Of a stretch of 31,562 bases of DNA, positions 1-31,562 are shown piece by piece. Positions within the stretch are counted from its first letter, which is position 1, and the number at the start of each line of letters is the position of its first letter. Origin of the DNA: a virus (Duplodnaviria; Heunggongvirae; Uroviricota; Caudoviricetes); the IMG/VR virus record IMGVR_UViG_2645727555_000016, positions 1 through 31,562 of that record; one strand, 5' to 3'. The notes beneath the pieces were generated by a model. It saw only the letters and a program-made list of their open reading frames with translations. It made no database searches and had not been told where the DNA came from. The position numbers and the translations under genes were made by a program.

Positions 1-1
1 G

Positions 2-94
2 CAGAAAAAGCTTATTATGCTTCCATCGGAAACGATGATCTGGCAGCCTGAGTTCACAGATAAAACACTCTCCAGGAAACCCGGGGCGGTTCAG
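2..94. repeat. Left copy of a 93-bp perfect terminal inverted repeat; exact reverse complement of 31470..31562
   Basis: Manual reverse-complement comparison of the window ends: positions 2..94 match the reverse complement of 31470..31562 at every base; identity breaks at position 95 and at position 1. Confidence 0.85.
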
Positions 95-238
95 GTAGCA
101 CGACAGAATCCGGCGATACAGAAAGCATATGGAACAATGCCGCTCAACGGATGAAAGCAATCGCGCTTGAGACTATCGCTCAAGAGAAACGCCCTGGCGG
201 ATCACTCAACCCAAACACTCAACGTAACTAACTATCGA

Positions 239-256
239 CTGCCCCGACCGGGGCAG
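239..256 (+). other. Short GC hairpin (CTGCCCC-GACC-GGGGCAG) just upstream of the M-like gene; weak terminator candidate with no clear U-tract
   Basis: 7-bp perfect stem with 4-nt loop read directly; followed by TCTC only. Confidence 0.3.
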
Positions 257-273
257 TCTCACAAGGATGTGAG

Positions 274-609
274 ATGGAAAGACAAACGTTTAATTGGTAT
301 CCAGATTACGAATCTGAAAAGAGCGTAAAACCGAATGTAACGGTACTTAATTTTGGTGATGACTACGAGCAGCGACAGGCTCAAGGTCTTAATCGTATTA
401 AAGAAGAATGGTCGTTAACCTTTACCAGATTATACAACGAAATTAATGCAATCGATGACTTCCTGACTGAGCGATCAGGCGTTGAATCGTTCTATTGGGT
501 TAATCCAAGAGGCAAGCAGATTGTAGTTGTATGTGACAGTCATACGGTCAAGCGATATCAGGGGTACTGTGTCTTAACTGCTACATTCAGACAAGTATTT
601 GAGGCTTAA
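274..609 (+). CDS. Phage minor tail protein M-like (lambda gpM-like)
   Basis: 111-aa ORF immediately upstream of L/K/I/J homologues; size and position match the lambda M-L-K-I-J order; RBS-like AAGGATG upstream. Confidence 0.7.
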   Translation: MERQTFNWYPDYESEKSVKPNVTVLNFGDDYEQRQAQGLNRIKEEWSLTFTRLYNEINAIDDFLTERSGVESFYWVNPRGKQIVVVCDSHTVKRYQGYCVLTATFRQVFEA

Positions 610-616
610 GCATCTG

Positions 617-639
617 GATAAGTAAGTACTAATTTACTA
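617..639 (+). promoter_or_regulatory. Conserved intergenic motif GATAAGTAAGTACTAATTTACTA (instance 1 of a recurring GATAAGTAAGTAC family), 53 bp upstream of the L-like start
   Basis: Near-identical 13-mer cores recur in the same orientation at 13064, 18110 and 23613, each upstream of a gene start. Confidence 0.45.
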
Positions 640-691
640 TTATTGTGGCGCTGACAGGATGTTAGCGCCTACTTATTTCAAGGATGAAACA

Positions 692-1390
692 ATGGGAATT
701 AAAGCTGATATTCAGAGCTTATCTCCCTCTGCACTCATTGAGTTGTTCGTATTGGATATGTCGAACACAACTTCAGGGGGGAAGCTATTCTTCCACGCCG
801 GAACAAACGAACTGATGCAACCGGTCGTCTGGCAAGGAGTGACATACGAGCCGTGGCCAATCAAAGCATCAGGCTTTGACAAAACTGGCCAGGGAACGTT
901 GCCACGTCCAAAAATTCAGGTATCGAACTTTGCCGGAACCGTCTCTGCGGAAGTTCAGGCGAACGATGATCTTGTTGGCTGCCGCATTATTCGCAAGATG
1001 ACGCTGGCTCGCTTCCTCGATGCCGTTAATTTTAAAGACGGCAACCCAACAGCAGATCCAAACCAACATTTCCCGGATGAAATGTGGTTTATCGAACAGA
1101 AAACTCTCGAAACTCATCAGGTTGTCGAGTTTGAATTGTCCAGTGTGTTCGATTTGATGGGGGTGCAACTGCCGTATCGTCAGATCATTAAAAACACCTG
1201 CCCGTGGAAATACCGAGGGCCAGAATGCGGCTATACCGGTCCATATTTCGACAAAAATAACCAGCAGACGTCTATGTCTGGTGCGGATTACTGCACAAAA
1301 CGTTATGACGCCTGTAATGCGCGTCGGAATTATTTTGCCGACGGTGTGATCCATTTTGGCGGATTTATTGGAGCTACGCGGTATGGGTAA
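692..1390 (+). CDS. Phage minor tail protein L-like (lambda gpL-like)
   Basis: ORF 659..1390; likely true start ATG 692 (MGIKADIQ) preceded by AGGA RBS; position between M-like and K-like genes. Confidence 0.8.
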   Translation: MGIKADIQSLSPSALIELFVLDMSNTTSGGKLFFHAGTNELMQPVVWQGVTYEPWPIKASGFDKTGQGTLPRPKIQVSNFAGTVSAEVQANDDLVGCRIIRKMTLARFLDAVNFKDGNPTADPNQHFPDEMWFIEQKTLETHQVVEFELSSVFDLMGVQLPYRQIIKNTCPWKYRGPECGYTGPYFDKNNQQTSMSGADYCTKRYDACNARRNYFADGVIHFGGFIGATRYG

Positions 1391-2180
1391 TAAAGCAATC
1401 CATGAGCTTGGCTCTGACGTTATGCAGCAAATCTATCTCTGCGCCATAAATCGCTACCCTAATGAAGCGTGTGGCTTTCTGGTTAGAACTAATGGCGACA
1501 AATATCGCTTTATGGAAGCGCGGAATGTTTCGGAGAACCCGCAGAACACTTTTGTAATGCACGTTGACGACATTATGGCGGCAGAGGATGCGGGTGATGT
1601 TATCGCAATCTGGCATTCACATACTGATGAATCAGCAGAGGCATCTGATGCCGATCGTGCAGGCTGCGAAGCGACGGAAGTTCCGTGGATGATTCTGGCT
1701 ATTCGCAAGAATGTTGAGGGAGATGCCCCTTTCCATTTTAGCGAGATGAATGTGATCACTCCTGATGGTTTCGAAATGCCATACCTGGGCAGACCGTATG
1801 TATTTGGCGTATTCGATTGCTGGATGTTGTGTCGGGACTATTTGAAGCGTGAGTTTAACGTCGAACTAAACCCGAACGCACACCTGCATATTCCATCGTG
1901 GTACACCGGCGATAACGACATTCTCGATCAGAACTACCGTAACGAGGGATTGGTGCGTCTTGCGCCCGGAACAGAGCCTCAACGTGGGGACGTATTCTTT
2001 ATCCAATACGGGAAAATGCCTGACCACTGCGCGGTTTATATCGGCGATGGAATGATTCTTCATCACCAGATCGACCGCCTAAGTTGTCGTGCTTATTACG
2101 GCGGAATGTATCAGAAACATACGACGCATCACTTGCGTCACAGAGACTTGCTCAAGGGAGATGAGACGTGTCTGAGTTAG
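1383..2180 (+). CDS. Tail assembly protein K-like (JAB/MPN metalloprotease domain plus NlpC/P60 cysteine peptidase domain)
   Basis: JAMM motif HSHTDESAEASDAD (HxH-x7-S-x2-D) preceded by a conserved Glu (NEACGFLV); NlpC/P60-like Cys (FDCWMLCRDY) and downstream His (PDHCAVYIGDGMILHH); start uncertain (1356/1383/1422). Confidence 0.8.
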   Translation: MGNKAIHELGSDVMQQIYLCAINRYPNEACGFLVRTNGDKYRFMEARNVSENPQNTFVMHVDDIMAAEDAGDVIAIWHSHTDESAEASDADRAGCEATEVPWMILAIRKNVEGDAPFHFSEMNVITPDGFEMPYLGRPYVFGVFDCWMLCRDYLKREFNVELNPNAHLHIPSWYTGDNDILDQNYRNEGLVRLAPGTEPQRGDVFFIQYGKMPDHCAVYIGDGMILHHQIDRLSCRAYYGGMYQKHTTHHLRHRDLLKGDETCLS

Positions 2181-2758
2181 TTCATGTGCAGCTTGGCGGC
2201 CCTATGGCCAAACATTTTGGCCGCCACTGGCATCTAAAGGTGCGTAATACAAAACAGGCTCTGGATTTAATTGAGGCCAACAAGCCTGGGTTTAAAGCAT
2301 GGATGAAGCGCAATATCAAAACCTATGACAGATACCACATCCAGATCACCAATAAACAGGGCCACAAGTGGTCTGTGGACGAGAGTGAATATCAGATGAT
2401 GGGGCAGTCTGACAATATTGCAAAAATCCGCATTACCCCTGTTCCGCGAGGAAGTGGTGGATCTGCTTTTGGATGGTTTCAGACGGTTGTTGGAGCAGTA
2501 TTAATGGTTGCCTCGATATGGGTGCCCGCTCTTGCGCCTCTCGGTTTGTCACTGATGATGGGCGGTATAGCGCAAATCATATCTCCGCAAGCCACTAACG
2601 AAAGTGTGAGGCAGGCGGATAACTCGAACTCTTATTACTTTGATGGACCTCAAAACACAACAAACCAGGGGAACCCTGTACAGCTTATCTATGGCGAGGA
2701 AATTTTAGTTGGCTCACAGGTCGTGAGTTCTTCTATCACCATCGACCAGCTTATGTAA
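2168..2758 (+). CDS. Tail assembly protein I-like (lambda gpI-like)
   Basis: 196-aa ORF between K-like and J-like genes with a hydrophobic central segment; overlaps the K-like stop as in lambdoid tail modules. Confidence 0.7.
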   Translation: MSELVHVQLGGPMAKHFGRHWHLKVRNTKQALDLIEANKPGFKAWMKRNIKTYDRYHIQITNKQGHKWSVDESEYQMMGQSDNIAKIRITPVPRGSGGSAFGWFQTVVGAVLMVASIWVPALAPLGLSLMMGGIAQIISPQATNESVRQADNSNSYYFDGPQNTTNQGNPVQLIYGEEILVGSQVVSSSITIDQLM

Positions 2759-2769
2759 TCAAGGATTTT

Positions 2770-5700
2770 TTGGACATGGAACAGTTCAAGAAGAAAAAAT
2801 TACCGCTTCTTATTGCCGGTGCTGGTGGCAAGAAAAGTAAAAGCTCCAGCCGTACCCCGGTTGAAGCTGATGATACTGTCAATTCTCGTGCTATGGCAGC
2901 CATCCTCGACCTTCTTGGCGAGGGGGTTATCGGTGGCCTGGTAAATGGCGCAAAGTCGATCTTCATCGACGATTTACCGATCTTGAATGAAGATGGCTCT
3001 TCCAACTTCAGCGGTATTACATGGGATTTTCGTGACGGCTCACAAGATCAGACGCCAATGGCTGGTTTTGATTTTGTCGAAACGCCTAAGTCCGTAAATA
3101 TTCAGCTTAAAAAAACACACGACGTTACGGTTTCAATCGATAACGATGAAGCTGATCGCGTTCGTGTCATCATGAAATTCCCCTCTTTACGTAGCGTTGA
3201 TAAAAGCTCTGGCGATACAAATGGCACTACGGTGAAGTACAAATTCCAGATCGCCAACGCAGACGCAACATTTTCTGATGTAGTGGCAGAAGGTGAGAAA
3301 AGCGTTGATATCACGCTAACGGCAAAGAAAACCGGCGTGTATTACCGTAGCTATGAGCTGAAACTGCCTAAGCCTGGTCGTGCATACAAGGTTAGGGTGA
3401 TTCGTCTTACAGATGATAATAGTAGCCAGTACCTCTACAACGACACATGGGTTGATTCCATCGGTGAGATTGTCGACACGCCAATGAACTACCCTAACTC
3501 TGCTCTTGTTGGCTTGAAGGTCAATTCAGAGCAGTTTGGTAGCACAATGCCTTCCCGTTCGTATTTGGTGCGCGGTATCAAAATCCGAGTACCGTCAAAC
3601 TACAACGAATACACCAATACTTATGTCGGCGTATGGGACGGTACTTTTAAGCTGTTGTCTTCTTCAAACCCTGCGTGGATTCTCTACGATTTGCTTACCA
3701 ATACTCGGTATGGTCTTGGGCAATTTGTGTCGGAATCCATGATTGACCTCGGCCAGCTCTACCAGATTGGTCGATATTGTGACGAAGAGGTCGATGATGG
3801 CTTTGGGGGTAAAGAGAAACGCTTTGCAATCAATACGCAGATCACCAGTCGACAAGACGCATACCGATTAATTCAGGATATTGCCGGTGCATTCCGCGGC
3901 ATGGTGTTTTGGGCTGGTGGCATGGTTAACATCATGCAGGATAGCCCATCAGATCCGGTAATGATGTTTACCAACTCCAACGTCAAAGATGGACTGTTTA
4001 CCTATAAAGGTTCTGCGCGTAAAGATCGCCCATCCGTTGCGCTCGTAACCTACAACAACAAGGAGGACGGTTATAAGCAAAATATCGAGTACGTTGAAGA
4101 TCAGGACGCAATGCGCCGTTATGGTGAGCGTAAAACAGAAGTCGTAGCATTTGGATGTACAAGCCGAGGCCAGGCTCACCGAGTTGGTTTGTGGCTTTTG
4201 TATACCGCCAGAATGGAGTCGGATGTAATTACATTTACTGCCGGCTTAGACGCCTCATTTCTGATGCCCGGTGAAACCGTTCTGATTCAGAACAAATATC
4301 GTGCAGGTAAACGTAACTCCGGTCGAATTGTGGAGTTTACCAAAAACAGCATCACTCTCGATGCGCCTGTGTCGTTAGCTAAAAGCGGCAGCTTTATTCG
4401 GATATTGAATCAGGAAGGCAAAATCGTTGAACGCGATGTTCTTGAAACTGGCGAAAACATAACAAAGGTTACGTTTTCAAAAGCCCTGTCGTCAGCGGAA
4501 ACGCCTGTTTTGAACGGTGTCTGGACAATTACAGAACCAGATCTCGAACCTATGCGCGTTCGCATCGTTAACATCGCACAGGGGGAAACGCCGGGTAGCT
4601 TTGACATCACCGCTGTTGAGAACAATCCGTCTAAATATGAGGCAATCGACAATGGTGCAACGCTGATCCCGCAGAATACGACGGTATTGGACCCAACTTA
4701 CTCCAAGCCATCTAATCTGCAAATCACTGAAGGGACTTATCTCTCAAGCCCGGGCAACCTGTCAGTAAAACTGACTGCAACATGGGAAGGGAAATCTCCA
4801 GAGTATTGGATCAGTTGGCGACGTTCTGATGAAAACAATGTATCGAACTGGCAATCGGCGCGTGTAACCGAAGAGCAATACGAAATCGTTAATGTCGCGG
4901 AGAATGGACGCTACGACTTCCAGCTGTATGCGGTTTCATTCAACGGTAAAAAAACAGAGATTATCAGTACCGTTTATCAGGTGTTGGGCACAATGACACC
5001 GCCGGATGCCCCAACGTCATTAACGGCCGTTGGAGACTATCGTAATGTGATACTGAATTGGGTTAATCCAGATTCGGTAGACCTTGATCACATTAATGTT
5101 TACGCATCCCAGACCAACAATCTGGATACGGCGAAACTGATCGCAGAGTCTGCAAGCACCACCTTTACACATGCTGGTCTTGGGGATAGCGAAACGTGGT
5201 ATTACTGGGTTCGAGCATCGAACAAGCGAGGTATGTTAAGTCCTCCGAACTCAAACTTGGGTACAGAGGCGACAACTCGCGATGTACTGTCGTTCCTGAC
5301 TGGCAAAATTACATCTTCCGAGCTTGGTCAGGCTCTGCTTGAGGACATCAACAGCAAAGCCTCTCAAGAAGCAGTTGACGAGTTAAATGAGCATATCAAC
5401 CAGAGCGTCGAATCTTTGGAGGGGGCGGTAAACGACGTTAAGGAAGATATAGCTGAATTAGATAAGCAGTTCAGCGATAACCTCGCGGATTTTGAAATAA
5501 AATTCAACGAGCGTAGCGATGCTTTGGAGAACGCACAAACCGAGCTTAAAGGTGAGGTTTCGGCAACGATCGACAAGGTCAATGAAGCGTTTGAAAAAAT
5601 TGATGCTACTGATGCTGCAATTGTTGAAATCGAAAACACCGTATCTGAACACGATAAAGCTCTCGCTAATACAGTCGAGGCAATAAAGGCTGCAAGAGAT

Positions 5701-7500
5701 GAAGCGGCGGCTCTTATTGCTAAGGAAAGCGAGGCTCGTGTTGAAGGCGATGCTGCAAACGCTAAACAACTGGAAGTGTTGCAGTCAACGGTAGAGGAAA
5801 GCTCCGCTGCCGTTGAAGAAATGAAAAAGACGGTTGCAGAGGTCGATCGTGCCAGTGCAGAACTGACTACGAACATTGAGGCGTTAGCCAAAACAAATAT
5901 TGACTTGGCTCTTCGTCAAGATGAAGACCAGCACAAGCAGATGGTCAATAACGCGAAGATCGCAACAACACAGAAAACCTTTGCTGATGATATGTCTGCA
6001 ATGGCCACGAAGGTTGAGGAAATTCGCGTAGAAATTGGCGAAGACATTAAGGCCAGTATTCTGGAAGAGTCCACCGCTCGTGCCGATGGCGATGAAGCGT
6101 TGGCAAAGCGTGTCACTCAGCTGCAATCTAAGTTTGAAGGAGATATCAGCGCGGCGATTAGTACAGAGCAGGAGGCTCGTACATCTGCCGATGAAGCTCT
6201 GACGACACAGATCACTCAGCTTGAGTCGAAAGTAAGCAACGATATCGTCGCAGCTATTAAGGAAGAGCAAGAAGCCCGAGCAACGGAAGATTCGGCTCTG
6301 GCAAGCCAGATCACACAACTTCAGGCAAAGGTTGATGATGATATTTCTGCTGCAATACGTAGTGAGCAGGAGGCCCGAGCAAGCGGGGACTCTGCGTTAG
6401 CCAAACAAATAAACCAGCTTCAGTCAAAGGTTGACGGTGATATATCCGCTGCCATCACTCAGGAGCAGGAGGCCAGAGCAAGTGCTGACCAGGCGCTCTC
6501 ACGAGAAATTAACAGCCTGCGAGCACAAACCGGAACTGATATTGCCGCAGCGGTTGCTGTAGAGACAAAAGCAAGGACTGATGCCGATAGTGCATTGTCT
6601 ACCCAGATTACGTCTCTTACAGCAAAAGCTAATGATCTCGAGGCGTCTCTTGCCAGAGAAACAACGGCTCGTGCAGATGGTGATACCGCTTTAACAAAAG
6701 AGGTTTCAAGTTTAAAAGCACAGACAGCGAAAGATATTAGTGCGGCCGTTGCAGTTGAAACGCAGGCTCGAACTGATGCTGACTCGGCGTTGTCGTCTCA
6801 GATCACCAAGCTGACCTCTCAATACAAAGAGGATATTAAAGCGGCTGTAGCAACCGAAACGAAAACGCGTACAGAGCAAGATGCTGCATTGGCGACTCAA
6901 ATCACAAACTTAGAGTCTCAAACGGCAGCCAACATTTCCGCGGCGGTAACAACTGAAACGACAGCGAGAACGCAGGCAGATAATGCTCTGAGTGGGCGAA
7001 TCGATACTCTGAAAGCAGAGGTGGATGGAAATACCGCGACAATTCAACAGCAGGCAACAGCTATTGCTGATACCAACAAAAAAGTATCAACCGCGTGGAC
7101 GTTGAAAATGGAGACTTCAACGAGCGGAGGGCAGAAGTATGTTGCCGGTATTGCGCTTGGTATTGACACCACTGGGCTATCTCAGTTTTTGGTTCAGGCG
7201 GACAGGTTTGGTTTGGTCAACTCTGTTAACGGGAAGATCACAACGCCATTTGTTATCGAAAACAGTATCGCCTATATGAATGGAGCGTATATCAAGGATG
7301 GCACAATCACCAATGCAAAAGTAGGCGATCTGCAATCTACCAATTTTGTTAGCGGTAGATCTGGATGGCGGTTCGGCAAAAATGGAACGCTTGAGATCAA
7401 CGGTAATAGCGGCGGCAATGGGCGATTGGTTATAAATGGTCAGCGGATTGACGTTTATGACGATAACAACGTCTTACGAGTAAGAATTGGCCGTCTGTGA
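2770..7500 (+). CDS. Central tail fibre / host specificity protein J-like (lambda gpJ-like), enlarged to 1576 aa by an internal coiled-coil repeat array
   Basis: N-terminal region shows gpJ-like conservation (e.g. ...SGITWDFRDGSQDQTPMAGFDF...); large size; position after the I-like gene; fibronectin-III-like segment and C-terminal distal domain. Confidence 0.85.
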   Translation: MDMEQFKKKKLPLLIAGAGGKKSKSSSRTPVEADDTVNSRAMAAILDLLGEGVIGGLVNGAKSIFIDDLPILNEDGSSNFSGITWDFRDGSQDQTPMAGFDFVETPKSVNIQLKKTHDVTVSIDNDEADRVRVIMKFPSLRSVDKSSGDTNGTTVKYKFQIANADATFSDVVAEGEKSVDITLTAKKTGVYYRSYELKLPKPGRAYKVRVIRLTDDNSSQYLYNDTWVDSIGEIVDTPMNYPNSALVGLKVNSEQFGSTMPSRSYLVRGIKIRVPSNYNEYTNTYVGVWDGTFKLLSSSNPAWILYDLLTNTRYGLGQFVSESMIDLGQLYQIGRYCDEEVDDGFGGKEKRFAINTQITSRQDAYRLIQDIAGAFRGMVFWAGGMVNIMQDSPSDPVMMFTNSNVKDGLFTYKGSARKDRPSVALVTYNNKEDGYKQNIEYVEDQDAMRRYGERKTEVVAFGCTSRGQAHRVGLWLLYTARMESDVITFTAGLDASFLMPGETVLIQNKYRAGKRNSGRIVEFTKNSITLDAPVSLAKSGSFIRILNQEGKIVERDVLETGENITKVTFSKALSSAETPVLNGVWTITEPDLEPMRVRIVNIAQGETPGSFDITAVENNPSKYEAIDNGATLIPQNTTVLDPTYSKPSNLQITEGTYLSSPGNLSVKLTATWEGKSPEYWISWRRSDENNVSNWQSARVTEEQYEIVNVAENGRYDFQLYAVSFNGKKTEIISTVYQVLGTMTPPDAPTSLTAVGDYRNVILNWVNPDSVDLDHINVYASQTNNLDTAKLIAESASTTFTHAGLGDSETWYYWVRASNKRGMLSPPNSNLGTEATTRDVLSFLTGKITSSELGQALLEDINSKASQEAVDELNEHINQSVESLEGAVNDVKEDIAELDKQFSDNLADFEIKFNERSDALENAQTELKGEVSATIDKVNEAFEKIDATDAAIVEIENTVSEHDKALANTVEAIKAARDEAAALIAKESEARVEGDAANAKQLEVLQSTVEESSAAVEEMKKTVAEVDRASAELTTNIEALAKTNIDLALRQDEDQHKQMVNNAKIATTQKTFADDMSAMATKVEEIRVEIGEDIKASILEESTARADGDEALAKRVTQLQSKFEGDISAAISTEQEARTSADEALTTQITQLESKVSNDIVAAIKEEQEARATEDSALASQITQLQAKVDDDISAAIRSEQEARASGDSALAKQINQLQSKVDGDISAAITQEQEARASADQALSREINSLRAQTGTDIAAAVAVETKARTDADSALSTQITSLTAKANDLEASLARETTARADGDTALTKEVSSLKAQTAKDISAAVAVETQARTDADSALSSQITKLTSQYKEDIKAAVATETKTRTEQDAALATQITNLESQTAANISAAVTTETTARTQADNALSGRIDTLKAEVDGNTATIQQQATAIADTNKKVSTAWTLKMETSTSGGQKYVAGIALGIDTTGLSQFLVQADRFGLVNSVNGKITTPFVIENSIAYMNGAYIKDGTITNAKVGDLQSTNFVSGRSGWRFGKNGTLEINGNSGGNGRLVINGQRIDVYDDNNVLRVRIGRL
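6070..7020 (+). repeat. In-frame tandem repeat array (about 11 units of roughly 81-84 bp, i.e. 27-28 aa) inside the J-like gene, encoding Ala/Glu/Gln-rich coiled-coil repeats
   Basis: Protein repeats of the form D[IV]SAAI..EQEARASADxAL..QI.QLQSKV seen back to back; antisense ORFs here are repeat artefacts. Confidence 0.7.
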
Positions 7501-7533
7501 TGGTGGAAAAAAAATTTTATATCGGTAAAAATA

Positions 7534-7553
7534 GGTGAGTATTTACTTAATGG
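7534..7553 (+). promoter_or_regulatory. Palindromic variant of the GATAAGTA motif (GGTGAGTA-TT-TACTTAAT) about 40 bp upstream of the tail-fibre gene, followed by GC hairpin GGCGGGC-N7-GCCCGCC
   Basis: Imperfect inverted repeat of the GTGAGTA/TACTTAA half-sites read directly; resembles the palindromes at 26286 and 22704. Confidence 0.35.
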
Positions 7554-7593
7554 CGGGCAAGGATAGCCCGCCAAATCAAGGAGCATATTCAAC

Positions 7594-10500
7594 ATGTGGT
7601 ACAGGGAAGGTACTATCACATTTACACAGGGTAGCAATACTCTGGTTGGGGCAGGGACAGCCTGGAACGTAACAGCTAATGGTGTGTTGCCGGGGATGAT
7701 CGTCATTGGCCCCGACAATAAGCTGTATGAGATCAAGCGCGTAACAAGCGATACGAATATTGTTCTCTCAGAACCTTATACCGGCGAAACTCAGTCTGAG
7801 GTTCCGTGCCGAATCATTACGACCTATGAAGGCGACTTAACACAGTTTAGCGCGCGCTTTACTGCGCTAATGTCGCGTATGTCGGCTGATTCCAAGTCCA
7901 TGCGCAGTTGGTTGACTACGCTGGATGAGGTGACAATCGAGCGTGAAGACGGTACAGAAGTGACCGTTAAGCCGCTGATACAGATTGTCAACGAGCACAA
8001 CGAAAACGTTGAGTGGTATAAAAATAACACCGACGCGATTGACGCTGCTGGCGACAAAGCTCGTGAGGCGGCGGCCAGTGCTGCCGCAGCAGCAGAAAGC
8101 GCCAATACCGCTGGAGAAAAAGCCTCTCAAGCGTCTCAAAGTGCATCCGCTGCAGAGTCCTCAAAAAGCGCGGCGGCCACCAGTGCCGGTGCCGCGAAAA
8201 CGTCTGAAACGAATGCTGCAGCGTCACAAAAATCTGCAGCCACTTCTGCATCCACCGCGACCACGAAGGCGTCAGAAGCTGCCACCTCAGCCCGGGATGC
8301 GGCGGCCTCAAAAGAGGCAGCGAAATCATCAGAAACGAGCGCAGCCTCGAGCGCCAGTAATGCCGCTTCCTCGGCAACGGCGGCAGGAAATTCCGCGAAG
8401 GCGGCAAAAACGTCCGAGACGAACGCCAGGTCTTCTGAAACGGCAGCGGGACAGAGCGCCTCGGCTGCGGCAGGCTCAAAAACAGCGGCTGCGTCGTCTG
8501 CCAGTGCCGCGTCAACAAGTGCCGGGCAGGCCTCAGCCAGTGCCACCGCCGCCGGAAAATCGGCAGAAAGTGCCGCATCGTCTGCTTCAACAGCCACAAC
8601 GAAGGCTGGCCAAGCCACTGAACAGGCCAGCGCAGCAGCGAGGTCTGCTTCCGCAGCGAAGACATCCGAAACGAACGCGAAAGCGTCGGAAACCAGCGCA
8701 GAATCCTCAAAAACGGCTGCCGCATCGTCAGCCAGTTCGGCGTCGTCATCGGCATCATCTGCGTCTGCTTCAAAAGATGAGGCGACCAGACAGGCGTCAG
8801 CAGCGAAGGGTAGCGCCACGACGGCATCCACGAAGGCGACAGAGGCAGCTGGCAGTGCGACGGCAGCAGCTCAGAGCAAAACTGCTGCTGAATCCGCTGC
8901 GACCCGTGCGGAAGCTGCTGCTGATCGTGCTGAAGAGATTGCCGGTGCAGTTGCGATGGAAGACGCAAGCCTTACAACTAAAGGTGTTGTGAAACTTAGC
9001 AGTGCTGTCGATAGCACCAGCGAATCACTGGCTGCAACTCCAAAGGCAGTTAAAGCTGCGAATGACAATGCGAATAGCCGATTGGCGAAGAGTCAGAATG
9101 GCGCTGATATCCCAGACAAGGGCCGCTTCCTGAGTAACATTAATGTTTACAGCAAAGGTGAAGTGGATAAGAAAAAGGGGATGCGAAAATACACTTTCTC
9201 TGCTCCTGCAAATGCAGTAAGCGGTAAGTGGTATCCTGTAGTCTTTCGCCGAACTGGTGGTGGCACAGATGAATTAGCCTCACGAGTGGTTATCACCACT
9301 TATTCCTCAGCTGGCGGATACGCCATGAATAATTGTGAATTTAATGGGTTTGTTATGCCTGGCGGTTGGTCTGATCGCGGTTCATATGCGGCTGGTTTTT
9401 TCTCAATATATTCTACTGCTGAGCGAGCCATACACTCGATTATCGCAAGCGTGAAAGATGATGATTTGTGTAGTGTATTTTACGTTGAGACAAGAGCATT
9501 CCCTATCCAGATTTTTGCTGAGGAAGGATTAAATGTGATTGTTCCAACGGCTGATTATGCAGTTGGTCAAACCACTTATAAGTGGGGGGCAACTGATCCT
9601 TTATCAGAAAGTACGAATGCACAGATAATTTTGGACTTTAAAAATGGACGAGGTTATTACTGTTCACATCCATTTATTTCAAGTCTTTCAGGAAATGCTG
9701 CTACAGCCACGAAATTGCAGACGGCAAGATCTATCGGTGGAGTTGTTTTCGACGGTTCTGCAAATATTAACCTTCCAGGTGTAAACACTACGGGTAATCA
9801 GAACACCACTGGTAATGCTGCAACTGCTACAAAACTTCAGACGGTAAGAAAAATATCCGGTGTTCCATTTGATGGTTCTACTGATATCACTTTAACCGCT
9901 GCGCATGTTGCCGCTTTCGCAAGAAGGGCAACAGGGTCATATGCGGATGCTGATGGTGGCGTGCCGTGGAATGCTGAATCTGGTGCTTACAATGTAAATA
10001 GAACAGGCGACAGTTATATTCTTGCCAACTTTTATACCGGAGTCGGAAGTTGCCGGACCCTGCAGATGAAGGCGCATTACAGAAATGGTGGTCTGTTCTA
10101 CCGTTCTTCAAGAGATGGCTATGGTTTTGAAAGTGGTTGGGAGCAGGTTTACACGACTGGATTTATGCCTCAGCCGGCTGATATAAACGCGCCAACCGCT
10201 GCCGCTGGATGGTTAAATAGTGGTAACGGAACGGCATTTACGACTGCTCAATTTATAACTTGGCTAAATAATCAGGGGGCATTTACAAACAAACATTGGA
10301 TCGCACGGTGCTCATGGACTTACGCCAACAATAATTATATAGACGACACTGGTTGCGGTAGGATCGATCTATCTGGTTCCGTGATTGAGGTGTTTAGTAA
10401 TAAGGCAACAAGCCACTACACTATTCGTGTTACAACGACAACAACATCGGGTCATGGTGGTGTTAACAATGCGGAATTTATTTATGTGTACAATGGAAGT

Positions 10501-11901
10501 GATTATGCACCAGGCTGGCGTCGTTCTTATAACACTAGAAACAAACCAACAGCTTCTGATGTAGGAGCATTACCGCTTTCAGGTGGCACATTATCTGGAG
10601 GGTTAACGTCTTCTGGTGAGATCGTTTCAAAATATGCAAATGGTTTCCGCATTGCCTACGGAAACTACGGATTCTTTATCCGAAACGATGGTTCAAGCAC
10701 ATACTTCATGTTGACCGATTCGGGTAACAGCCTGGGAACCTATAATAGTTTAAGGCCGCTTATCATTAACAATGCCAATGGTGCTGTTAGGATCGGTAAT
10801 GGACTCAATGTTACTGGCGGCATCAATGGTAGCTTGAACGGTAATGCTTCAACAGCTACGAAGTTGCAAACTGCTAGAAACATCAATGGTGTTAAGTTTG
10901 ATGGCTCAGGCGATATCAACATTAATACATTGGTATCTCGTGGCCGAGTTACGGCGTTAAGCGGCTCTACTCAAGGCACTGCTGGCATTCAAATGTACGA
11001 GGCGTACAACAATAACTACCCGACCATGTATGGCAACGTATTGCACATGAAAGGTGCGAGTGCTGCTGGTGAGGGAGAGTTGCTAATTGGCTGGAGTGGT
11101 ACGAGCGGTGCACATGCGCCAGTTTTCATTCGCTCACGAAGAGATACCGCAGGTTCGGCATGGTCAGCGTGGGCGCAGGTATATACCGCTAAGGATTCAA
11201 TCCCTGGTGTGAATACAACCGGTAATCAGAACACTACTGGTAATGCCGCAACCGCCACAAAATTGCAGACAGCAAGGAAAATTGCTGGTGTGGCGTTTGA
11301 TGGCTCTGCCGATATAACTTTGACTGCGGCTAACCTTAATGCTTACACGAAAACAGAGGTAACAAACCTTCTAAGTTCCTATGCAAGCAGATCATCACTG
11401 ACAGGCTATAGTGGCAACCTGGATATTATTGCTGAAACACTGGTTGTCAAATCAGGCGGTAGTGGAGGGTTTGCTATATGGGATATTGGCACAACTACTA
11501 GCGGTGCCAATATGTACATTGATCCAAACCCAGGTATCAATACAGTTTGGCGTTCAACATCTTCAAGGCGCTATAAAAAGGATATTGAAACATTACAAGA
11601 TCGATATGCTGATGAACTTTTGTCATTAAGACCTGTTTGGTATCGTTCAATTTGTCGAGGTGACCGAAAGGATTGGGGGTATTACGGCCTTATTGCTGAA
11701 GAGGTAGGTGAGATTGCCCCGCAATATGTCCATTGGCGTGAACCAACAAATAATGATTCTCCAGAAGATATTTCCTCAAATGGTATGGTCGCTGAAGGGG
11801 TGATGTATGAGCGTTTGGTTGTACCACTCATTCATCATATTCAGCAATTGACCAAAAGGGTTGAGGAGCTTGAAACGAAGTTAAATTCACCTAAAGAATA
11901 A
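7594..11901 (+). CDS. Side tail fibre protein (Stf-like) with Ala/Ser/Thr-rich low-complexity region, four dispersed tail-fibre repeat motifs and a C-terminal intramolecular chaperone (peptidase S74-like) domain
   Basis: 1435-aa ORF; low-complexity SETNAxAS-type repeats (nt about 8040..8950); motif TTKGVVKLSSAVDSTSESLAATPKAVKAAN; four copies of GNAATATKLQTAR.I.GV.FDGS.DI; C-terminal ...DWGYYGLIAEEVGEIAPQYVHW...ERLVVPLIHHIQQLTKRVEELE (about nt 11520..11901) typical of auto-cleaving chaperone domains. Confidence 0.8.
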   Translation: MWYREGTITFTQGSNTLVGAGTAWNVTANGVLPGMIVIGPDNKLYEIKRVTSDTNIVLSEPYTGETQSEVPCRIITTYEGDLTQFSARFTALMSRMSADSKSMRSWLTTLDEVTIEREDGTEVTVKPLIQIVNEHNENVEWYKNNTDAIDAAGDKAREAAASAAAAAESANTAGEKASQASQSASAAESSKSAAATSAGAAKTSETNAAASQKSAATSASTATTKASEAATSARDAAASKEAAKSSETSAASSASNAASSATAAGNSAKAAKTSETNARSSETAAGQSASAAAGSKTAAASSASAASTSAGQASASATAAGKSAESAASSASTATTKAGQATEQASAAARSASAAKTSETNAKASETSAESSKTAAASSASSASSSASSASASKDEATRQASAAKGSATTASTKATEAAGSATAAAQSKTAAESAATRAEAAADRAEEIAGAVAMEDASLTTKGVVKLSSAVDSTSESLAATPKAVKAANDNANSRLAKSQNGADIPDKGRFLSNINVYSKGEVDKKKGMRKYTFSAPANAVSGKWYPVVFRRTGGGTDELASRVVITTYSSAGGYAMNNCEFNGFVMPGGWSDRGSYAAGFFSIYSTAERAIHSIIASVKDDDLCSVFYVETRAFPIQIFAEEGLNVIVPTADYAVGQTTYKWGATDPLSESTNAQIILDFKNGRGYYCSHPFISSLSGNAATATKLQTARSIGGVVFDGSANINLPGVNTTGNQNTTGNAATATKLQTVRKISGVPFDGSTDITLTAAHVAAFARRATGSYADADGGVPWNAESGAYNVNRTGDSYILANFYTGVGSCRTLQMKAHYRNGGLFYRSSRDGYGFESGWEQVYTTGFMPQPADINAPTAAAGWLNSGNGTAFTTAQFITWLNNQGAFTNKHWIARCSWTYANNNYIDDTGCGRIDLSGSVIEVFSNKATSHYTIRVTTTTTSGHGGVNNAEFIYVYNGSDYAPGWRRSYNTRNKPTASDVGALPLSGGTLSGGLTSSGEIVSKYANGFRIAYGNYGFFIRNDGSSTYFMLTDSGNSLGTYNSLRPLIINNANGAVRIGNGLNVTGGINGSLNGNASTATKLQTARNINGVKFDGSGDININTLVSRGRVTALSGSTQGTAGIQMYEAYNNNYPTMYGNVLHMKGASAAGEGELLIGWSGTSGAHAPVFIRSRRDTAGSAWSAWAQVYTAKDSIPGVNTTGNQNTTGNAATATKLQTARKIAGVAFDGSADITLTAANLNAYTKTEVTNLLSSYASRSSLTGYSGNLDIIAETLVVKSGGSGGFAIWDIGTTTSGANMYIDPNPGINTVWRSTSSRRYKKDIETLQDRYADELLSLRPVWYRSICRGDRKDWGYYGLIAEEVGEIAPQYVHWREPTNNDSPEDISSNGMVAEGVMYERLVVPLIHHIQQLTKRVEELETKLNSPKE

Positions 11902-11913
11902 ACAACTTCAATC

Positions 11914-11940
11914 GGGGCTGGAACTAAACCAGCCCCTGCT
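11914..11940 (+). terminator. Hairpin GGGGCTGG-AACTAAA-CCAGCCCC after the tail-fibre gene; candidate terminator with a weak U-tract
   Basis: 8-bp perfect stem read directly; followed by TGCTTAAAAG. Confidence 0.4.
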
Positions 11941-11961
11941 TAAAAGTATAAGGATATATTT

Positions 11962-12216
11962 ATGAGCTATGGTGCACAGGTATGGTCGCCATCAAGACAG
12001 GAGATGGTCGATGCGTTGGCCCCTGTTTATTACCTCGATTATTTTACTCCCTCTGGTTCTGGAAGTAGAACATATGAGGTTGAGGCGGGATTGGGAATCG
12101 ACTATTACATAATGGACGTAACCAATGGGAAATACACAAGTCTTACGGTTTCTGGAAATACCATTTCATGGTCTGGAGCTAGTGGCAATTTAAACATATT
12201 GGTTTTTCAAAAATAA
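11962..12216 (+). CDS. Hypothetical small protein downstream of the tail fibre
   Basis: 84-aa ORF; stop overlaps the next start (TAATG); no recognisable motif. Confidence 0.4.
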   Translation: MSYGAQVWSPSRQEMVDALAPVYYLDYFTPSGSGSRTYEVEAGLGIDYYIMDVTNGKYTSLTVSGNTISWSGASGNLNILVFQK

Positions 12217-12824
12217 TGTACGGAAGCAAGATATATCGATCTGACGGGAAGGTCTGGATGTCTCCTTCTTTGTCTCCTATCGTTTTTCAGAGAAAGCAGG
12301 TTGTTTCTTTGTCTGGCGGGACAGAGTTTAACACCCAAATATCTCCAGATCGTTCACCGATGATTTTTGTTGCCTATTCGAAAGCTGTTTCATTAATAGC
12401 CAACAGAATAGTGCGTAACAACCAGGTGATTTACAGTTTCGGAGGTCAGGGTAGCGACTCTAGTGCCACGATATACGTATTTTCGAAAGGTATAGCCAAA
12501 AAAGAAACTTGGGGCATGAGTTTTTTCAATGCACAAGGGGAGGAAATCTATAATACGGCAAATATCCCACTTTCATTTACCTTTCTTAATAATACGGAGT
12601 GGAACAGTTCTGGAGGGCATGTTTTTGATTACCCGCCAGCGATAATCCCAACATATGCAAATGTGTTCGCGGTTCCAGTACCGGGCGGGGCCATGACAAT
12701 GGTTTATGGATATGCGGCATATGGAAATACTGTTAGCTCTATATTCGTAAACCAACTTAATGGCGGCCATAGTTTTAGTGTAAATGGCAGAGTACCGGTA
12801 ATAAATAGAAATCTGTATAACTGA
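12216..12824 (+). CDS. Hypothetical protein (tail-fibre-associated region)
   Basis: 202-aa ORF translationally coupled to the upstream ORF; Gly/Ser/Asn-rich; no recognisable catalytic motif. Confidence 0.4.
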   Translation: MYGSKIYRSDGKVWMSPSLSPIVFQRKQVVSLSGGTEFNTQISPDRSPMIFVAYSKAVSLIANRIVRNNQVIYSFGGQGSDSSATIYVFSKGIAKKETWGMSFFNAQGEEIYNTANIPLSFTFLNNTEWNSSGGHVFDYPPAIIPTYANVFAVPVPGGAMTMVYGYAAYGNTVSSIFVNQLNGGHSFSVNGRVPVINRNLYN

Positions 12825-12834
12825 TGAGTAAACG

Positions 12835-13065
12835 ATGAAAAGATTATTTCTAACAATAGCTGTTGTTCTCTCTCTTACTGGCTGCCAGAAATTGCCGACA
12901 CCTATATGTTATGGTGAAGCTATCATTGGTGGACAGGAGACAGTCATACCCATATATGCTGTTAAAAAAGTGAACGACTATACCTTATACAAAGCGGGTA
13001 GCATCTATAACTGGCGATGGGTTGGAGTAGGTGCTTTCTCATCAATCGGTTGCAATGCTGAATGA
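12835..13065 (+). CDS. Small lipoprotein; candidate Cor/Llp-type superinfection-exclusion lipoprotein
   Basis: 76 aa; signal peptide plus lipobox MKRLFLTIAVVLSLTGC; small lipoprotein genes directly after tail-fibre genes are typical of lambdoid phages (cor). Confidence 0.4.
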   Translation: MKRLFLTIAVVLSLTGCQKLPTPICYGEAIIGGQETVIPIYAVKKVNDYTLYKAGSIYNWRWVGVGAFSSIGCNAE

Positions 13066-13088
13066 TAGGTAAGTACACACCTACAACA
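13064..13088 (+). promoter_or_regulatory. Conserved intergenic motif GATAGGTAAGTACACACCTACAACA (instance 2 of the GATAAGTAAGTAC family)
   Basis: Matches instances 1, 3 and 4 over the 13-nt core and the downstream C-rich/CTAC segment. Confidence 0.45.
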
Positions 13089-13146
13089 AAAGGGTGAAAT
13101 GTGATATAAATCCGCCATCCCGATTTGACTTTTCATGGAGGAAAAC

Positions 13147-13470
13147 ATGTCGAACGAGATGGCGGGCGTTACAACAGAGCAAGTTGAGCGTATTGCCGCG
13201 ATCGTTGCTCGGGAGGTTGTTGGCAAATTAGGTAAAGAGCTACGTGAAGAAATTGGCCAGGAGGTCAATGATCAGCTGAAAACCTACTTTGGTGATATGA
13301 CCCCGGCGCAACATAGTATTCAACACTCCAATCTGGACAAACTCCTTAACCGGTTAGATTCCATCTCCAGTGGGTTCTTTGGCGGCATTGTTTCTAAAAT
13401 AACGTCGTTCATTATTACTGCACTGCTTTTGGGGTTAGCCGCGTATGGCGTAAAAAATGGACTGCAATAA
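13147..13470 (+). CDS. Small membrane protein with a single C-terminal transmembrane helix; holin/antiholin candidate by position
   Basis: ORF 13135..13470; likely start ATG 13147 preceded by GGAGG; C-terminal hydrophobic helix SFIITALLLGLAAYGV; sits upstream of the spanin pair. Confidence 0.35.
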   Translation: MSNEMAGVTTEQVERIAAIVAREVVGKLGKELREEIGQEVNDQLKTYFGDMTPAQHSIQHSNLDKLLNRLDSISSGFFGGIVSKITSFIITALLLGLAAYGVKNGLQ

Positions 13471-13483
13471 CAGGAGATCAAGG

Positions 13484-14176
13484 ATGAAGACTCCGAGAGG
13501 CATTCGTAATAATAACCCCGGTAATCTTGATAAAGGATCACCGTGGCAAGGTCTGGTTGCGAATCCAGACGAACCGCGCTTTTGCACGTTTAAAGACCCT
13601 GTTTGGGGGATTCGTGCGCTGGCGGTGACTCTAATTACCTACCACGACAAACGTCGCGCAAAAGACGGCTCAAGTATCGATACCATTCGTGAAGTTATTG
13701 AACGTTGGGCACCGCCGAATGAAAACAACACTGACGCCTACATTAATGAGGTGTCTAAAGCCGTTGGTGTAACCGCAGACATGATCATCGATCTGCATGA
13801 TTACGACATCCTTCGACCTTTGGTTAAGGCAATCATTCGCCATGAGAATGGGCGAGGTCCGCTAAAAACGCTGAACACCTGGTATGCGGCAGAAGTTATT
13901 GAGGAAGGTCTGCGTCGAGCTGGCGTCGTTAAGCCGGTGAAAACCGTGAAGGCTGTTCCTGTAACTAAAGAAACCGCAGGCGCAACTGTTACAGCAGGTA
14001 TTGGTCTGGCACAGCTGGCCGATGTTATGCCACAGGTTTCCGCTGCTATGGATAAAGCACAAGGTCATATCTCTAGCGGGGATACAGTACGCATCATCTT
14101 CGGTATTGCCACTATTGTTGTGGCAGGATTCATTGCCTGGTCGCAGGTAAGAAAACACCAGAAAGGGATGGTCTAA
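13484..14176 (+). CDS. Hypothetical protein with a C-terminal transmembrane anchor; endolysin candidate by position only
   Basis: ORF 13457..14176; likely start ATG 13484 after AGGAG; motif IRNNNPGNL; C-terminal TM IIFGIATIVVAGFIAW; no canonical lysozyme or amidase motif recognised by eye. Confidence 0.3.
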   Translation: MKTPRGIRNNNPGNLDKGSPWQGLVANPDEPRFCTFKDPVWGIRALAVTLITYHDKRRAKDGSSIDTIREVIERWAPPNENNTDAYINEVSKAVGVTADMIIDLHDYDILRPLVKAIIRHENGRGPLKTLNTWYAAEVIEEGLRRAGVVKPVKTVKAVPVTKETAGATVTAGIGLAQLADVMPQVSAAMDKAQGHISSGDTVRIIFGIATIVVAGFIAWSQVRKHQKGMV

Positions 14177-14177
14177 T

Positions 14178-14429
14178 ATGCTAGGCAGCCTGATGACAAA
14201 GCTAAAAGTTGCTTTGATTACGCTGGCTGCCGTTCTTTTCGTTCTGGTCGGCGCTTACACGATGGGCGGGAATGCGGCGCGACGAGCAATGGAAGAGAAG
14301 GCAAAACAGGAAGACAGAAAACGACTTCAAAGCACAGTGGATGTCAAAAATGAAACGGTTAATGAAGTGCGGCAAAAAGATGCCTCTGGTGTTCATCGCG
14401 AGCTGTTTGATAAATGGGTGCGTGATTAA
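14178..14429 (+). CDS. Rz-like inner-membrane spanin (i-spanin) candidate
   Basis: 83 aa; N-terminal TM (LKVALITLAAVLFVLVGAY) followed by a charged helical region; overlaps an out-of-frame lipoprotein ORF. Confidence 0.45.
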   Translation: MLGSLMTKLKVALITLAAVLFVLVGAYTMGGNAARRAMEEKAKQEDRKRLQSTVDVKNETVNEVRQKDASGVHRELFDKWVRD

Positions 14430-14586
14430 GACGCAGGCTCCAGGCGTGCTATTCTGCGATGCTGCAAATCCTATCTATGTGAGTAGAGAGGATTTTATGA
14501 CTGAGGAAACGGAGCGACAGTTGCTTATCCACAATACGATAGGTGAAAGGCTGTGTGAGTGGGGGGCACCTGAACTGAGTCGATGA
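14350..14586 (+). CDS. Rz1-like outer-membrane lipoprotein spanin (o-spanin) candidate, starting inside the Rz-like gene in another frame
   Basis: Internal start of ORF 14272..14586: MKRLMKCGKKMPLVFIASCLINGC with lipobox LINGC; overlapping genes are the classic Rz/Rz1 arrangement; exact start (14341/14350/14362/14380) uncertain. Confidence 0.4.
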   Translation: MKRLMKCGKKMPLVFIASCLINGCVIKTQAPGVLFCDAANPIYVSREDFMTEETERQLLIHNTIGERLCEWGAPELSR

Positions 14587-14795
14587 TTGATCTCAGTTTA
14601 CCTTTTATCCTAAAGATGGCATCTTCACTCATATACACGCCTGTTCACTCAAGCTCATGTTGAATCATTTAGTAATTTGATGTAGATTTATTAGGCATCC
14701 ACGTAAGTGGGCACATACAGGCTACGCATTCTCGTAGCCTTCAACCCCGAGAGGGGTGCCGCAATGACACTTGTGTTAACGGCTAAGGTGGATAT

Positions 14796-15215
14796 ATGCT
14801 AAATTATCATGACAATACGCGTTCTATGCAGACGATCCGCACCAATACTGCGGTTATCGACAGCTTTCCTATGCGTATTCACAACAGTGAAGACGCAGTA
14901 GAAGTGCGACGTATGTTGTGCCGTGAATCAGCTAACCGCCAGCACTTCATCGTCACTTTTAAGAGCGATGTGGCGCGTGCCGAAAAGGTCTCTAATTCTA
15001 CGTCACTGGTTAAACCGTTGGCCGAGGTTGTCGCTAACGGTAAACGAACCTCTTTTGTTTTAGATGTTGCTGAACAATATCCTGACTTGAAGTGTTTAGA
15101 TCGTGATATTTCTTCACGAATCAAACAAGTTGTAGAGTCTTTTATGAAGAAATTCTGTAAAATCGATGATATGGAACCATCAACGGCACAGAATACTTCA
15201 TGGCACCATCTCTAA
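14796..15215 (+). CDS. Hypothetical protein
   Basis: 139-aa ORF after a structured intergenic region; overlaps the start of the next ORF. Confidence 0.35.
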   Translation: MLNYHDNTRSMQTIRTNTAVIDSFPMRIHNSEDAVEVRRMLCRESANRQHFIVTFKSDVARAEKVSNSTSLVKPLAEVVANGKRTSFVLDVAEQYPDLKCLDRDISSRIKQVVESFMKKFCKIDDMEPSTAQNTSWHHL

Positions 15216-15973
15216 TTGGTCAGGCGAACAGATTAATCCCTGAAATAGAAGACTACAGCAAGGTCTTGTCTGAAATGCCGAGAGCGACGAGAATTATCGC
15301 TCTCGGTGAGTTCTATTTTATCTCCCGAGGTTTCGATCTAATTCGATTTACCGAATACGAGCTTGTTGATTCGGCCTATGAACGCTGTATTGTTGGCGAG
15401 TGTCTTGAGTCATGTGATCCTGATTACCAAGAGCAGGAAGTTAAGCGACTCAAACGTGCTGGTTACACACCTCTTGAGATAGGAGCAGAAATTGAATCCT
15501 ACAAGTTGCATGTGGGGCAGCCAGTCCAAACAGTCTTCCGCGTGGCCTACTGCGAGTTTCCAATCAAGGATAAATCTGGAGTAAAAGTCAGCGCCAAGCA
15601 GATTAGAGGGGTTTTTACTCATGCTGATTATATGGGATTAGGCATCGCAAGTTTTGCTTACCTTTATCTCGTAGATAAGTATCAGTACTTGGTTTGCGAT
15701 ACGTTACAGACGATAAAAGGCGCAACTCTTTGGGCTGTGAGTATGCGCAAACATGGACTGGTCGAAATTTACGATACGAAGAACGAAAATTTTATAGAGG
15801 AATTGGGTGAGGATGCCTGTGGCGTAAGTGGTTTTATTCCGTGGGATATCGGTAAGTCTGACGGAGGCCAGATGCGAAGACGTGAAGAGTGGGGGACTAA
15901 TAAAATCAATCTCACCCCAGGTGCTTGTACTCATATAGTGAACATTCTGAGTAAACGATCTATGAATCAATAA
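15200..15973 (+). CDS. Hypothetical protein (weak GNAT-like G-x-G-x-A motif; start uncertain)
   Basis: 257-aa ORF followed by a strong intrinsic terminator; segment HADYMGLGIASFAYLYLV loosely resembles an acetyl-CoA binding motif; not confirmed. Confidence 0.35.
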   Translation: MAPSLIGQANRLIPEIEDYSKVLSEMPRATRIIALGEFYFISRGFDLIRFTEYELVDSAYERCIVGECLESCDPDYQEQEVKRLKRAGYTPLEIGAEIESYKLHVGQPVQTVFRVAYCEFPIKDKSGVKVSAKQIRGVFTHADYMGLGIASFAYLYLVDKYQYLVCDTLQTIKGATLWAVSMRKHGLVEIYDTKNENFIEELGEDACGVSGFIPWDIGKSDGGQMRRREEWGTNKINLTPGACTHIVNILSKRSMNQ

Positions 15974-15995
15974 ACCCGCTACGGCGGGTTTTTTG
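15974..15995 (+). terminator. Rho-independent terminator (CCCGC-TACG-GCGGG followed by TTTTTTG)
   Basis: Perfect GC-rich 5-bp stem, 4-nt loop and 6-T tract directly after the stop codon of ORF 15200..15973. Confidence 0.7.
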
Positions 15996-16121
15996 TTATT
16001 AAGCCCACCTATGTACCTATCATTAAACCTTTACACCGCAGCCGTAGGCATTTAGGCTATATCACATATAAGAAAACAAGTTGTTTCAGACGATAATTAT
16101 ATACGCAAAGGGAACTCTCCA

Positions 16122-16790
16122 ATGACCAAGATCTTTGTGGTTGGCGGCACAAAGGGCGGGCCTGGCAAATCCACCGTTGCCCAGCAAATTGCCGTTTGCC
16201 TGAAAGTCAAAAAGAAGAAGAAGGTTTATATCACTGATATAGATATTCAGCGCACGACAACAAGCTGGTGTGAAGACCGTCGACAGAACGAAGACCTTGA
16301 GCTGATTCCTTTTGCATACGTTCAGGATGACATCATTAAGCACCTAAAATCGCTTCAGGGTAGAGCTGAGTTTGTAGTGGTAGATGCTGGTGGCTTTGAC
16401 TCCGAAATTCAGCGACAAGCGATGCTGATGGCCGACGTTATCATTATCCCGCTTCGTCCTAAGCGTCGTGATTTGAAATCTCTGCGTGACATTGATCCTA
16501 TTATCGACAATGTTCGTAATGTAAACGATAAAGTGAAGGTCCGCGCGGTCATGAACCAGTGCCCGGCTTTGCCATCACAAGTGTCTCGCATTCTGGCGGC
16601 TAAAGAGATTGTTGAGACGTTTGGCATCGAGTCTGCGCCAGTCAATCTATATAACCGCAACGTCTATGATGATGCGGAAGAGTCTGGTCGTTCTATCTTT
16701 GAAATGACCGGTAGCGAGCGCGACAAAAAGGCGGAAGCCGAGTTTGAAGAATTTGTAGATTATCTGTTGAGTCTGGAGGAAGAAGAATAA
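16122..16790 (+). CDS. parA: ParA-family partition ATPase (small type Ib, ParF-like)
   Basis: Deviant Walker A box GGTKGGPGKST (KGGxxK[ST]) at the N-terminus; 222 aa; followed by a small DNA-binding-type gene. Confidence 0.7.
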   Translation: MTKIFVVGGTKGGPGKSTVAQQIAVCLKVKKKKKVYITDIDIQRTTTSWCEDRRQNEDLELIPFAYVQDDIIKHLKSLQGRAEFVVVDAGGFDSEIQRQAMLMADVIIIPLRPKRRDLKSLRDIDPIIDNVRNVNDKVKVRAVMNQCPALPSQVSRILAAKEIVETFGIESAPVNLYNRNVYDDAEESGRSIFEMTGSERDKKAEAEFEEFVDYLLSLEEEE

Positions 16791-17149
16791 TGTCCATGAA
16801 AATGGGTGACCTAGCAAAGCGCAAAGAGCCTGATGCACCGGCTAAGAACACAACTCCTTTGCGCCAACCAGTCAGACCACAGGGACGCCCGACTCGTGGC
16901 AAAGAGAAAATTAAAAGCCGCACAATGTCACTGGAAGACGAATACTTCGAACTGCTGGAGATGATGAAGTTCATCCCTCGCTTCGAGAAATTCACCCGTT
17001 CTGACGTGATTCGCGCAGCCATTTTCCATCTGGCAGAGAAGTCACCGCAGGAAATCGAGGACATCGTGAAACTTAACGAGGCAATCACAGCTGCCGATGT
17101 CACGATGCGTACCGATGAAATTAAACGAGAGTTGATGAAGAAAGGTTGA
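16790..17149 (+). CDS. ParG/ParB-like centromere-binding protein candidate (partner of ParA)
   Basis: 119 aa; start overlaps the parA stop (ATGA); basic Pro/Arg-rich N-terminal tail and helical C-terminus, as in RHH-type small partition proteins. Confidence 0.45.
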   Translation: MSMKMGDLAKRKEPDAPAKNTTPLRQPVRPQGRPTRGKEKIKSRTMSLEDEYFELLEMMKFIPRFEKFTRSDVIRAAIFHLAEKSPQEIEDIVKLNEAITAADVTMRTDEIKRELMKKG

Positions 17150-17193
17150 TAAGAGAAGGCGTGATTAGACGCCTTCTCTTAAAAGGTATATTT

Positions 17194-17949
17194 ATGCTTT
17201 ACAAATATGTTGGAAGTAGCGTCCCGGAAGACACAATAAAGTATTTAAAGTATTACTTAGAAGATGGGAAAATTCGAGCAACTCGTCCGAATGATTTCAA
17301 CGATCCTGCCGAGTTTAAAGTTAATTTTGATTATGATGCTGATATAGACGCCATTAAGAAAAGATTTTTTGAGCTTTGGCCTAATCATCACAATGATGAA
17401 TTTGAACGCTGGTTATTGAGTCAAACAGAACATAGTCGCAGTTTTGATAACTATATGATTAGAACAACTTTTCTGCAGTGTCGGGGAGTTATTTGTTTGA
17501 CAAAAAGACCAGATAATTATCTTATGTGGTCGCATTATGCGCATTCTCACTCTGGTTTTTGCATCGGATTTGATGATGGTTTTATAAATGCGTTTGATGA
17601 TGTTTTTTTTGTTCGCGGTGAGGTCAAATATTCCTCTGATGTTCCGGTTGTAAATTTTTTTACCGACTCAGCTAAAGAGATTGCAGCGGCTCTTTGCCTA
17701 AATAAAAGCGATGTCTGGGAATATGAAGAGGAGGTTAGAATCGTAACCGAGAATTGTGGCGTGAAATTATTTGATAAATCCTTAATTAAGGAAATAACAA
17801 TAGGTTGTAAGGCTAGCAGTCAACTTCAAAATTATGTTCATCAACTATTTGATTCAGGTATCGAAATCTACAAAATGAAGTGCCCTCCAGGATCGTATAA
17901 GCTGGAAAAAATAAGATTAGAGAAAGATACTGATTTTCTTGGATACTAG
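17194..17949 (+). CDS. DUF2971-family protein (domain recurrent in defence islands), AT-rich
   Basis: N-terminal LYKYVGSS and NDFNDPAEF, central LMWSHYAHSHSGFCIGFD; these match the DUF2971 signatures as recalled (LYKY start, FNDP.E, MWSHYA); low-GC coding sequence relative to neighbours. Confidence 0.5.
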   Translation: MLYKYVGSSVPEDTIKYLKYYLEDGKIRATRPNDFNDPAEFKVNFDYDADIDAIKKRFFELWPNHHNDEFERWLLSQTEHSRSFDNYMIRTTFLQCRGVICLTKRPDNYLMWSHYAHSHSGFCIGFDDGFINAFDDVFFVRGEVKYSSDVPVVNFFTDSAKEIAAALCLNKSDVWEYEEEVRIVTENCGVKLFDKSLIKEITIGCKASSQLQNYVHQLFDSGIEIYKMKCPPGSYKLEKIRLEKDTDFLGY

Positions 17950-17971
17950 TATTGGTAGTATCAACAATTAT

Positions 17972-18034
17972 GACCTGCTTCCGTATATAATAAGTATCTT
18001 AGTATATATATATATACGGAAGCAGGTCTTTTAA
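17972..18034. terminator. Long perfect 18-bp inverted repeat (GACCTGCTTCCGTATATA / TATATACGGAAGCAGGTC) with an AT-rich alternating TA loop, followed by TTTT; bidirectional terminator or recombination/origin-like hairpin
   Basis: Arms 17972..17989 and 18011..18028 are exact reverse complements; loop contains a (TA)n run; T-tract follows. Confidence 0.55.
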
Positions 18035-18109
18035 AAGACACCACCAGAACAACTCCCTTCCGTTTCCACTTCCAAAAACTGCCACCAGTCGCTATCATCC
18101 GCTCATTGT

Positions 18110-18132
18110 GATAAGTAAGTAACTACCTACCA
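18110..18132 (+). promoter_or_regulatory. Conserved intergenic motif GATAAGTAAGTAACTACCTACCA (instance 3), immediately upstream of the 18143 start
   Basis: 13-nt core identical to instance 1 except the last base; followed by a CTACC segment as in instances 2 and 4. Confidence 0.45.
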
Positions 18133-18142
18133 GGTGAGCCAC

Positions 18143-18883
18143 ATGAGCCAAATCTTTTTCGATACCATCGACAACGACCAGTACGACTTCATGACAGAGT
18201 GGAATACCGCTGTTATGGACAAGTGGGTCGCTGAAAACATTGGTTTGTCGCGCTGTAAAGACGAGGCTGAACTCTTCGAGACGAAGTGGTTTGATTACCG
18301 TGACATGCATCCTCTCATGGCCACCTGTCTTTTTACGGAGGCATACAAACGTCAGTACTCAAATATCATGCTGACGCACGGTCGCGAACACTTTGAAACA
18401 GCTCCGTTCACCACCGGGTTAAAACGCCTGCCTTATCAGGAGTTGTCGACTGCCAATAAAACGTCGCTATGGAAAGCACGCCAGTTTGCGGATCGCTATT
18501 GCTGCTCATACGACTACTTTATCTCCACCGTTCTTTCCGCAGCTGCACGACGGCTGTGGGACAAGCTGCCGCGCCCACAGCATTTGTGGCAGCCAGAACT
18601 GATTGAGATATTTGAAGAGAAATTAGCCAGACGCGCAACAACCCGTCTGGATGACTCTCTTGTTAGCTTTAAGCATATGGGAGACATGCAGTTCAACCCG
18701 ATTCAGGAAAGCTATTTTGAGTGGATTCTGGAGCGTTTGCGCACCATCCCTCGCAGCAAGCGCATACGCGCAATTTTCTCCGCTATCTGGCTAATGGAAA
18801 TCGTTCCAGAGCGCCTTATTTCCGCCCACTTTCCAGAAGAACTGGAAGAAGCACGGCGGTTTATTGATCCCCTATCTAATTAA
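18143..18883 (+). CDS. Hypothetical protein at the head of the replication module (possible helicase loader or initiator; unsupported)
   Basis: ORF 18134..18883 (GTG) with a likely ATG start at 18143; no recognisable motif; precedes the DnaB-like helicase. Confidence 0.4.
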   Translation: MSQIFFDTIDNDQYDFMTEWNTAVMDKWVAENIGLSRCKDEAELFETKWFDYRDMHPLMATCLFTEAYKRQYSNIMLTHGREHFETAPFTTGLKRLPYQELSTANKTSLWKARQFADRYCCSYDYFISTVLSAAARRLWDKLPRPQHLWQPELIEIFEEKLARRATTRLDDSLVSFKHMGDMQFNPIQESYFEWILERLRTIPRSKRIRAIFSAIWLMEIVPERLISAHFPEELEEARRFIDPLSN

Positions 18884-18926
18884 CTAATACTAGAAAACAA
18901 TTTGTTTAAAAAACAAAGGAAAGCAC

Positions 18927-20267
18927 ATGACCGAACTTTGCCATACAGGACGCGGGCTGTCCGAAGAGTTTGATGAAGATTTCCAGAACAGACTGACGGC
19001 ATATTTTTGTCGTGATCACGAGTTTCTTACTCGTGCGGGAGATCTGGTTGTGCCTAGCCAATTTGCCAATGCGGCCAATGCCATATTGGTTAATATGGTT
19101 TCGGGCTATTACCGTATGTACAAGAGCGCGCCCTCTTCATCTGCAATTCTGGATATGCTTAAGCGTGCGAAACGCGATAAGACTATCCGTGAGGAACTAT
19201 TCGCCGATGTTGTTGCTGCGTTTAAGCGCATTCTTGCAGAAAAATTGTCCGATACCTCGTACATGGTTGACCAGGTATCAACCTTCGCAAAAAGTGTAGC
19301 GTTTGATGATGCTCTGATTAAGGCTGCTGAACTGAAAGAGAAGGGCGACTTTCAGGGGGCGATGGCAATCATGGCCAAGGTTCAGCAGATTGGATCGAAC
19401 GAAGCGACCGGAATCTATGACTACTACACCTCCGCAAGTGAGCGATTGAAAGCGCGTGAATATGAGGCTTCAGAGGAGTATGTGCCAAACAGCATTACAA
19501 CTGGACTCCCTCTGCTTGATAGATTGCTGTACCAAAAAGGCTGGGCAAAGCGCGAAATGGTGCTCTTCATGGGGTTCGCTAAATCCGGTAAATCGACCGC
19601 AATGGGTGAGTTTTCCATAAACGCAACGCTTGCTGGCTACAATGTTCTGTATCTCTCGCTGGAGGTTCACACCACCATTTTATCCGACCGTTTTGATGCA
19701 AGATTGTCGGAGACAGAAATGTCCAAGCTGGTGGAACGGCGCGATGAGGTTCATCGTAAGTTGGCAGAGTTGGGAGCCACGAAGGGGATTGGTAGTTTGT
19801 GGGTGGTTGAGCGTCCGTCAGGAAGTATGTCACCGGCAGATCTGGACCGTATGCTTAACAGCATGAAAGCCAACGGCATGGTACCTGACATGGTTGTTGT
19901 CGACTACGCAGATTTGATGCGTGCCAGTTATGACCTTCGTGATGATCGCGCCAACATTCGTAGCATCTACACCGATTTACGTGCTCTTTATGACAAGCAT
20001 AATGTTGCTGGGATCACGGCATCGCAGACAAACCGTGAAGGTGGCGCGTCAGAAGTTGCCACAATGATGCACGCTGCCGACAACATCGAAAAAGTACGTA
20101 TTGCTGACCTGGTAATAACGATCAACAAAACCGAAGAAGAAGAAGCGAAAGGAGAGGCTCGTCTCTACTTTGCTGGTTCACGTAACCAGCAGGGAGGGAT
20201 CAGCATTCGCGTTAAACAAAACCTCGAACAAATGCGCTTCATTGAGCGAATCTTAGACGTTACCTAA
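18927..20267 (+). CDS. DnaB-like replicative DNA helicase (RecA-fold C-terminal ATPase)
   Basis: Walker A GFAKSGKST, Walker B-like MVVVDYADLM; 446 aa; N-terminal helical domain plus C-terminal ATPase. Confidence 0.6.
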   Translation: MTELCHTGRGLSEEFDEDFQNRLTAYFCRDHEFLTRAGDLVVPSQFANAANAILVNMVSGYYRMYKSAPSSSAILDMLKRAKRDKTIREELFADVVAAFKRILAEKLSDTSYMVDQVSTFAKSVAFDDALIKAAELKEKGDFQGAMAIMAKVQQIGSNEATGIYDYYTSASERLKAREYEASEEYVPNSITTGLPLLDRLLYQKGWAKREMVLFMGFAKSGKSTAMGEFSINATLAGYNVLYLSLEVHTTILSDRFDARLSETEMSKLVERRDEVHRKLAELGATKGIGSLWVVERPSGSMSPADLDRMLNSMKANGMVPDMVVVDYADLMRASYDLRDDRANIRSIYTDLRALYDKHNVAGITASQTNREGGASEVATMMHAADNIEKVRIADLVITINKTEEEEAKGEARLYFAGSRNQQGGISIRVKQNLEQMRFIERILDVT

Positions 20268-20414
20268 AAAATAAGCGTGGAGAACACCTCCACGCTTGAT
20301 TCATTGGTGAAACAACTTTTCTTTTGCCAAACCACAAAAGAAAAACACATGAGCCTTTATGTTATATCAACATTTAGGTTGGTCACAATATTGCCTATTA
20401 AAGGTGGAATTATC

Positions 20415-21530
20415 GTGAGCGAGCTGAAAGAGCTAATTACCGAATTAGATTTTGAACAATGGTTGGACACTGAAGGTATCGTTTATCGACGTGGAGGCGT
20501 GAGTGCTCGCGGTCGTGAAGTGAATATCAAGGAGTGTCCGGTATGTGGCAGCTCCAACTGGAAGGTATATTTCAATCTGACCAGTGGCGTCGGCAAATGC
20601 TTTGCTGGTGATCATCCCGAAGAGATTCAGTTCAATAAGCTGGTCTTCCTCAAGCACTACAGCGGTAAATCACGACGACAGTTCGAGGAATATGTGCAGA
20701 ACGCGCTGATCTCACAAGGATGGGCGCCGAAGAAGGAAGAGGTCGTGCTGGCCAGCAAGGTTGAACTCGAAGGGCCAGTAGCTCTCCCTCGACATTACGA
20801 ACTCCCCATTGACGGTCGTCTTCCTGATTATCTGGTGGAGCGCCATATCTCCCCGGATCTGGCCAAATACTTTGATCTGCGTTACTGCGTCGAAGGCAAG
20901 CACGCATACGTCGATCCGTACACAGACCAGGTCAAAGGGCAGGTGTTTGATATGCGCATCCTGATACCGGTTTACGATCTGGATGGCGTGATGAAGACCT
21001 TCCAGGGGCGTGACATTACCGGTGCAGCAGAACGCCGTTATCTCTTCCCTATGCAGCTGCCGGCGTCGGGTAAGTTTCTCTACAACGGCCACAACGCAGT
21101 CGGGAAACAAACAGTCGTTGTGTGTGAAGGGGCATTTGACGTAATGGGCGTGAAGCGAGCCATCTTCGACGAAAAGACGCTGAGGGATTATGTAGAGCCA
21201 ATTGGCACGTTCGGGATGCACTTGTCCGGAAATATGAATGAGGACGCTGAAGATCAGTTGGGCGCGTTCCTGACGCTCAAGGCGCGTGGATTACGCAACG
21301 TCATCATGATGTGGGATAGCGAGAAGCAAGCGATCCGCAACACCATGTCGGCGGCCAAACGCCTCACCAGCATCGGACTAAATGTCAAAGTGGCCTGTCT
21401 GGGCGAAGAAGGTCTCGACCCCGGCGACGCGACGCCAGAGCAGATCCTTAAAGCCTATTATCGTGCCAAGCCTTACTCCAAACAGCTGGAGTTAAAATGC
21501 AAAGTGCTCGGTATCAAGTCACTCGTGTAG
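20415..21530 (+). CDS. DNA primase (zinc-ribbon plus TOPRIM)
   Basis: ORF 20277..21530; probable GTG start at 20415 after AAGGTGG; zinc-binding CPVCGSSNW...KCFAGDH; TOPRIM-like VVVCEGAFDVMG and MWDSE. Confidence 0.5.
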   Translation: MSELKELITELDFEQWLDTEGIVYRRGGVSARGREVNIKECPVCGSSNWKVYFNLTSGVGKCFAGDHPEEIQFNKLVFLKHYSGKSRRQFEEYVQNALISQGWAPKKEEVVLASKVELEGPVALPRHYELPIDGRLPDYLVERHISPDLAKYFDLRYCVEGKHAYVDPYTDQVKGQVFDMRILIPVYDLDGVMKTFQGRDITGAAERRYLFPMQLPASGKFLYNGHNAVGKQTVVVCEGAFDVMGVKRAIFDEKTLRDYVEPIGTFGMHLSGNMNEDAEDQLGAFLTLKARGLRNVIMMWDSEKQAIRNTMSAAKRLTSIGLNVKVACLGEEGLDPGDATPEQILKAYYRAKPYSKQLELKCKVLGIKSLV

Positions 21531-21531
21531 T

Positions 21532-22584
21532 TTAAGTTGTGGGAGACAGACGGTTCAGGACAAACGCAGCGATATTATTTAGTGCTATATTTAGCAAACT
21601 TGCATCATATGTTTGGTCGTTATCCTTAGGTTTAAAATTGCTGATACTGACTGTCTCACTGTGCTCATTTTCATAGAAACGTTTACTGCTTGAATCTAGG
21701 CGTTTGAGGACGTAAATTTGCCCAAATTCAATCCACTCACCTTCACCATTGAGTCCGCTCCCTGTTTTGACTGAGATGAAGTACTTTGCCAGCTTGGTTG
21801 TAATGCAGTCTTCATTTTTTTCTATGCAAACCTTAATGCCGGCGGCTTTCAAACTACGATAAATGCTGTTTGGATATGCCCCACTATAGATTTCGCTGCT
21901 TTCAATGATAATGACGTCGTATTCTTCCTTTGGCTCAATAGATAAAGCTTCAGGCTCCAAATCATCCTTGTGAAAAATAAATCCTAAAAGACGCTCAAGT
22001 TCATCTGTTAATTTGAACATGGGGTTCGCTTGGATCTCGCCAGCCCTGTCTTCGTAGACGAGACCCGAGGTTATGAGCTTATTTAGCGATCTCAGAGCCA
22101 TTCCACTTTTTTGTGATGTGAGGCTAACTTGGGCTAATACAGTTGATTTATAGCCTTTTATTGGCGAGCTTGTTGTGATGTAAAGTTTGCGCGCATATTC
22201 AATATCAAAGCAGGTTAACCCACTCAGTATGTGGATAAAAAATAGTTTTTCATCGTCGTTAAGGCTGCTGCGGGCTAGGCTTACCGTCAAGCGAATGTAG
22301 TATTCTGTTTTCTTGTCTTCATCATCAAGCACGAGCTTTTTGACTAACGCCGAAAAGTGTTCTCTTGAGATATCGACCTCATCGTCGCAAATTTCACCAA
22401 TGCCCATAATGTAACGGTTGAATCGATCACGACAAGTCGTCGCATTTATCTCTGAGAACAACGTGAACATTTTTTCCGCTGCCTCAATATGAGGTCCAAC
22501 AAGCGGTATAGATTTGGCAAACGCCAAACCAGTTTCTTTCAATACCTTCCTGTGTTGCATCACGTTTTTGGACAACGTTGTCAT
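21532..22584 (-). CDS. Hypothetical protein on the opposite strand, AT-rich; candidate moron (possible abortive-infection or defence cargo)
   Basis: 350-aa ORF, one of only two convincing minus-strand genes in the window; visibly lower GC than flanks; sits between the primase and a promoter-like AT-rich spacer. Confidence 0.5.
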   Translation of the reverse strand: MTTLSKNVMQHRKVLKETGLAFAKSIPLVGPHIEAAEKMFTLFSEINATTCRDRFNRYIMGIGEICDDEVDISREHFSALVKKLVLDDEDKKTEYYIRLTVSLARSSLNDDEKLFFIHILSGLTCFDIEYARKLYITTSSPIKGYKSTVLAQVSLTSQKSGMALRSLNKLITSGLVYEDRAGEIQANPMFKLTDELERLLGFIFHKDDLEPEALSIEPKEEYDVIIIESSEIYSGAYPNSIYRSLKAAGIKVCIEKNEDCITTKLAKYFISVKTGSGLNGEGEWIEFGQIYVLKRLDSSSKRFYENEHSETVSISNFKPKDNDQTYDASLLNIALNNIAAFVLNRLSPTT

Positions 22585-22703
22585 AGACCTAAGCCTTGTG
22601 TGTTTAACGTATTAGTTAAGTGAAATCATATAGAAGTGACCTGACAGCTACAACTGGACAAGATTAAGAGCATTTTTTATAAACGAAACTAAACGCCTAC
22701 ATT

Positions 22704-22724
22704 GATAAGTAGATACATACTTAT
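22704..22724 (+). promoter_or_regulatory. Palindromic GATAAGTA...TACTTAT site (ATAAGTA-N7-TACTTAT) in the divergent intergenic region between the minus-strand ORF and gene 22768
   Basis: Inverted repeat of the ATAAGTA half-site read directly; overlaps a TTGATA -35-like hexamer. Confidence 0.35.
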
Positions 22725-22767
22725 ATTTCTGTAAGAATATGCTCGACAAAGGAATTGAGGAACCTTT

Positions 22768-23562
22768 ATGAAAGCAGATATTCAGAAGTCCGTTACCGAA
22801 ATCATCGACAAATCAGGCGTAGAAATTGATACAGAAGAGCGCCAGAAGATTATCGATGAGGCGATCCAGACTGCGCTGGAGCACATCGCCACGTCTGTGA
22901 GCACCGCACCTCTTTCGGAAGGCTCGAAATACATGCGGGTCTGGGTTCGTTTTGGGGAGTCCCCGGAGCTGCCTGGTGTTAAACAGAAACGCGCGGCACT
23001 CGTGGCGTTCACTCGCAAAATGAAGGACGCAACGGTCGAAGTACGCGCCGGTGCATGGTACGACGGTCGCGTTGTCTACACCAATCAGGCAGTGTGCGAT
23101 GAAGGTGAACGGTTTGAGGAAATTGTCGACGCGACTCTTCGCGCGATCAAAGGCAGGGCTGGCGTAGAGGATGATCCTTCTATCGCGGCGTTCCTGAGCA
23201 TTGTCGAACTGCCTGAAGTTACCGAACGCGTTACAGATCTGACAACCCCACCTGGTTTGCTGGAGTTGGTGGTCAGTGGCGATACCAAAAAAGCCGTTGA
23301 GCGCATTCGTGAGGTGGAATACGGCATCATCTGCGATATGTGCCGCAGCGACTTAGACCTGGTGCGCATCATTGTCGACGCGGGTCAGACATGTGACGGT
23401 GTGCTCGCCAGTTTTGCAGGGCAGGTGGCACGCCTGGCCAACGAGCTGCCGATGATTAAACAGGAGGCAAAATCCTACGCCGTCCACCATGCCAACGATT
23501 TACTGGAACCATACCGGTTCGAAGCCGCTCAGGACAAAATGACTGGCTGGGCTACCTGGTAA
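22768..23562 (+). CDS. Hypothetical protein
   Basis: 264-aa ORF with AGGAA-type RBS; followed by an intrinsic terminator. Confidence 0.45.
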   Translation: MKADIQKSVTEIIDKSGVEIDTEERQKIIDEAIQTALEHIATSVSTAPLSEGSKYMRVWVRFGESPELPGVKQKRAALVAFTRKMKDATVEVRAGAWYDGRVVYTNQAVCDEGERFEEIVDATLRAIKGRAGVEDDPSIAAFLSIVELPEVTERVTDLTTPPGLLELVVSGDTKKAVERIREVEYGIICDMCRSDLDLVRIIVDAGQTCDGVLASFAGQVARLANELPMIKQEAKSYAVHHANDLLEPYRFEAAQDKMTGWATW

Positions 23563-23579
23563 GCCTTGATAAACCATTT

Positions 23580-23601
23580 AGCCCCCTGGTGGGGCTTTTT
23601 T
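23580..23601 (+). terminator. Rho-independent terminator (AGCCCC-CTGGT-GGGGCT followed by TTTTT)
   Basis: GC stem and T-tract directly after the stop of ORF 22768..23562. Confidence 0.65.
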
Positions 23602-23612
23602 AAACTGCGCTC

Positions 23613-23635
23613 AATAAGTAAGTACACGACTACGG
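23613..23635 (+). promoter_or_regulatory. Conserved intergenic motif AATAAGTAAGTACACGACTACGG (instance 4), immediately upstream of the 23644 start
   Basis: Core AATAAGTAAGTAC plus ACnnCTAC segment, as in instances 2 and 3. Confidence 0.45.
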
Positions 23636-23643
23636 TTAGAAGC

Positions 23644-24108
23644 ATGTCCACAAAAACAGATTTGTCGAAAATCCCGTCTATCTCCGGAAACAACGGTTAT
23701 TCGCTGCGCTGTCAGGAAGTGAAGATCAACGGCCATGAGGCCCATTGCAGCTATACAGTCTGCCAGCACACCATCCTCGCCTACAAAGAGAAGCGTCTCC
23801 CAGCGACATCGTTCCAGTCCTGCGCTGCGGCCATTGCTGCTGGAAAATGCCAGGCGCTGAAGATGATGGTCGAAGAGATCCGCAAAGGCGAACAGCTCTA
23901 CTTCATCGATATGGCTGCGCTTATCAAAGAAGTGGAAGAGCAAAACGACCACGCCAGAACGCTTACCCGGAAGCGCAACACCATGACGATTCAACGCACG
24001 AAGAAAACAGAACCAGCCAAACCCGAAACCACGTCCACCGATTCACTGGCGCCTGTCACTGACGTGTACGCGGCACTCATTGAAGAAGCAACCAAAGAAA
24101 ACACATGA
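23644..24108 (+). CDS. Hypothetical protein (Cys-containing; possible nucleic-acid-binding)
   Basis: ORF 23566..24108 overlaps the terminator; the likely start is ATG 23644 (MSTKTDL). Confidence 0.4.
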   Translation: MSTKTDLSKIPSISGNNGYSLRCQEVKINGHEAHCSYTVCQHTILAYKEKRLPATSFQSCAAAIAAGKCQALKMMVEEIRKGEQLYFIDMAALIKEVEEQNDHARTLTRKRNTMTIQRTKKTEPAKPETTSTDSLAPVTDVYAALIEEATKENT

Positions 24109-24142
24109 AAACTCCCGAGCGACCGATGGAGGTTAAACACTA

Positions 24143-25465
24143 ATGGAAAAACTGATCGCCCTAAAGCACAAGCTGGATGCCATAAAAACGATGGGAACCA
24201 ACGCCAAAAAAGAGGCGCTGGCCAACCTTGATGAATTTGAGCAGAGCATGGTCTCGCTAATGCTCAACCCATTCATTCGATTCGGTGTGAAGAAGTACAA
24301 AGTGGTCGAGCCACTCGATACTTCCGTACCCATCGACCAGAAGGTAGTCGAGCTGCTGGAGAAGCTGGCGGCGCGCGAACTGACCGGGAACGCGGCCATT
24401 ACTGCTGTCGAATCACTCGTTGCCTCAATGTGCGCTGACGGGCAGGACGTGTTTCGTCGCTTCCTGCTGAAAGATCCGAAAGCCGGCGTCGGCATCAGCC
24501 TGTGCAACAAGGTGTTCGAAAACCCAATTCCGAAGTTTGAGGTACAGCTGGCGTCTCCGTACAAGGAGAAAGGCGACAAATACCCATTTAAACCAAATCC
24601 AAAGGCCAAGTGGCCAATGATCGGCAGCCTCAAACTCGATGGTCTCCGGGTTATCTGCGAAGTCATCGTTGACGAGGAAGAGGTGAACTTCCTGACGCGT
24701 ACCGGAAATCCGATTACGTCACTCGATCACCTTAAACCGGCCATGCTGGAGCGAGGCAGACTCTCCGGGTTCAAGCACATCTTCTTCGATGGTGAGGGTA
24801 CTGCAGGTACGTTCAACCAGTCCGTATCGGCGCTTCGCAAGAAGAACGTGAAAGCCATTGGTGCCGTTTACCACATCTTCGATTTCTTCTTACCGGAATG
24901 GCGTGCTCAGGCAAAAAGCAAAGAGTACCTGAAGACCGGCATGAAGCTGAAAGAGCGCCTGGCTATGCTGGTGGCGTTGTTCCGCAACACTTGCGGGGAA
25001 GATTACGCGCAAGATATCCACCTGCATCCGTTCTACATCATCCATAGCCATGGAGACTTTATCGAACGCTTCATGAAGCGCCTGGACGAGAACGAAGAGG
25101 GGGAGATGGGCAAAGATCCGGATTCTGTTTACGAGTTTAAACGTACCCGCAGCTGGTGGAAGTTAAAAGACGAAGATTCAGAAGATGGTGAAATTATCGA
25201 CTTTGAGCCGGGCGACCCGGACTCTGGTTTTGCCAACACGCTTGGAAAAATTGTTATTCGTCTTGAAAACGGCGTCATCGTGCGTGCGAGCGGCATTAAG
25301 CATAAATATCTGGACGAGATCTGGAACAACAAAGAGAAGTACCGTGGTCGTATTGTTGAGGTTCATTGTCACGAGAAAACACCGGACGGCAGCTTACGCC
25401 ACCCACGACTGAAATGGCCGCGTTGCTTACGCGATACAGAAGATCGAATCGGAGATAAAGAATGA
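24143..25465 (+). CDS. ATP-dependent DNA ligase
   Basis: Adenylation motif I KxDGxR present as SLKLDGLRV; 440 aa; location in the replication module. Confidence 0.6.
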   Translation: MEKLIALKHKLDAIKTMGTNAKKEALANLDEFEQSMVSLMLNPFIRFGVKKYKVVEPLDTSVPIDQKVVELLEKLAARELTGNAAITAVESLVASMCADGQDVFRRFLLKDPKAGVGISLCNKVFENPIPKFEVQLASPYKEKGDKYPFKPNPKAKWPMIGSLKLDGLRVICEVIVDEEEVNFLTRTGNPITSLDHLKPAMLERGRLSGFKHIFFDGEGTAGTFNQSVSALRKKNVKAIGAVYHIFDFFLPEWRAQAKSKEYLKTGMKLKERLAMLVALFRNTCGEDYAQDIHLHPFYIIHSHGDFIERFMKRLDENEEGEMGKDPDSVYEFKRTRSWWKLKDEDSEDGEIIDFEPGDPDSGFANTLGKIVIRLENGVIVRASGIKHKYLDEIWNNKEKYRGRIVEVHCHEKTPDGSLRHPRLKWPRCLRDTEDRIGDKE

Positions 25466-25641
25466 TGCTCGGCTGGATGATTGCATTTTTAGCGGTTGGT
25501 TTTTTAATCGGTATTGTGGTGATGTCCAGTTGCATCAATGACTACATTAAAAGCGGTGTTATAGAACGACGCGGTCGTATTTATCGCATTGTAGAAATAA
25601 CCCACACAGTGAAGGAGATTAAGGATGATCGTATTAAGTAA
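25462..25641 (+). CDS. Small membrane protein (59 aa), not in the supplied ORF track; paralogue of 25837..25989
   Basis: ATGA overlap with the ligase stop; N-terminal TM MMLGWMIAFLAVGFLIGIVVM followed by GRIYRIVE, parallel to GKRVYRVV in the paralogue. Confidence 0.4.
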   Translation: MMLGWMIAFLAVGFLIGIVVMSSCINDYIKSGVIERRGRIYRIVEITHTVKEIKDDRIK

Positions 25642-25840
25642 ACGGGAGAAGGAAACGCTTCATGAAATCAGTAAGTGGCCGGAGTTCCCTGAGTACTGGA
25701 AGCCTAAAACGCGAGCTAAGTTAGAGCGTTTAGGGTTGGTTGCAAACGTTTCTGAAACGAAGTGTTCGGCCAACTACCAGTTAACTGATAAAGGGAAAGT
25801 ATTGCTACAGCAATTAGTAGAATCAGGAGCGTTAAAATGA
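25625..25840 (+). CDS. Hypothetical small protein
   Basis: 71-aa ORF; overlapping start and stop with neighbours (translational coupling). Confidence 0.4.
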   Translation: MIVLSKREKETLHEISKWPEFPEYWKPKTRAKLERLGLVANVSETKCSANYQLTDKGKVLLQQLVESGALK

Positions 25841-25989
25841 TTCCATACATCTCATTAGCTTTTATGGGTGGCTTCCTTATTGGCTTCGGCATCTGTCGTG
25901 ATTTAATTAAGCAGGAACTTAAAACCAAAACACTGTGCATCGGAAAGCGTGTGTATCGGGTAGTTCATGAAACAAAGGTTAGAAAATGA
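25837..25989 (+). CDS. Small membrane protein (50 aa), not in the supplied ORF track; paralogue of 25462..25641
   Basis: ATGA overlap with the upstream stop; TM MIPYISLAFMGGFLIGFGI followed by a basic tail. Confidence 0.4.
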   Translation: MIPYISLAFMGGFLIGFGICRDLIKQELKTKTLCIGKRVYRVVHETKVRK

Positions 25990-26276
25990 GCAATTTAACT
26001 TCTTGGGACTGGTGGTTGGCCACCTATTTCTTAGCGGCCGGAGTCGCATTCGCCTTTTACGTAGGTCAGTTAGTCGTAAAACTGTTGCTGATTAAATTTG
26101 CTAGTCATAAACGTATCGATGATGGTCTGTGGCGTCTTGGCACCCTGGTGGAAACTCGCTACGGGCAACTTAAGGAGAACGAAACCATTACTATCCAAGC
26201 GAAACGATTCACTGCCACCATCACAAGAACACCTAGTCGTAGAGTGGCATTGATCAAAAAAGTCACAACCGAATAA
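25986..26276 (+). CDS. Small membrane protein
   Basis: 96 aa; N-terminal TM WWLATYFLAAGVAFAFYVGQLVV; ATGA overlap with the upstream gene. Confidence 0.4.
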   Translation: MSNLTSWDWWLATYFLAAGVAFAFYVGQLVVKLLLIKFASHKRIDDGLWRLGTLVETRYGQLKENETITIQAKRFTATITRTPSRRVALIKKVTTE

Positions 26277-26285
26277 AAATACAAT

Positions 26286-26307
26286 GATAAGTATTTACTT
26301 ACTTATC
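26286..26307. promoter_or_regulatory. Perfect palindrome GATAAGTA-TT-TACTTACTTATC built from the same GATAAGTAAGTA unit as the recurring motif; operator-like
   Basis: The right arm is the reverse complement of GATAAGTAAGTA; lies at the start of a gene-free structured region upstream of the tRNA cluster. Confidence 0.45.
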
Positions 26308-26666
26308 TTTTATGTATAAGATGACTTTGTTTTCGTTGAGACGCGACTGTTTGAACTTAAATACAAGTGCAAACGAAGAAGTCTATCTGGCAGTAGCCTA
26401 ATAAGCCAAACACCAGCGAGGTCAGTTTCCAGCCTCGTTACCGAAATGGGACACACTGAGCGAGTGTGATTGCAGAACGCAGGAGGGAACATTCATGTTC
26501 CCTCTGATGAAGTAACAGAATGGGCGGTCGTTATATTTTCAACTCAATATGACTCCCGGATTCTTAGCCACTGACCGCCCATCCTGTTACGTCATTTTGT
26601 TCAATTATGTCGTTTATACTGGGTTAAAAAGCGGCGGCGTAGCCCGGCTGGTATGGTTAGCCAGCA

Positions 26667-26788
26667 CACAACGTTGAGGCCATTACATTTTTATCAATTC
26701 TAAGGTTCTATTCACAGAGATACCGGCGAGCGTTGATATGTAACATGTTGGGCAAACATTCAATCGGAGTAGTGGCCTCAACGTTGTG
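26667..26788. repeat. Hairpin element A: 16-bp perfect inverted repeat (CACAACGTTGAGGCCA / TGGCCTCAACGTTGTG) flanking about 90 nt
   Basis: Arms 26667..26682 and 26773..26788 are exact reverse complements; arms share CTCAAC..TTGTG with elements B and C. Confidence 0.6.
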
Positions 26789-27052
26789 AAGACAGGATTG
26801 TTGTGTAGGTTTAACCACTGTTGCCATTGGTGCCTGTTTTCACAACAAATGATTCCATACATCACATTGTATAAATTACAAAGTAGGTGCTGTCCTCAGA
26901 AACATCATCTACTTAAAGATTTTGCCTTCTATTGAGCGAAGTCGAAAACGTCTGGCACTAACGAAAAGTGCAAGTAGCGGTGCGTTTATTGGCAAAAACT
27001 AACACCGCCGCGATTGGCACTGTTGAGTAATAAATACTGGCAGTGCTGAATT

Positions 27053-27127
27053 GATGGTGTAGCTCAGCGGTAGAGCAGTTGGCTGTTAACCAACTGGTCG
27101 GTGGTTCGAATCCACCCACCATCGCCA
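27053..27127 (+). tRNA. tRNA-Asn (anticodon GTT)
   Basis: Manual fold: acceptor GATGGTG/CACCATC, D-stem GCTC/GAGC, anticodon stem GTTGG/CCAAC with loop CTGTTAA, T-arm GGTGG-TTCGAAT-CCACC, discriminator G, encoded CCA. Confidence 0.75.
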
Positions 27128-27132
27128 ATTTA

Positions 27133-27219
27133 GGGGAGTTAGTCCGTAGAGGTAGCGGTGTAGACTGTAAATCTACTGTCATGGCGACTCGGGTGGTTCG
27201 ACTCCATCACTCCCCACCA
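27133..27219 (+). tRNA. tRNA-Tyr (anticodon GTA), class II with long variable arm
   Basis: Acceptor GGGGAGT/ACTCCCC, anticodon stem GTAGA/TCTAC with loop CTGTAAA, variable arm with GTC/GAC stem, T-arm GGTGG-TTCGACT-CCATC, encoded CCA; D-arm is non-canonical. Confidence 0.55.
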
Positions 27220-27223
27220 AATT

Positions 27224-27299
27224 GCCGGTTTAGCTCAGTTGGTAGAGCAGTCGCTTTGTAAGCGAATGGCCAGCGGTTCAAGTCCGTTAACCGGCACCA
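27224..27299 (+). tRNA. tRNA-Thr (anticodon TGT)
   Basis: Acceptor GCCGGTT/AACCGGC, D-stem GCTC/GAGC, anticodon stem GTCGC/GCGAA (one mismatch) with loop TTTGTAA, T-arm AGCGG-TTCAAGT-CCGTT, encoded CCA. Confidence 0.7.
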
Positions 27300-27304
27300 A
27301 CATA

Positions 27305-27395
27305 ATATTGAGAACATTGGCGTAACGGGGTCATATCCCAATCTATGAATAAATGTTGCGTTGCCGCGTGACAACCAGTGTTCTCAACATTGTGG
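27305..27395. repeat. Hairpin element B: imperfect inverted repeat (ATATTGAGAACATTGG / CCAGTGTTCTCAACATT) between tRNA-Thr and tRNA-Ser
   Basis: Two mismatches in a 16-17-bp repeat; shares the CTCAAC..TTGTG arm signature with elements A and C. Confidence 0.5.
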
Positions 27396-27494
27396 TGAAT
27401 GCACAGGCTGATGTGCCGCAACTACAGTAGTGCGCGCTTTGCGGGGCTTGCTACAACCCTGTGTCGGAGATCAGCACCGACCACCACAATCACT

Positions 27495-27581
27495 GGAGAG
27501 TAGGGAGCATGGTGCTCAAGCGGTCTTGAAAACCGTCCCATTGCGCAAGCGATGATGGTTCGATTCCATTACTCTCCGCCA
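27495..27581 (+). tRNA. tRNA-Ser (anticodon TGA), class II with long variable arm
   Basis: Acceptor GGAGAGT/ACTCTCC, anticodon stem GCGGT/ACCGT with loop CTTGAAA, long variable arm, T-arm GATGG-TTCGATT-CCATT, discriminator G, encoded CCA; D-arm slightly irregular. Confidence 0.55.
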
Positions 27582-27584
27582 GAC

Positions 27585-27660
27585 ACAGCGTTGAGCGGTT
27601 TGGCCTTTTAATCACCCAGATTAAGACTCCGCTAACATAAACCAGACCGCTCAACGCTGT
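27585..27660. repeat. Hairpin element C: 16-bp perfect inverted repeat (CACAGCGTTGAGCGGT / ACCGCTCAACGCTGTG) immediately 3' of tRNA-Ser
   Basis: Arms 27585..27600 and 27645..27660 are exact reverse complements; same arm signature as elements A and B. Confidence 0.6.
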
Positions 27661-27735
27661 GATAGACAATTACGGCAGACGTTCTTAACCATAGCTTGCT
27701 AACATCCTAGCAACACTTTTTTCAGCGCAAAATTC

Positions 27736-27758
27736 AAAGGGGCTTCGGCCCCTTTTTT
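27736..27758 (+). terminator. Rho-independent terminator (GGGGC-TTCG-GCCCC followed by TTTTTT), likely ending the tRNA transcription unit; A-tract upstream may allow bidirectional use
   Basis: Perfect GC stem with tetraloop and 6-T tract read directly. Confidence 0.7.
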
Positions 27759-27885
27759 ACTGGGTTGACTCCAGAATATTTCCAGGTATGGTTTTACCAC
27801 TTTTGGGTCTTCATTTAGCAACGGCAGCATTAGACTGCCTGCATGTGGGTGACAGGATGTGGCAGAAAAACATGGAGATAAGCCA

Positions 27886-28440
27886 ATGAATAAGCGCAAC
27901 CTCAATATTCTTGCCTCTCTGGTAATCATGCTCGCTCTGACGGGATGTAACGAATCGGAGATCGACAAAATTACCTTAATAGGTAGAGATAAAAGCGATC
28001 TTGCACAGAACTATAAAGCCCAGTTCCAAGAGCAAACACCCAGTATTGAGGTATTCGCTCTTCAAGATAAAAATGCACCGAATGAACAGGAACCACATAC
28101 GCATGGAAATCTCATTGATGGAAAGGTTGAATCGTCTTTAACGACAAATGTCGGTAAGTATACGTTCATGCAGATCGGTGAAATGATGACAAGGGAGTAC
28201 GGAAAACCGGTAGCAACGAAAGACAGAATTTTCGACCAAGAAGCTATCTCAGGTATGGACTGTATTGAGACAAAGACCTGTGGTGCAGGCAAGTATTATG
28301 AAGTCTATCGAGGGAAGGATCGTTTAGTAATGGTGATTAACGGTGCAGGCTTTGTGAACGAAAAAGAGGGTGTAACATTGCTTTCTATCACCGATAAGAT
28401 GATTAAAGTTTCACGCTTGAAAGAAGACAAACGCAAATAG
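27886..28440 (+). CDS. Lipoprotein (secreted or outer-membrane), cargo-like
   Basis: ORF 27859..28440; likely start ATG 27886 after GGAGA; signal peptide plus lipobox MNKRNLNILASLVIMLALTGC. Confidence 0.5.
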   Translation: MNKRNLNILASLVIMLALTGCNESEIDKITLIGRDKSDLAQNYKAQFQEQTPSIEVFALQDKNAPNEQEPHTHGNLIDGKVESSLTTNVGKYTFMQIGEMMTREYGKPVATKDRIFDQEAISGMDCIETKTCGAGKYYEVYRGKDRLVMVINGAGFVNEKEGVTLLSITDKMIKVSRLKEDKRK

Positions 28441-28454
28441 CAAATAGCCATAGA

Positions 28455-28982
28455 TTGTTTAACACTGCGAGGTTAAATGTGAGTAACAGAGATGATTTTT
28501 CCCCATCGGTGAAGCGAACACTAGCCGAACGCGTAGGCTGGAAGTGCTCTTATCCTAGCTGCAACCAGACAACTGTAGGTCCAGATAGCAGCAATACAAA
28601 CGGCAGGATTAATAATGGTATTGCGGCCCATATTACAGCAGCAGCGCCAGGTGGACCGAGATATGATCATAGCTTAACCCCAGAACAGCGAAGCTCGATT
28701 GATAACGGTATATGGATGTGTCGTTCACATGCCGCACTCATTGATTCTGACAAATATGCCTATTCCGTTGAGCAATTAAAAAACTGGAAGACACTGGCCG
28801 AAACTCAGCAATCTTTACTGCTTCAAATGGCGCACCAGGTGAGCCAGAATAATTACTCAGAAAGAGACGTCGATGTTCTAAAAGCTATTACTGATATTTT
28901 TAATTATAACTACCTCCAAATGCTGAAGAGCGAACCGTTCCGGGCAAAAGGTTCATGGTTAACCAACTGGTCAACCCTCTAA
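28455..28982 (+). CDS. HNH/His-Me-finger-like protein candidate (start uncertain; ORF track start is TTG)
   Basis: Cys pair CSYPSC, then AAHITAA and NGIWMCRSHAALID, resembling a C-x-C...H...N...H nuclease arrangement; 3' end overlaps the recombinase ORF. Confidence 0.3.
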   Translation: MFNTARLNVSNRDDFSPSVKRTLAERVGWKCSYPSCNQTTVGPDSSNTNGRINNGIAAHITAAAPGGPRYDHSLTPEQRSSIDNGIWMCRSHAALIDSDKYAYSVEQLKNWKTLAETQQSLLLQMAHQVSQNNYSERDVDVLKAITDIFNYNYLQMLKSEPFRAKGSWLTNWSTL

Positions 28983-29797
28983 TATTGGATGGCAAAATTG
29001 TTATGGGCCGCCGCGTTTTCTCTCTGATGAAGCAGTTCCTTAGCTGGTGCGCCTTCCAGGGGATGATAGACGTGTCACCGTTAAACGATATGTCACTAAA
29101 CAAAGTTGCCGGTGGCGCAAAGCCCACACCTCGCGAGCGGAAGCTGACCGACGCAGAGGTATGGGTGTTCTGGAATATATGGGACTACTTCAATGTGTGC
29201 GCTGGTACAAAATGGGCGGCCAGGCTGTGTCTTGTATCAGCAAGACGACCTGACGAAGTACTGCGGGCTAAAAAAAGTGAGTTCAATCTTAAGCGTGGGG
29301 TTTGGAATCAAGGCAAAAGAAACAAGTCAGCACGTGAGCATTCGCTGCCTTTAAGCACATTAATGCGCACATGCATTGAAGAGTTGTTCGAATACGGTAA
29401 AGACAGCCAGTGGCTCGTGCCTTCGAATAAAAAAATCGGGAAAGACCTTCCTATGTCTAAAGTGGCAATATCCCAGGCATTACGTCGTATTCTGGAACGA
29501 CCAGAACTGATGGAGCTTGAGCCATTTACACCCCGAGATTTGCGCCGTACTGCGCGTAGTTACTTCCCAGCATTAGGCATAAGCCAGGAGGTATCACGCA
29601 AAATTATGAACCACAGTCTTGAGGGGATAGATCGGGTCTACGACCGGCACGATTATATGGACGAGATGCGAGACGCCTTAGAAAGTTTCTCGACGTACAT
29701 CGCATCAATCGTAGAGCAACCGGATTTAGACGAAATTGACCACAAATTCAAGGGAGATCGTCTATCAACAGAGCTTATTCGTGTAAATTTTTCATAG
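28955..29797 (+). pseudogene. P4-type tyrosine recombinase/integrase, N-terminally truncated (catalytic domain only); probable remnant
   Basis: C-terminal signature PFTPRDLRRTARSY...IMNHSLEGIDRVYDRHDY resembles P4-family integrase boxes (R...HxLRRT...H...Y), but Arg replaces the usual His in HDLRR and the roughly 100-150-aa N-terminal arm-binding region is absent. Confidence 0.55.
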
Positions 29798-30178
29798 AGA
29801 CTTTATGGCCTCAACAACCTTTTGTGATGCGCCTTTCTCTTTACCGAATCGCTCGTTATATGCAGCAAGAACCTGTTTTTCGTCCTCGTTAAGAGGAGCG
29901 GTGCCTTCTTTGTATAAAAATGCTGCGAGTTCAGGTTGGCGTTCTTCCAGCACCATCATCATTAGACGACTTGGCTCAATACCCAGCGCCAGCGCCAACG
30001 GACGAACCTTATCGATAGGCAAAGGAATTTTGCCACTTTTAATTAAAGAAAGGTTGTTGGCATTTTTATAACCAATAAGTCTGGCTATTTGGGCCTGACT
30101 CATAGGTGAGGATTCAATCAGCCCTGCGATAAAAGCAGCATAGCGACTTTCTATAAATTCAATCTTGTTGTCAGACAT
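29792..30178 (-). CDS. XRE-family helix-turn-helix transcriptional regulator (Cro/CI-like)
   Basis: HTH segment SQAQIARLIGYKNANNLSLIKSG near the N-terminus; 128 aa; divergently oriented to downstream + strand genes, with a palindrome in its upstream region. Confidence 0.6.
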   Translation of the reverse strand: MSDNKIEFIESRYAAFIAGLIESSPMSQAQIARLIGYKNANNLSLIKSGKIPLPIDKVRPLALALGIEPSRLMMMVLEERQPELAAFLYKEGTAPLNEDEKQVLAAYNERFGKEKGASQKVVEAIKSL

Positions 30179-30209
30179 TGTTACAACCTTTGCGCGTTTA
30201 ATTCTCTCT

Positions 30210-30223
30210 GGTAAGTGCTTACC
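30210..30223. promoter_or_regulatory. Palindromic operator candidate GGTAAG-TG-CTTACC, 32 bp upstream of the XRE regulator start
   Basis: Perfect 6-bp inverted repeat; the GGTAAGT half-site matches the core of the recurring motif. Confidence 0.4.
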
Positions 30224-30428
30224 GATATTACATCAAAGGTTAGGGTTGTAAAGCTATTATCATTTTTTCGGCAGGCACTTGTAAGACCGAGCAAAGGTCC
30301 ATGCATGGAGAAAAACTAGCCCAAAATAGGTAAGAAAATTAACTTGCATCTGATATAGATGCATTCAGTATTGATACAAATTTTAGTAGTATTCCTTACC
30401 ATAGTATAAGTTAGAATGGATTGATTGA

Positions 30429-30641
30429 ATGAAAACCACTATTTCCAACCTAATCGCTCTTGAGATCGGACACGTACAGAAATTAGCTGATGAGTGTGTA
30501 GCTGACATCCTCACCGATCTACCGAATGAGCAGATTCAGGTTGGTGTGAATGACACAACTGGCTTTATATTCGAACTTAACAACAAACGCTTCACGCTTC
30601 TCAATACCGGCTCCGGGTCTTTAGCCGTCAGAATCTGTTAA
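30429..30641 (+). CDS. Hypothetical small protein
   Basis: 70-aa ORF downstream of the divergent regulatory region; followed by 9-bp inverted repeat CTGCGCGAA / TTCGCGCAG. Confidence 0.35.
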   Translation: MKTTISNLIALEIGHVQKLADECVADILTDLPNEQIQVGVNDTTGFIFELNNKRFTLLNTGSGSLAVRIC

Positions 30642-30739
30642 CCCCTCTTCTCCCTGCGCGAATGGCTTAGTTCCCTGTTCGCGCAGTGCTACATTAAACA
30701 CACTAGTAAATAATTTGTTTTCATAACAAAGGATTAGCC

Positions 30740-31510
30740 ATGTCTAAAAAACGTTCCATCAAAGAGGTTCAGGACTTCCGTGACAGTGTAAAACGAGTAG
30801 TCGCTCTCCTTTCAGGTAAAAACATCCCTGTTGCAGAACGAGGGGACGACGCTTATGTACGCTATAGCGATGATGGAGAGCCAATTCTCGTAAACATCCC
30901 ATCAATCCCGGATAACGCAACACCGGCATTGATGAATGCTGTGCGCGGATTTCTCGATCATGAGGTTGCTCACATTTTGTTTACCGATATTCGTGTGTCC
31001 AACAAAATGAGAGAAAAAGGACGCGTTCCTTCCTGGTCACTATGGAATGCCTTAGAAGACGTGTTCATCGAGCGAAAAATGGGGCAGGTCTTTAACGGAA
31101 CGAGACGTAATCTGATGGCAACTCAGCGCCTTATAATCGAAAAAGTCTTTAAACCAAAGGCTTCAGAGGCTATTGCTTATTGTGGCAAAGATCAGCGCGC
31201 GCTTTTTCTAAACTTCTTTCTCTGTCCGGTTGCAAGAGCCTGGGATGGCCAAGCACCGTTCGTAGATTTCATGGATGAATACTGGCCTGTCATTGAGAAA
31301 CCAATTTCATTATTAAAAGAACATGGTATCGATGTGGCCGTGCGTAACATGTCTTGCACCGAGGATTGTGTAAAGGTGGCTGCGACCATAGCTAAGATCC
31401 TCAAAGACACTGAAAGTGAAAGCAAAGGTAAGGAGTCAGCTCCGGGAAAAACTTCCGATCCTTCAGACGCTGAACCGCCCCGGGTTTCCTGGAGAGTGTT
31501 TTATCTGTGA
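30740..31510 (+). CDS. Hypothetical protein with HExxH motif (possible zinc metallopeptidase-like); last 41 nt lie inside the terminal inverted repeat
   Basis: Motif DHEVAHILFTD contains HEVAH; RBS AAGGA upstream; 256 aa. Confidence 0.4.
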   Translation: MSKKRSIKEVQDFRDSVKRVVALLSGKNIPVAERGDDAYVRYSDDGEPILVNIPSIPDNATPALMNAVRGFLDHEVAHILFTDIRVSNKMREKGRVPSWSLWNALEDVFIERKMGQVFNGTRRNLMATQRLIIEKVFKPKASEAIAYCGKDQRALFLNFFLCPVARAWDGQAPFVDFMDEYWPVIEKPISLLKEHGIDVAVRNMSCTEDCVKVAATIAKILKDTESESKGKESAPGKTSDPSDAEPPRVSWRVFYL

Positions 31511-31562
31511 ACTCAGGCTGCCAGATCATCGTTTCCGATGGAAGCATAATAAGCTTTTTCTG
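31470..31562. repeat. Right copy of the 93-bp perfect terminal inverted repeat (reverse complement of 2..94)
   Basis: Manual reverse-complement comparison; see the left copy. Confidence 0.85.

What the first reader, a model, noticed from the sequence alone, without database searches (positions are those of the whole stretch)
1..31562. Window is bounded by a perfect 93-bp inverted repeat that overlaps coding sequence
Positions 2..94 are the exact reverse complement of 31470..31562, and the repeat stops within one base of each window edge. The right copy contains the last 41 nt and stop codon of ORF 30740..31510; the left copy lies inside an open frame (2..154) upstream of the M-like tail gene. 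The window also begins at M with no tape-measure, head or terminase genes. Possible explanations are a large invertible segment, the inverted terminal repeats of a linear replicon, a rearrangement junction, or an assembly artefact (hairpin or chimeric contig).
Basis: seen in the sequence. Interest (0 to 1): 0.65.

Follow-up and report, generated by a model that had tools for sequence, protein, structure and literature searches.

The report
Contig ends in two IS629 copies
The "terminal inverted repeat" is the last ~92 bases of a common jumping gene (IS629), inserted twice in opposite orientations in an E. coli-type phage-plasmid; the draft assembly broke there, so the finding is ordinary.

Summary
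In detail: 2..94 is the perfect reverse complement of 31470..31562. It is not a replicon end or a dedicated invertible segment. The window is one whole scaffold (DF970351.1, 31,562 bp) of the draft assembly GCA_001297725.1, so its edges are contig ends. Window 1..93 and 31471..31562 are the right (orfB-proximal) end of IS629, an IS3-family insertion sequence. Its terminal sequence occurs in 4,127 of 5,426 complete E. coli genomes, up to 51 times per genome. The innermost base pair of the repeat (94/31470) is flanking DNA that matches by chance. The interior (94..31470) is colinear with a 29-31 kb internal stretch of circular 100-115 kb SSU5-like phage-plasmids. One IS copy cuts the tape-measure gene 45 codons before its stop. 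The other cuts a CobT-related gene after codon 244 of 702, which creates the chimeric ORF 30740..31510. Head, terminase and tape-measure genes are missing because they lie beyond the IS copies on other contigs. Two inverted IS copies could allow inversion by homologous recombination, but short reads cannot show this. No ORF resembles an invertase, protelomerase or protein-primed polymerase. Any "ITR-complete genome" call on this contig would be a false positive. Interest is low.

The parts
1..93 (+). Right (orfB-proximal, IRR) end of IS629 copy A. The rest of the IS lies beyond the left contig end. It holds the last 16 codons plus stop of orfB (1..51) and the ~25-nt terminal inverted repeat (69..93, ending ...GGTTCA).
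   Evidence: 100% match over 1..94/95 to IS629 in Stx phages. The annotated IS629 of phage 1717 ends at the position aligned to window 93, and its orfB stop aligns to window 49-51. IRL differs from this sequence after ~25 nt.
94..231 (+). 3' remnant of the tape-measure gene: the last 45 codons plus stop, cut off from its 5' part by IS629 copy A.
   Evidence: The translation GSTTESGDT...NTQRN* is identical to the C-terminus of the 1,522-aa tape measure protein of pCMZE123_2. The native site is ...catagtgac|ggtagcac.... Homology to relatives starts exactly at window 94.
274..11901 (+). Lambda-like tail-tip module: M (274..609), L (659..1390), K (1356..2180), I (2168..2758), J/TipJ (2770..7500) and a tail fibre (7594..11901).
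   Evidence: Pfam hits are Phage_min_tail, Phage_tail_L, NLPC_P60+Prok-JAB, Phage-tail_3/Phage_Tail_Tip, and Gp34_trimer+Peptidase_S74; I (2168..2758) has no Pfam hit. The order matches the annotated pCMZE123_2, which also supplies the tail assembly protein name for I.
11962..30641 (.). Plasmid and replication part of the phage-plasmid: ParA-like ATPase (16122..16790), DnaB-like helicase (18927..20267), primase (20277..21530), ATP-dependent DNA ligase (24143..25465), four tRNA genes (27053..27581), 5'-truncated tyrosine integrase (28955..29797), HTH regulator (29792..30178, minus strand) and many small ORFs of unknown function.
   Evidence: Pfam scans, tRNAs, colinearity with finished plasmids and the integrase comparison.
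30740..31510 (+). Chimeric ORF. Codons 1-244 of a 702-codon CobT-related gene (30740..31470) are fused to 12 codons plus a stop read from the IS629 end (31471..31510).
   Evidence: BLASTP is identical to the pCMZE123_2 CobT-related protein up to residue 244 and then diverges. Pfam CobT hit. The native site is ...cagacgc|tgaccagac....
31471..31562 (-). Right (IRR) end of IS629 copy B, in the opposite orientation to copy A. The rest of the IS lies beyond the right contig end.
   Evidence: Reverse complement identical to window 2..93. BLAST against the IS629 of phage 1717 aligns positions 1219..1311 to 31562..31471.

Best explanation
The window is one complete contig of a draft bacterial genome assembly. 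It carries a 31.4-kb internal piece of an SSU5-like phage-plasmid of the E. coli type. In the real molecule this piece lies between two copies of the insertion sequence IS629 (IS3 family; it moves through a circular copy and makes a 3-4 bp target duplication). The two copies are in opposite orientations, each with its right end facing the segment. One copy landed in the tape-measure gene and the other in a CobT-related gene, and both genes are truncated. IS629 is longer than the reads or k-mers and is repeated, at least twice here and probably many more times in this genome. The assembler therefore could not pass it, and stopped about one k-mer (92-93 nt) inside each copy. The two retained stubs are the same IS end in opposite orientation, so the contig appears to have perfect inverted terminal repeats. 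Shown: the identity of the stubs, both gene truncations, colinearity with circular relatives, and that the window is a whole contig. Inferred: that both stubs belong to full-length IS629 copies, that the rest of the plasmid is on other contigs, and that the stub length reflects the assembler's k-mer.
For: The repeat is exact and far beyond chance. Window 1..93 is the last 93 nt of IS629, including the orfB stop, as annotated in phage 1717 and Stx phages. Both ends are the right end, because the left end of IS629 diverges after ~25 nt. The IS end occurs in 4,127 of 5,426 complete E. coli genomes, with a median of 3 and a maximum of 51 places per genome, and in about 3,000 PLSDB plasmids. The exact-protein look-up of the chimeric ORF returns one contig, DF970351.1 of GCA_001297725.1, with length 31,562, equal to the window. 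The window has no Ns. The interior is colinear at 95-98% identity with circular 100-115 kb phage-plasmids; 22 genomes cover at least 80% of window 94-25000. Homology to relatives begins at window 94 and ends at 31470-31473. The tape-measure remnant and the CobT truncation are shown. A finished relative, pRM9975-1, carries at least five IS629/IS1203 copies in both orientations, including an inverted pair around ~21 kb. The IS629 target duplication of 3-4 bp comes from PMC3271280, and the circular-intermediate mechanism from the abstract of bioRxiv 10.1101/2023.06.07.543989.
Against: Only 92-93 nt of each IS copy are on the contig, so full-length copies, target duplications and the rest of the plasmid were not seen. 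No other assembly in any searchable collection carries either junction, so the structure could not be confirmed in a finished genome. The assembler and its k-mer size are unknown.
Confidence: 0.93

Rival explanations
1. The two inverted IS629 copies make the 31-kb segment flip by RecA-dependent homologous recombination, or the arrangement arose from an IS-mediated inversion. This adds to the best explanation rather than replacing it: the repeats are still IS copies.
For: There are two copies of the same IS end in inverted orientation about 31 kb apart. The segment would carry IRR junctions at both ends in either orientation, so a short-read contig looks the same for both isomers (inference). 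IS-linked large rearrangements are reported in the literature (abstract of PMC11708052).
Against: There is no direct evidence. Nothing in the contig records orientation relative to the rest of the plasmid. No invertase is present, and the only recombinase is a 5'-truncated tyrosine integrase. An inversion would have no obvious regulatory consequence, because both flanking genes are already broken.
Confidence: 0.15
2. The repeats are the true inverted terminal repeats of a 31.5-kb linear phage or plasmid genome.
For: A perfect inverted repeat sits at the very ends of the record.
Against: The repeat is the end of an IS found in thousands of genomes. Genes are cut at both junctions. The segment lacks head, terminase and most tape-measure genes, and equals an internal third of circular 100-115 kb relatives. 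No ORF resembles a protelomerase, terminal protein or family-B polymerase. The arms are offset by one base at the left edge.
Confidence: 0.01
3. The contig is an assembly artefact, such as a hairpin or fold-back or a chimera of unrelated DNA, and one or both junctions do not exist.
For: It comes from a draft assembly, and the repeat coincides with the contig ends.
Against: The interior is colinear with many finished plasmids with no fold-back. The two junctions lie at two different native sites about 29-31 kb apart. Each is a clean IS-end/target junction ending in the canonical ...GGTTCA. The only artefactual feature is where the contig stops.
Confidence: 0.03
4. IS629-segment-IS629 is a composite transposon that moves the 31-kb tail and replication module as one unit.
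For: Two IS copies in inverted orientation bracket the segment.
Against: The segment sits in its native context. Its outermost genes are truncated halves of genes that are intact and in the same order in relatives. This is what insertions into the plasmid predict, not a segment moved elsewhere. The junctions occur in no other record. The outer ends would both be left ends, which from my own knowledge of IS2/IS3-type asymmetry would be a poor substrate; this was not tested.
Confidence: 0.02

Closest known systems
IS629 (isoforms IS1203 / IS3411), IS3 family, as found in E. coli O157:H7, other STEC and Shigella
   Same: The terminal 92-93 nt are 100% identical to IS629 copies in Stx phages. They include the end of orfB and the TG...CA-type terminus. 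Insertion into and truncation of phage genes is typical of this IS (PMC3271280; abstract of PMC9943667).
   Different: Only the right-end stubs are on the contig. These two insertion sites (tape-measure and CobT-related genes of an SSU5-like phage-plasmid) appear in no other searchable record.
SSU5-like phage-plasmids of Enterobacteria (Salmonella phage SSU5, Escherichia phages Cyrano, CMS-2020a and PhiR41_1, plasmids such as pCMZE123_2 and pRM9975-1)
   Same: Gene order and 95-98% DNA identity (80% to SSU5) hold from the tape-measure 3' end through the tail tip, replication genes, tRNAs and integrase to the CobT-related gene.
   Different: This is a 31-kb fragment, not a 100-115 kb genome. 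Two genes are interrupted by IS629. The tail fibre differs, and a variable module replaces the integrase 5' end.
Repeat-induced contig breaks, and false 'ITR-complete' calls, in short-read assemblies
   Same: The contig stops about one k-mer into a multicopy repeat at both ends. When the two repeat copies are inverted, the stubs form a perfect terminal inverted repeat.
   Different: Nothing differs; this is the textbook case. The one-base asymmetry (93 versus 92 nt of IS) and the chance match of the first flanking base are small details.
Site-specific invertible segments of phages (Mu G / P1 C with Gin/Cin)
   Same: Inverted repeats flank DNA that includes tail-fibre genes.
   Different: Those segments are 3-4 kb, have ~26-34 bp recombination sites and an adjacent serine invertase. 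Here the repeats are IS ends, the segment is 31 kb, and no invertase is encoded.

Membership tests
IS629 / IS3 family insertion sequence | Characteristic terminal sequence (5'-TGAACCGCCCCGG..., TG...CA ends) and ~25-nt imperfect terminal inverted repeats | tested here: met
   Both window ends read TGAACCGCCCCGGGTTTCCTGGAGAG... inward to outward, identical to the right end of annotated IS629. IRL and IRR agree over ~25 nt and then diverge.
IS629 / IS3 family insertion sequence | orfA/orfB with a programmed -1 frameshift encoding a DDE transposase; full length about 1.31 kb | not testable with these tools
   Only the last 16 codons of orfB (AEKAYYASIGNDDLAA*) are on the contig. The rest lies beyond the contig ends, and the other contigs of the assembly could not be retrieved.
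IS629 / IS3 family insertion sequence | 3-4 bp target-site duplication flanking each copy (PMC3271280) | not testable with these tools
   Only one side of each copy is present. The predicted duplications are GGT(A) for copy A and (A)CGC for copy B, from the native sites.
IS629 / IS3 family insertion sequence | Multicopy, at varying sites among genomes | tested here: met
   The IS end is found in 4,127 of 5,426 complete E. coli genomes, up to 51 places per genome, on chromosomes and plasmids. There are two copies in this contig alone.
Inverted terminal repeats of a linear replicon | The repeat is specific to the replicon termini and bounds a complete genome with its own end-replication machinery (terminal protein plus PolB, or protelomerase) | tested here: not met
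   The repeat is a ubiquitous IS end. Genes are truncated at both junctions. The segment is one third of circular relatives. No such proteins appear in the Pfam scans.
Site-specific invertible DNA segment (Gin/Cin/Hin type) | Short specific recombination sites plus an adjacent serine invertase (or a dedicated tyrosine recombinase); alternative gene ends within the segment | tested here: not met
   There is no resolvase or invertase domain in any ORF scanned. The only recombinase is a 5'-truncated tyrosine integrase that relatives without the IS copies also carry.
Composite transposon | The IS-flanked unit is found as a block in a foreign context, with a target duplication around the whole unit | tested here: inconclusive
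   The segment's end genes are halves of genes that are contiguous in relatives, which argues for in-situ insertions. The DNA beyond the IS copies was not available.
SSU5-like phage-plasmid | Colinear lambda-like tail module plus plasmid-type replication and partition genes, tRNA cluster, integrase and CobT/AAA pair, on a ~100-115 kb circular replicon | tested here: met
   Gene content and order are met for the part present. Replicon size and circularity were not observed for this strain.

The most novel reading that the evidence does not exclude
The pair of inverted IS629 copies is not only incidental damage. It turns the 31-kb tail and replication module into a unit that flips by recombination, or is mobilised as a composite element. 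That would allow exchange of tail and host-range modules between phage-plasmids in IS629-rich (STEC/Shigella-type) hosts.
Probability: 0.03. Interest if true: 0.35.

Novelty: already known. Interest (0 to 1): 0.07.

Why it matters
The value is mainly practical. A perfect inverted repeat at contig ends is used by virus-completeness tools as evidence of a complete linear genome. Here it would wrongly label a 31-kb fragment of a ~100-115 kb phage-plasmid as complete. Biologically it records two IS629 insertions, in the tape-measure gene and a CobT-related gene. These probably cripple this phage-plasmid as a phage, in line with the known role of IS629 in degrading prophages. No new mechanism is implied.

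Tried and rejected
I searched for either junction in several collections. 300-400-nt queries went against RefSeq complete E. coli genomes and PLSDB plasmids. Exact 40-mers went against IMG/VR, GTDB species representatives and, for the left junction only, metagenome contigs. None holds a junction, so the full structure could not be read from a finished molecule. A literature search for the assembly and scaffold accessions found nothing, so strain and assembler remain unknown. The exact-protein look-up returned only the window's own contig. The other contigs of the assembly could not be reached, because look-ups are limited to proteins of this window or proteins returned by the large homology search. 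I judged that search not worth its cost for a question already answered. The linear-replicon, invertase-driven and chimera readings were considered and rejected, as set out under the rival explanations.
Full report
**Observation.** Window 2..94 is the exact reverse complement of 31470..31562: 93 nt, 100% complementary. With 46.6% G+C, about 8e-48 such pairs are expected by chance in 31.5 kb, so the repeat is real. The right arm reaches the last base of the window and the left arm starts at base 2.

**What the repeat is.** A megablast of the left 6 kb against phage records gave two kinds of match. Window 94..6000 matches SSU5-like phage-plasmids: Escherichia phages CMS-2020a, Cyrano and PhiR41_1 at 94-95%, and Salmonella phage SSU5 at 80%. 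Window 1..94/95 separately matches, at 99-100%, more than a hundred Stx-converting phages at places annotated "IS629" or "transposase OrfB of IS629".
- In phage 1717 the IS629 element is annotated as a 1,311-bp mobile element with orfA and orfB.
- The window's first 93 nt align to its last 93 nt. The orfB stop falls on window 49-51, and the element ends ...GGTTCA at window 93.
- Frame 1 of the window starts AEKAYYASIGNDDLAA*, the C-terminus of OrfB.
- The left end of IS629 resembles this sequence only over the ~25-nt terminal inverted repeat and then diverges. Both window ends are therefore the same (right, orfB-proximal) end, in opposite orientations.
- Base 1 is also IS sequence, so the left stub is 93 nt (1..93) and the right stub 92 nt (31471..31562).
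- The innermost pair of the reported repeat (94 g / 31470 c) is flanking DNA that matches by chance. The next pair does not match.
- No other IS629 sequence lies inside the window.

**How common it is.** The same IS end occurs in 4,127 of 5,426 complete E. coli genomes, with a median of 3 and up to 51 places per genome, on chromosomes and plasmids. It also occurs in about 3,000 PLSDB plasmids, mostly from Escherichia, Shigella and Salmonella.

**What the window is.** ORF 30740..31510 is a fusion protein, so an exact-sequence look-up is a fingerprint of the right junction. It returned a single contig: NCBI assembly GCA_001297725.1, record DF970351.1, length 31,562 bp, identical to the window. 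The window edges are therefore contig ends of a draft assembly. The sequence has no Ns.

**The junctions.**
- Left junction: in the finished circular plasmid pCMZE123_2 (108,575 bp) the native sequence reads ...gtccatagtgac|ggtagcacgacag... inside a 1,522-codon tape-measure gene. Window 94..231 encodes the last 45 residues plus stop of that protein, identical to the relative. IS629 copy A therefore sits 135 nt before the tape-measure stop codon, with the IS body to the left of the contig.
- Right junction: the native sequence reads ...ccttcagacgc|tgaccagacgg... inside a 702-codon CobT-related gene. The window ORF is identical to that protein to residue 244, then continues with 12 IS-encoded codons and a stop. 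Pfam CobT hit.
- The native sequence happens to continue "tga", like the first three bases of the IS. This is why BLAST flank alignments run to 31473.

**The interior.** Window 94..31470 is colinear with finished 100-115 kb circular phage-plasmids. Twenty-two complete genomes cover at least 80% of window 94-25000 at 96-98.5% identity, and the right part matches Cyrano and CMS-2020a up to 31473. The genes are:
- tail genes M, L, K, I and J, and a long tail fibre;
- a ParA-like ATPase, a DnaB-like helicase, a primase and an ATP-dependent ligase;
- four tRNA genes (Asn, Tyr, Thr, Ser);
- a tyrosine integrase, an HTH regulator and the CobT-related gene.

Nothing resembles a serine invertase, protelomerase, terminal protein or family-B polymerase. 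The missing head, terminase and main tape-measure genes are simply what lies beyond IS copy A in relatives.

**Mechanism.** IS629 is an IS3-family element. It transposes through a circular intermediate (abstract of bioRxiv 10.1101/2023.06.07.543989) and duplicates 3-4 bp at its target (PMC3271280).

Two insertions in opposite orientation into one phage-plasmid account for both junctions. A short-read assembler cannot cross a 1.3-kb repeat that is present at least twice. It stops roughly one k-mer inside each copy, and the two stubs form a perfect terminal inverted repeat.

The stub lengths fit a de Bruijn graph with a vertex length near 93. The two junctions share 93 nt because the first flanking base also matches, and one end carries a single extra base. 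This detail is inference, because the assembler is unknown.

A finished relative shows the same biology resolved. pRM9975-1 (120 kb, circular) has at least five IS629/IS1203 copies in both orientations within 40 kb, including an inverted pair around ~21 kb. A short-read assembly of that plasmid would yield contigs of just this kind.

**Rivals.**
- True ITRs of a linear replicon are excluded by the ubiquity of the repeat, the cut genes, the partial gene content, the circular relatives and the lack of end-replication genes.
- A dedicated invertible segment is not supported, because there is no invertase and the sites are IS ends.
- Inversion by homologous recombination between the two IS copies is possible and cannot be tested here. 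The segment would have right-end junctions on both sides in either orientation, so only reads spanning a whole IS can tell.
- A hairpin or chimera is unlikely, given the colinearity and the two clean, different insertion sites.
- A composite transposon is unlikely, because the end genes are halves of genes that are contiguous in relatives.

**Limits.** Only 92-93 nt of each IS copy are visible. Full-length copies, target duplications (predicted GGT(A) and (A)CGC) and the remainder of the plasmid were not seen. Neither junction exists in RefSeq complete E. coli genomes, PLSDB, IMG/VR or the GTDB representatives, and the left junction is absent from metagenome contigs. The strain and assembler could not be traced.

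**Verdict.** It matters only as a warning against reading terminal inverted repeats on draft contigs as genome ends, and as a record of two IS629 insertions that probably disable this phage-plasmid. Interest is about 0.07 and the novelty rating is "already known".

Noticed in passing
window 27760-29797: The tyrosine integrase ORF (28955..29797, 280 aa) is 100% identical to residues 88-367 of the 367-aa integrase of pCMZE123_2. Upstream of about 28948 the DNA is unrelated. The first 87 codons are replaced by a different module holding two ORFs with no Pfam hit (27859..28440 and 28455..28982), so the integrase is probably N-terminally truncated.
   Followed up: partly
window 27053-27581: A cluster of four tRNA genes (Asn-GTT, Tyr-GTA, Thr-TGT, Ser-TGA). 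The same set is annotated in related phage-plasmids, and it has 80-96% DNA matches to tRNA regions of unrelated E. coli phages such as N4-like phages, D6 and Ro157c2YLVW.
   Followed up: partly
window 7594-11901: The tail-fibre ORF of 1,435 aa contains four diverged copies (69-75% identity) of a 77-nt unit (9691, 9811, 10840, 11239). It has Gp34_trimer and Peptidase_S74 (intramolecular chaperone) domains. It is much longer than the 886-aa fibre of pCMZE123_2, and this region accounts for much of the part of the window that relatives do not cover.
   Followed up: no
window 31471-31473 and native site in L003 (about 3726-3730): The native CobT-related gene continues 'tga' right after the insertion point, the same as the first three bases of IS629. 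Alignments to relatives therefore overrun the junction by 3 nt. Likewise the first flanking base is the same at both junctions, which lengthens the apparent repeat from 92 to 93 nt.
   Followed up: yes
L004 (pRM9975-1, NZ_CP028433.1 1829-42139): A finished plasmid of the same family carries at least five IS3-like IS1203/IS629 transposase genes within 40 kb, in both orientations, plus a GNAT/DUF1778 toxin-antitoxin pair and a YafO toxin that are absent from the window. The IS load of this plasmid family in some strains is high.
   Followed up: partly
window 17146-17949 and 21532-22584: Variable accessory ORFs. One is a DUF2971 protein (17146..17949) where pCMZE123_2 has nothing annotated and pRM9975-1 has a GIY-YIG protein. 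The other is a 350-aa minus-strand ORF with no Pfam hit, at the position where relatives annotate a tetratricopeptide-repeat protein.
   Followed up: no

Follow-up and report, generated by a model that had tools for sequence, protein, structure and literature searches.

A dispersed 22-bp palindrome in an SSU5-like phage-plasmid, most likely bound by a single regulator of phage origin

The window, the whole stretch of 31,562 nucleotides that was analysed, is DNA from an SSU5-like phage-plasmid and contains eight copies of a 22-bp palindrome. Most likely a single regulator encoded by the phage binds this palindrome. We tentatively regard the sites as operators of the conserved XRE-family repressor of these phages, which may keep the lytic genes off in the lysogen. 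No description of the 22-bp motif was found in the literature consulted.

The palindrome and its copies in the window

A preliminary description of this DNA had reported four 13-mers on the + strand, at 617, 13064, 18110 and 23613, preceding the L-like, the holin-like and the replication-module lead genes and gene 23644. The coordinates were confirmed, and the 13-mers end 11–62 nt before the start codons. The proposed view of them as oriented, direct promoter-like sites was not supported: they are palindromes with degenerate right arms, and the orientation bias was weak genome-wide. The GATAAGTAAGTAC words are half-sites of a 22-bp dyad, GATAAGTAAGTACTTACTTATC, which is the true unit and the enteric consensus. 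The 'CTAC' segment reported after three of the 13-mers is indeed present, but represents the decayed right arm of this palindrome.

In the window RATARGTAAGTAM was matched five times against 0.01 expected, and none of 100 shuffles contained five or more matches; four matches are on the + strand (617, 13064, 18110 and 23613) and the fifth exact match is on the - strand (26295). Sites were scored with a 22-mer weight matrix, using cut-offs of at least 10 or at least 8. This gave seven sites of at least 10 in the window (0.15 expected) and eight non-overlapping sites of at least 8, every one of them outside the gene map. Among the palindromes described earlier, those at 26286 and 22704 were recovered as such, the one placed at 7534 was found to span 7530–7551, and the one at 30210 held for its inner 14 bp only. 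The copies, and two isolated half-sites, are listed below (strand given for the half-sites).

617–638: site, GATAAGTAAGTACTAATTTACT, score 24.5, at the junction of the M-like and L-like tail genes; left arm perfect, right arm decayed
7530–7551: site, AATAGGTGAGTATTTACTTAAT, score 22.8, at the junction of the J-like tail gene with the tail-fibre gene
13064–13085: site, GATAGGTAAGTACACACCTACA, score 21.9, overlapping the stop codon of gene 12835–13065
18110–18131: site, GATAAGTAAGTAACTACCTACC, score 26.3, 11 nt 5' of the replication-module lead gene (ATG at 18143)
22704–22725: palindrome, GATAAGTAGATACATACTTATA, score 25.1, ahead of gene 22768 in a divergent gap
23613–23634: site, AATAAGTAAGTACACGACTACG, 9 nt ahead of gene 23644
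26286–26307: best palindrome of the window, GATAAGTATTTACTTACTTATC, score 29.3, past the last small gene and 5' of the tRNA cluster
30206–30227: core-only site, inner 14 bp GGTAAGTGCTTACC at 30210–30223, outer arms absent
30326–30334, + strand: isolated half-site, ATAGGTAAG, intergenic, with the XRE gene and gene 30429 on either side
30395–30404, - strand: isolated half-site, reading CTTACCATAG on the + strand, just 5' of the TATAAG box before gene 30429

Orthologous copies were located for the sites at 617 (Cyrano 15528, SSU5 15588 and Klebsiella 53620, the palindrome being fuller in Klebsiella), 7530 (Cyrano 22447, SSU5 21936), 13064 (Cyrano 26656, SSU5 27473, Klebsiella 69441), 18110 (Cyrano 31295, SSU5 33599, Klebsiella 74982) and 23613 (Cyrano 35606, SSU5 39086, Klebsiella 80737). 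The 13064 site lies 49 nt before the holin-like gene; in its orthologs the upstream flanks are unalignable, but the core of the motif is retained, as is the block TGTGATATAAAT downstream of it. The 18110 site is directly followed by a Shine-Dalgarno sequence, and a strong terminator (17974–18026) lies 84 nt ahead of it. Another terminator (23580–23596) precedes the 23613 site, of which the left arm alone is recognisable (left arm 16.6, right arm -7.4). A GC-rich hairpin is located 3' of the 7530 site.

As noted earlier, the motif does not fit the sigma-70 consensus, and no fixed -35 or -10 partner of the motif was found. A sigma-70-like match (TGGATA-N17-TATTAT) overlaps the 617 site, and the extended -10-like box at the 22704 site, TGTAAGAAT (22730–22738), is kept in Cyrano, SSU5 and Klebsiella. 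The 26286 site has an internal TTTACT (26294–26299) which is followed, after a 17-nt spacer, by TAAGAT (26317–26322), an arrangement conserved in SSU5. Overall, -10-like boxes either overlap motif position 22 or lie 4, 9 or ~17 nt 3' of the motif, and certain sites adjoin a Shine-Dalgarno sequence or ATG. In view of the variable geometry to the -10-like boxes, an operator suits the element better than an activator site.

Distribution, conservation and nature of the element

Cyrano, SSU5 and Klebsiella pJN2-26 carry ~30 copies per ~105-kb genome; sites scoring at least 10 numbered 38 in SSU5 (0.15 expected) and 35 in Cyrano (0.4 expected). The sites were not spread over coding DNA: in the three full genomes 27 of 30, 28 of 31 and 26 of 29 (~90%) were intergenic, against an intergenic share of the genome of 12–13% (binomial P ~1e-20), and motif words led the intergenic-specific 7-mers in an unbiased k-mer ranking. 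They are found where a short gap precedes a lytic transcription unit (genes for structure, lysis, replication and nucleotide metabolism), some of them within late operons (terL/portal, M/L, J/fibre). No site was present upstream of the parA operon in the genome-wide site maps.

The copies occupy orthologous junctions in relatives, where 75% of the motif columns were invariant versus 48% of the flanks, even with unalignable flanks. The core AGTAAG-NN-CTTACT is common to all lineages. The outer arms or the centre are lineage-specific in Acinetobacter (TATTAGTAAGCGCTTACTAATA), in Aeromonas (GATCAGTAARYRYTTACTGATC), in one IMG/VR contig and in a second Klebsiella lineage. This combination of a shared core and lineage-specific versions suggests that the binder is probably encoded by the phage and has co-evolved with its site.

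Many sites lie just past stop codons, beside GC-rich hairpins or terminators, and the 26286 site, alone among the eight window sites, folds into a stable hairpin (-8.3 kcal/mol, z -7.3). The palindromes could thus be imagined to work as RNA, in termination, processing or mRNA stabilisation, which we consider extremely improbable. The arms vary independently (covariation z = 0.24, -1.07 and 0.18), their positions being conserved as sequence and not as pairs. Folding was weak for the other seven window sites (-1 to -5.3 kcal/mol, five of the seven no better than shuffles), with no pairing at all for the 18110 and 23613 sites, and the sites have no T-run and match no Rfam family. Because of the independent arms and the weak folds, the element is classified as a DNA site of a dimeric protein, whose binding is a prediction. 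The earlier suggestion that the sites are shared by one DNA-binding protein agrees with an element that is family-specific, dyad-symmetric and conserved, and that recurs at many modules.

Candidate binding proteins

The features around the XRE gene are as follows.

29792–30178, - strand: XRE-family regulator gene, 128 aa, with a weak HTH_19 match; phrog_8 'transcriptional regulator'
30225–30252, - strand: predicted XRE promoter, TTTACA-N16-TAATAT, from a consensus scan alone
30429–30641, + strand: small gene, 70 aa, phrog_2627 of unknown function, divergent from XRE in a Cro-like position; its Cyrano ortholog, CYRAN_46, was up 6.4 log2 in macrophages at 6 h

In the explanation that we tentatively prefer, the XRE-family repressor would be produced in the plasmid-prophage state and, as a dimer, would occupy the dispersed operators together with one on its own promoter. 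Such occupancy would silence the many lytic promoters, or transcripts reading through, much as phage P1 does with its dispersed C1 operators. XRE is the leading candidate because its gene is a core gene of the family (homologs in 961 plasmid records, versus 966 with portal), shows lysogen expression, carries a site on its predicted promoter and is absent from SSU5, which has been described as a virulent phage. SSU5 has lost the gene in a recent deletion of ~6.7 kb, as compared with Enterobacter plasmids that are 99% identical to it. The protein is 98% identical to CYRAN_45, and its best-conserved segment is the recognition helix, NANN(L/I)SLIKSG. The GGTAAGTGCTTACC core sits 32 nt before the start codon of XRE, just 3' of the predicted -10 and around the expected transcription start. 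This core and the adjacent -10 and -35 boxes are conserved in Cyrano and Klebsiella, including both promoter hexamers in the latter, and motif-like sites also occur upstream of the XRE homologs of Acinetobacter and Aeromonas. In the Cyrano lysogen, CYRAN_45 was expressed at 96 units versus a background of 9.8 (~10-fold). The ParB-like CYRAN_119 was at the floor and CYRAN_120 and CYRAN_123 were at background, so that among the candidate binders lysogen expression was seen for XRE only.

Several findings argue against XRE. The outer arm positions ATA/TAT rank among the best conserved in the dispersed sites but are absent from the XRE-proximal site. Two promoters under strong sites appear active in the lysogen, namely those of CYRAN_34 (ortholog of gene 22768, 2–3.4 log2 over its upstream neighbour) and of the tRNA region past the best palindrome. 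In macrophages at 6 h the XRE mRNA rises alongside the genes downstream of motif sites, and sites within late operons are unusual for a lysogeny repressor. A junction-level expression test against gap-matched controls was not significant. Finally, three other candidates are equally conserved, two ParB/Srx-like proteins and one winged-helix protein. The earlier proposal of XRE as the binder is therefore plausible, short of proof; we infer that a protein binds, that XRE is this protein and that repression is the effect.

Modelled on Lpa in P1 or MotA in T4, the palindrome could instead be an element of activator-dependent lytic (middle/late) promoters lacking a -35 box, bound by a post-induction phage protein that recruits host RNA polymerase. 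Candidate activators would be the 88-aa winged-helix protein (CYRAN_123 family), encoded just 5' of terS as lpa lies ahead of pacA, and the ParB/Srx-like proteins, all silent in the lysogen. Most lytic units, late genes included, are preceded by sites; sigma-70 consensus matches are ~2-fold depleted and the sites have no -35 box. The 3' arm with two flanking bases reads TAT(C/T)AT at a fixed position in 21–53% of enteric sites, Acinetobacter arms end in TATAAT or TAATAT, and the Lpa box of P1, AAGTNACTT, is similar to the motif centre, AAGTACTT. In the lysogen, sites with a good -10 box had basal activity and the other sites were silent, and in macrophages at 6 h the largest neighbour-to-neighbour jumps coincided with motif junctions (+2.5, +3.6 and +3.65 log2). 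Nevertheless, we consider an activator rather unlikely: a fixed-distance -10 box is not general and is absent in Aeromonas, many sites abut a Shine-Dalgarno sequence or ATG and so leave no room for a downstream start site, and the element is symmetric with little bias in orientation. Expression drops rather than rises at the M-to-L junction, and no Lpa homolog was detected (tblastn and phmmer, E at least 0.02; hhalign, probability 0.1%).

It is improbable, in our opinion, that the sites load or bind the two conserved ParB/Srx-domain proteins for KorB-like or Noc-like silencing or genome organisation. Two ParB N-domain proteins (37–42% identity) occur in all lineages and match Spo0J, ParB, Noc and KorB structures, and in every lineage a site lies directly 5' of the first ParB-like gene (Cyrano 105106, Klebsiella 34778, Acinetobacter 72442, Aeromonas 90376). 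The C-terminal segment of ParB1 (HQTMRFKV...AGEALVWL) is strongly conserved, and the C-terminal domain might bind DNA; many dispersed palindromes at variable promoter distances are also the KorB-OB pattern. However, the expected helix-turn-helix region is poorly conserved and indel-rich, the motif measures 22 bp versus 13–16 bp, and with lysogen expression of both genes no higher than floor or background, the proteins cannot maintain silencing there.

Recruitment of the host nucleoid-occlusion factor SlmA, which would tie inhibition of FtsZ ring assembly to the plasmid or to replicating phage DNA, seems very improbable. We know of no SlmA in Acinetobacter, which carries the motif. The consensus centre GTAAGT|ACTTAC does fit the published specificity: the SlmA-binding sequence (SBS), GTGAGTACTCAC, requires G, T, A and G at positions 1, 2, 4 and 5, whereas position 3 may be either purine (Kd ~60 nM for A) and position 6 either pyrimidine (PMC3020112). 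At motif position 11, 99% of sites have a pyrimidine, and 14–18 sites per enteric genome are within one mismatch of GTRAGYRCTYAC, versus ~2 expected; the E. coli chromosome has only 24–52 SBS. Strict fits, however, number only 1–6 per genome, and the 30210 core site is the sole strict SlmA-type 12-mer in the window. T3 and A4, beyond the SBS, are conserved like the core, position 8 is A in 86% and G in 3% of sites although SlmA takes both, and SBS position 5 is mostly A, which impairs SlmA binding, in the second Klebsiella lineage and Aeromonas. The lineage-specific arms point to a co-evolving phage protein.

Comparison with known systems

The central 12 bp of the consensus meet the measured SlmA specificity, but the SBS of E. 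coli are 12 bp long, mostly intragenic and not at promoters, whereas the sites described here are 22 bp and intergenic, with key SBS positions broken in two lineages. The linear phage-plasmid N15 has palindromic SopB centromere repeats scattered among its phage genes; these are four partition-linked sites, compared with ~30 here and none upstream of the parA operon. In the KorB-OB system of IncP plasmids (RK2/RP4) and the Noc-NBS system, a ParB-family protein acts on a dozen to tens of dispersed palindromes, in global regulation and at variable promoter distances. ParB-family genes with an upstream site are conserved here as well, but the 22-bp site is unrelated in sequence to the 13–14 bp sites of those systems, and the ParB-like proteins are lysogen-silent and have no conserved helix-turn-helix segment.

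Phage P1 offers two parallels. Its Lpa system comprises about a dozen dispersed phage-specific promoters in which the short inverted repeat AAGTNACTT replaces the -35 box, and in both phages a small DNA-binding gene lies ahead of the terminase genes. The sites described here differ in that the middle base is missing from their centre, 22 bp are conserved as a unit and no -10 box stands at a constant spacing of 4 bp; moreover, they extend beyond late genes, and an Lpa homolog was not found. The C1 system likewise belongs to a plasmid prophage, with one repressor and many operators at variable promoter positions across a ~95-kb genome; the retrieved stretches of the P1 record annotate Oref, Omat, Ossb, Oc4, OrepL and Olpa. 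The operators of P1 are 17 bp long and asymmetric, and C1 is unrelated to the XRE protein, here the candidate binder, whereas the sites of the SSU5-like phage-plasmids are 22-bp palindromes that are more numerous and also lie inside late structural operons.

A 22-bp dyad in the window and its relatives

The 13-mer RATARGTAAGTAM was found five times in the window, where 0.01 copies are expected. Four copies are located on the + strand at the positions of the direct sites claimed in the preliminary description, 11-62 nt ahead of start codons, and the fifth (26295, - strand) is the other arm of the palindrome at 26286. In scans of full genomes the 13-mer turned out to be part of a 22-bp dyad, GATAAGTAAGTACTTACTTATC, of which it forms the left arm and the centre. 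The CTAC tail that had been noted behind some of the direct sites is present, but it is the decayed right arm of this palindrome and not a separate segment. The sites in the window are as follows:

617, + strand, 13-mer between the M-like and L-like tail genes
7530, palindrome
13064, + strand, 13-mer ahead of the holin gene
18110, + strand, 13-mer ahead of the replication lead gene
22704, palindrome
23613, + strand, 13-mer ahead of gene 23644
26286, palindrome
30210, inner 14 bp of the dyad only, GGTAAGTGCTTACC, near the XRE-family regulator gene (29792-30178, - strand)

Of the four palindromes proposed earlier, those at 26286, 22704 and 7530 (first placed at 7534) are real, but the one at 30210 is reduced to its core.

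Allowing up to 7 mismatches, the dyad was matched 7 times in the window, 34 times in SSU5 and 33 times in Cyrano (expected 0.4, 1.5 and 2.5, respectively). A symmetrised weight matrix yielded 30 non-overlapping sites in SSU5, 31 in Cyrano, 29 in Klebsiella pJN2-26 and 8 in the window. At M/L, at terL/portal and after the capsid gene, the Klebsiella orthologs form almost perfect palindromes. In an exact-word scan of viral contigs the matches were mostly solitary and probably due to chance; the sole true relative was one contig of 103 kb. No mention of the motif strings, or of any SSU5 operator, was found in the literature searched. The motif is a family-wide palindromic regulatory site with about 30 copies, larger than the preliminary description saw and undescribed in that literature.

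In total five full relatives were compared (SSU5, Cyrano, pJN2-26, an Acinetobacter plasmid and an Aeromonas plasmid), together with 50 kb of a second Klebsiella lineage, strain STEFF_14. Across two thirds of its length the window shares 94-96% identity with the Escherichia phage-plasmids CMS-2020a and Cyrano (pLF82); its identity to Salmonella phage SSU5 is 83.5%. It contains distal tail and lysis genes, the parA operon, the replication module, a tRNA cluster, an integrase gene, the XRE-family gene in divergent orientation and the first part of a CobT-like gene. Within the tail-fibre gene, positions 8001-9000 have a GC content of 60%, versus about 46% elsewhere. They match side tail fibres of lambdoid and Stx phages at 86-94% identity, a sign that this fibre module was exchanged horizontally. 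The tRNA cluster (27053-27581) consists of four genes, Asn-GTT, Tyr-GTA, Thr-TGT and Ser-TGA, of which three only are above the Rfam threshold; the Cyrano annotation has Asn, Thr and Ser. The integrase frame (28853-29797) matches the Cyrano integrase from residue 54 on, with DNA similarity starting near 28945; it is either a mosaic joint or an integrase truncated at the N terminus. Adjoining the 22704 site is a variable locus (21532-22584, - strand), flanked by the primase gene and gene 22768. It holds a gene of 350 aa (phrog_22938, function unknown); at this place SSU5 and Klebsiella also have a gene and Cyrano has none.

The lineages could be distinguished by their versions of the dyad. In the Acinetobacter plasmid (portal 52% identical) it reads TATTAGTAAGCGCTTACTAATA, with 35 copies of which 30 are intergenic, and in the Aeromonas plasmid GATCAGTAARYRYTTACTGATC, with 27 sites versus 0.2 expected, 25 of them intergenic. 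The 103-kb IMG/VR contig has CTTAAGTAAGTACTTACTTAAG and the STEFF_14 lineage GATAAGTAAAYATTTACTTATC. The core AGTAAG-NN-CTTACT is invariant, and the outer arms and centre shift together across all sites of one lineage. These concerted changes, which differ between two lineages that both dwell in Klebsiella, argue for a co-evolving phage protein over a host protein, and the motif is probably the binding site of a phage-encoded regulator. The lineage versions offer a natural system in which to follow how a regulator and its dozens of targets evolve together.

Placement of the sites and their probable recognition as DNA

In three full genomes, 27 of 30, 28 of 31 and 26 of 29 sites are intergenic, with intergenic DNA making up 12-13% of each genome (binomial P of about 1e-20). 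Occurrence within coding DNA at the chance rate, which the preliminary description had named as an argument against a regulatory motif, was thus not seen, about 90% of the sites being intergenic. Sites are kept at orthologous junctions in the related phages. Among the structural and lysis genes these are terL/portal, the 3' end of portal, after the capsid gene, before the major tail gene, M/L, J/fibre and before holin. The others are before the replication lead gene, the tRNAs, NrdA, ThyX, Dam, RNase H and the first ParB-like gene, and UvsY/gp32. When the eight window sites were aligned to their orthologs, 75% of the motif columns were invariant versus 48% of the flanking columns, even with unalignable flanks included. 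When 7-mers were ranked without bias by how many intergenic segments they occur in, motif words also came out on top. Second in intergenic over-representation was a recurrent translation-initiation context, AGGAAAACACATG (intergenic regions of Cyrano, SSU5 and Klebsiella; locus L049).

A role as partition centromere was rejected, since no site is present upstream of the parA operon. This operon ends (17974-18026) in an inverted repeat that is long and perfect, CCTGCTTCCGTATATA...TATATACGGAAGCAGG, with a T-run behind it and a motif-like half site within its loop. Near-identical copies are present in Cyrano (31174, 78094 and 108356) and SSU5 (33468 and 78318), so this is a repeated terminator cassette.

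It is extremely unlikely that the palindromes act as RNA structure. The arms show no covariation, their complementarity being equal to that of column-shuffled arms (z = 0.24, -1.07 and 0.18). Seven of the eight window sites fold with only -1 to -5.3 kcal/mol, and five of these seven do not surpass shuffled sequences; for two of the direct sites no pairing at all was obtained. An Rfam search returned tRNAs only and no structured-RNA family at the sites. On the covariation and folding tests, an RNA hairpin or intrinsic terminator was rejected; the sites do not form a stable, compensated stem with a T-run. Instead, each arm is independently kept toward one consensus, a pattern typical of DNA-binding proteins that act as a symmetric dimer or as a dimer of dimers.

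A separate stem-loop, GGCGCT-gacaggatgtt-AGCGCC, follows the 617 site immediately (647-669), in the gap that separates the M-like gene from the L-like one. In Klebsiella its stem shows the compensatory replacement CAACG...CGTTG, with the loop ACAGGATGT kept. The loop contains the ATG annotated as the start of L in Cyrano; SSU5 and Klebsiella annotate a later ATG. In the Cyrano RNA-seq data L is 1.9-3.8 log2 under M. This stem-loop may be a conserved RNA structure controlling the expression of L.

The preliminary description had also regarded the four direct sites as oriented, promoter-like elements. The 5' arm is slightly better conserved than the 3' arm, not significantly so in five of six genome sets and marginally in Acinetobacter (P = 0.047), and an oriented element was rejected on this ground. 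No conserved columns were found past about 2 nt outside the palindrome. The -10-like boxes have varied offsets: TATTAT overlaps motif position 22 at M/L, TGTAAGAAT begins 4 nt past the 22704 site, TAAGAT 9 nt past the 26286 site and TGATATAAAT about 17 nt past the holin site. A Shine-Dalgarno sequence or ATG directly adjoins several sites. The 3' arm with two flanking bases reads TAT(C/T)AT in 21-53% of enteric sites, but not in Aeromonas. The sites fit neither a promoter of fixed geometry nor an oriented element. The same description had held that the motif is not a sigma-70 consensus, and in this it was correct: no consistent -35 or -10 was seen, and a sigma-70 promoter was rejected for that reason. 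Matches to the sigma-70 consensus (-35/-10, spacing 16-18 bp) occur at about half the rate seen in shuffles (11 versus 24.1, 9 versus 21.9 and 13 versus 22.4; window and Cyrano 85-100 kb, locus L005 35000-50000), and 617 is the only site to coincide with one.

Candidate regulators and expression at the sites

Four DNA-binding candidates are encoded in every lineage examined: XRE, two proteins with a ParB/Srx domain and a winged-helix protein of 88 aa encoded just before terS. Outside this set, CYRAN_114 (locus L006 780-1301) is a full-length protein with an FljA-type 'repressor of phase-1 flagellin' domain (Pfam E 1e-80), kept in SSU5 and Klebsiella. The Acinetobacter plasmid (NZ_CP096767, locus L042 17847-18512) has a gene for a sigma factor of the sigma-70 family, located between those for a MoxR-like ATPase and DNA polymerase III alpha; BLASTP found no counterpart of it in the enteric lineages.

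We tentatively regard the sites as dispersed operators of XRE, the candidate repressor, a reading that we rate at somewhat short of even. XRE homologs are present in 961 plasmid records versus 966 with portal, with equal genus distribution. The Cyrano ortholog CYRAN_45, 98% identical to the window protein, was listed as a putative repressor in the study of the LF82 lysogen. In the RNA-seq data of that study it reached 96 units in the lysogen against a background of 9.8; the ParB-like candidate CYRAN_119 was at the floor, and CYRAN_120 (ParB-like) and CYRAN_123 (winged-helix family) were at background. The 30210 core palindrome is located just downstream of the -10 of the predicted XRE promoter, both hexamers of which are kept in Klebsiella. 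Within this otherwise fast-evolving protein, conservation is highest in the recognition helix, NANN(L/I)SLIKSG. As in an operator regulon of the C1 type, many dispersed sites of one consensus lie near lytic genes, and the gene of the candidate repressor XRE is transcribed in the lysogen and has a core site at its own predicted promoter. Against XRE, the outer arms are missing from its own site, CYRAN_34 and the tRNA region, each with a strong site upstream, are active in the lysogen, and XRE mRNA rises alongside site-adjacent genes in macrophages.

The argument that XRE is not the binder, since SSU5 has 30 sites and no XRE, was withdrawn, as near-identical Enterobacter plasmids carry the int-XRE block. 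SSU5 is 99% identical in the flanks to Enterobacter plasmids that have a block of about 6.7 kb exactly at the SSU5 gap (NC_018843, around 42650; compared with NZ_CP103753 41500-53000, locus L045). The block contains genes for PhoH, Gp49, glutaredoxin, YafO toxin, integrase and XRE, and a small gene in the Cro position. The flank identity and the missing block mark SSU5, the type phage of the group, as a recent repressor-deletion derivative. A published abstract describes SSU5 as a virulent phage, which fits this reading.

In Cyrano the sites coincide with steps in expression. In macrophages at 6 h the biggest jumps between neighbouring genes were at motif junctions, from CYRAN_11 to 12 (+2.5 log2), 55 to 56 (+3.6) and 59 to 60 (+3.65), and at the M/L junction there was a drop of 1.9 log2. 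Where the upstream gene is expressed, big drops were found at motif junctions, e.g. about -6 from CYRAN_30 to 31. The absolute change was larger at motif junctions than at all others (P = 0.02-0.05 in three conditions), with no significant excess over motif-free junctions with gaps of at least 40 nt. In the lysogen most genes downstream of sites were at background, CYRAN_34 and the tRNA region excepted. These data indicate that the sites mark boundaries of transcription units. They serve the operator reading and that of an activator-dependent lytic promoter element equally; we consider the latter possible, though rather doubtful.

A clamp or silencer site for a ParB-like protein is unlikely. 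The two proteins have ParB_N domain matches (E 3e-13 and 1e-8), and a site is present upstream of the first ParB-like gene in four lineages. Their alignment to Spo0J reaches residue 154, the HTH segment is poorly conserved across lineages, and the site has 22 bp versus a palindrome of 13-16 bp. A locus search with the XRE alignment returned close relatives only and did not separate the candidates. Comparison of recognition helices with motif variants (XRE, both ParB-like proteins and the winged-helix protein) found all compatible and none discriminating.

SSU5-like phage-plasmids are common, with about 960 PLSDB records containing both portal and XRE genes. Carriers include Yersinia pestis plasmids and many clinical plasmids of E. 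coli, Klebsiella, Enterobacter and Acinetobacter, some with resistance genes. Regulation of this group is essentially unstudied. A single 22-bp site marking about 30 lytic transcription units provides a concrete regulon map and a shortlist of four regulators, and one oligonucleotide with four proteins makes a ready assay for the switch between plasmid maintenance and lysis.

Comparison with known regulatory systems

The host protein SlmA binds a 12-bp palindrome, the SBS, GTRAGY-RCTYAC (PMC3020112), and the central 12 bp of the consensus satisfy this published specificity. The sites might then recruit and activate SlmA, with the centre GTAAGT-ACTTAC as a high-affinity SBS, and block septation over or around the plasmid or replicating phage DNA; we consider this very unlikely. 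At about 5 copies per cell, each with about 15 near-consensus sites, the plasmid would bring in more of them than the 24-52 on the chromosome. Strict SBS matches number 1-6 per genome, and 14-18 sites are within one mismatch versus about 2 expected; in the window the only strict match is at the XRE-proximal site (30211-30222). Positions outside the SBS are conserved equally. The key SBS positions are not kept wherever the host has SlmA: they are broken in the STEFF_14 lineage (GTAAAY-RTTTAC) and in most Aeromonas sites, which have A at SBS position 5. Few strict sites, equally conserved outer positions and two broken lineages make SlmA binding at most a side effect or secondary function. If true, SlmA recruitment would be a DNA-encoded manipulation of host division by a mobile element, possibly layered upon binding of the phage regulator, and the match is a cheap, testable lead to such a link.

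For the ParB-like candidates the analogues are KorB with OB and Noc with NBS. For the dyad itself, the nearest functional analogues are both found in phage P1. Lpa binds the late promoters of P1 (n = 11) at an inverted repeat of 9 bp, AAGTNACTT, whose centre is near -22. In six taken from the P1 record, all of the form AAGT/AAAT-N-ACTW, the repeat is followed by 4 bp and then the -10. The 8-bp centre of our motif, AAGTACTT, resembles this repeat except that the middle base is absent, and it is embedded in a 22-bp palindrome. The fixed 4-bp spacing is not kept either, the -10-like boxes being variable, and absent in Aeromonas. No Lpa homolog was found (best tblastn/phmmer E 0.02-0.3; hhalign of the winged-helix family with Lpa, probability 0.1%). 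Membership of the Lpa promoter class was rejected on box centre, -10 spacing and the homolog search. The other analogue is the C1 repressor, with operators scattered across the P1 plasmid prophage. We place the sites described here in this class of scattered binding sites for a global regulator of a phage or plasmid.

Follow-up and report, generated by a model that had tools for sequence, protein, structure and literature searches.

In this study, we analysed the central tail fibre gene in a stretch of viral DNA of 31,562 nt (the window), which belongs to an SSU5-type E. coli phage-plasmid. The encoded protein carries ten tandem units of 33 residues in the distal part of a long, predicted alpha-helical shaft. 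On balance, the best explanation is a trimeric helical shaft built of recombining 33-residue units, which is homologous to the shafts of F-type pyocins and phage T1 and probably switches its fold.

The lambda-J-like central tail fibre protein is encoded on the plus strand at 2770..7500, and the ORF list gives it 1576 aa with TTG 2770 as the start, or 1574 aa with ATG 2776. Database copies start at ATG 2776 and have 1574 aa. Pfam matches were found to FNIII-A_GpJ (103-237, E = 1.1e-29), Phage-tail_3 (359-522, E = 7.5e-34), fn3 (746-825) and Phage_Tail_Tip (1424-1558). The PHROG name was 'central tail fiber J' (PHROG 31), and the PDB sequence matches were the F2-pyocin fibre, T1 gp33 and lambda J. 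Upstream of the gene, Phage_min_tail, Phage_tail_L and NlpC/P60+JAB proteins are followed by a 196-aa ORF, which had no Pfam match and sits where relatives have an annotated tail assembly protein I. These genes were assigned as M, L, K and I homologues, the 196-aa ORF by position. The original prediction of a J-like protein was thus confirmed by its Pfam domains, its PHROG name and its upstream neighbours. Since the NCBIfam lambda_TipJ model scored 526.7 bits, below its curated cut-off of 1950, the protein is classed as a homologue of lambda J and not as an equivalog.

The conserved hub body with the FNIII domains (aa 1-825; 2770..5244, plus strand) aligned with lambda J 3-837 and F2-pyocin fibre 9-843. 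Identity in the hub body was 88-99% among the non-Klebsiella SSU5-group relatives compared and 84-85% in two Klebsiella homologues. The distal Phage_Tail_Tip (DUF1983) domain (aa 1424-1558; 7039..7443, plus strand; Pfam E = 1.5e-41) aligned with lambda J residues 839-971 and F2-pyocin fibre residues about 1060-1193, and it was 92-100% identical across E. coli, Salmonella SSU5 and Citrobacter relatives. The alignment identifies this domain as a homologue of the lambda J beta-prism central straight fibre. Lambda J aligned over aa 22-862 (E = 2.6e-127) through lambda residue 837, and the alignment picked up again at lambda residue 839, which corresponds to aa 1419. Judged from this break, the whole predicted helical shaft is, compared with lambda J, an insertion that follows the FNIII domains and precedes the Phage_Tail_Tip domain, in agreement with the insertion first proposed between a conserved body and a distal domain.

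The array occupies aa 1092-1420 (6043..7029, plus strand), as defined by a unit table, a unit HMM and periodicity statistics. Units 1 to 10 start at 6043, 6142, 6241, 6340, 6439, 6538, 6634, 6733, 6832 and 6931; unit 6 has 32 aa and the remaining units 33 aa, giving 329 residues. An in-frame tandem repeat with a period of 27-28 aa had been predicted for the 1576-aa ORF. The repeat exists, with a period of 33 aa (99 nt) instead: residue identity at lag 33 was 0.49 compared with 0.10 +/- 0.017 in 2000 shuffles (z = 22.7), and lags 27 and 28 gave background values of 0.05 and 0.10. Each array unit scored 45-60 bits with the unit HMM, and seven columns were invariant (A4, E9, R13, D17, A19, L20 and L27). 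The consensus string originally given was right at 31 of the 33 unit positions. Its count of about 11 units has to be replaced by 10 clear units and one weak match at aa 981-1009 (14 bits). Likewise, the extent first assigned to the array, 5280-7100, corresponds to the whole helical shaft, and about the first 760 nt of it lack 33-aa periodicity. A degenerate last partial unit, NTATIQQQATAIADTNKK, follows the array at aa 1421-1436 (7030..7077, plus strand).

At the DNA level, the units were 39-65% identical to each other (mean 52%). Tandem Repeats Finder, proposed earlier as a check, reported no array at period 99 over the window because the units are too diverged. The 99-nt periodicity itself was significant, with an identity of 0.533 compared with 0.291 +/- 0.015 for codon shuffles (z = 16). 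With units this diverged, the array is not a VNTR-like, slippage-prone DNA tandem repeat. None of the catalogued families searched (Pfam, NCBIfam and others) covers the shaft, and the 33-residue repeat is present in thousands of fibre proteins without a Pfam or NCBIfam model. A word-indexed search of proteins, made with a profile of two units, matched only six short fragments, which were uninformative.

The number of units was then compared among relatives. Across SSU5-group relatives the number ranges from 4 to 10, and the 10 of the window are the largest number seen in the group. Alleles with 4, 5, 6, 7, 8 and 10 core units occur among proteins with near-identical hub and tip. The J protein has 5 core units in SSU5 (gp20), 6 in pMT1 of Yersinia pestis and 4 in a Salmonella enterica SSU5-like plasmid, and distant fibres have up to 26 units. 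When the window gene was aligned with locus L001 (GCA_043573985.2), a single in-register gap of 198 nt (two units) appeared at 6216..6413 (plus strand), a natural deletion polymorphism, with 99.2-100% identity in the flanks from 4570 to the gene end. The deletion junction lies in the short homology CAGCTTnAGTCnAA, which is common to units 2 and 4, and protein P0003 has a fused unit 2/4. These sequence comparisons support recombination and length variation of the array, and the original prediction that copy number differs among relatives held for whole units. Unit number differs between closed phage genomes and plasmids, so that assembly errors are an unlikely origin of the length variants. The 40 best plasmid matches (at least 98.9% identical) had no whole-unit length change, spanning 4729-4734 nt barring one IS insertion, which indicates that the array is not hypermutable. 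In six relatives, side-fibre length and unit number did not go together (for example, PhiR41_1 has 9 units and a side fibre of 597 aa, SSU5 has 5 units and 1260 aa, and the window has 10 units and 1435 aa), and a functional correlate of copy number was not found there. The earlier suggestion that copy number tunes length is kept here as a hypothesis.

The helical state of the shaft was modelled using AF2 runs on monomers with a shallow alignment or none. In the model of aa 1289-1576, built from a 7-sequence alignment, aa 1290-1436 formed a continuous helix with a block-mean pLDDT of about 86-96. The helix stopped at model residue 148 (aa 1436), and the distal domain in the same run had low confidence (pLDDT about 30-65). 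From about aa 864 onward, the single-sequence model of aa 826-1300 was mostly helix. It was briefly interrupted at three places (aa 990-994, 1094-1097 and 1203-1207), which we regard as monomer fold-back artefacts and not as real kinks. The shaft is rich in Ala, Glu, Gln and Leu, and its Pro, Gly and aromatic content was 3-4% compared with about 21% elsewhere. AF2 thus predicts a helix for the monomer, which would presumably assemble as a trimeric coiled coil.

The hydrophobic periodicity of the array differed from that of a canonical heptad. Hydrophobic power was 108 at 3.65 residues (33/9, or 3.67; hendecad-like) compared with 3.2 at 3.5 residues. A second strong peak was found at 2.07 residues (33/16), a beta-like alternation, and the non-periodic shaft upstream peaked at 3.55. 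Nine core positions in each 33-residue unit (2, 6, 9, 13, 16/17, 20, 24, 27 and 31) make up three hendecads, so that gain or loss of a whole unit leaves the helical core in register. Of the coiled coil originally predicted, the helical state agrees with the models, and the array has a hendecad-like period in place of the heptad.

About 230 aa of non-periodic helix precede the array. In this proximal part of the shaft (aa 864-1091; 5359..6042, plus strand), assigned from the single-sequence AF2 model, no 33-aa periodicity was found. Motif pairs at R949/F964 and R981/F996, with the same 15-residue spacing between reverse (R) and forward (F) copies as in the array, and the weak HMM match suggest two cryptic degenerate units at aa about 946-1010 (5605..5799, plus strand). 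The start-to-start distance from the cryptic element to the first full unit was 109-114 aa in the SSU5-group relatives compared, Klebsiella excepted. Three overlapping ORFs on the minus strand (5364..5891, 5458..5769 and 5884..6318) were taken from a mechanical ORF list, rejected as genes and judged spurious. Such ORFs had been attributed to the repeats. They do exist, but they fall mostly in the non-periodic helix, mainly outside the array. The density of TTA/CTA/TCA was 29-35 per kb in the Ala/Glu/Asp/Thr-rich shaft coding sequence compared with 41-45 per kb elsewhere in the gene, and the longest antisense open stretches overlap low density in the Ala/Glu-rich shaft. These results indicate that composition, and not repetition itself, keeps the antisense frames open.

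A recent preprint linked the pattern SxSxxMxxLxS to a switch from coiled coil to beta-sheet prism that drives membrane puncture (PMC12874032). Using the motif as defined in the text of this one preprint (He et al. 2026), we found 26 perfect matches compared with 4.8 +/- 2.2 in shuffles (maximum 13 in 2000). In each of the 10 units, the reverse motif is perfect at positions 4-14 and the forward motif at positions 19-29. The two copies are 15 residues apart, with Asp/Gly/Ser/Asn-rich turns between them, and both the F2-pyocin fibre (R1034/F1049) and T1 gp33 have the same spacing. Across 1268 units of 150 diverse representatives, for which the values are inflated because the units were picked by an HMM built from the window array, the E9-R13-D17 triad, invariant in the window, was conserved at 98%, 98% and 90%, and positions 4, 12, 14, 19, 21 and 29 had 95-100% small residues. 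These six positions lie outside the nine-position helical core. He et al. described the S positions as being exposed in the coil form and, in the beta-prism, buried at its corners, and the triad fits the Glu/Asp-Arg i+/-4 salt bridges that they described (PMC12874032). The main text of He et al., whose study includes 24 phages, mentions neither SSU5 nor 'repeat' (PMC12874032).

Homology to known shafts was also found. The shaft and tip aligned with the F2-pyocin fibre 25vf_A (residues 882-1193 to aa 1241-1548, E = 7e-25), the pyocin comparison being made with the F2 and not the F7 fibre, and with T1 gp33 (E = 1e-30). The unit profile alone, against the whole PDB, retrieved T1 gp33 (E = 1.3e-7), the F2-pyocin fibre 25vf (E = 1.2e-4) and one other J-type fibre. 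At the level of these alignments, the shaft is homologous to the central-fibre shafts of F-type pyocin and phage T1. The protein shares with the fold-switching class a long helix, predicted here by AF2, between the FNIII and distal beta-prism domains, the alternating motif, Asp/Glu-Arg pairing and homology to the pyocin shaft.

From the alternating motif in each unit and the homology to the pyocin and T1 shafts, we infer that the shaft may be metastable and switch its fold; both the switch and any functional effect of unit number are putative. In a trimeric alpha-helical shaft of about 570 residues, the array would make up the distal half, the periodic one, and the shaft would set the hub and FNIII domains apart from the distal Phage_Tail_Tip domain. 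In-register unequal recombination between units would shift their number and give the natural alleles of 4 to 10 units. Engagement of the receptor would then trigger refolding of each unit from nine helical turns (about 5 nm) to one beta-hairpin (about 1 nm) within a trimeric beta-prism for which the distal domain would act as the seed. This correspondence of one unit to nine turns or one hairpin is our own putative mapping from the motif. With this refolding, the fibre would become shorter, the tip would open and the tape-measure protein would be released, as He et al. reported for the F7 pyocin (PMC12874032). More tentatively, the 33-residue unit may be the quantum of a fold-switching spring, with unit number (4 to 10 in natural alleles, up to 26 in distant fibres) setting stroke length and stored energy of the device by which a non-contractile tail penetrates the membrane; the shaft, not the conserved tip, would then be the rapidly evolving, host-adapting part of the fibre in SSU5-type phage-plasmids.

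It is possible, although we do not favour it, that the shaft is a static spacer. A stable trimeric coiled-coil stalk would set the distance from the tip to the receptor end, and unit number would tune reach through O-antigen or capsule without a fold switch. The high-confidence helix prediction, whole-unit indels that keep the core periodicity and the natural variation in copy number are all consistent with this. Reach through surface polysaccharide is also plausible because core LPS is the reported specificity of SSU5 (Kim et al. 2014, cited in PMC12090712). However, a static stalk leaves unexplained why residues at six positions off the helical core are almost without exception small, why forward and reverse motifs alternate with turn-like linkers, and why the 2.07-residue alternation is strong. 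The homologous pyocin shaft is, moreover, reported by He et al. to switch (PMC12874032).

The side tail fibre (1435 aa; 7594..11901, plus strand) is encoded directly downstream of the J gene and has PHROG tail-fibre family matches and Gp34_trimer and Peptidase_S74 domains. The pyocin counterpart of its N-terminal domain binds the central-fibre shaft (PMC13455828; PMC12874032), and by analogy the side fibre may dock on the shaft here. The proximal shaft, aa 864-1091, is the candidate docking region and the most divergent segment among relatives, with 57-63% identity in most SSU5-group relatives whose hub and tip were 88-100% identical. The shaft might thus be mainly a diversifying module, whose internal homology promotes swapping of shaft variants and matching side-fibre docking sites between phage-plasmids, with unit number as a by-product. 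As the main account, we regard this as rather doubtful. The divergence of the shaft, the mosaic J gene of L001 and a side-fibre N-terminal domain with 99% identity alongside an identical shaft and 77-86% alongside a divergent one argue for it, and so does the likeness of that domain to the pyocin side-fibre shaft-docking domain. This PDB match is weak (E = 0.0065), however, overall relatedness confounds the modest co-variation with the side fibre, and units with 39-65% DNA identity are a poor substrate for homologous recombination. Diversification of the shaft is compatible with a recombining, fold-switching shaft and does not exclude it.

The strong 2.07-residue alternation and the beta-prism strand motif also speak for an array that the virion holds from the outset as a beta-prism or beta-helix, as in lambda J's central straight fibre, and not as a coiled coil; according to He et al., AF3 gives a beta-prism for 30% of related fibres (PMC12874032). 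We consider a native beta structure very unlikely, since AF2 gave one continuous high-confidence helix and the composition is poor in Gly, Pro and aromatic residues. The homologous segment of the F2 and F7 pyocin fibres is also an alpha-helical coiled coil in the resolved pre-ejection state (PMC12874032; PMC13455828; 10.64898/2026.02.24.707460). A periodicity due to low-complexity composition alone, with which the blank Tandem Repeats Finder result would agree, is already refuted and has practically no probability left, given the periodicity at lags 33 and 99 beyond shuffles, the seven invariant columns and the whole-unit indels in relatives.

The energy source by which non-contractile tails breach the outer membrane is an open question. 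So far, the sole experimental answer is the coiled-coil-to-beta-prism switch of one pyocin in the 2026 preprint (PMC12874032). If a fold-switching shaft is also the case for the window, the switching region would be modular and made of a 33-residue repeat. The natural series of 4-10 units with near-identical hub and tip would then be a ready-made test of the effect of shaft length on reach, stroke and infectivity. The entry machinery of SSU5-type phage-plasmids is of practical interest, since these elements, which can bear resistance genes, are often found in clinical E. coli, Salmonella, Yersinia pestis (pMT1) and Klebsiella.

Among known systems, the central fibre protein of F-type pyocins (F7 CFP; F2 PA0641/PyoF10; PDB 25vf) is built in the order of the window protein: hub, FNIII domains, trimeric alpha-helical shaft, distal beta-prism. 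It shares with the window protein the 15-residue spacing of motif pairs and the Arg-Asp/Glu salt-bridge pattern, and in both the side-fibre gene lies downstream of the central fibre gene. The fold switch has been demonstrated for the F7 pyocin only (PMC12874032). The pyocin shaft has about 163-178 residues, whereas that of the window has about 570, of which 329 form the regular array. The F2-pyocin shaft is described as mainly heptad with a stutter (10.64898/2026.02.24.707460) and not as a tandem repeat, so that its geometry is not identical to that of the hendecad-like array. In addition, the window has no PyoF11/F12-type small genes between the J and side-fibre genes, unlike F-type pyocin.

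Phage T1 gp33 (PDB 9l9p), a lambda-like tip protein, has near-exact 33-residue repeats of the window family in its C-terminal third, with the forward motif at 931, 964 and 997, but only about 3-4 units compared with 10 in the window. According to PMC11945409, residues 821-1172 of gp33 were not resolved by cryo-EM, and an AlphaFold3 model gives an alpha/beta fibre of about 37 nm. Lambda gpJ (tip attachment protein J; PDB 8iyk, 8xcj) shares the homologous hub, FNIII and central-straight-fibre (Phage_Tail_Tip) domains and the M-L-K-I-J gene order. It lacks the helical shaft, the window protein having about 556 extra residues between lambda residues 837 and 839, and it has a LamB-binding C-terminal domain that is absent from the window protein. 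YadA/BadA trimeric autotransporter adhesins and streptococcal M proteins also have elongated, repeat-built coiled-coil stalks with non-heptad periodicities, and their repeat number differs between strains and alters stalk length. These stalks are unrelated to the window shaft in sequence, are cellular and not viral, and have no proposed alpha-to-beta refolding. Further known systems are the orthologues SSU5 gp20, pMT1 J and the J of the Salmonella enterica SSU5-like plasmid, which belong to the same phage-plasmid group and share both the 33-residue unit and the conserved degenerate unit upstream of the array.

The J-like ORF (2770..7500 (+), 1576 aa) shares 95-99.6% DNA identity with Escherichia phages Cyrano and CMS-2020a, in which the match is annotated as 'host specificity protein J' or 'phage tail protein', and it is matched equally well by more than 100 E. 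coli plasmids of ~110 kb, including pECOH89. Remoter matches were found in Klebsiella, Yersinia, Enterobacter and Salmonella phage SSU5. These matches argue that the window derives from an SSU5-type phage-plasmid. Homologues of lambda M, L and K and then an ORF in the I position lie 5' of the J gene, and the gene of a 1435-aa side tail fibre lies 3' of it. The mechanical ORF start is the TTG at 2770 (2770-2778); since the database proteins of the cluster have 1574 aa, ATG 2776 is implied as the annotated start. In one E. coli plasmid (NZ_CP035843.1, 51616-58305; match H76), an IS100/IS21-family element was found inside the J gene, and this phage-plasmid is probably adsorption-defective.

Pfam assigned FNIII-A_GpJ, Phage-tail_3 and fn3 to aa 103-825 and Phage_Tail_Tip (DUF1983) to aa 1424-1558. 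No Pfam domain was found in the shaft between aa 825 and 1424, and no NCBIfam model covers it. Lambda J residues 3-837 align to aa 22-862 and residues 839-971 to aa 1419-1548, so that the whole ~556-residue segment appears as a single-point insertion relative to lambda. The original prediction of a J-like protein with an insertion between a conserved body and a distal domain is supported by the Pfam domains, by this alignment, interrupted at one point, and by the upstream M, L and K homologues.

The tandem repeat proposed for the shaft is real, and its period and extent needed correction. Identity at lags 27 and 28 was at background, and the true period is 33 aa rather than 27-28 aa. Autocorrelation maxima were found at lags of 33, 66 and 99 aa in the protein and 99, 198 and 297 nt in the DNA, and lag-33 identity within the array was 0.49 vs 0.10 ± 0.017 for shuffles (z = 22.7). 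The in-frame units number ten, not about 11. They tile aa 1092-1420 (nt 6043-7029 (+)), unit 6 being one residue short, with A4, E9, R13, D17, A19, L20 and L27 invariant. Tandem Repeats Finder reported no array in the window because DNA identity between units is only 39-65%; the 99-nt DNA periodicity greatly exceeded that of codon-shuffled controls (z = 16). Within the span originally assigned to the array, 5280-7100, the first 760 nt encode a helix-like part without periodicity (aa ~837-1091), in which a single weak unit occurs along with two cryptic pairs of motifs. Antisense open frames ascribed to the repeats do exist, mostly over this non-periodic part, as a composition effect, since TTA, CTA and TCA are scarce in the Ala/Glu/Asp/Thr-rich shaft coding sequence.

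AF2 predicted one helix (block-mean pLDDT ~86-96) through the last four units and 16 residues beyond them, and a single-sequence run predicted helix from ~aa 864 onward. Pro, Gly and aromatic residues account for 3-4% of the shaft vs ~21% of the flanking domains. These models and the composition support the helical nature of the shaft, which would span roughly 85 nm if ~570 residues were continuously helical (0.15 nm per residue). Fourier analysis of array hydropathy gave peaks at 3.65 (33/9) and 2.07 (33/16) and no heptad signal (power at 3.5 = 3.2); the shaft part upstream of the array peaked at 3.55. Column reading placed the hydrophobic or salt-bridge core at positions 2, 6, 9, 13, 16/17, 20, 24, 27 and 31. 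Nine core positions per 33 residues make three hendecads, a register that insertion or deletion of whole units keeps, and this accounts for the tolerance of such changes.

Copy-number variation among relatives was confirmed by whole-unit differences in homologues and closed genomes. When the unit HMM was run over 120 homologues, protein length followed unit number, with 4 core units in 1353 aa, 5 in 1385/1386 aa, 6 in 1425/1426 aa, 7 in 1465 aa, 8 in 1498 and 1509 aa, and 10 in 1574-1576 aa. The highest count observed in the SSU5 group was ten. Among closed genomes, an SSU5-like plasmid of Salmonella enterica has 4 core units, SSU5 and Citrobacter 5, Y. pestis pMT1 6, PhiR41_1 9 and CMS-2020a (SCU-175) 10. 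The homologue P0003 equals the window protein except for fused units 2 and 4. Its locus, L001 (GCA_043573985.2), has a sole 198-nt gap at 6216-6413, with flanks 99.2-100% identical to the window from 4570 to the end of the gene, and the deletion junction lies within short CAGCTTnAGTCnAA homology. The homologues P0120 and P0031 differ by exactly one unit. The best 40 plasmid matches (at least 98.9% identity) showed no whole-unit length difference and, one IS insertion aside, spanned 4729-4734 nt. Because length is constant among them, unit gain or loss is occasional, and the array is not hypermutable.

The J gene of L001 is also mosaic. Its initial ~900 nt (L001 1501-2400 vs window 2770-3669) are 82-84% identical, the following 900 nt 94-97% and the remainder 99-100%, and this stepped identity indicates recombination within the hub-coding part. 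Relative to the window, the non-Klebsiella SSU5-group proteins compared have 88-100% identity in hub plus FNIII and 92-100% in the distal tip, except that the tip has 66% in the plasmid proteins of Y. pestis and Salmonella. The non-periodic shaft (5359-6042) has merely 57-63% identity in most non-Klebsiella relatives (P0026, P0031, L002, L004 and L005 were compared). In most of these proteins it is the shaft of J that varies most, rather than the tip. A divergent shaft with a conserved tip reverses the usual pattern of a variable tip. In SSU5-like plasmids of Klebsiella pneumoniae, J has 4056 aa (L010 200-12370 (-), NZ_CP152333.1 39099-51269), 85% identity in the hub, roughly 2500 extra residues and only two recognisable 33-aa units.

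At its N-terminus, the side tail fibre (7594-11901 (+)) has a domain that is conserved to 99% alongside an identical shaft and to 77-86% alongside a divergent one. This domain (window 7594-7910 (+)) weakly resembles one that in pyocins docks on the central-fibre shaft (PMC13455828; PMC12874032). Docking of side fibres on the proximal shaft would be compatible with these observations, which are far from proof of it. The side fibre also carries a Gp34_trimer domain (959-1058), a C-terminal Peptidase_S74 intramolecular chaperone (1323-1379) and an Ala/Ser/Thr-rich low-complexity stretch (aa ~150-400, about 8040-8800) that accounts for the overlapping open frames 7985..8992 (+), 7988..8968 (-) and 8136..8831 (-).

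An array-plus-tip query against a representative library of 1.84 billion proteins matched 3299. In the best 150 of these (P0127-P0276), arrays reach 26 units and proteins 2850 aa, and the commonest unit period is 32 residues (589 spacings), then 33 (102), 36 (82) and 39 (33). Neither Pfam nor NCBIfam has a model for the 33-residue repeat. The tail tip protein of the N4-like podovirus Pseudomonas phage DEV (PDB 9ze4) has three units of this repeat family at residues 157-247 and, in addition, the conserved C-terminal ~60 residues, so that the module is not confined to siphophage J proteins.

PDB sequence matches were obtained to phage T1 gp33 (E = 1e-30) and, via shaft and tip, to the F2-pyocin central fibre (E = 7e-25). 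The 33-residue profile alone, against the whole PDB, found only these two and one further J-type fibre. The trimeric coiled-coil shaft of the pyocin fibre is where side fibres dock (PMC12874032; PMC13455828; 10.64898/2026.02.24.707460; all 2026). In the F7 pyocin, cell binding is reported to convert the 163-residue shaft to an antiparallel beta-prism, which opens the tip and ejects the tape measure (He et al., PMC12874032). A SxSxxMxxLxS pattern is reported to run in the strand direction of the prism; in the coil its small S residues are exposed, at the prism corners they are buried, and Asp/Glu at M positions form pairs with Arg at i+/-4 (He et al., PMC12874032).

We found this pattern twice in each of the 10 units, perfect and reversed at positions 4-14, perfect and forward at 19-29; perfect matches numbered 26 vs 4.8 ± 2.2 in shuffles. 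The linkers (15-18; 30-33 plus 1-3) are enriched in Asp, Gly, Ser and Asn. None of the S positions (4, 12, 14, 19, 21 and 29) falls within the nine-position helical core. In 1268 units of 150 diverse proteins, selected by an array-derived HMM, these positions are 95-100% small, and E9 (98%), R13 (98%) and D17 (90%) are conserved. We infer that one unit may become one beta-hairpin after switching; ten units would then pass from a ~49 nm helix to a ~10 nm prism. Sequence signatures and homology make this fold-switch reading plausible and, on balance, slightly favoured. The preprint of He et al. nowhere describes the shaft region as a repeat, and the literature examined seems not to describe a modular unit of 33 residues, its hendecad register or the natural series of 4-10 units. 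The reverse-to-forward spacing of 15 residues is the same in the F2-pyocin fibre, T1 gp33 and the array. The array is best regarded as an unusually regular, expanded form of the F-type pyocin central-fibre shaft.

What the first reader, a model, noticed from the sequence alone, without database searches (positions are those of the whole stretch)
16000..17149. Plasmid-type partition module (ParA plus small centromere-binding protein) inside a phage gene set
A ParA ATPase with deviant Walker A box (KGGPGKS) is followed by a translationally coupled small basic protein. Together with the replication genes, this suggests the element can be maintained as an extrachromosomal phage-plasmid rather than, or in addition to, integrating. 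The centromere site is probably in the 16000..16120 leader or near the 17972 hairpin.
Basis: partly seen in the sequence, partly recalled or inferred. Interest (0 to 1): 0.5.

Follow-up and report, generated by a model that had tools for sequence, protein, structure and literature searches.

The report
Partition genes of a phage-plasmid
This is the plasmid-partition cassette (a small ParA ATPase plus a small DNA-binding partner) of a well-known SSU5/pECOH89-type phage-plasmid of E. coli. It is ordinary in kind, but its partner protein and its centromere have never been characterised.

Summary
parA (16122..16790, 222 aa, KGGPGKS at residues 11-17) overlaps by one base (TAATG) a 119-aa basic protein (16790..17149).

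The window is 99.3-100% identical to the circular phage-plasmid pECOH89, a member of the SSU5 family. The module occurs in 264 of 5,426 complete E. coli genomes, always on plasmids and never on a chromosome.

ParA is closest to ParF of TP228, a type Ib ParA. It is not close to MinD or Soj.

The partner belongs to a tiny family with no Pfam match (phrog_5111, 'unknown'), and phage Cyrano mislabels it as a RelE/ParE toxin. Its layout suggests a ParG/omega-like centromere binder: a conserved N-terminal MGDLAK(R/K) peptide, a disordered basic tail, then a strand-helix-helix stretch with weak, in-register RHH hits. Fold searches were uninformative, so the RHH fold is not proven.

No iterated centromere repeats exist. 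The best candidate is a 77-bp leader core (16015-16091) that is 91-97% conserved where synonymous sites are 54-64% conserved. The 17972 hairpin looks like a terminator.

Unexpectedly, the leader's palindrome AAACA-N3-TGTTT is a genome-wide element next to promoters (10-15 copies per element). It also persists in pMT1, which lacks this module.

The kind of system is known, so interest is modest.

The parts
15972..15991 (+). Intrinsic terminator of the upstream cargo genes. It marks the left boundary of the par module.
   Evidence: The terminator scan finds an 8-bp stem (5 G-C pairs) followed by a T run. Similarity to relatives starts at about 15970-16015.
16015..16091 (+). Conserved leader core, containing the promoter region plus an operator. 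It is the best candidate for the centromere and autoregulatory site. The block upstream of the palindrome (16015-16066) has no second copy elsewhere in the plasmid.
   Evidence: It is 91-97% identical in 7 relatives from Salmonella, Klebsiella, Citrobacter and E. coli, whereas parA synonymous third positions are 54-64% identical and parA overall is 78-84% identical. No other copy of the upstream block was found in pECOH89.
16030..16058 (+). Putative sigma-70 promoter TTTACA-N17-TAGGCT (inferred). An alternative reading is TAGGCA(16045)-N16-TATAAG(16067).
   Evidence: Read directly from the sequence. The same geometry, TTGACC-N17-TAACAT, sits at the aligned position in the distant relative L014. 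The generic promoter scan did not call it.
16070..16086 (+). Operator-like palindrome AAGA-AAACAAgTTGTTT, between the promoter and the ribosome-binding site. It is one copy of a dispersed, genome-wide motif.
   Evidence: It is invariant in all 10 aligned leaders. The AAACA-N3-TGTTT core occurs 10 times in pECOH89, 11 times in Cyrano and 4 times in pMT1, against about 0.1-0.3 expected.
16122..16790 (+). parA: a small, type Ib-like deviant Walker A partition ATPase of 222 aa.
16790..17149 (+). Small partner protein of 119 aa, the putative centromere-binding protein. It has an N-terminal MGDLAKRK peptide, a disordered basic tail (residues 1-47), a predicted strand-helix-helix at about residues 43-84, and two C-terminal helices.
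   Evidence: It is expressed in the Cyrano lysogen at 89 against a median of 9.8.
17150..17181 (+). Perfect 13-bp inverted repeat immediately after the stop codon: a terminator-like hairpin, not a centromere.
   Evidence: I15. Relatives carry different G+C-rich hairpins, or the next gene, at this position.
17191..17949 (+). DUF2971 cargo gene. It is variable among relatives and is not part of the partition machinery.
   Evidence: Pfam DUF2971, 3.7e-10. It is absent or replaced in relatives.
17972..18028 (+). Long hairpin (18-bp arms, A+T-rich 21-nt loop) followed by TTTT. It is a conserved terminator-like boundary between the par region and the replication-gene cluster.
   Evidence: I1. The arms are conserved and the loop varies in SSU5 and in a Salmonella plasmid, where the hairpin directly follows the par operon.
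18891..18907 (+). Second copy of the dispersed palindrome (AGAA-AAACAATTTGTTT), 19 nt upstream of the DnaB-like helicase gene.
30708..30720 (+). Degenerate copy of the palindrome (AAATAATTTGTTT), 19 nt upstream of ORF 30740. It is a perfect copy at the orthologous place in pMT1.

Best explanation
This is the active-partition cassette of an SSU5/pECOH89-type phage-plasmid. It works like a type Ib (ParF/ParG or delta/omega type) system.

Shown here:
- a small deviant Walker A ParA, closest to ParF
- a translationally coupled 119-aa partner that always accompanies this ParA
- strictly plasmid-borne occurrence
- expression of both genes in a lysogen

Inferred:
- Dimers of the partner bind the conserved leader just upstream of parA, through a ribbon-helix-helix-like domain at about residues 43-84. 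This forms the partition complex and represses the par promoter.
- ParA-ATP dimers coat the nucleoid.
- The partner's disordered basic N-terminal tail, with its conserved MGDLAK(R/K) peptide, stimulates ParA's ATPase. The resulting ParA gradient then pulls the few plasmid copies (about 5 per chromosome in Cyrano) apart before division.

The exact centromere is not identified. The best candidate is the 77-bp leader core, 16015-16091.
For: - ParA identity and class: ParF 4dzz, 1.2e-10, aligned over residues 9-199; ParA_partition 1.9e-33 against MinD 1.3e-6.
- Gene overlap TAATG.
- The partner family is tiny, 18 clusters among 1.84 billion representatives. Even members 26-40% identical sit directly behind a ParA, after the tail-fibre and lysis genes.
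- Architecture conserved down to 26% identity: an N-terminal G-x-L-x-K motif, a variable linker, and invariant R44, S47, E49, R70, D72, R75.
- AF2 models give a disordered residue 1-47 and helices at 48-59 and 70-82.
- RHH signals, all in the same register: aCcr1 RHH family 2.3e-4; Pfam RHH_1 0.0053 and 0.11 for two family members; hhalign against the NikR RHH domain P=7e-4, with that domain verified as PF01402.
- The leader core is 91-97% conserved against 54-64% at synonymous sites.
- Extrachromosomal state.
- Lysogen RNA-seq of Cyrano, a close relative (module 98.7% identical): ParA 49.8 and partner 89.1 against a median of 9.8. The distant ParB/Srx genes are silent, at 5.0 and 9.5 (PMC9928086 S1 table).
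Against: - No iterated repeat array of the kind that defines known type Ib centromeres is present in the leader or the flanks.
- ParA scores below NCBIfam's ParA_partition cut-off (115.7 against 180).
- The only obvious symmetric site in the leader is not specific to par.
- No experiment on this system was found in the literature.
Confidence: 0.75

Rival explanations
1. The 119-aa protein is both the centromere-binding protein and a global repressor. It binds the dispersed AAACA-N3-TGTTT palindromes, so these act as multiple centromere-like sites and as operators that silence lytic and replication promoters. The precedents are omega of pSM19035, KorB of RK2 and SopB of N15.
For: - The palindrome is invariant in every par leader of the closer family, and it sits where a type Ib partner would autoregulate.
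- It recurs 10-15 times per element, directly 3' of -10-like hexamers and 11-45 nt before start codons.
- In the Cyrano lysogen, 12 of 13 palindrome-preceded genes are at or near background. Only the par operon is clearly on, as expected for the operon that makes the repressor.
- The prophage immunity region lacks this palindrome and has a different one, GGTAAGTGCTTACC.
Against: - pMT1 of Y. pestis has no homologue of this ParA or of the 119-aa protein (tblastn). Yet it keeps perfect palindrome cores at all four orthologous promoters examined, including two where the E. coli relatives are degenerate.
- The three most distant family members keep the putative DNA-reading strand (SRTxS), but their par leaders lack the palindrome.
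Confidence: 0.2
2. ParA's real partner is the pair of ParB/Srx-domain proteins encoded about 33 kb away next to the packaging genes. The 119-aa protein is only a transcription factor or an unrelated small protein.
For: pECOH89 and Cyrano encode two ParB N-terminal-domain proteins. The pECOH89 announcement lists both 'parA' and 'parB' (PMC3999498).
Against: - These genes are silent in the lysogen, at 5.0 and 9.5 against a median of 9.8.
- They lie beside the terminase genes, and pMT1 keeps them although it uses a P1-type parAB.
- Small ParF-like ParAs are known to pair with the adjacent small protein. The 119-aa gene is overlapped with parA and is linked to it in all relatives.
Confidence: 0.05
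3. The 119-aa protein is a RelE/ParE-type toxin, as annotated for CYRAN_29 in phage Cyrano, so the pair is not a partition cassette.
For: Only the depositor's annotation and the 'moron' list of PMC9928086.
Against: There is no Pfam or NCBIfam toxin hit even at E up to 10. There is no antitoxin partner. The architecture (disordered basic tail plus helical domain) and the constant linkage to ParA do not fit a toxin.
Confidence: 0.02
4. The ParA-like ATPase and its partner serve a function other than plasmid segregation, such as positioning of another cargo or a phage-specific role, in the way of MipZ/McdAB-type systems.
For: The best Pfam hit is MipZ, and some RefSeq records name the protein 'division plane positioning ATPase MipZ'. 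The ParA_partition equivalog cut-off is not reached.
Against: - The MipZ match covers only the N-terminal half, whereas ParF aligns over nearly the whole length.
- The element is a low-copy plasmid with no other partition system in its annotation.
- pMT1, which lacks this module, carries a P1-type parAB instead.
Confidence: 0.05

Closest known systems
ParF-ParG-parH of plasmid TP228 (type Ib partition)
   Same: - ParF is the closest solved structure to this small ParA (1.2e-10 over residues 9-199).
- The gene order is ATPase, then a small partner.
- The partner has a disordered basic N-terminal tail followed by a probable ribbon-helix-helix domain.
- The candidate cis site lies upstream of the ATPase gene and overlaps the promoter.
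   Different: - There is no sequence similarity to ParG and no Pfam ParG hit.
- The partner is longer, 119 aa, with two extra C-terminal helices.
- No array of tetramer boxes is present. The leader holds one 13-bp palindrome and two TAGGC repeats.
delta-omega of pSM19035 (type Ib; omega is also a global regulator)
   Same: - Omega is an RHH protein with a flexible N-terminal tail that stimulates the ParA-type ATPase (established knowledge).
- Omega's N-terminus as I recall it, VGNLGAQKAKR, resembles MGDLAKRK here. This resemblance is from memory only.
- Omega binds at several promoters. That is the model for the rival reading in which the partner binds the dispersed palindromes.
   Different: No detectable sequence similarity. 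Omega sites are arrays of 7-bp heptads, not single palindromes. Binding of the palindromes by the partner is not shown here and is weakened by pMT1.
Partition systems of other phage-plasmids: P1 ParAB-parS and N15 SopAB with dispersed centromeres
   Same: The biological role is the same, namely stable inheritance of a prophage that replicates as a low-copy plasmid. N15 offers a precedent for centromere sites scattered near promoters (established knowledge).
   Different: P1 and N15 use large type Ia ParA/SopA proteins with helix-turn-helix ParB/SopB partners. This system has a 222-aa ParA and a 119-aa non-ParB partner. pMT1, a relative within the SSU5 supergroup, carries the P1 type instead.
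SSU5 / pHCM2 / pECOH89 / Cyrano (pLF82) phage-plasmids
   Same: It is the same module. Identity is 100% to pECOH89, 98.7% to Cyrano and 84% to SSU5, where the ATPase is already annotated 'ParA-like partition protein'.
   Different: Nothing differs at the sequence level. The partner is annotated 'hypothetical' or mislabelled as a toxin, and no centromere is annotated.

Membership tests
ParA/MinD-type deviant Walker A ATPases | Deviant Walker A motif KGGxxK[ST] with the N-terminal signature lysine, plus a Walker B-like hydrophobic stretch ending in Asp | tested here: met
   KGGPGKS at residues 11-17 and VVVDAGG at residue 85. Pfam AAA_31, CbiA and MipZ are above their gathering scores.
Type Ib (ParF-like) partition ATPase | Small size (about 200-230 aa), no N-terminal helix-turn-helix domain, and closer to plasmid ParF than to MinD or Soj | tested here: met
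   222 aa. ParF (4dzz, 206 aa) aligns over residues 9-199 at 1.2e-10, against Soj at 1e-4 to 1e-3. NCBIfam ParA_partition scores 1.9e-33 against MinD at 1.3e-6.
NCBIfam NF041546 ParA_partition (equivalog) | Score at or above the curated cut-off of 180 bits | tested here: not met
   115.7 bits. It is the best-matching family, but the protein is not an equivalog member.
Type Ib partition cassette | ATPase gene followed by a co-transcribed small centromere-binding protein gene | tested here: met
   TAATG overlap. The linkage is kept in all relatives, including members 26-40% identical. Both genes are expressed together in the lysogen.
Type Ib partition cassette | Partner protein has a ribbon-helix-helix DNA-binding fold | tested here: inconclusive
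Type Ib partition cassette | Partner has a flexible basic N-terminal tail that activates the ATPase | not testable with these tools
   The tail is predicted to be disordered (pLDDT below 50 for residues 1-23, no secondary structure to residue 47). It is basic, pI 11.4, and carries a conserved N-terminal motif. Activation of the ATPase itself needs biochemistry.
Type Ib partition cassette | Centromere made of iterated short repeats next to the operon | tested here: not met
   No repeat array was found at 15900-18200. Only a strongly conserved 77-bp leader with one palindrome is present.
ParG (PF09274) / Omega repressor (PF07764) families | Sequence membership | tested here: not met
   No Pfam hits at E up to 10. 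hhalign against recalled ParG and omega sequences gave no match.
RelE/ParE toxins (annotation of the Cyrano homologue) | Sequence membership in the toxin family, with an adjacent antitoxin | tested here: not met
   No toxin family hit in Pfam or NCBIfam. The upstream gene is ParA, not an antitoxin.
SSU5-like phage-plasmids | Nucleotide identity and synteny with SSU5/pHCM2/pECOH89, and occurrence as an extrachromosomal circular replicon | tested here: met
   There are 265 plasmid places and 0 chromosomal places in complete E. coli genomes.

The most novel reading that the evidence does not exclude
The 119-aa partner of ParA is also the protein that recognises the dispersed AAACA-N3-TGTTT palindromes, of which there are 10-15 per element, next to the promoters of replication, packaging and other lysogeny-silent operons. 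One small protein would then couple plasmid segregation to silencing of the lytic programme. The scattered sites would serve as multiple centromeres, making this an omega/KorB/N15-SopB-like arrangement in a siphovirus phage-plasmid.
Probability: 0.2. Interest if true: 0.7.

Novelty: new member of a known kind. Interest (0 to 1): 0.33.

Why it matters
SSU5-like phage-plasmids are common in clinical Enterobacteriaceae. They are present in about 5% of complete E. coli genomes here, and they carry resistance genes such as CTX-M-15 on pECOH89. Their stable inheritance depends on this cassette, yet the partner protein is unannotated or mislabelled as a toxin, and the centromere is unknown.

Three results are of practical use:
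- The partner can be assigned as a probable ParG/omega-like centromere binder.
- The cis element can be narrowed to a 77-bp leader that is conserved beyond coding level.
- The par promoter shares an operator-like palindrome with a dozen lysogeny-silent promoters.

Together these give concrete targets for curing, incompatibility and regulation experiments. The kind of system is well known, however, so the finding as stated is not surprising.

Tried and rejected
- **Iterated centromere repeats.** I searched 15900-18200 with 6-nt seeds and counted k-mers in the leader. Only chance-level pairs turned up.
- **Other copies of the leader block.** A search for copies of 16015-16072 elsewhere in pECOH89 gave only random 12-mers with 1-2 mismatches.
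- **The hairpin at 17150-17181.** Rejected as a centromere, because relatives have unrelated G+C-rich hairpins or the next gene at that position.
- **The hairpin at 17972-18028.** It is conserved but followed by a T run, and in one Salmonella plasmid it directly follows the operon, so it looks like a terminator. CTTCCGT occurs three times nearby, but two of those are the hairpin arms.
- **Motif scan of viral contigs.** A scan of IMG/VR for the extended palindrome returned a mix of SSU5-like and unrelated contigs. It did not help to identify the binding protein.
- **Site at 12192-12204.** This one-mismatch palindrome match lacks the AGA extension and a ribosome-binding site, so I treated it as chance.
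- **Host-factor consensus sites.** I compared the palindrome with sites recalled from memory (IHF, KdgR, LacI/GalR family). None fits its spacing. This was not tested with tools.

Full report
**What is in the sequence**

ORF 16122..16790 (+) encodes a 222-aa protein that starts MTKIFVVGGTKGGPGKST. The deviant Walker A box KGGPGKS lies at residues 11-17, DIDIQ at residue 39 and VVVDAGG at residue 85. Its TAA stop codon shares one base with the ATG of a 119-aa ORF (16790..17149), in the sequence GGAGGAAGAAGAATAATG. Translational coupling is therefore plausible. The small protein has pI 9.56, made up of a very basic first 47 residues (pI 11.4) and an acidic remainder.

The cassette is bracketed by two structures. 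Upstream is an intrinsic terminator at 15972-15991. Directly after the second stop codon is a perfect 13-bp inverted repeat at 17150-17181.

**What element this is**

Window 15000-19000 is 99.3% identical over its full length to pECOH89 (NC_023916.1; circular, 111,741 bp). The par module itself is 100% identical to pECOH89. It is 98.7% identical to phage-plasmid Cyrano (pLF82) and 84% identical to Salmonella phage SSU5, where the ATPase is already annotated 'ParA-like partition protein'.

The module occurs in 774 PLSDB plasmids from Klebsiella, Escherichia, Enterobacter, Salmonella and Citrobacter. Most are about 105-120 kb and non-mobilizable. Among 5,426 complete E. coli genomes, 264 carry it. 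All 265 copies are on plasmids and none is on a chromosome. The refutation criterion 'only chromosomally integrated' therefore fails clearly.

pECOH89 was described as a phage-like plasmid with parA, parB and repA (PMC3999498). SSU5-like elements are a recognised phage-plasmid supergroup (PMC7969092).

**The ATPase**

- Pfam MipZ, AAA_31 and CbiA are all above their gathering scores.
- PHROG phrog_164 'ParA-like partition protein' scores 4e-51.
- NCBIfam's best family is ParA_partition at 1.9e-33, but its 115.7 bits fall below the equivalog cut-off of 180. MinD scores only 1e-6.
- The closest solved structure is ParF of TP228 (1.2e-10, aligned over residues 9-199). Soj proteins score 1e-4 to 1e-3, and MipZ matches only the N-terminal half.

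This is therefore a small, type Ib-like plasmid ParA, not a chromosomal MinD/Soj homologue.

**The partner**

The 119-aa protein has no Pfam family. It belongs to phrog_5111, 'unknown function', and is 'hypothetical' in RefSeq. In Cyrano it is annotated 'RelE/ParE putative toxin', a label that nothing here supports.

Its family is very small. There were 25 hits in the 5.8-billion-protein search, and 18 clusters at 50% identity among 1.84 billion representatives. Even the most distant members (26-40% identity) lie immediately behind a ParA gene, downstream of the tail-fibre and lysis genes.

The alignment shows a conserved architecture:
- an N-terminal M-x-x-G-(D/G)-L-x-K peptide
- a variable linker
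- a basic stretch ending in I-K-S-R-T-x-S-x-E-D-E
- an invariant R-S-D-V-x-R-A motif at the start of a helix

AlphaFold models predict residues 1-47 as disordered, and helices at 48-59, 70-82, 86-97 and 101-118.

This is the pattern of a ribbon-helix-helix protein: a strand at about 43-47, then helix 1, then a helix 2 that begins with S/T-x-S. Four weak signals agree in register:
- NCBIfam aCcr1, an RHH family, 2.3e-4
- Pfam RHH_1, 0.0053 and 0.11, for two family members
- hhalign against the NikR RHH domain, P=7e-4
- that NikR template is confirmed as PF01402

**Is the adjacent protein the real partner?**

pECOH89 and Cyrano also encode two ParB/Srx-domain proteins about 33 kb away, beside the packaging genes. 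The published overnight-culture RNA-seq of the LF82 lysogen (PMC9928086, S1 table) bears on this. The median for Cyrano genes is 9.8.

| Gene | Expression |
|---|---|
| ParA | 49.8 |
| 119-aa protein | 89.1 |
| DUF2971 gene | 54.6 |
| ParB/Srx gene 1 | 5.0 |
| ParB/Srx gene 2 | 9.5 |

The adjacent small protein is thus expressed in the plasmid state and the ParB/Srx proteins are not. The same paper reports about 5.5 Cyrano copies per chromosome and induction by ciprofloxacin. A low copy number of that order needs active partition.

**The centromere question**

No iterated repeat array exists in the leader, inside the genes or in the flanks.

The hairpin after the small gene is replaced in relatives by unrelated G+C-rich hairpins or by the next gene. 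It is therefore a terminator.

The long 17972-18028 hairpin has conserved arms and a variable loop in SSU5 and in a Salmonella plasmid. It is followed by a T run, and in that Salmonella plasmid it directly follows the par operon. It looks like a distal terminator rather than a centromere.

What stands out is the leader. Positions 16015-16091 are 91-97% identical in seven relatives, while parA synonymous third positions are only 54-64% identical. That degree of conservation over 77 bp is more than a promoter alone would need. This stretch is the best candidate for the partition and autoregulatory site. It contains:
- a probable promoter, TTTACA-N17-TAGGCT; a distant relative has TTGACC-N17-TAACAT at the aligned position
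- two TAGGC repeats 8 bp apart
- a 13-bp palindrome, AAACAAgTTGTTT, at 16074-16086

**An unexpected finding: the palindrome is not private to par**

AAACA-N3-TGTTT occurs 10 times in pECOH89 and 11 times in Cyrano, with four further one-mismatch copies in Cyrano. About 0.2-0.3 copies are expected, with a maximum of 2-3 in 200 shuffles.

The copies carry a 5' AGA/AAGA extension. They lie directly 3' of -10-like hexamers and 11-45 nt upstream of start codons. The genes they precede include the DnaB-like helicase (window 18895), terS, nrdB and several small genes.

In the lysogen, 12 of the 13 genes preceded by the motif are at or near background. Only the par operon is clearly expressed. The motif therefore behaves like the operator of a repressor that is active in lysogeny.

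The attractive reading is that the ParA partner itself binds it, as omega, KorB or N15 SopB do. Two observations argue against this:
- pMT1 of Y. pestis lacks both this ParA and the 119-aa protein and uses a P1-type parAB instead. Yet it keeps perfect palindrome cores at all four orthologous promoters examined, two of which are degenerate in the E. coli relatives.
- The most distant family members retain the SRTxS strand, but their par leaders lack the palindrome.

The prophage immunity region (window 30179-30428) carries a different palindrome, GGTAAGTGCTTACC, and no AAACA-type site. The 128-aa XRE regulator is therefore not an obvious binder either. The binder remains open. I put the partner at about 20%.

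**Mechanism and verdict**

The best-supported model is a type Ib-like partition cassette.
- Shown: the identity and class of ParA, the constant linkage and overlap with the small gene, strictly plasmid-borne occurrence, and expression in lysogens.
- Inferred: the partner binds the conserved leader, represses the par promoter, and stimulates nucleoid-bound ParA-ATP through its basic N-terminal tail. This drives separation of the roughly 5 plasmid copies.

The element and its ParA are already known. The partner family and the cis site are uncharacterised. I found no paper on the centromere or the partner in the searchable literature. This is a new, uncharacterised member of a known kind of system, so interest is modest.

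Noticed in passing
window 16070-16086, 18891-18907, 30708-20; pECOH89 3431, 31810, 34631, 65500, 76301, 76785, 80017, 80068, 92786, 93515: A dispersed palindrome next to promoters, (A)AGA-AAACA-N3-TGTTT, precedes 10-15 operons per SSU5-like element (helicase, terS, nrdB, small genes). It is strongly over-represented. In the Cyrano lysogen the genes it precedes are nearly all silent, apart from par. The binding protein is unknown.
   Followed up: partly
L021/L022 (Y. pestis pMT1, NC_003134.1) 28498, 37412, 37904, 89259: pMT1 lacks the SSU5-type ParA and its partner and carries a P1-type parAB instead. It nevertheless keeps four perfect copies of the same palindrome at orthologous promoters, and it keeps a 64%-identical homologue of the 128-aa XRE regulator.
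   Followed up: yes
L002 3776-4135 (Cyrano CYRAN_29), equivalent to window 16790-17149: The homologue of the 119-aa partner is annotated 'RelE/ParE putative toxin' and is listed among toxin 'morons' in PMC9928086. No toxin-family similarity was found, so this looks like an annotation error.
   Followed up: yes
window 14796-15973 and 17191-17949; L010-L012, L014, L019: The par module (about 16015-17151) is a fixed island between variable cargo slots. Upstream, relatives carry a GNAT/DUF1778 (KacAT) toxin-antitoxin pair, a HEPN protein or ApeA/HEPN. Downstream, they carry DUF2971, a P-loop NTPase, Abi_2 or nothing. This suggests a hotspot for defence and addiction genes around the partition genes.
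   Followed up: partly
window 30210-30223 (also Cyrano 42606, pECOH89 19317): A 14-bp palindrome, GGTAAGTGCTTACC, plus extra GGTAAG/CTTACC half-sites, lies between the 128-aa XRE regulator gene (29792..30178, minus strand) and a divergent 70-aa ORF (30429..30641). It is a candidate immunity operator. It is nearly conserved in pMT1 (GGTAAGTGCTTACT).
   Followed up: partly
window 18040-18133: The leader of ORF 18134..18883 (phrog_2500, unknown function, first gene of the helicase/primase cluster) has conserved blocks (CCCTTCCGTTTCCACTTCC, AAGTAAGTAA) that persist even in a distant Klebsiella relative. Their function is unknown; they could be related to a replication origin or to regulation.
   Followed up: no
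L018 6380-6420 (distant relative, GCA_028599065.1): Directly downstream of the distant partner homologue P0035 lies a cluster of AACGAAC/GTTCGTT repeats, including the palindrome AACGAAC-GCT-GTTCGTT. It could be that element's operator or centromere.
   Followed up: no
window 30740-31510: The ORF here is 256 aa. The corresponding pECOH89 gene (16691..18799, 'porphyrin biosynthetic protein') is about 702 aa. The window sequence near 31500 has no exact match in pECOH89, so the gene may be truncated or frameshifted in this element.
   Followed up: no
window 16790-16801: RefSeq starts the small gene at the second ATG (117 aa, WP_160378290.1). The first ATG (16790) overlaps the parA stop codon and has the better spacing to GGAGG. 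Relatives start with MKMGDLAK, so the true N-terminus is uncertain by 2-4 residues.
   Followed up: partly

Follow-up and report, generated by a model that had tools for sequence, protein, structure and literature searches.

A lone minus-strand gene in a cargo hotspot of pHCM2/SSU5-type phage-plasmids and its possible relation to Abi_alpha abortive-infection proteins

Abi_alpha/DUF4393 proteins are abundant in prophages. In phiNM1 lysogens no other prophage protein is as abundant as a DUF4393 protein. The Abi-alpha protein EF2833, encoded by prophage 6 of Enterococcus faecalis V583, confers abortive infection against the podophage Idefix, in which the cell lyses prematurely (PMC6356687). Belisama, a DUF2806 protein from a chromosomal integron cassette of Vibrio, is described as an anti-phage system for which homology to the Abi-alpha domain was reported (bioRxiv 10.1101/2024.07.02.601686). 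Defence hotspots of prophages and phage-plasmids (P2/P4, P1, SSU5-type) are fixed slots in a conserved backbone, found empty or with alternative cargo, and their morons bring their own promoter. The phage-plasmid pHCM2 has been carried for decades by S. Typhi lineages, is not known to confer a phenotype and is regarded as cryptic. For pHCM2-like phage-plasmids of Typhi, DefenseFinder was reported to find no defence system (bioRxiv 10.1101/2025.09.12.675607).

Here, a single open reading frame (ORF) was analyzed within a DNA stretch of 31,562 nucleotides (IMG/VR record IMGVR_UViG_2645727555_000016), referred to as the window throughout. Like Abi-alpha, it is a solitary gene of a mobile element, oriented antisense to its neighbours in a replication region, and its product is without a recognisable enzymatic domain. 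Of the eight phage Abi_alpha genes examined, six likewise stood alone with both neighbours on the opposite strand, and several of these six had replication genes next to them. Differences concern the size of the protein (350 aa versus about 270-285 aa for Abi_alpha), its C-terminal 135 aa, a hypervariable alpha/beta domain of its own to which nothing in the aligned Abi_alpha proteins corresponds, and the hosts, as the ORF occurs in phage-plasmids and plasmids of Enterobacteriaceae, whereas Abi-alpha occurs in Firmicute prophages. Belisama, compared by its description, shares the single-gene cassette and the link to the Abi-alpha domain, but sits in an integron cassette and not in a phage-plasmid hotspot, and DUF2806 (PF10987) gave no match at E <= 0.01 in members of the ORF family. 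The locus resembles the defence hotspots in its fixed slot with empty and alternative states and in a cargo that may bring its own, here candidate, promoter. Unlike in the known hotspots, PADLOC finds no system here. Together with the reported DefenseFinder result this places the cargo of the slot outside the catalogued defence systems.

The gene, its surroundings and the element carrying it

The following features of the DNA are used below:

21532..22584, minus strand: cargo coding sequence of 350 aa with ATG start, phrog_22938 (function unassigned), product WP_000209842.1
22585..22693, minus strand: cargo-specific upstream region with candidate promoter (assigned by eye) and Shine-Dalgarno sequence AAGG at 22597-22594
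22694..22767, plus strand: backbone regulatory region of the downstream operon, outside the cargo, with an inverted repeat at 22705-22724 followed by the invariant TTTCTGTAAGAATA
21531..~22693, no strand assigned: whole inserted segment of about 1.16 kb compared to empty-site relatives, from junction alignments

The first-pass annotation had described a lone 350-aa minus-strand ORF at 21532..22584 against plus-strand surroundings, and exactly this was found, with all other long ORFs between 11962 and 26276 on the plus strand. The primase gene (20277/20415..21530) is convergent with the ORF, the two stop codons being 1 nt apart. Genes around the ORF encode a DnaB-like helicase, a DnaG/Toprim primase, members of two PHROG families without assigned function and an ATP-dependent DNA ligase. 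The flanks of the ORF showed 90% DNA identity to Salmonella phage SSU5, E. coli ETEC plasmids of about 100 kb (e.g., NZ_CP025894) matched the region 21000-23300 with 99.9% identity, and the ORF product was 100% identical to WP_000209842.1 (STY_RS25050) of the S. Typhi CT18 plasmid pHCM2. Because of these three matches the window is assigned, by sequence similarity, to a pHCM2/SSU5-type phage-plasmid. Copies of the ORF with at least 99% identity were found in 44 PLSDB records from Salmonella, E. coli and Citrobacter. An extra gene of 351 aa elsewhere in CT18 pHCM2 was considered as a paralogue and rejected as such.

The GC content of the ORF (0.414) lies below that of both flanking genes, i.e., 0.507 for the primase gene and 0.547 for the gene at 22768..23562, as had been claimed. 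Compared to the whole window (GC 0.466) the ORF is, however, no outlier. Among 34 putative window genes its GC content ranked 6/34 (z = -1.0), and its GC3 of 0.439 ranked 15/34. GC and codon bias as a sign of foreign origin of the ORF were consequently rejected as weak. The window also holds a DUF2971 gene (17146..17949) with a GC content of 0.356, far below that of the ORF.

The intergenic region of 183 nt between the ORF and the plus-strand gene starting at 22768 (22585..22767) is AT-rich as annotated, with a GC content of 0.33. A scan for consensus sigma-70 promoters returned nothing between the ORF and the gene at 22768, and across the whole region fewer sites were counted than expected from shuffled sequence. 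By eye, a weaker candidate promoter was recognized on the minus strand, consisting of TTGTAG (22653-22648), a spacing of 17 nt and TATGAT (22630-22625), of which the -10 hexamer TATGAT falls into a block conserved among the alleles. The upstream region 22585..22693 is kept among the alleles of the ORF and missing from empty sites and from sites with other cargo. A search of Rfam gave no match within 21300-23000.

A cargo slot between the primase gene and the next operon

The state of the site was read from sampled spans among 802 PLSDB plasmids matching a query made of the joined flanks. Four states were found. The site was empty, with about 80 nt, in E. cloacae (OW849102), Salmonella, Citrobacter, K. 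oxytoca and others; it held the minus-strand 350-aa ORF (1237 nt), a minus-strand gene for a Sel1-repeat protein of 417 aa (C. freundii, E. hormaechei, E. asburiae), or a plus-strand ORF of 139 aa (a Salmonella plasmid). The gene is also absent from phage Cyrano, where 76 nt separate the primase gene from the next one. The left edge of the insert is the base following the primase stop codon, and the right edge lies just upstream of the backbone CGCC...ATAAGTA element. Junction alignments revealed no direct repeats flanking the insert. At most 82 PLSDB plasmids carry near-full-length homologues, versus 802 matching the flanks, and the allele of the window was found in 10 of the 249 complete E. 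coli genomes that hold the flanks, so the ORF is present in only a minority of the related phage-plasmids. In those that carry a homologue, site and orientation never vary, with SSU5, K. oxytoca, E. hormaechei, E. ludwigii, Citrobacter and Salmonella AnCo3 as examples. By this comparison, the ORF is an optional single-gene cassette, complete in itself, located in a cargo hotspot of pHCM2/SSU5-type phage-plasmids. The hotspot is bounded by the primase stop codon on one side and by the conserved promoter/operator of the following early operon on the other. With at least four states, the hotspot is now defined and can be mined for further passenger genes.

The first-pass annotation had also counted a palindrome in the intergenic region among the features of the cargo. 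The palindrome GATAAGTA exists, with 7-bp arms ATAAGTA (22705-22711) and TACTTAT (22718-22724) and a 6-nt spacer, but it was misattributed, being a backbone element present without the gene. ATAAGTAGATACATACTTAT followed by TTTCTGTAAGAATA was invariant in 9/9 aligned relatives, which include empty sites (Cyrano, E. cloacae) as well as variants with Sel1 and 139-aa cargo. The arms recur without mismatch at 26287-26306, in the gap that follows 25986-26276, and degenerate copies were found at 17990 and 18111 upstream of the gene at 18134. In total, ATAAGTA-N6-TACTTAT gave 4 matches in the window versus 0.07 expected. The palindrome is thus, to judge from its distribution, a recurrent regulatory motif of the plus-strand operons of the phage-plasmid and no cargo feature. 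Since genomes lacking the gene conserve the palindrome as well, a role as operator of the cargo gene was rejected.

All 70 of the 70 tested relatives matched phrog_22938, and the ORF was intact in all alleles. While the flanking proteins were 92-98% identical to those of the window among the relatives, with the exception of the phrog_5055 protein (65%) and the ligase (85%) of one K. oxytoca relative, the ORF product shared only about 59-77% identity with that of the window, with 73-84% for aa 1-215 and 36-65% for aa 216-350. Calculated after Nei-Gojobori, dS ranged from 0.79 to saturation for the ORF, from 0.10 to 0.96 for the primase gene and from 0.09 to 0.28 for the downstream gene. The alleles of the ORF are much older than the divergence of the backbone. 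Values of omega (dN/dS) by the same method were 0.14-0.32 for the ORF, with 0.07-0.24 for the N-terminal and 0.19-0.40 for the C-terminal part. These values indicate purifying selection, and as they are well below 1 the ORF is evidently a real, functional gene. No direct signature of positive selection was detected, the gene-wide dN/dS being below 1. Sliding-window identity to the window sequence was used to locate breakpoints. For the E. ludwigii allele, identity is 98-100% between the upstream region and about 22258, and 42-60% from there to the primase stop codon; in the K. oxytoca and Citrobacter alleles 97-100% identity drops to 66-73% near 22300. We read these abrupt switches as exchange of cassette and domain by homologous recombination, the C-terminal domain being a module exchanged between alleles.

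The proposal of the first-pass annotation that the gene is a horizontally acquired moron gained strong support from the empty 80-nt sites, the alternative cargo, the old mosaic alleles and the relatives on unrelated elements. Moreover, none of the observations named there as speaking against a moron was made: the GC content differs from that of the neighbours, the synteny is not universal, and homology to a replication accessory protein is absent. The moron assignment can be regarded as well supported by comparative genomics, and not by GC content or the palindrome.

Protein architecture and the Abi_alpha-like core

An AlphaFold2 model (AF2) calculated from a 70-sequence alignment reached a pLDDT of 88.5 and a pTM of 0.83. 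From the N-terminus onward, a helical hairpin is followed by a helical core, then by a winged helix (aa ~126-215) and, at the C-terminus, by an alpha/beta domain (aa 216-350). The corresponding segments of the gene are:

22387..22584, minus strand: aa 1-66, hairpin of two helices (H2-24, H30-65) at the N-terminus, carrying the conserved IP.vG motif (P27, G30), from the AF2 model
22039..22443, minus strand: aa 48-182, conserved core aligned to Abi_alpha (PF14337/DUF4393), from hhalign, sub-threshold PF14337 matches and the conservation profile
21940..22209, minus strand: aa 126-215, MarR/SlyA-like winged helix-turn-helix, overlapping the C-terminal part of the Abi_alpha-like core
21535..21939, minus strand: aa 216-350, hypervariable C-terminal alpha/beta domain with a fold like class II aaRS anticodon-binding domains or flavodoxin

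The most conserved residues of the family (K92, Y96, L170, D87, G174, L123 and E89) are located in the core of aa 48-182. Neither a transmembrane segment (maximum Kyte-Doolittle value over 19 residues 1.21) nor a signal peptide was found. The family profile matched the MarR/SlyA structure 4mnu with an E-value of 1.5e-4, and the region showed a winged helix-turn-helix fold. It is acidic (pI 5.8), as is the whole protein. MarR/SlyA regulators are stand-alone dimers of 140-150 aa with a cognate palindromic operator near their own gene. In contrast, the winged helix-turn-helix of the ORF protein is acidic and embedded in a three-part protein of 350 aa with unrelated flanking domains, and a cognate operator was not detected.

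No solved structure matched the full-length protein, and Foldseek found no match at E <= 0.001 among the viral structures of BFVD. An effector domain (nuclease, TIR, pore, protease) was not recognisable, nor was homology to replication proteins found. For the window protein, Pfam, PADLOC and NCBIfam yielded no usable match (PADLOC 0), a DUF6086 match with an E-value of 0.1 being taken as noise. PADLOC analysis of 70 relatives gave scattered single weak matches only. For the C-terminal domain, a role as nuclease or tRNA binder was rejected, as the PDB profile matches to ThrRS anticodon-binding domains and to the Hjc resolvase ST1444 were weak (E ~0.5).

The relation to Abi_alpha became visible at the family level. 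Matches to PF14337 at E <= 0.01 were obtained for 9/70 relatives, all in one register, the best with 26.4 bits (E 8e-6) at a gathering score of 29 bits; two relatives carry a precomputed PF14337 label. The window protein itself gave no match to PF14337 at E <= 0.1 and is formally not a member of this Pfam family. As positive control, the phiNM1 protein ABF73047.1 scored 153.6 bits. Comparing the family (70 sequences) with 8 phage Abi_alpha proteins by hhalign resulted in a probability of 73.1%, below the usual standard of >90%, with an E-value of 3.1e-5 over 134 columns, and aligned aa 48-182 of the window protein with Abi_alpha 42-192. Using a single Abi_alpha sequence instead, the probability was 18.5% (E 1.3e-3). 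The C-terminal part of the Abi_alpha proteins did not align with the C-terminal domain of the ORF protein in hhalign. Both families have the motifs LT/LS-x-x-D-I/A and S-I/L-N-x-L-x-x-x-G-L-L in common. Taken together, these results are suggestive of a remote homology between the conserved core of the ORF protein and Abi_alpha/DUF4393. Among the functions considered in the first-pass annotation, abortive infection is the one to which this possible homology lends specific support.

Contexts of relatives and possible functions

The family is rare. An exhaustive profile search among 1.84 billion cluster representatives retrieved 90 representatives at E <= 1e-3, nearly all members being 330-390 aa long, while word-indexed homology searches found almost nothing beyond close alleles. 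A literature search found no paper mentioning the ORF protein. Distant homologues with 29-40% identity are located on IncF/IncR plasmids. In ETEC H10407 p948 the homologue adjoins a RelE/ParE toxin-antitoxin pair, in Klebsiella plasmids it is preceded by a KfrA_N gene and followed by one of the AIPR family, and an IncF plasmid of E. kobei carries one as well. The contigs of nine representatives comprised an ICE, Rep3 plasmids, integrase islands carrying TacAT, CcdAB, Fic and ArdC, and a T7-like podophage. In the podophage, the homologue has genes for internal virion proteins on one side and the tail-fibre gene on the other. In every context examined the homologue was located on a plasmid, ICE, genomic island or phage and was solitary. 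No common partner gene was found among the upstream neighbours of the distant homologues, except for related KfrA proteins.

We put it at about an even chance that the ORF encodes a lysogen-expressed, single-protein abortive-infection or defence moron in which an Abi_alpha-like core is combined with a swappable C-terminal specificity domain. The ORF would be transcribed from its own candidate promoter, antisense to the replication operon, and the protein would thereby be made in the plasmid-prophage state, independent of lytic transcription. The variable alpha/beta domain might serve as specificity or sensor module for a component of an invading phage, upon which the conserved helical/winged-helix core (D87, E89, K92, Y96; L170, G174) would trigger abortion of the infection. 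By analogy with Abi-alpha of E. faecalis, the infected cell could lyse at the wrong time (prematurely) or die, and the clonal lysogen population would be protected. As no enzymatic effector domain is recognisable, killing or arrest would probably proceed via protein-protein or protein-nucleic-acid interaction and not by catalysis. A more far-reaching and rather tentative idea is that the protein represents the founding enterobacterial member of a single-protein anti-phage family, in which an Abi_alpha-derived core is joined to a recombination-swapped alpha/beta sensor and the alleles set which phages are aborted.

The winged helix and the location inside the replication module also invite a different reading, namely a regulator or plasmid-maintenance accessory which binds DNA or a KfrA/ParA-type partner and modulates replication, partition or incompatibility, with the variable C-terminal domain setting partner or ligand specificity. 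In line with this, the homologue of Klebsiella IncR/IncFIA plasmids overlaps the upstream KfrA_N gene by 4 bp, KfrA-type genes lie upstream in two further contexts (three plasmid contexts in all), and ParA and Rep genes were found near the homologue in several plasmids. The KfrA proteins of the three contexts are, however, closely related (55-78% identity), so that these probably trace back to one backbone lineage and not to independent associations. Most SSU5-like phage-plasmids keep identical replication genes without the ORF, and homologues are also present in a T7-like phage and in chromosomal islands that have neither replication nor partition genes. A pI of 5.8 is unusual in operator-binding domains, and the sole conserved palindrome nearby is the backbone element that is present without the ORF. 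We therefore consider a role in regulation or maintenance unlikely. That the ORF takes part in competition between elements, by superinfection exclusion or incompatibility toward related phage-plasmids or by anti-defence, with allelic diversity tracking rival elements or host systems, appears quite improbable as well. Superinfection exclusion and anti-defence had been named in the first-pass annotation, and a hotspot cargo with deep, recombining alleles and relatives adjoining ArdC anti-restriction and toxin-antitoxin genes on mobile elements would suit such a role. Exclusion proteins, however, usually have a membrane segment or signal peptide, which the ORF protein lacks, typical anti-defence genes are small and early, unlike a gene of 350 codons with its own antisense (candidate) promoter, and the sole detectable family relation is to an abortive-infection protein.

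The position between primase and ligase genes could further point to a conserved accessory gene of core replication, or the ORF might be decaying or non-functional. We regard both as highly improbable. A core function is contradicted by the absence of the ORF from most relatives, Cyrano and many plasmids among them, and by the missing homology to replication proteins. Against decay stand the intact reading frame in all alleles and the dN/dS of 0.14-0.32, and neither reading fits the 44 plasmid records with near-identical copies across three genera.

If the ORF is indeed an abortive-infection gene, cryptic pHCM2 and its relatives in E. coli, Citrobacter and Klebsiella would be provided with a concrete function of benefit to the host. 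Expression of such a gene in lysogens is a plausible benefit and would help to explain the persistence of pHCM2. It would also be relevant to typing Typhi and ETEC with phages and to treating them by phage therapy, and would offer a tractable E. coli/Salmonella model for the mechanism of Abi-alpha-type immunity. A possible Gram-negative relative of Abi_alpha is, in addition, a candidate for an anti-phage gene missed by current defence-finding tools on pHCM2-like elements. The alleles found at the one fixed locus, natural domain swaps with 100, 78, 72, 65 and 57% identity, would form a ready specificity series for genetics.

Cargo of the primase/operator slot and neighbours of its resident gene

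The slot between the primase stop and the promoter/operator region of the next operon (window 21531/22693) is a general cargo hotspot, for which a census is worthwhile. Some relatives carry there a Sel1-repeat protein of 417 aa encoded on the minus strand, others an unannotatable ORF of 139 aa. In one lineage of IncR/IncFIA/Rep3 plasmids a KfrA_N DNA-binding gene precedes the homologue of the 350-aa protein, the two genes sharing 4 bp in Klebsiella, and AIPR-family or DUF4145 genes lie downstream. DUF4145 genes were found near homologues in three contexts, namely an E. kobei plasmid, an ICE and a Rep3 plasmid.

Loci of relatives, each in its own coordinates
L009 (C. freundii NZ_CP114568), 1491-2744, minus strand: Sel1-repeat gene in the slot
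L010 (Salmonella NZ_CP149263), 1557-1976: 139-aa ORF in the slot
L004 (Klebsiella p13190-tetA), 5297-9425: KfrA_N gene and homologue
L016, 3315-7890: KfrA_N gene and homologue
L021, 2045-4400: KfrA_N gene and homologue

The primase ORF was mechanically called from a GTG at 20277 (20277-21530, 417 aa). The lengths of annotated homologues, 371-394 aa, imply that translation starts close to 20415 (VSELKELI...) or a little upstream.

A recurrent inverted repeat of the backbone

The inverted repeat ATAAGTA-N6-TACTTAT was matched 4 times in the window versus 0.07 matches expected by chance, and no variation was observed across SSU5-like phage-plasmids. At the two exact sites, 22705-22724 and 26287-26306, a -10-like element, TGTA(T)AAGA(A)T, comes after it. 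The repeat is probably an operator/promoter for a backbone regulator governing early/replication operons.

Copies of the repeat, all intergenic and upstream of plus-strand operons
22705-22724
26287-26306
17990-18009
18111-18130

A possible second hotspot and other genes of the window

In CT18 pHCM2 an additional 351-aa gene, STY_RS25070, lies between the DUF2971 homologue and the next gene, while the window has a gap of just 185 nt at this position, which suggests a second cargo hotspot. STY_RS25070 was considered as a relative of the 350-aa protein and rejected as unrelated. The DUF2971 gene itself (17146-17949) is the true compositional outlier in the window (GC 0.356, GC3 0.299).

The 1435-aa ORF (7594-11901) contains a GC-rich stretch, especially at 8000-9000 (GC 0.60, AT skew +0.32). 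On each strand a different reading frame holds a long ORF that overlaps it (7985-8992, plus; 7988-8968, minus), suggesting low-complexity or repetitive coding, for example a collagen-like or Gly-rich tail-fibre region.

Further features of the window
29792-30178, minus strand: candidate 128-aa gene with ATG start, surrounded by plus-strand ORFs
27053-27581, plus strand: tRNA cluster, Asn(GTT), Tyr(GTA), Thr(TGT), Ser(TGA)

With the candidate gene at 29792-30178, the 350-aa ORF is not the sole antisense ORF in the window. At the place matching the tRNA cluster, the annotation of the related phage Cyrano lists Asn, Thr and Ser, with Tyr absent.

Follow-up and report, generated by a model that had tools for sequence, protein, structure and literature searches.

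The gene-free region upstream of the tRNA cluster in this DNA encodes a structured RNA in which a tmRNA-like tag template is joined to a segment antisense to the tmRNA of the host. This identity, which the first-pass annotation of the region had missed, is well supported, and the mechanism that we infer from it is that the phage-plasmid probably interferes with, or re-programs, ribosome rescue and tagging in its host. The tmRNA-SmpB system is the main bacterial system for ribosome rescue and quality control, and it is needed by some phages, e.g., lambda-P22 hybrids and Mu. The phage tmRNA genes known so far are complete copies or a fragment that comprises the tRNA-like domain (TLD) only (PMC4131195; PMC11915505). 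The whole analysis reported here was computational.

The window, i.e., the whole stretch of 31,562 nt that was analysed (IMGVR_UViG_2645727555_000016:1-31562), was assigned by sequence comparison to an SSU5-like phage-plasmid. With the Escherichia phages CMS-2020a and Cyrano, and likewise with about 190 E. coli plasmids of approximately 110 kb, the 1.6 kb around the region share 97% identity. In every annotated relative the roughly 770 bp between a small ORF (a homologue of SSU5_048, ending at 26276) and tRNA-Asn, the start of which was placed at 27053 by ARAGORN, are left without annotation. Neither the sequence nor a consensus scan revealed a terminator between the structured RNA and tRNA-Asn; a canonical candidate terminator hairpin with a T-run was recognized by eye 3' of the tRNA cluster at approximately 27731–27757, where the scan reported none. 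The region would be transcribed from the + strand as one structured RNA from about 26323 to 27052, toward the tRNA-Asn/Tyr/Thr/Ser cluster and probably together with it, and its 3' end would presumably be freed by RNase P cutting at tRNA-Asn, at 27053.

The 732 nt from 26321 to 27052 on the + strand fold with a minimum free energy (MFE) of −252.8 kcal/mol (z = −6.0 relative to dinucleotide shuffles, which give −196.6 ± 9.4 kcal/mol). A good fold is also predicted for the opposite strand, because inverted repeats must fold on both strands, but its MFE is weaker by 26 kcal/mol. An alignment of 38 distinct whole-region copies from SSU5-family phages, plasmids and IMG/VR contigs, which spans the E. 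coli, Salmonella/Enterobacter and Klebsiella types with a mean column identity of 75%, yielded an RNAalifold consensus of 112 pairs in 13 helices. Standard pairs occupy 99.5% of its 4249 cells, compared to 33–48% if the partners are slid by one to three columns. Doubly changed cells number 100, compared to 36.9 ± 4.5 in column shuffles (reached in 0 of 500) and 0–26 in the slid controls, whereby counts across related family members do not represent independent events. The compensatory changes are concentrated in 26482–26505 (five pairs), in the hairpin named element A (three pairs), in 26647–26665 and in the stem 26977/27008. The comparison with relatives that the first-pass annotation had proposed thus shows hairpins that are conserved as structure. 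Moreover, pairs are kept by G·U in 517 cells and appear as A·C, which is how a G·U on the other strand would look, in only 8; therefore, the structure under selection is that of a + strand RNA, in the same orientation as the tRNAs.

The first-pass annotation had offered a replication origin, a centromere or packaging site, or structured small RNAs co-transcribed with the tRNAs, and the last of these is essentially right, given the structure selected on the tRNA strand and the missing terminator before tRNA-Asn. The repeats from which it started are all present, with coordinates correct to within 1–8 nt: the palindrome GATAAGTA/TACTTATC (26286–26293/26300–26307), CACACT/AGTGTG (26452–26457/26463–26468), a tight hairpin of 10 perfect base pairs (26483–26492/26495–26504), a long inverted repeat (26507–26529/26573–26595; 23 nt, 91%) and hairpin element A (26667–26686/26769–26788; 20 nt, 95%). 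A gene-free, repeat-rich region with a palindrome (26283–26310) that could bind a protein might also suit a DNA site for replication, partition or packaging. However, there are no tandem repeats or iterons in the region and no DnaA boxes within 26200–27800, a DNA site would not tolerate the strand-specific G·U pairs, and the same module lies in tRNA clusters and late leaders of unrelated phages. We regard a DNA site as very improbable; the region is an RNA and not an origin or packaging site, and such readings are excluded as far as sequence can exclude them.

The earlier view that no convincing ORF is present held as well, since the + strand of the region contains no ORF of at least 60 aa. 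An overlooked small protein gene could be sought in an antisense ORF (26310–26492, − strand), the sole recurrent one, which forms an open frame of 55–56 aa in most SSU5-type copies, or in a mini-ORF from ATG 26849, for which the identity of the motif AATGATTCCATACATC with the start of the upstream gene at 25836 might speak. However, the antisense frame is broken in the close relative L081 and not kept in the lambdoid or Felix lineages, the frame from 26849 (+ strand) has 28 codons in the window and 5–6 in the SSU5 and Klebsiella types, and indels in the region have lengths among relatives that are not multiples of three, which makes a protein gene scarcely credible. The features of the region are collected in Table 1.

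Table 1. Features of the region and the adjoining tRNA cluster, in coordinates of the window.
Feature	Position	Strand	Remarks
AT-rich palindrome AATGATAAGTA / TACTTATCTTT	26283..26310	+	inverted repeat just 5' of the RNA; overlaps the −35 position of the putative promoter
−10-like hexamer TATAAG	26315..26320	+	7–8 nt 5' of the conserved RNA start; without good −35
Antisense block 1 GUUUUCGUUG	26329..26338	+	complementary to E. coli tmRNA nt 95–104 (CGACGAAAAC; tag codons 2–5), RNAduplex
Antisense block 2 GCGACUGUUU	26343..26352	+	complementary to E. coli tmRNA nt 82–91 (AAAUAGUCGC), RNAduplex
Tag frame GCA AAC GAA GAA GUC UAU CUG GCA GUA GCC UAA UAA = ANEEVYLAVA, two stops	26369..26404	+	resume context UUAAAUACAAGU upstream
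H5-like hairpin, CUGG 26387–26390 / CCAG 26413–26416	26387..26416	+	closes the end of the tag frame, stop codons inside
Pseudoknot A, stem GCGAGG(U)/(G)CCUCGU 26416–26422 / 26432–26438	26416..26451	+	RNAalifold
Pseudoknot A, loop UUCCA 26427–26431 pairing with UGGGA 26447–26451	26416..26451	+	in the window assigned by homology
Hairpin CACAC/GUGUG (CACACT/AGTGTG)	26452..26468	+	stem 1 of the family's second pseudoknot
Tight hairpin GAGGGAACAU/AUGUUCCCUC	26482..26505	+	helix 7; 10 pairs, 5 with compensatory double changes in 4–15 sequences each
Irregular 24-bp stem, repeat AACAGAATGGGCGGTC / GACCGCCCATCCTGTT	26506..26596	+	helix 8; variable tip of ~40 nt
Two local hairpins	26605..26665	+	helices 9, 10; UUAUGUCGUU/GGCGGCGUAA 26605–26614 / 26633–26642; GCUGGU/GCCAGC 26647–26652 / 26660–26665
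Hairpin element A, 19-bp stem CACAACGUUGAGGCCAUUA/.../GUUGUG	26667..26788	+	helix 11; variable interior of ~85 nt
3' part of the RNA	26789..27052	+	ends at tRNA-Asn; lineage-specific hairpin before tRNA-Asn
Hairpin GUUGUGAAGACAGG/CCUGUUUUCACAAC	26783–26796 / 26833–26846	+	3' part
Invariant motif AAUGAUUCCAUACAUC	26848–26863	+	3' part
Stem GCGG/CCGC	26977–26980 / 27005–27008	+	helix 13; GC->AU in 5 sequences
tRNA-Asn, Tyr, Thr, Ser cluster	27053–27581	+	ARAGORN

At the 5' border, the palindrome is conserved in the E. coli- and SSU5-type relatives and its right arm is degenerate in the Klebsiella type; it might serve as an operator, or weakly terminate the operon upstream. The hexamer TATAAG is a candidate −10 element of a putative promoter that the consensus scan did not report, and it is kept in relatives as TATAAG or TATGAT at a fixed distance. 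The Felix-type phage wV8 carries a good promoter, TTGACA-17-TATAGT, at the same place. The RNA would start 5–8 nt before the invariant GUUUUCGU in the three lineages; in lambdoid prophages a tRNA-like cassette lies upstream, and this putative start comes after its 3' strand.

The sequence from 26476 to 27052 is specific to SSU5-like elements and forms a chain of conserved hairpins of about 560 nt, which shows no complementarity or similarity to ssrA beyond a chance match of 11 nt. Within it, helix 8 is 99.5% paired with seven pairs varying solely via G·U, a GC->AU double change in helix 10 occurs in four sequences, and helix 11 contains three doubly changed pairs (in 12, 4 and 15 sequences). 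Helix 11, hairpin element A, is present in three copies in the window, the others at 27298–27397 and 27584–27661. Its homologues in lambdoid prophages are the X/X' cassette hairpins; the family has long stems, outer CACAAC/GUUGUG and interchangeable interiors, and flanks the tag module there.

Judged by its sequence, the first part of the RNA of about 170 nt (26323–26491), annotated by no tool, is a tmRNA-derived module with a resume context, a tag of ten codons in an H5-like hairpin and two pseudoknots. The covariance search of Rfam that the first-pass annotation had suggested returned nothing above threshold, and it did give weak matches to tmRNA models at 26359–26452 (beta_tmRNA, 14.4 bits; tmRNA_permuted, 14.2 bits). 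In every lineage the Rfam tmRNA models align to the resume codon, the tag and H5, with scores that never reach the threshold; in relatives, positions 83–140 of RF00023, comprising the A-rich upstream context, the resume codon, the tag and helix 5, align to the element. Furthermore, 26359–26404 of the window match nt 79–125 of ssrA in blastn. No host ssrA was matched when the element was compared by blastn to 5426 E. coli genomes, and the element is therefore an old, diverged derivative and not a recent capture.

The tag frame is intact in all 92 instances, which represent 19 unique coding sequences, and is always ten codons long and closed by an in-frame stop, for which TAA, TGA and TAG are all used. 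Seven codons vary at the third position, two at the first and two at the second, and the peptide keeps the pattern A-N-(D/E)-(D/E/N)-x-(Y/F)-L-A-V-A, next to ANDENYALAA for the tag of E. coli tmRNA, which agrees with the ssrA sequence used here. This variation is the signature of coding-type constraint as expected for a translated frame, whereby the invariance of codons 1–2 and 7–10 is confounded with RNA structure. The outer helix of the H5-like hairpin is paired in 33 of 33 sequences of the other lineages, its inner helix UAGCC/GGCUA varies compatibly, and the hairpin aligns to H5 of RF00023. In the lambdoid and Felix lineages, the loop pairing of pseudoknot A shows covariation (AU 17/GC 16 and GC 8/AU 25; 33/33 paired). 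Of the second pseudoknot, stem 1 is seen in the window and no clear second stem; this CACAC/GUGUG hairpin is invariant in the SSU5 family, and the homologous stem covaries elsewhere (CG->UA in 7; CG->UA/GC in 4).

Approximately 110–150 nt around the tag frame recur at about 76% identity in unannotated DNA of unrelated phages, as found by distant blastn. Carriers are Felix O1-like myoviruses (wV8, Moogle, Michonne and others), the P22-like HK620 and HK633, Klebsiella phage Carvaje, HK620-like lambdoid prophages, SSU5/pHCM2-like plasmids and Yersinia pestis pMT1, and tag length, stop codon and third-position variation are kept in all carrier lineages. The module occupies positions typical of small-RNA genes, in wV8 within a tRNA cluster, in Carvaje upstream of tRNA-Ser and in HK620 in the late leader between pR'/qut and the late terminator. 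As it always lies beside tRNAs or tRNA-like cassettes, it might be a degenerating piece of tmRNA carried along with phage tRNA modules, its hairpins serving only in tRNA-precursor processing or stability. In line with this, the hairpin cassettes are modular and swapped in position between relatives, and Y. pestis pMT1, in which everything beyond about 26800 is replaced by the caf1 locus, has lost the 3' half without obvious consequence. However, the module with its invariant arm blocks is kept in lineages that are only about 75% identical, and a pseudogene would gather indels and stops, which is at odds with a frame intact in 92 of 92 instances and with covarying pseudoknots. We therefore consider a mere relic improbable.

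The tRNA-like domain of a tmRNA was sought in vain. ARAGORN detected no tmRNA in the window or in nine related loci, and neither a T-loop nor a CCA-ended acceptor is present within 26277–27052. RF00023 gave no match in the window at E-values up to 10 and 10–15 bits in relatives, compared to a gathering threshold of 47; the models for permuted tmRNA, RF04321 and RF01850, gave 14.2–14.4 bits in the window and 19–29 bits in relatives, compared to thresholds of 47 and 84, respectively, with RF04321 at 14–29 bits overall. The permuted-tmRNA hit in wV8 borrows the neighboring tRNA-Ile. Several candidate parts were rejected. RNAalifold and pair counts favor local hairpins over a 5' acceptor strand upstream of GUUUUCG and over a D-arm reading of GGCGGCGUAGCCCGGCUGG (from 26631). 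A long-range acceptor stem GCGGCG/CGCCGC (26634/27006) fits less well than the local helices 9 and 13, and the seemingly compensatory A/G and C/T polymorphisms each pair locally. A T-arm inside hairpin element A was dismissed as the T-loop is lost in the window. A permuted gene using the T-arm cassettes of lambdoid relatives has the wrong order of parts and too little room, since the space between these cassettes and the GUUUUCG block does not accommodate both acceptor strands. Finally, tRNA-Asn scores as an ordinary tRNA (75.5 bits) and does not accompany the element in other lineages, which argues against its use as an acceptor part.

In place of PK1 and the 5' tRNA-like half, the RNA carries an arm that is complementary to tmRNA. 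A covariance model of the core (181 positions, 41 sequences), searched against the E. coli ssrA locus, gave a weak sense match over the tag and a match to the minus strand of ssrA. The two invariant blocks upstream of the tag frame are the reverse complement of E. coli tmRNA nt 82–104, the host resume codon included, and the lambdoid arm GUUUUCGUC..GUUAGCGACU..UUGCGG.CUUUUUA is the reverse complement of nt ~60–106. By eye, the complementarity of lambdoid arms to nt 54–106 is near-continuous, with about 38 of 45 positions in agreement; together with the minus-strand match, this identifies GUUUUCGUC as antisense. A reading of GUUUUCGUC as sense homologue of the tmRNA D-loop (GGAUUCGACG) was ruled out by the same two lines of evidence.

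In the window, RNAduplex predicts two 10-bp helices that take in codons 2–5, the frame-setting nucleotides and, within the resume codon, G90 and C91. At −26.3 kcal/mol, this SSU5-type duplex does not surpass shuffled arms in energy (z = −0.1), while lambdoid arms reach −43 to −49 kcal/mol over tmRNA 54–106 (two arms compared with shuffles, z about −4.4 and about −4.1). As shuffled arms are as low in energy as the SSU5-type, target position and not duplex energy was used as the statistic, and for the SSU5-type arm only target position is significant. In 41 of 41 arms, which are homologous and not independent observations, the best duplex covers 15–24 of the 25 nt of tmRNA 81–105; shuffled arms cover 0.8 nt on average and reached the observed value in 0/300, 2/300 and 0/300 trials. 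The sampled hosts of the family are all Enterobacterales. The block GTTTTCGT is invariant in 41 of 41 family members, and conservation within the arm is highest in the complementary blocks. The element's own codons 3–5 (GAAGAAGUC, GAUGAGCAA, GACAAUGUU and others) have diverged from GACGAAAAC of the host, so that the arm matches the host more closely than its own frame. Apart from weak helices the arm is unpaired in the consensus fold; RNAalifold pairs UGUUUG (26348–26353) with the element's own CAAACG (26370–26375). The arm could be what is left of a tmRNA fragment duplicated in inverted orientation and retained for a function in cis.

Between PK1 and helix 5, the tmRNA template is single-stranded and so accessible to the phage arm. 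We propose, and give it an even chance, that the tmRNA-like RNA, co-transcribed with the tRNAs, pairs with the host tmRNA, masks its template and offers its own tag. The module is arranged as two antisense blocks and, 16 nt further on, the resume context and tag frame in the H5-like hairpin, followed by two pseudoknots. By pairing with the host template region in vivo, the arm would mask the host resume codon and tether the phage template beside host PK1, because in an antiparallel duplex the 3' end of the arm exits right behind PK1, beside host nt ~81. From the arm to the phage resume codon there are 16 nt (26353 to 26369), and from PK1 to that of the host 11 nt (nt 79 to 90). Alanyl-tmRNA-SmpB would still rescue stalled ribosomes, translation would resume on the phage frame and the rescued chains would end in ...YLAVA instead of ...YALAA. 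As a minimum effect, antisense inhibition of host tagging would be expected.

Of the readings considered, masking the host template and presenting the phage template would be the simplest that uses all conserved parts, in effect assembling a two-piece tmRNA from a host acceptor and a phage template; natural two-piece tmRNAs show that the functions can sit on separate base-paired molecules. That host tmRNA is converted into such a hybrid, the arm silencing the host tag and the phage tag AANEEVYLAVA being added after rescue, is possible but doubtful. No case is known in which an RNA brings a template to the ribosome by base-pairing to the template region of tmRNA, and the duplex might simply block tmRNA. 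The phage tag keeps the AAN(D/E)..Y part, an SspB-type N-terminal motif, and the C-terminal ALAA with the ClpX-type LAA motif is changed to LAVA. From what has been published on recognition by SspB and ClpX, this change would be expected to alter proteolysis.

Alternatively, the RNA might be purely inhibitory, pairing with host tmRNA or soaking up factors that bind the template or the pseudoknots, so that trans-translation is shut down and the tag frame is never translated. The complementarity to the resume region is in line with this, as a duplex over the resume codon is expected to block template loading. The mycobacteriophage DS6A encodes a TLD-only tmRNA fragment thought to interfere with host trans-translation (PMC4131195; PMC11915505), and a similar molecule inhibits tmRNA (PMC4131195). 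Moreover, the Felix O1-like wV8 carries a TLD-like gene beside its tag element. However, a pure inhibitor needs neither a frame of constant length, nor stops that switch between TAA, TGA and TAG, nor third-position variation, nor a retained resume context of AUAAAU followed by GCAAACGA, and we judge pure inhibition to be unlikely, if less so than a relic.

Compared to known systems, the phage RNA shares with tmRNA (ssrA, RF00023) the resume codon GCA with its A-rich/UA upstream context, a ten-codon tag that starts with AN(D/E) and has its stops in an H5-type hairpin, and probably H-type pseudoknots after the frame, two of which are supported by covariation in the family. Unlike tmRNA, it lacks the tRNA-like domain, with neither a G3·U70 acceptor stem nor a T-arm nor CCA, and has no PK1-like structure upstream of the tag frame, where the antisense segment takes the place of PK1 and the 5' tRNA-like half, and its tag ends in LAVA and not in ALAA. 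In two-piece tmRNAs of alpha- and beta-proteobacteria and cyanobacteria (RF04321) the tRNA-like part and the template reside on separate, base-paired RNAs. These pieces come from one gene and pair via the acceptor stem and P2, whereas the putative partner of the phage RNA is a complete host tmRNA, contacted at its template region; the two-piece and permuted gene forms have been summarized (PMC11915505). DS6A represents the converse, as it keeps the tRNA-like domain and lacks the frame, while the RNA described here keeps the frame and lacks that domain. The tmRNA database papers of 2014 and 2025 cover complete tmRNAs of mycobacteriophages and of Bacillus phage G, the TLD-only DS6A and "no CDS" forms, and a template-only form is in neither (PMC4131195; PMC11915505). 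The RNA also resembles trans-encoded base-pairing small RNAs of phages and prophages in that a short conserved stretch, left single-stranded, is complementary to an RNA of the host, but its target is the non-coding tmRNA and not an mRNA, it lacks a terminator of its own, it is large (~730 nt) and it carries a reading frame. A description of such an RNA was not found in the full-text literature searched, which was largely open access.

A template-only derivative fused to an anti-tmRNA arm would give mobile elements a new means of intervening in trans-translation. If host tmRNA is indeed converted into a hybrid, mobile elements would re-program the fate of rescued proteins, a strategy common to Felix O1-like, HK620-like and SSU5-like phages and Y. 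pestis pMT1. It is predicted that carriers contain proteins ending in ...YLAVA, or show less ssrA tagging. The element is unannotated in much-studied genomes, namely the Felix O1 family, HK620 and Y. pestis pMT1, and in SSU5/pHCM2-type plasmids of Salmonella, Klebsiella and E. coli, suggesting that tmRNA finders that require a tRNA-like domain miss a class of relatives. A pattern scan of IMG/VR yielded about 80 further loci, and a scan of species-representative genomes gave 21 hits, among them only three true members, in Buttiauxella, Kluyvera and Pseudocitrobacter.

A tRNA-like gene that lacks a D-arm and is unannotated was found in the Felix O1-like phage wV8, approximately 100 nt 3′ of its tag element, i.e., the tmRNA-derived part of the RNA. 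Its parts follow in the order CGGGGCG-UAUCUCA-hairpin-23 nt-GCGGGUUCGAGUCCUGC-CGCCUCG-ACCA, and the alanine identity set (G3·U70 and A73) is present. A comparison of tmRNA nucleotides 336–363 with the 3′ end of the gene gave 78.6% identity. Against the tRNA model of Rfam the gene reaches 31.7 bits; ARAGORN made no call for it. By analogy to mycobacteriophage DS6A, which carries a tmRNA fragment consisting of the tRNA-like domain (TLD) only, the wV8 gene looks like a putative TLD-only partner or inhibitor.

tRNA-like structures also accompany the tag module in other relatives. In the lambdoid relatives, the stems of the long hairpins (CAGGTAAGRGCA / TGCTCTTTCC) surround interchangeable cassettes, one of which is a D-armless tRNA-like structure with a GGTTCGAATCC T-loop. 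This cassette is located 5′ of the tag module in loci L031 and L056 and 3′ of it in L016 and Carvaje. Element B, situated in the tRNA cluster of the window, adopts a tRNA-like fold without CCA: it has a 7-bp terminal stem (UGUGGUG/CACCACA) and two hairpins, the loops of which, GGCUGAU and AUCAGC, are mutually complementary. The Rfam search returned no family matching element B. In HK620 and lambdoid prophages, the same element is located 3′ of the tag module.

Coordinates of the features in the window and in related loci
Feature	Locus	Position	Remark
tRNA-like gene without D-arm	L003 (phage wV8)	1702-1782	unannotated
Further long-hairpin copies (n = 2)	window	27298-27397; 27584-27661	outer CACAAC/GUUGUG
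Long hairpins in relatives	L004, L005, L016, L031, L056		
Element B	window	27393-27487	between tRNA-Thr and tRNA-Ser
Lambdoid tag-module loci	L004 (HK620)	1290-1900	
Lambdoid tag-module loci	L016, L024, L031, L046, L049		
Retained part of region	L006 (Y. pestis KIM10+ pMT-1)	1497-2020	
UGUUUG (arm 3′ end) / CAAACG (own resume codon region)	window	26348-26353 / 26370-26375	RNAalifold pairing
Exact 16-nt direct repeat AATGATTCCATACATC	window	25836-25851; 26848-26863	
tRNA-Ser(UGA)	window	27495-27581	ARAGORN call
ORF directly upstream of RNA region	window and relatives	25986-26276	

In lambdoid prophages, the pR′-qut-tR′ terminator hairpin lies directly 5′ of the start of the tag module, and therefore production of the module RNA would be confined to late transcripts antiterminated by Q. 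Yersinia pestis pMT1 retains the initial ~510 nt, including the arm antisense to host tmRNA, the pseudoknots and the tag frame, which reads ANEDTYLAVA; the remainder, including tRNA-Asn, is replaced by caf1R and the F1 capsule operon. The pairing of the arm with the region of its own resume codon is without covariation because the sequences are invariant. If this pairing is real, the arm could hide its own resume codon until host tmRNA is bound.

The first copy of the 16-nt direct repeat forms the beginning of a small ORF (25837-25989), and the second shows no variation across the SSU5 family and is followed after 5–6 codons by a stop in the SSU5 and Klebsiella types. Possible readings of the repeat are a scar left by duplication and a motif with a function. 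The tRNA-Ser(UGA) is absent from the list of hits at the Rfam gathering threshold, its best model being tRNA-Sec with 44.6 bits (threshold 47). Finally, RefSeq records differ in their label for the ORF directly upstream of the RNA region: several give “C-type natriuretic protein”, which looks like an annotation artefact, and others give “hypothetical”.

Follow-up and report, generated by a model that had tools for sequence, protein, structure and literature searches.

Three inverted repeats interleaved with the tRNA genes of an SSU5-like phage-plasmid, elements A, B and C, belong to a large, conserved and apparently unnamed family of hairpins with 20–24-bp stems, and the pairing of these stems is under selection. 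The window that we analyzed, the whole 31,562-nt stretch of DNA, contains a non-coding stretch of about 1.4 kb that is organized as a dense structured operon of hairpins, closed modules and tRNAs. On sequence grounds, we give about an even chance to the reading that A, B and C act as RNase III-type punctuation or processing hairpins of a polycistronic transcript carrying tRNAs and small RNAs.

ARAGORN and Rfam both placed tRNA-Asn(GTT) at 27053–27127, tRNA-Tyr(GTA) at 27133–27219 and tRNA-Thr(TGT) at 27224–27299, all on the + strand, and ARAGORN placed tRNA-Ser(TGA) at 27495–27581 (+), for which the top Rfam model was tRNA-Sec with 44.6 bits, under its gathering score of 47. The Asn–Tyr–Thr block (27053–27299) is 96% identical to a block in a P1-like Punavirus phage. 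ARAGORN found only these four tRNAs in the window, and neither the window nor any of 13 related loci gave a tmRNA. A terminator-like hairpin, GGGGC-TTCG-GCCCC followed by six Ts (27739–27758, +), was not listed by the terminator scan and was identified by eye; relatives are conserved up to this hairpin and diverge beyond it, and the non-coding transcription unit probably ends here. The promoter scan returned no convincing candidate.

An earlier note on this DNA had described A, B and C as inverted repeats with a common arm signature, and our inverted-repeat search of the window located the arms of all three. Element A (26667–26788, +) lies before the tRNA cluster and has a 20–23-bp stem, CACAACGTTGAGGCCATTAC / GTAGTGGCCTCAACGTTGTG, enclosing about 80 nt; the search returned 20-nt arms at 26667–26686 and 26769–26788 (95%). 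Element B (27298–27397, +) extends from the 3′ end of tRNA-Thr as a hairpin with 23-nt arms at 27298–27320 and 27375–27397 (83%), and contains two small hairpins in its interior. Element C (27584–27661, +) begins 2 nt past the CCA of tRNA-Ser and has a 20–24-bp stem, CACAGCGTTGAGCGGTTTGG / CCAGACCGCTCAACGCTGTG, with 38 nt enclosed and 20-nt arms at 27584–27603 and 27642–27661 (95%). The placement given in the earlier note thus holds, as does its account of arm quality, the outer 16 bp being perfect in A and C and interrupted by mismatches in B. The three stems comprise 21–23 pairs and have CACAAC…GTTGTG ends in common. Within the whole window, we found only seven inverted repeats whose arms measure 16 nt or more and lie within 150 nt of each other (seed 10), and three of the seven fall in one 1.2-kb stretch: A, C and a hairpin at 26507–26595. 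B was missed at seed 10 and found with a shorter seed. The arm signature CTCAACGTTGTG, with up to two mismatches, occurs nine times in the window against 2.5 ± 1.5 times in shuffled sequence, and none of 100 shuffles reached nine; seven of the nine are arms of A, B or C.

The hairpin at 26507–26595 is part of a fourth, more divergent paralogue, H0 (26506–26596, +), which the earlier note overlooked together with the modules that follow A and B. The 23–25-nt arms of H0, GATGAAGTAACAGAATGGGCGGTCG / TGACCGCCCATCCTGTTACGTCATT, are 91% complementary and follow the pattern CAyAAC-A-GG of a subfamily seen upstream of tRNAs in P1-like phages and D6; analogues lie at 1587–1681 of locus L011 and 1351–1437 of locus L014. 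The module after A (26783–26846, +) is closed by GUUGUGAAGACAGG / CCUGUUUUCACAAC (14-nt arms, 93%), with a 5′ strand that runs into the 3′ arm of A, where GTTGTGA has a TCACAAC partner 50 nt downstream; SSU5 (L015) has the same hairpin-plus-module arrangement. The module after B, S1 (27389–27490, +), is closed by AUUGUGGUG (27389–27397) and CACCACAAU (27482–27490) and holds two hairpins, GCACAGGCUGAUGUGC and UCGGAGAUCAGCACCGA, with complementary loops. It is of the same type as an STnc100-like unit of relatives, of which the L005 variant scored 42.6 bits (E about 1e-7) against Rfam STnc100, below the gathering score of 47; S1 itself had no Rfam match in the window scan. In the search for antisense targets within the window, a marginal 14-nt match of S1 to the ligase gene was the one exception to scores at the level of shuffles.

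Membership in the family was established with a covariance model, R1, computed from 39 hairpins taken from lambdoid prophages, P1-like phages and D6 and excluding the sequences of the window. The three best matches of R1 in the 31.5 kb are A (29.5 bits, E 7e-7), B (28.4 bits, E 1.6e-6) and C (24.8 bits, E 1.9e-5), all on the + strand, the strand of the tRNAs, which always outscored the − strand (21.9, 11.2 and 15.7 bits, respectively). H0 (26510–26592) scored only 12–14 bits (E 0.02–0.09), and its membership is therefore probable rather than firm. R1 finds 119 sites in 75 sources, including one in phage lambda (44786–44863, 66 bits) that lies directly after tR′ in the Q-dependent late leader and is the sole long regular helix seen there. 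The initial IMG/VR pattern, TTGAG…CTCAAYRYTGTG, was too loose, chance matches making up most of 120 loci, and the matches were filtered by stem pairing. We found no clear family member in the cryptic prophages DLP12 and Qin of K-12 (MG1655).

The family stem consists of a basal CAYAAC/GUUGUG helix and an inner stem, and its length stays at about 19–25 bp despite sequence change. A conserved bulged A and a U·U mismatch characterize the lambdoid subfamily, while the window elements represent a perfect-stem subtype (GTTGAG/CTCAAC) that lacks the bulged A. Hairpins start 1–2 nt past a tRNA CCA, or about 6 nt past the tR′ terminator in lambdoid phages, and extend to the start of the following tRNA or tRNA-sized module, such that the gaps between structured RNAs are filled almost exactly; in some phages, a tRNA-Arg or tRNA-Gly starts immediately 3′ of GTTGTG. 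In 120 loci with family members, every neighboring tRNA is on the strand of the hairpin. Orthologues of A with compensatory changes are found in SSU5 (GAGGTCACTG / CAGTGGCCTC) and IMG/VR locus L034 (GAGACCACTGG / CCAGTGGTCTC), and the L034 orthologue of C has an unchanged stem and a different interior that retains AAGACTCCGC. B recurs at about 97% identity in some 480 genomes of E. coli, chiefly in P1-like phage-plasmids, and has a counterpart with a perfect stem (23/23) in phage D6; it is not present in phage Cyrano. The Rfam gathering scan of the window gave tRNAs only, a scan at E ≤ 10 showed no meaningful match to A, B or C among the known families (STnc100, C4, YrlA, tRNA and ribozymes included), and neither ARAGORN nor Rfam saw a tRNA cloverleaf in the three. 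The hairpin is in neither Rfam nor RefSeq annotation, and our literature search (pHCM2, the lambdoid late region, StxS/AgvB/AsxR, and RNase III with lambda) turned up no account of it and led only to a 1988 citation discussed below. We likewise know of no Rfam family for phage T4 stable RNAs species 1 and 2.

The earlier note had proposed a test for covariation, and the signal is strong: compensatory changes are present at 15 of 20 stem pairs. In a diverse set of 32 stems, 95.3% of the cells are paired and both sides have changed at those 15 pairs, giving 77 compensatory cells; none of 500 shuffles paired as well, and slid alignments were 33–54% paired. G·U outnumbers A·C by 103 to 19 among 70 unique stems and by 41 to 13 in the diverse set, and one stem position spans the full series C–G, U·G and U–A. 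The excess of wobble pairs over A·C points to RNA made from the + strand; G·T is the least destabilizing mismatch in single-stranded DNA too, and the strand bias does not therefore strictly exclude a DNA hairpin. Among the three options raised in the earlier note, that of processing signals is backed, as structured RNA on the tRNA strand, by the stem covariation, the excess of G·U over A·C, the constant orientation with respect to tRNAs and the tight abutment to both the 3′ and the 5′ ends of tRNAs, whereas that of a miniature mobile element is not upheld.

The GUUGUGN strand of the hairpin pairs and covaries not only with its own stem but also with an NCACAAC further downstream, by which the next module is closed, and the full hairpin may thus be one of two alternative folds. 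A conformational switch, in which GUUGUGN pairs with either the upstream CAYAAC or the downstream NCACAAC and controls maturation of a tRNA-like RNA or of a late transcript, seems to us quite unlikely. Covariation between the seventh nucleotide and the downstream partner covers all four combinations, and internal changes are matched as well (GTTGCGG/CCGCAAC, ATTGTGG/CCACAAT, GCTGTGT/ACACAGC and GGTGTGA/TCACACC); in the window, the strands CAUAAU, AUUGUGG and CCACAAU are mutually compatible, and in lambda the folds are nearly iso-energetic, the MFE structure using the downstream closure and the centroid the full hairpin. On the other hand, GCTGTGA of C has no downstream partner, none is needed where a true tRNA follows the hairpin, the two helices may just be stacked next to each other at a cost to the hairpin of no more than its six basal pairs, and no ligand or signal is apparent.

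The same seventh-nucleotide covariation bears on readings at the DNA level, that is, integron attC-like recombination sites or MITEs inserting beside tRNA genes, which we consider very unlikely. Integron attC sites are likewise imperfect palindromes, of 60–140 bp, with AAC…GTT ends and variable centers in cassette-like arrays; the elements of 76–122 bp fall within that range, and their CACAAC / GTTGTG ends resemble the cores RYYYAAC / GTTRRRY, although ACACAAC / GTTGTGA keep AAC and GTT and depart from the consensus elsewhere. The stems of A and C, however, are perfect over 16 bp without an unpaired spacer, and A–C have no extrahelical bases. The seventh-nucleotide covariation spans the cargo and not the hairpin, which fits an RNA stem rather than attC, and the wobble bias points the same way. 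A tyrosine recombinase gene lies nearby (28955–29797), within a variable segment that has matches in about 3000 plasmid records, over half of which are conjugative, but the product of the gene is under the cut-off for every NCBIfam model, integron integrase included, and the window has no integron integrase; moreover, the hairpin family is common to lambda, P1-like phages and D6, whose recombinases are unrelated. We rejected attC on the perfect stems, the lack of IntI, the covariation across the cargo and the wobble bias fitting RNA.

Some observations around B speak for a DNA element. The Thr–Ser spacer ranges from 8 to 668 nt among relatives of about 97% identity, via gain and loss of units, and the empty site of Cyrano is a single CACAAT where B and S1 of the window are flanked by CATAAT and CACAAT. 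The boundaries of presence and absence nevertheless fall inside a conserved motif, and the search for target-site duplications that the earlier note had suggested gave none around A (CCAGCA|..|AAGACA), B (CACCAA|..|AATGCA) or C (GCCAGA|..|ATAGAC). With the interiors of A, B and C mutually unrelated, and at least 35 unrelated classes elsewhere, MITEs were rejected. No interiors were found in inverted orientation, and invertible segments were rejected too.

The interiors are the variable part of the family. A set of 120 loci comprises 86 unique hairpins, whose stems are nearly identical and whose interiors fall into 35 or more unrelated classes; in 65 locus pairs both 100-nt flanks are at least 90% identical and the interiors unrelated, and in 259 pairs the interiors are similar and the contexts different. 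The idea of mobility in the earlier note is thus not wholly wrong, since cassette-like exchange between phages, of interiors and of whole hairpin-plus-module units, is real; it occurs without target-site duplications, and its mechanism is probably recombination via the conserved stems. Such turnover under invariant stems suggests that the interior is selected cargo, not neutral filler, and raises a possible, if minority, reading in which the hairpin is a small-RNA scaffold, the stem serving excision and stabilization and the function residing in the hypervariable 30–90-nt interior as an antisense RNA, a sponge or a decoy of host RNA-targeting defenses. Such a design would be similar to that of a pri-miRNA or of the tRNA-linked pre-miRNAs of murine gammaherpesvirus 68. 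Consistent with this, the B interior is conserved at 97% between unrelated families of phage-plasmids and its hairpins show a U·G to C–G change, a tRNA T-loop-like GTTCGAxTC is present in 13 of 86 interiors, and the adjoining modules are related to the Hfq-binding sRNAs STnc100 and PasD. The interiors of A, B, C and H0, however, show complementarity to the rest of the window no better than shuffles, interiors have no motif or structure in common, and their variability could equally reflect an unconstrained sequence. A broader and more speculative form of the idea, which we hold to be rather improbable, is that the 20-bp stem is a portable scaffold for expression and exchange, with which enterobacterial temperate phages (lambdoid, P1-like, D6 and SSU5-like) display and trade hypervariable RNAs of about 40–90 nt; placed beside tRNAs, tRNA-like modules and a tmRNA-tag-like module, these would together form an arms-race locus of RNA mimics or decoys, cut up by host tRNA-processing enzymes and RNase III.

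The reading that we favor is RNase III punctuation. A, B and C, and probably H0, would lie within one long non-coding + strand transcript, which includes the four tRNAs together with several modules of small structured RNA and is terminated near 27750. Each element is predicted to fold as a 20–24-bp RNA helix with a conserved base, CAYAAC:GUUGUG, and an apical part free to vary. Host RNase III would cut the two-turn helix, freeing the 3′ end of the upstream tRNA for trimming and detaching the downstream module, and the ends would be finished by RNase P and other enzymes. A stem of about 19–25 bp is the classical size of an RNase III substrate, and A, B and C have the corresponding geometry (regular double-stranded RNA of about two turns, at least 20 bp); the enzyme and the consequences of cleavage are inferred. 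The conservation of the stem base and the lambdoid bulged A and U·U mismatch exceed the known needs of RNase III, a hint that a further, specific partner is involved. Annotation of phage tRNA clusters usually stops at the tRNA genes themselves. The hairpin spans lambda, P1-like phages, D6 and SSU5-like phage-plasmids, which are very common in E. coli, Klebsiella and Salmonella. Should the hairpins be RNase III signals, the release of phage tRNAs and of prophage sRNAs such as STnc100/PasD from long read-through transcripts would be explained. The invariant stems with freely swapped interiors also offer a testable case of modular non-coding RNA exchange between unrelated phages.

Several known systems share parts of this design. 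The RNase III sites of T7 (R0.3–R18.5) and the stems flanking rRNAs are likewise stem-loops of about two turns between units of a polycistronic transcript, where cutting frees the units from one another and leaves protective stubs behind; the T7 sites contain small internal loops but lack a large variable insert at the apex, whereas the family described here combines a conserved base with interchangeable 30–90-nt interiors. Enterobacterial 23S rRNA intervening sequences, which are excised by RNase III and not re-ligated, similarly join a conserved helix to a variable, sporadic and horizontally exchanged apical insert, but are located inside rRNA helices and not between tRNAs and small RNAs. 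In murine gammaherpesvirus 68, a long pre-miRNA hairpin directly follows a tRNA or tRNA-like structure and tRNA-processing enzymes set the end of the hairpin; this is an analogy of design without homology, in a eukaryotic virus using RNase Z and Dicer. Among bacterial small RNAs, the module that follows the hairpins in relatives resembles STnc100 (RF02076) and PasD, prophage sRNAs whose niche is downstream of pR′ in lambdoid prophages (bioRxiv 10.64898/2026.05.13.724894), while A, B and C match no Rfam family and S1 goes undetected by Rfam. Lambda itself carries a family member in its late leader, and a 1988 paper, cited as ref. 49 in PMC7547250, reports in vivo processing of its Q-dependent late RNA by RNase III, at sites that may coincide with this hairpin (Daniels, Subbarao, Blattner and Lozeron, Virology 167:568, 1988; PMID 2849240); the window elements, in contrast, belong to the tRNA operon of a phage-plasmid rather than to a late mRNA leader.

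The three inverted repeats that the earlier note had placed among the tRNA genes were recovered by an inverted-repeat search, all on the + strand: A with 20-nt arms (95%) at 26667–26686 and 26769–26788, B with 23-nt arms (83%) at 27298–27320 and 27375–27397, and C with 20-nt arms (95%) at 27584–27603 and 27642–27661. ARAGORN placed tRNA-Asn at 27053–27127, tRNA-Tyr at 27133–27219, tRNA-Thr at 27224–27299 and tRNA-Ser(UGA) at 27495–27581; A thus lies ahead of the cluster, B starts at the end of tRNA-Thr and C two bases past tRNA-Ser. Long close inverted repeats are scarce, 3 of the 7 in the 31.5-kb window falling in this region, and the shared arm signature goes beyond chance: allowing up to two mismatches, CTCAACGTTGTG is found nine times in the window vs. 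2.5 ± 1.5 times in shuffles, a count reached by 0 of 100 shuffles. A fourth paralogous hairpin, H0 (26506–26596, 23–25-nt arms by the same search), had been overlooked. It belongs to a sub-type occurring upstream of tRNAs in P1-like phages and D6, while A, B and C form a bulge-free sub-type, CACAAC-GUUGAG.../...CUCAAC-GUUGUG.

The elements occupy a stretch of ~1.5 kb without convincing ORFs, preceded by a + strand gene block (DNA ligase and small ORFs) and closed by a terminator, GGGGC-TTCG-GCCCC-T6, at 27739–27758, beyond which the sequences of relatives part ways. As an SSU5-like phage-plasmid, the window has Escherichia phage CMS-2020a and phage Cyrano as its closest relatives (~97% identity), together with >1000 E. 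coli, Klebsiella and Salmonella plasmid records. The tRNA-Asn/Tyr/Thr block (27053–27299) is 96% identical to a block of a P1-like Punavirus phage and its Asn–Thr part ~80% identical to N4-like phages, and the block itself therefore moves between unrelated phages. tRNA-Ser(UGA), at 27495–27581, is matched better by Rfam's model for selenocysteine tRNA (44.6 bits against a gathering score of 47) than by the one for tRNAs in general, and the annotators of D6 likewise remarked on the odd call for its orthologue. Upstream, a palindrome at 26286–26322, GATAAGTA-TTTACT-TACTTATC, overlaps a weak promoter-like TTTACT-17-TAAGAT that scores under the promoter-scan threshold; it is possibly the promoter and operator of the non-coding operon. 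In the variable segment downstream of the terminator lies a 280-aa tyrosine recombinase (28955–29797; Pfam Phage_integrase, E = 1.8e-10), probably a multimer-resolution enzyme; ~3000 plasmid records match parts of this segment, conjugative plasmids making up over half, and the recombinase has no apparent link with the hairpins.

A ten-codon mini-ORF at 26369–26404 (GCA AAC GAA GAA GTC TAT CTG GCA GTA GCC TAA TAA) encodes ANEEVYLAVA, a peptide resembling the tmRNA (ssrA) tag ANDENYALAA. Equivalent mini-ORFs with at least 10 tag variants (including ANDDLMMVAA, ANDNQYLAVA, ANDEQFLAVA, ANEEMYLAVA and ANEDTYLAVA) are found at the same position in P1-like, D6, SSU5-like and ~40-kb lambdoid contigs, and in the two lambdoid loci read (L143 and L160) family hairpins stand on both sides of it. 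Rfam gave only weak partial tmRNA matches in this region and ARAGORN called no tmRNA; the mini-ORF may be a phage mimic of the tmRNA message lacking a recognisable tRNA-like domain.

The hairpins belong to a much wider family. A stringent IMG/VR search for the more frequent type of stem (pattern ACAGGTAAGRG...CTTWCCGTTG) returned at least 143 instances in at least 120 loci, with at least 86 unique sequences. These stems are nearly invariant, xCAYAAC-A-GGUAAGAGCAUUG ... CAGUGCUCUUUCC-GUUGUGG, with a conserved bulged A, a U·U mismatch and a U·G wobble, and among the matches listed they enclose at least 35 unrelated classes of interior. Many of the listed loci are lambdoid prophages of ~40 kb, with the hairpin placed after pR' and the tR' terminator; in phage lambda we confirmed a member at 44786–44863, where it overlaps the annotated 'orf-64' at its end and lies ~320 nt ahead of gene S, and in E. 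coli lysogens RefSeq has no annotation at this position. A covariance model (R1) was then seeded with 39 hairpins from lambdoid, P1-like, D6 and other SSU5-like genomes, excluding A, B, C and H0 together with all their copies and orthologues, and run on the window with filters off. Its three best matches, all on the + strand, were A (29.5 bits, E = 7e-7; 21.9 bits on the reverse strand), B (28.4 bits, E = 1.6e-6; reverse 11.2 bits) and C (24.8 bits, E = 1.9e-5; reverse 15.7 bits), and H0 matched weakly (26510–26592, 12–14 bits). A further weak match (30321–30405, + strand, 15.1 bits, E = 0.014), AUAGGUAAGAAAAUUA...UAGUAUUCCUUACCAU in AT-rich intergenic sequence, may be a degenerate member or chance.

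Pairing in the stems is under selection. Across 32 diverse stems, A, B, C and H0 among them, 95.3% of cells hold standard pairs, and 15 of the 20 pairs have changed on both sides, with 77 compensatory cells; 0 of 500 shuffles attained any pairing measure, and sliding the partner by 1–3 columns left pairing at only 33–54%. The orthologues of A by themselves display compensatory change: the window has GAGGCCAUUAC/GUAGUGGCCUC, SSU5 has GAGGUCACUG/CAGUGGCCUC and the IMG/VR locus L034 has GAGACCACUGG/CCAGUGGUCUC. Non-Watson–Crick cells on the + strand are mostly G·U, with 103 vs. 19 A·C in 70 unique stems and 41 vs. 13 in the diverse set, and a single position runs through the series C–G, U·G and U–A. 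Among the loci listed, all tRNAs near family members are on the strand of the hairpin. Compensatory pairing, wobble bias and tRNA co-orientation together point to an RNA helix within the transcript that carries the tRNAs; strictly speaking, a hairpin in single-stranded DNA of that strand is still conceivable. That A–C and their relatives are selected RNA structures of one family is close to certain, and the finding is real and broader than the earlier note could show.

Upstream, the hairpins begin 1–2 nt past the tRNA CCA or, in lambdoid phages, ~6 nt past the tR' U-tract. Downstream, either a genuine tRNA starts directly behind GUUGUG (tRNA-Arg in loci L139, L186 and L192, tRNA-Gly in L150) or there is a module whose closing stem takes GUUGUGN as its 5' strand. 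The partner strand lies 40–190 nt downstream and covaries with it: GTTGTGG pairs with CCACAAC, GTTGTGC with GCACAAC (lambda), GTTGTGA with TCACAAC (after A, 26783–26846), GTTGTGT with ACACAAC, GTTGCGG with CCGCAAC, ATTGCGG with CCGCAAT, ATTGTGG with CCACAAT (after B, 27389–27490), GCTGTGT with ACACAGC and GGTGTGA with TCACACC; no such downstream partner was found for C. One strand is therefore shared, or competed for, by the hairpin's six basal pairs and the stem that closes the following module. A rival reading is a switch between the two alternative pairings of GUUGUGN, and in lambda the full-hairpin and downstream-closure folds are nearly iso-energetic. One variant of the following module scores 42.6 bits against Rfam STnc100 (gathering score 47); STnc100 and PasD are prophage sRNAs of the same genomic niche (bioRxiv 10.64898/2026.05.13.724894). 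The module between B and tRNA-Ser, S1 (27389–27490), is of this STnc100-like type, closed by a stem of 9 bp and holding two hairpins with complementary loops, GCUGAU and AUCAGC, which covary with ACUGAU and AUCAGU in other variants; the Rfam scan did not detect it. Over 14 nt, the S1 interior is perfectly antisense to the DNA ligase gene (24493–24506), a match barely above shuffles.

In phage-plasmids with ~97% identical backbones, tRNA-Thr and tRNA-Ser are separated by a spacer (27300–27494 in the window; genomes L001–L010) of 8, 190, 195, 224, 293, 320, 490, 646 or 668 nt. Cyrano has only ACCAA-CACAAT-TGGAGAG and lacks tRNA-Tyr, and the tRNA-Thr anticodon stem differs among relatives. The longer spacers are mosaics of A/B/C-kind hairpins and closed modules, which begin with the hairpin's GTTGTG and finish with CACAAC or CACAAT, and the parts recombine freely, one hairpin preceding differing modules and vice versa. 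B and its module are ~97% identical across ~480 E. coli genomes, most of them 90–100-kb P1-like phage-plasmids carrying the pair in a corresponding array flanked by dmt/tRNA-Thr and ban; D6 also carries B. In IMG/VR, at least 65 locus pairs have both 100-nt flanks ≥90% identical around unrelated interiors and at least 259 resemble each other in their interiors though their flanks differ. Interiors thus act as exchangeable cassettes with breakpoints in the conserved stems; none was inverted among the loci listed. The simplest explanation for this exchange is that co-resident phages recombine homologously, using the conserved 20-nt arms and the tRNA genes they have in common. Integron attC-like DNA elements would be an alternative, as the AAC/GTT ends and size bear a real resemblance and Cyrano's empty site retains a single CACAAT, but this reading fails: the stems are perfect, IntI is absent from the window, members turn up in phages whose recombinases are unrelated, covariation spans the cargo and the wobble bias suits RNA. 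The suggestion of miniature mobile elements was not borne out: target-site duplications were absent from the flanks checked and the interiors are unrelated, two counts on which a transposable-element reading fails. The turnover of interiors would also fit a less likely rival, the stem being a scaffold for a functional RNA in the interior; complementarity of the A, B, C and H0 interiors within the window was no better than chance.

Among the functions proposed earlier, processing signals are best supported. RNase III requires a helix of about two turns, which the constant length of the hairpin helix matches, and given the hairpin's position, cutting it would free the 3' end of the upstream tRNA and detach the downstream unit. 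We give even chances to the hairpins being punctuation signals of a polycistronic tRNA/small-RNA precursor cut by RNase III, inferring which enzyme acts, where it cuts and what becomes of the excised interior; there is a minority chance of something more unusual. The family has no entry in Rfam 15, no RefSeq annotation and no description in the literature searched, and our searches likewise found no earlier account of its occurrence in four groups of phages, of the grammar it forms with tRNAs and STnc100-like modules, or of its invariant stems round exchanged interiors. By kind, the hairpins are stem-loop processing signals in phage transcripts, and so not categorically new. One member resides in lambda, the best-studied phage of all, for which a 1988 paper reports, by its title, RNase III processing sites in the Q-dependent late RNA in vivo (cited in PMC7547250); the lambda hairpin is the obvious candidate for such a site.
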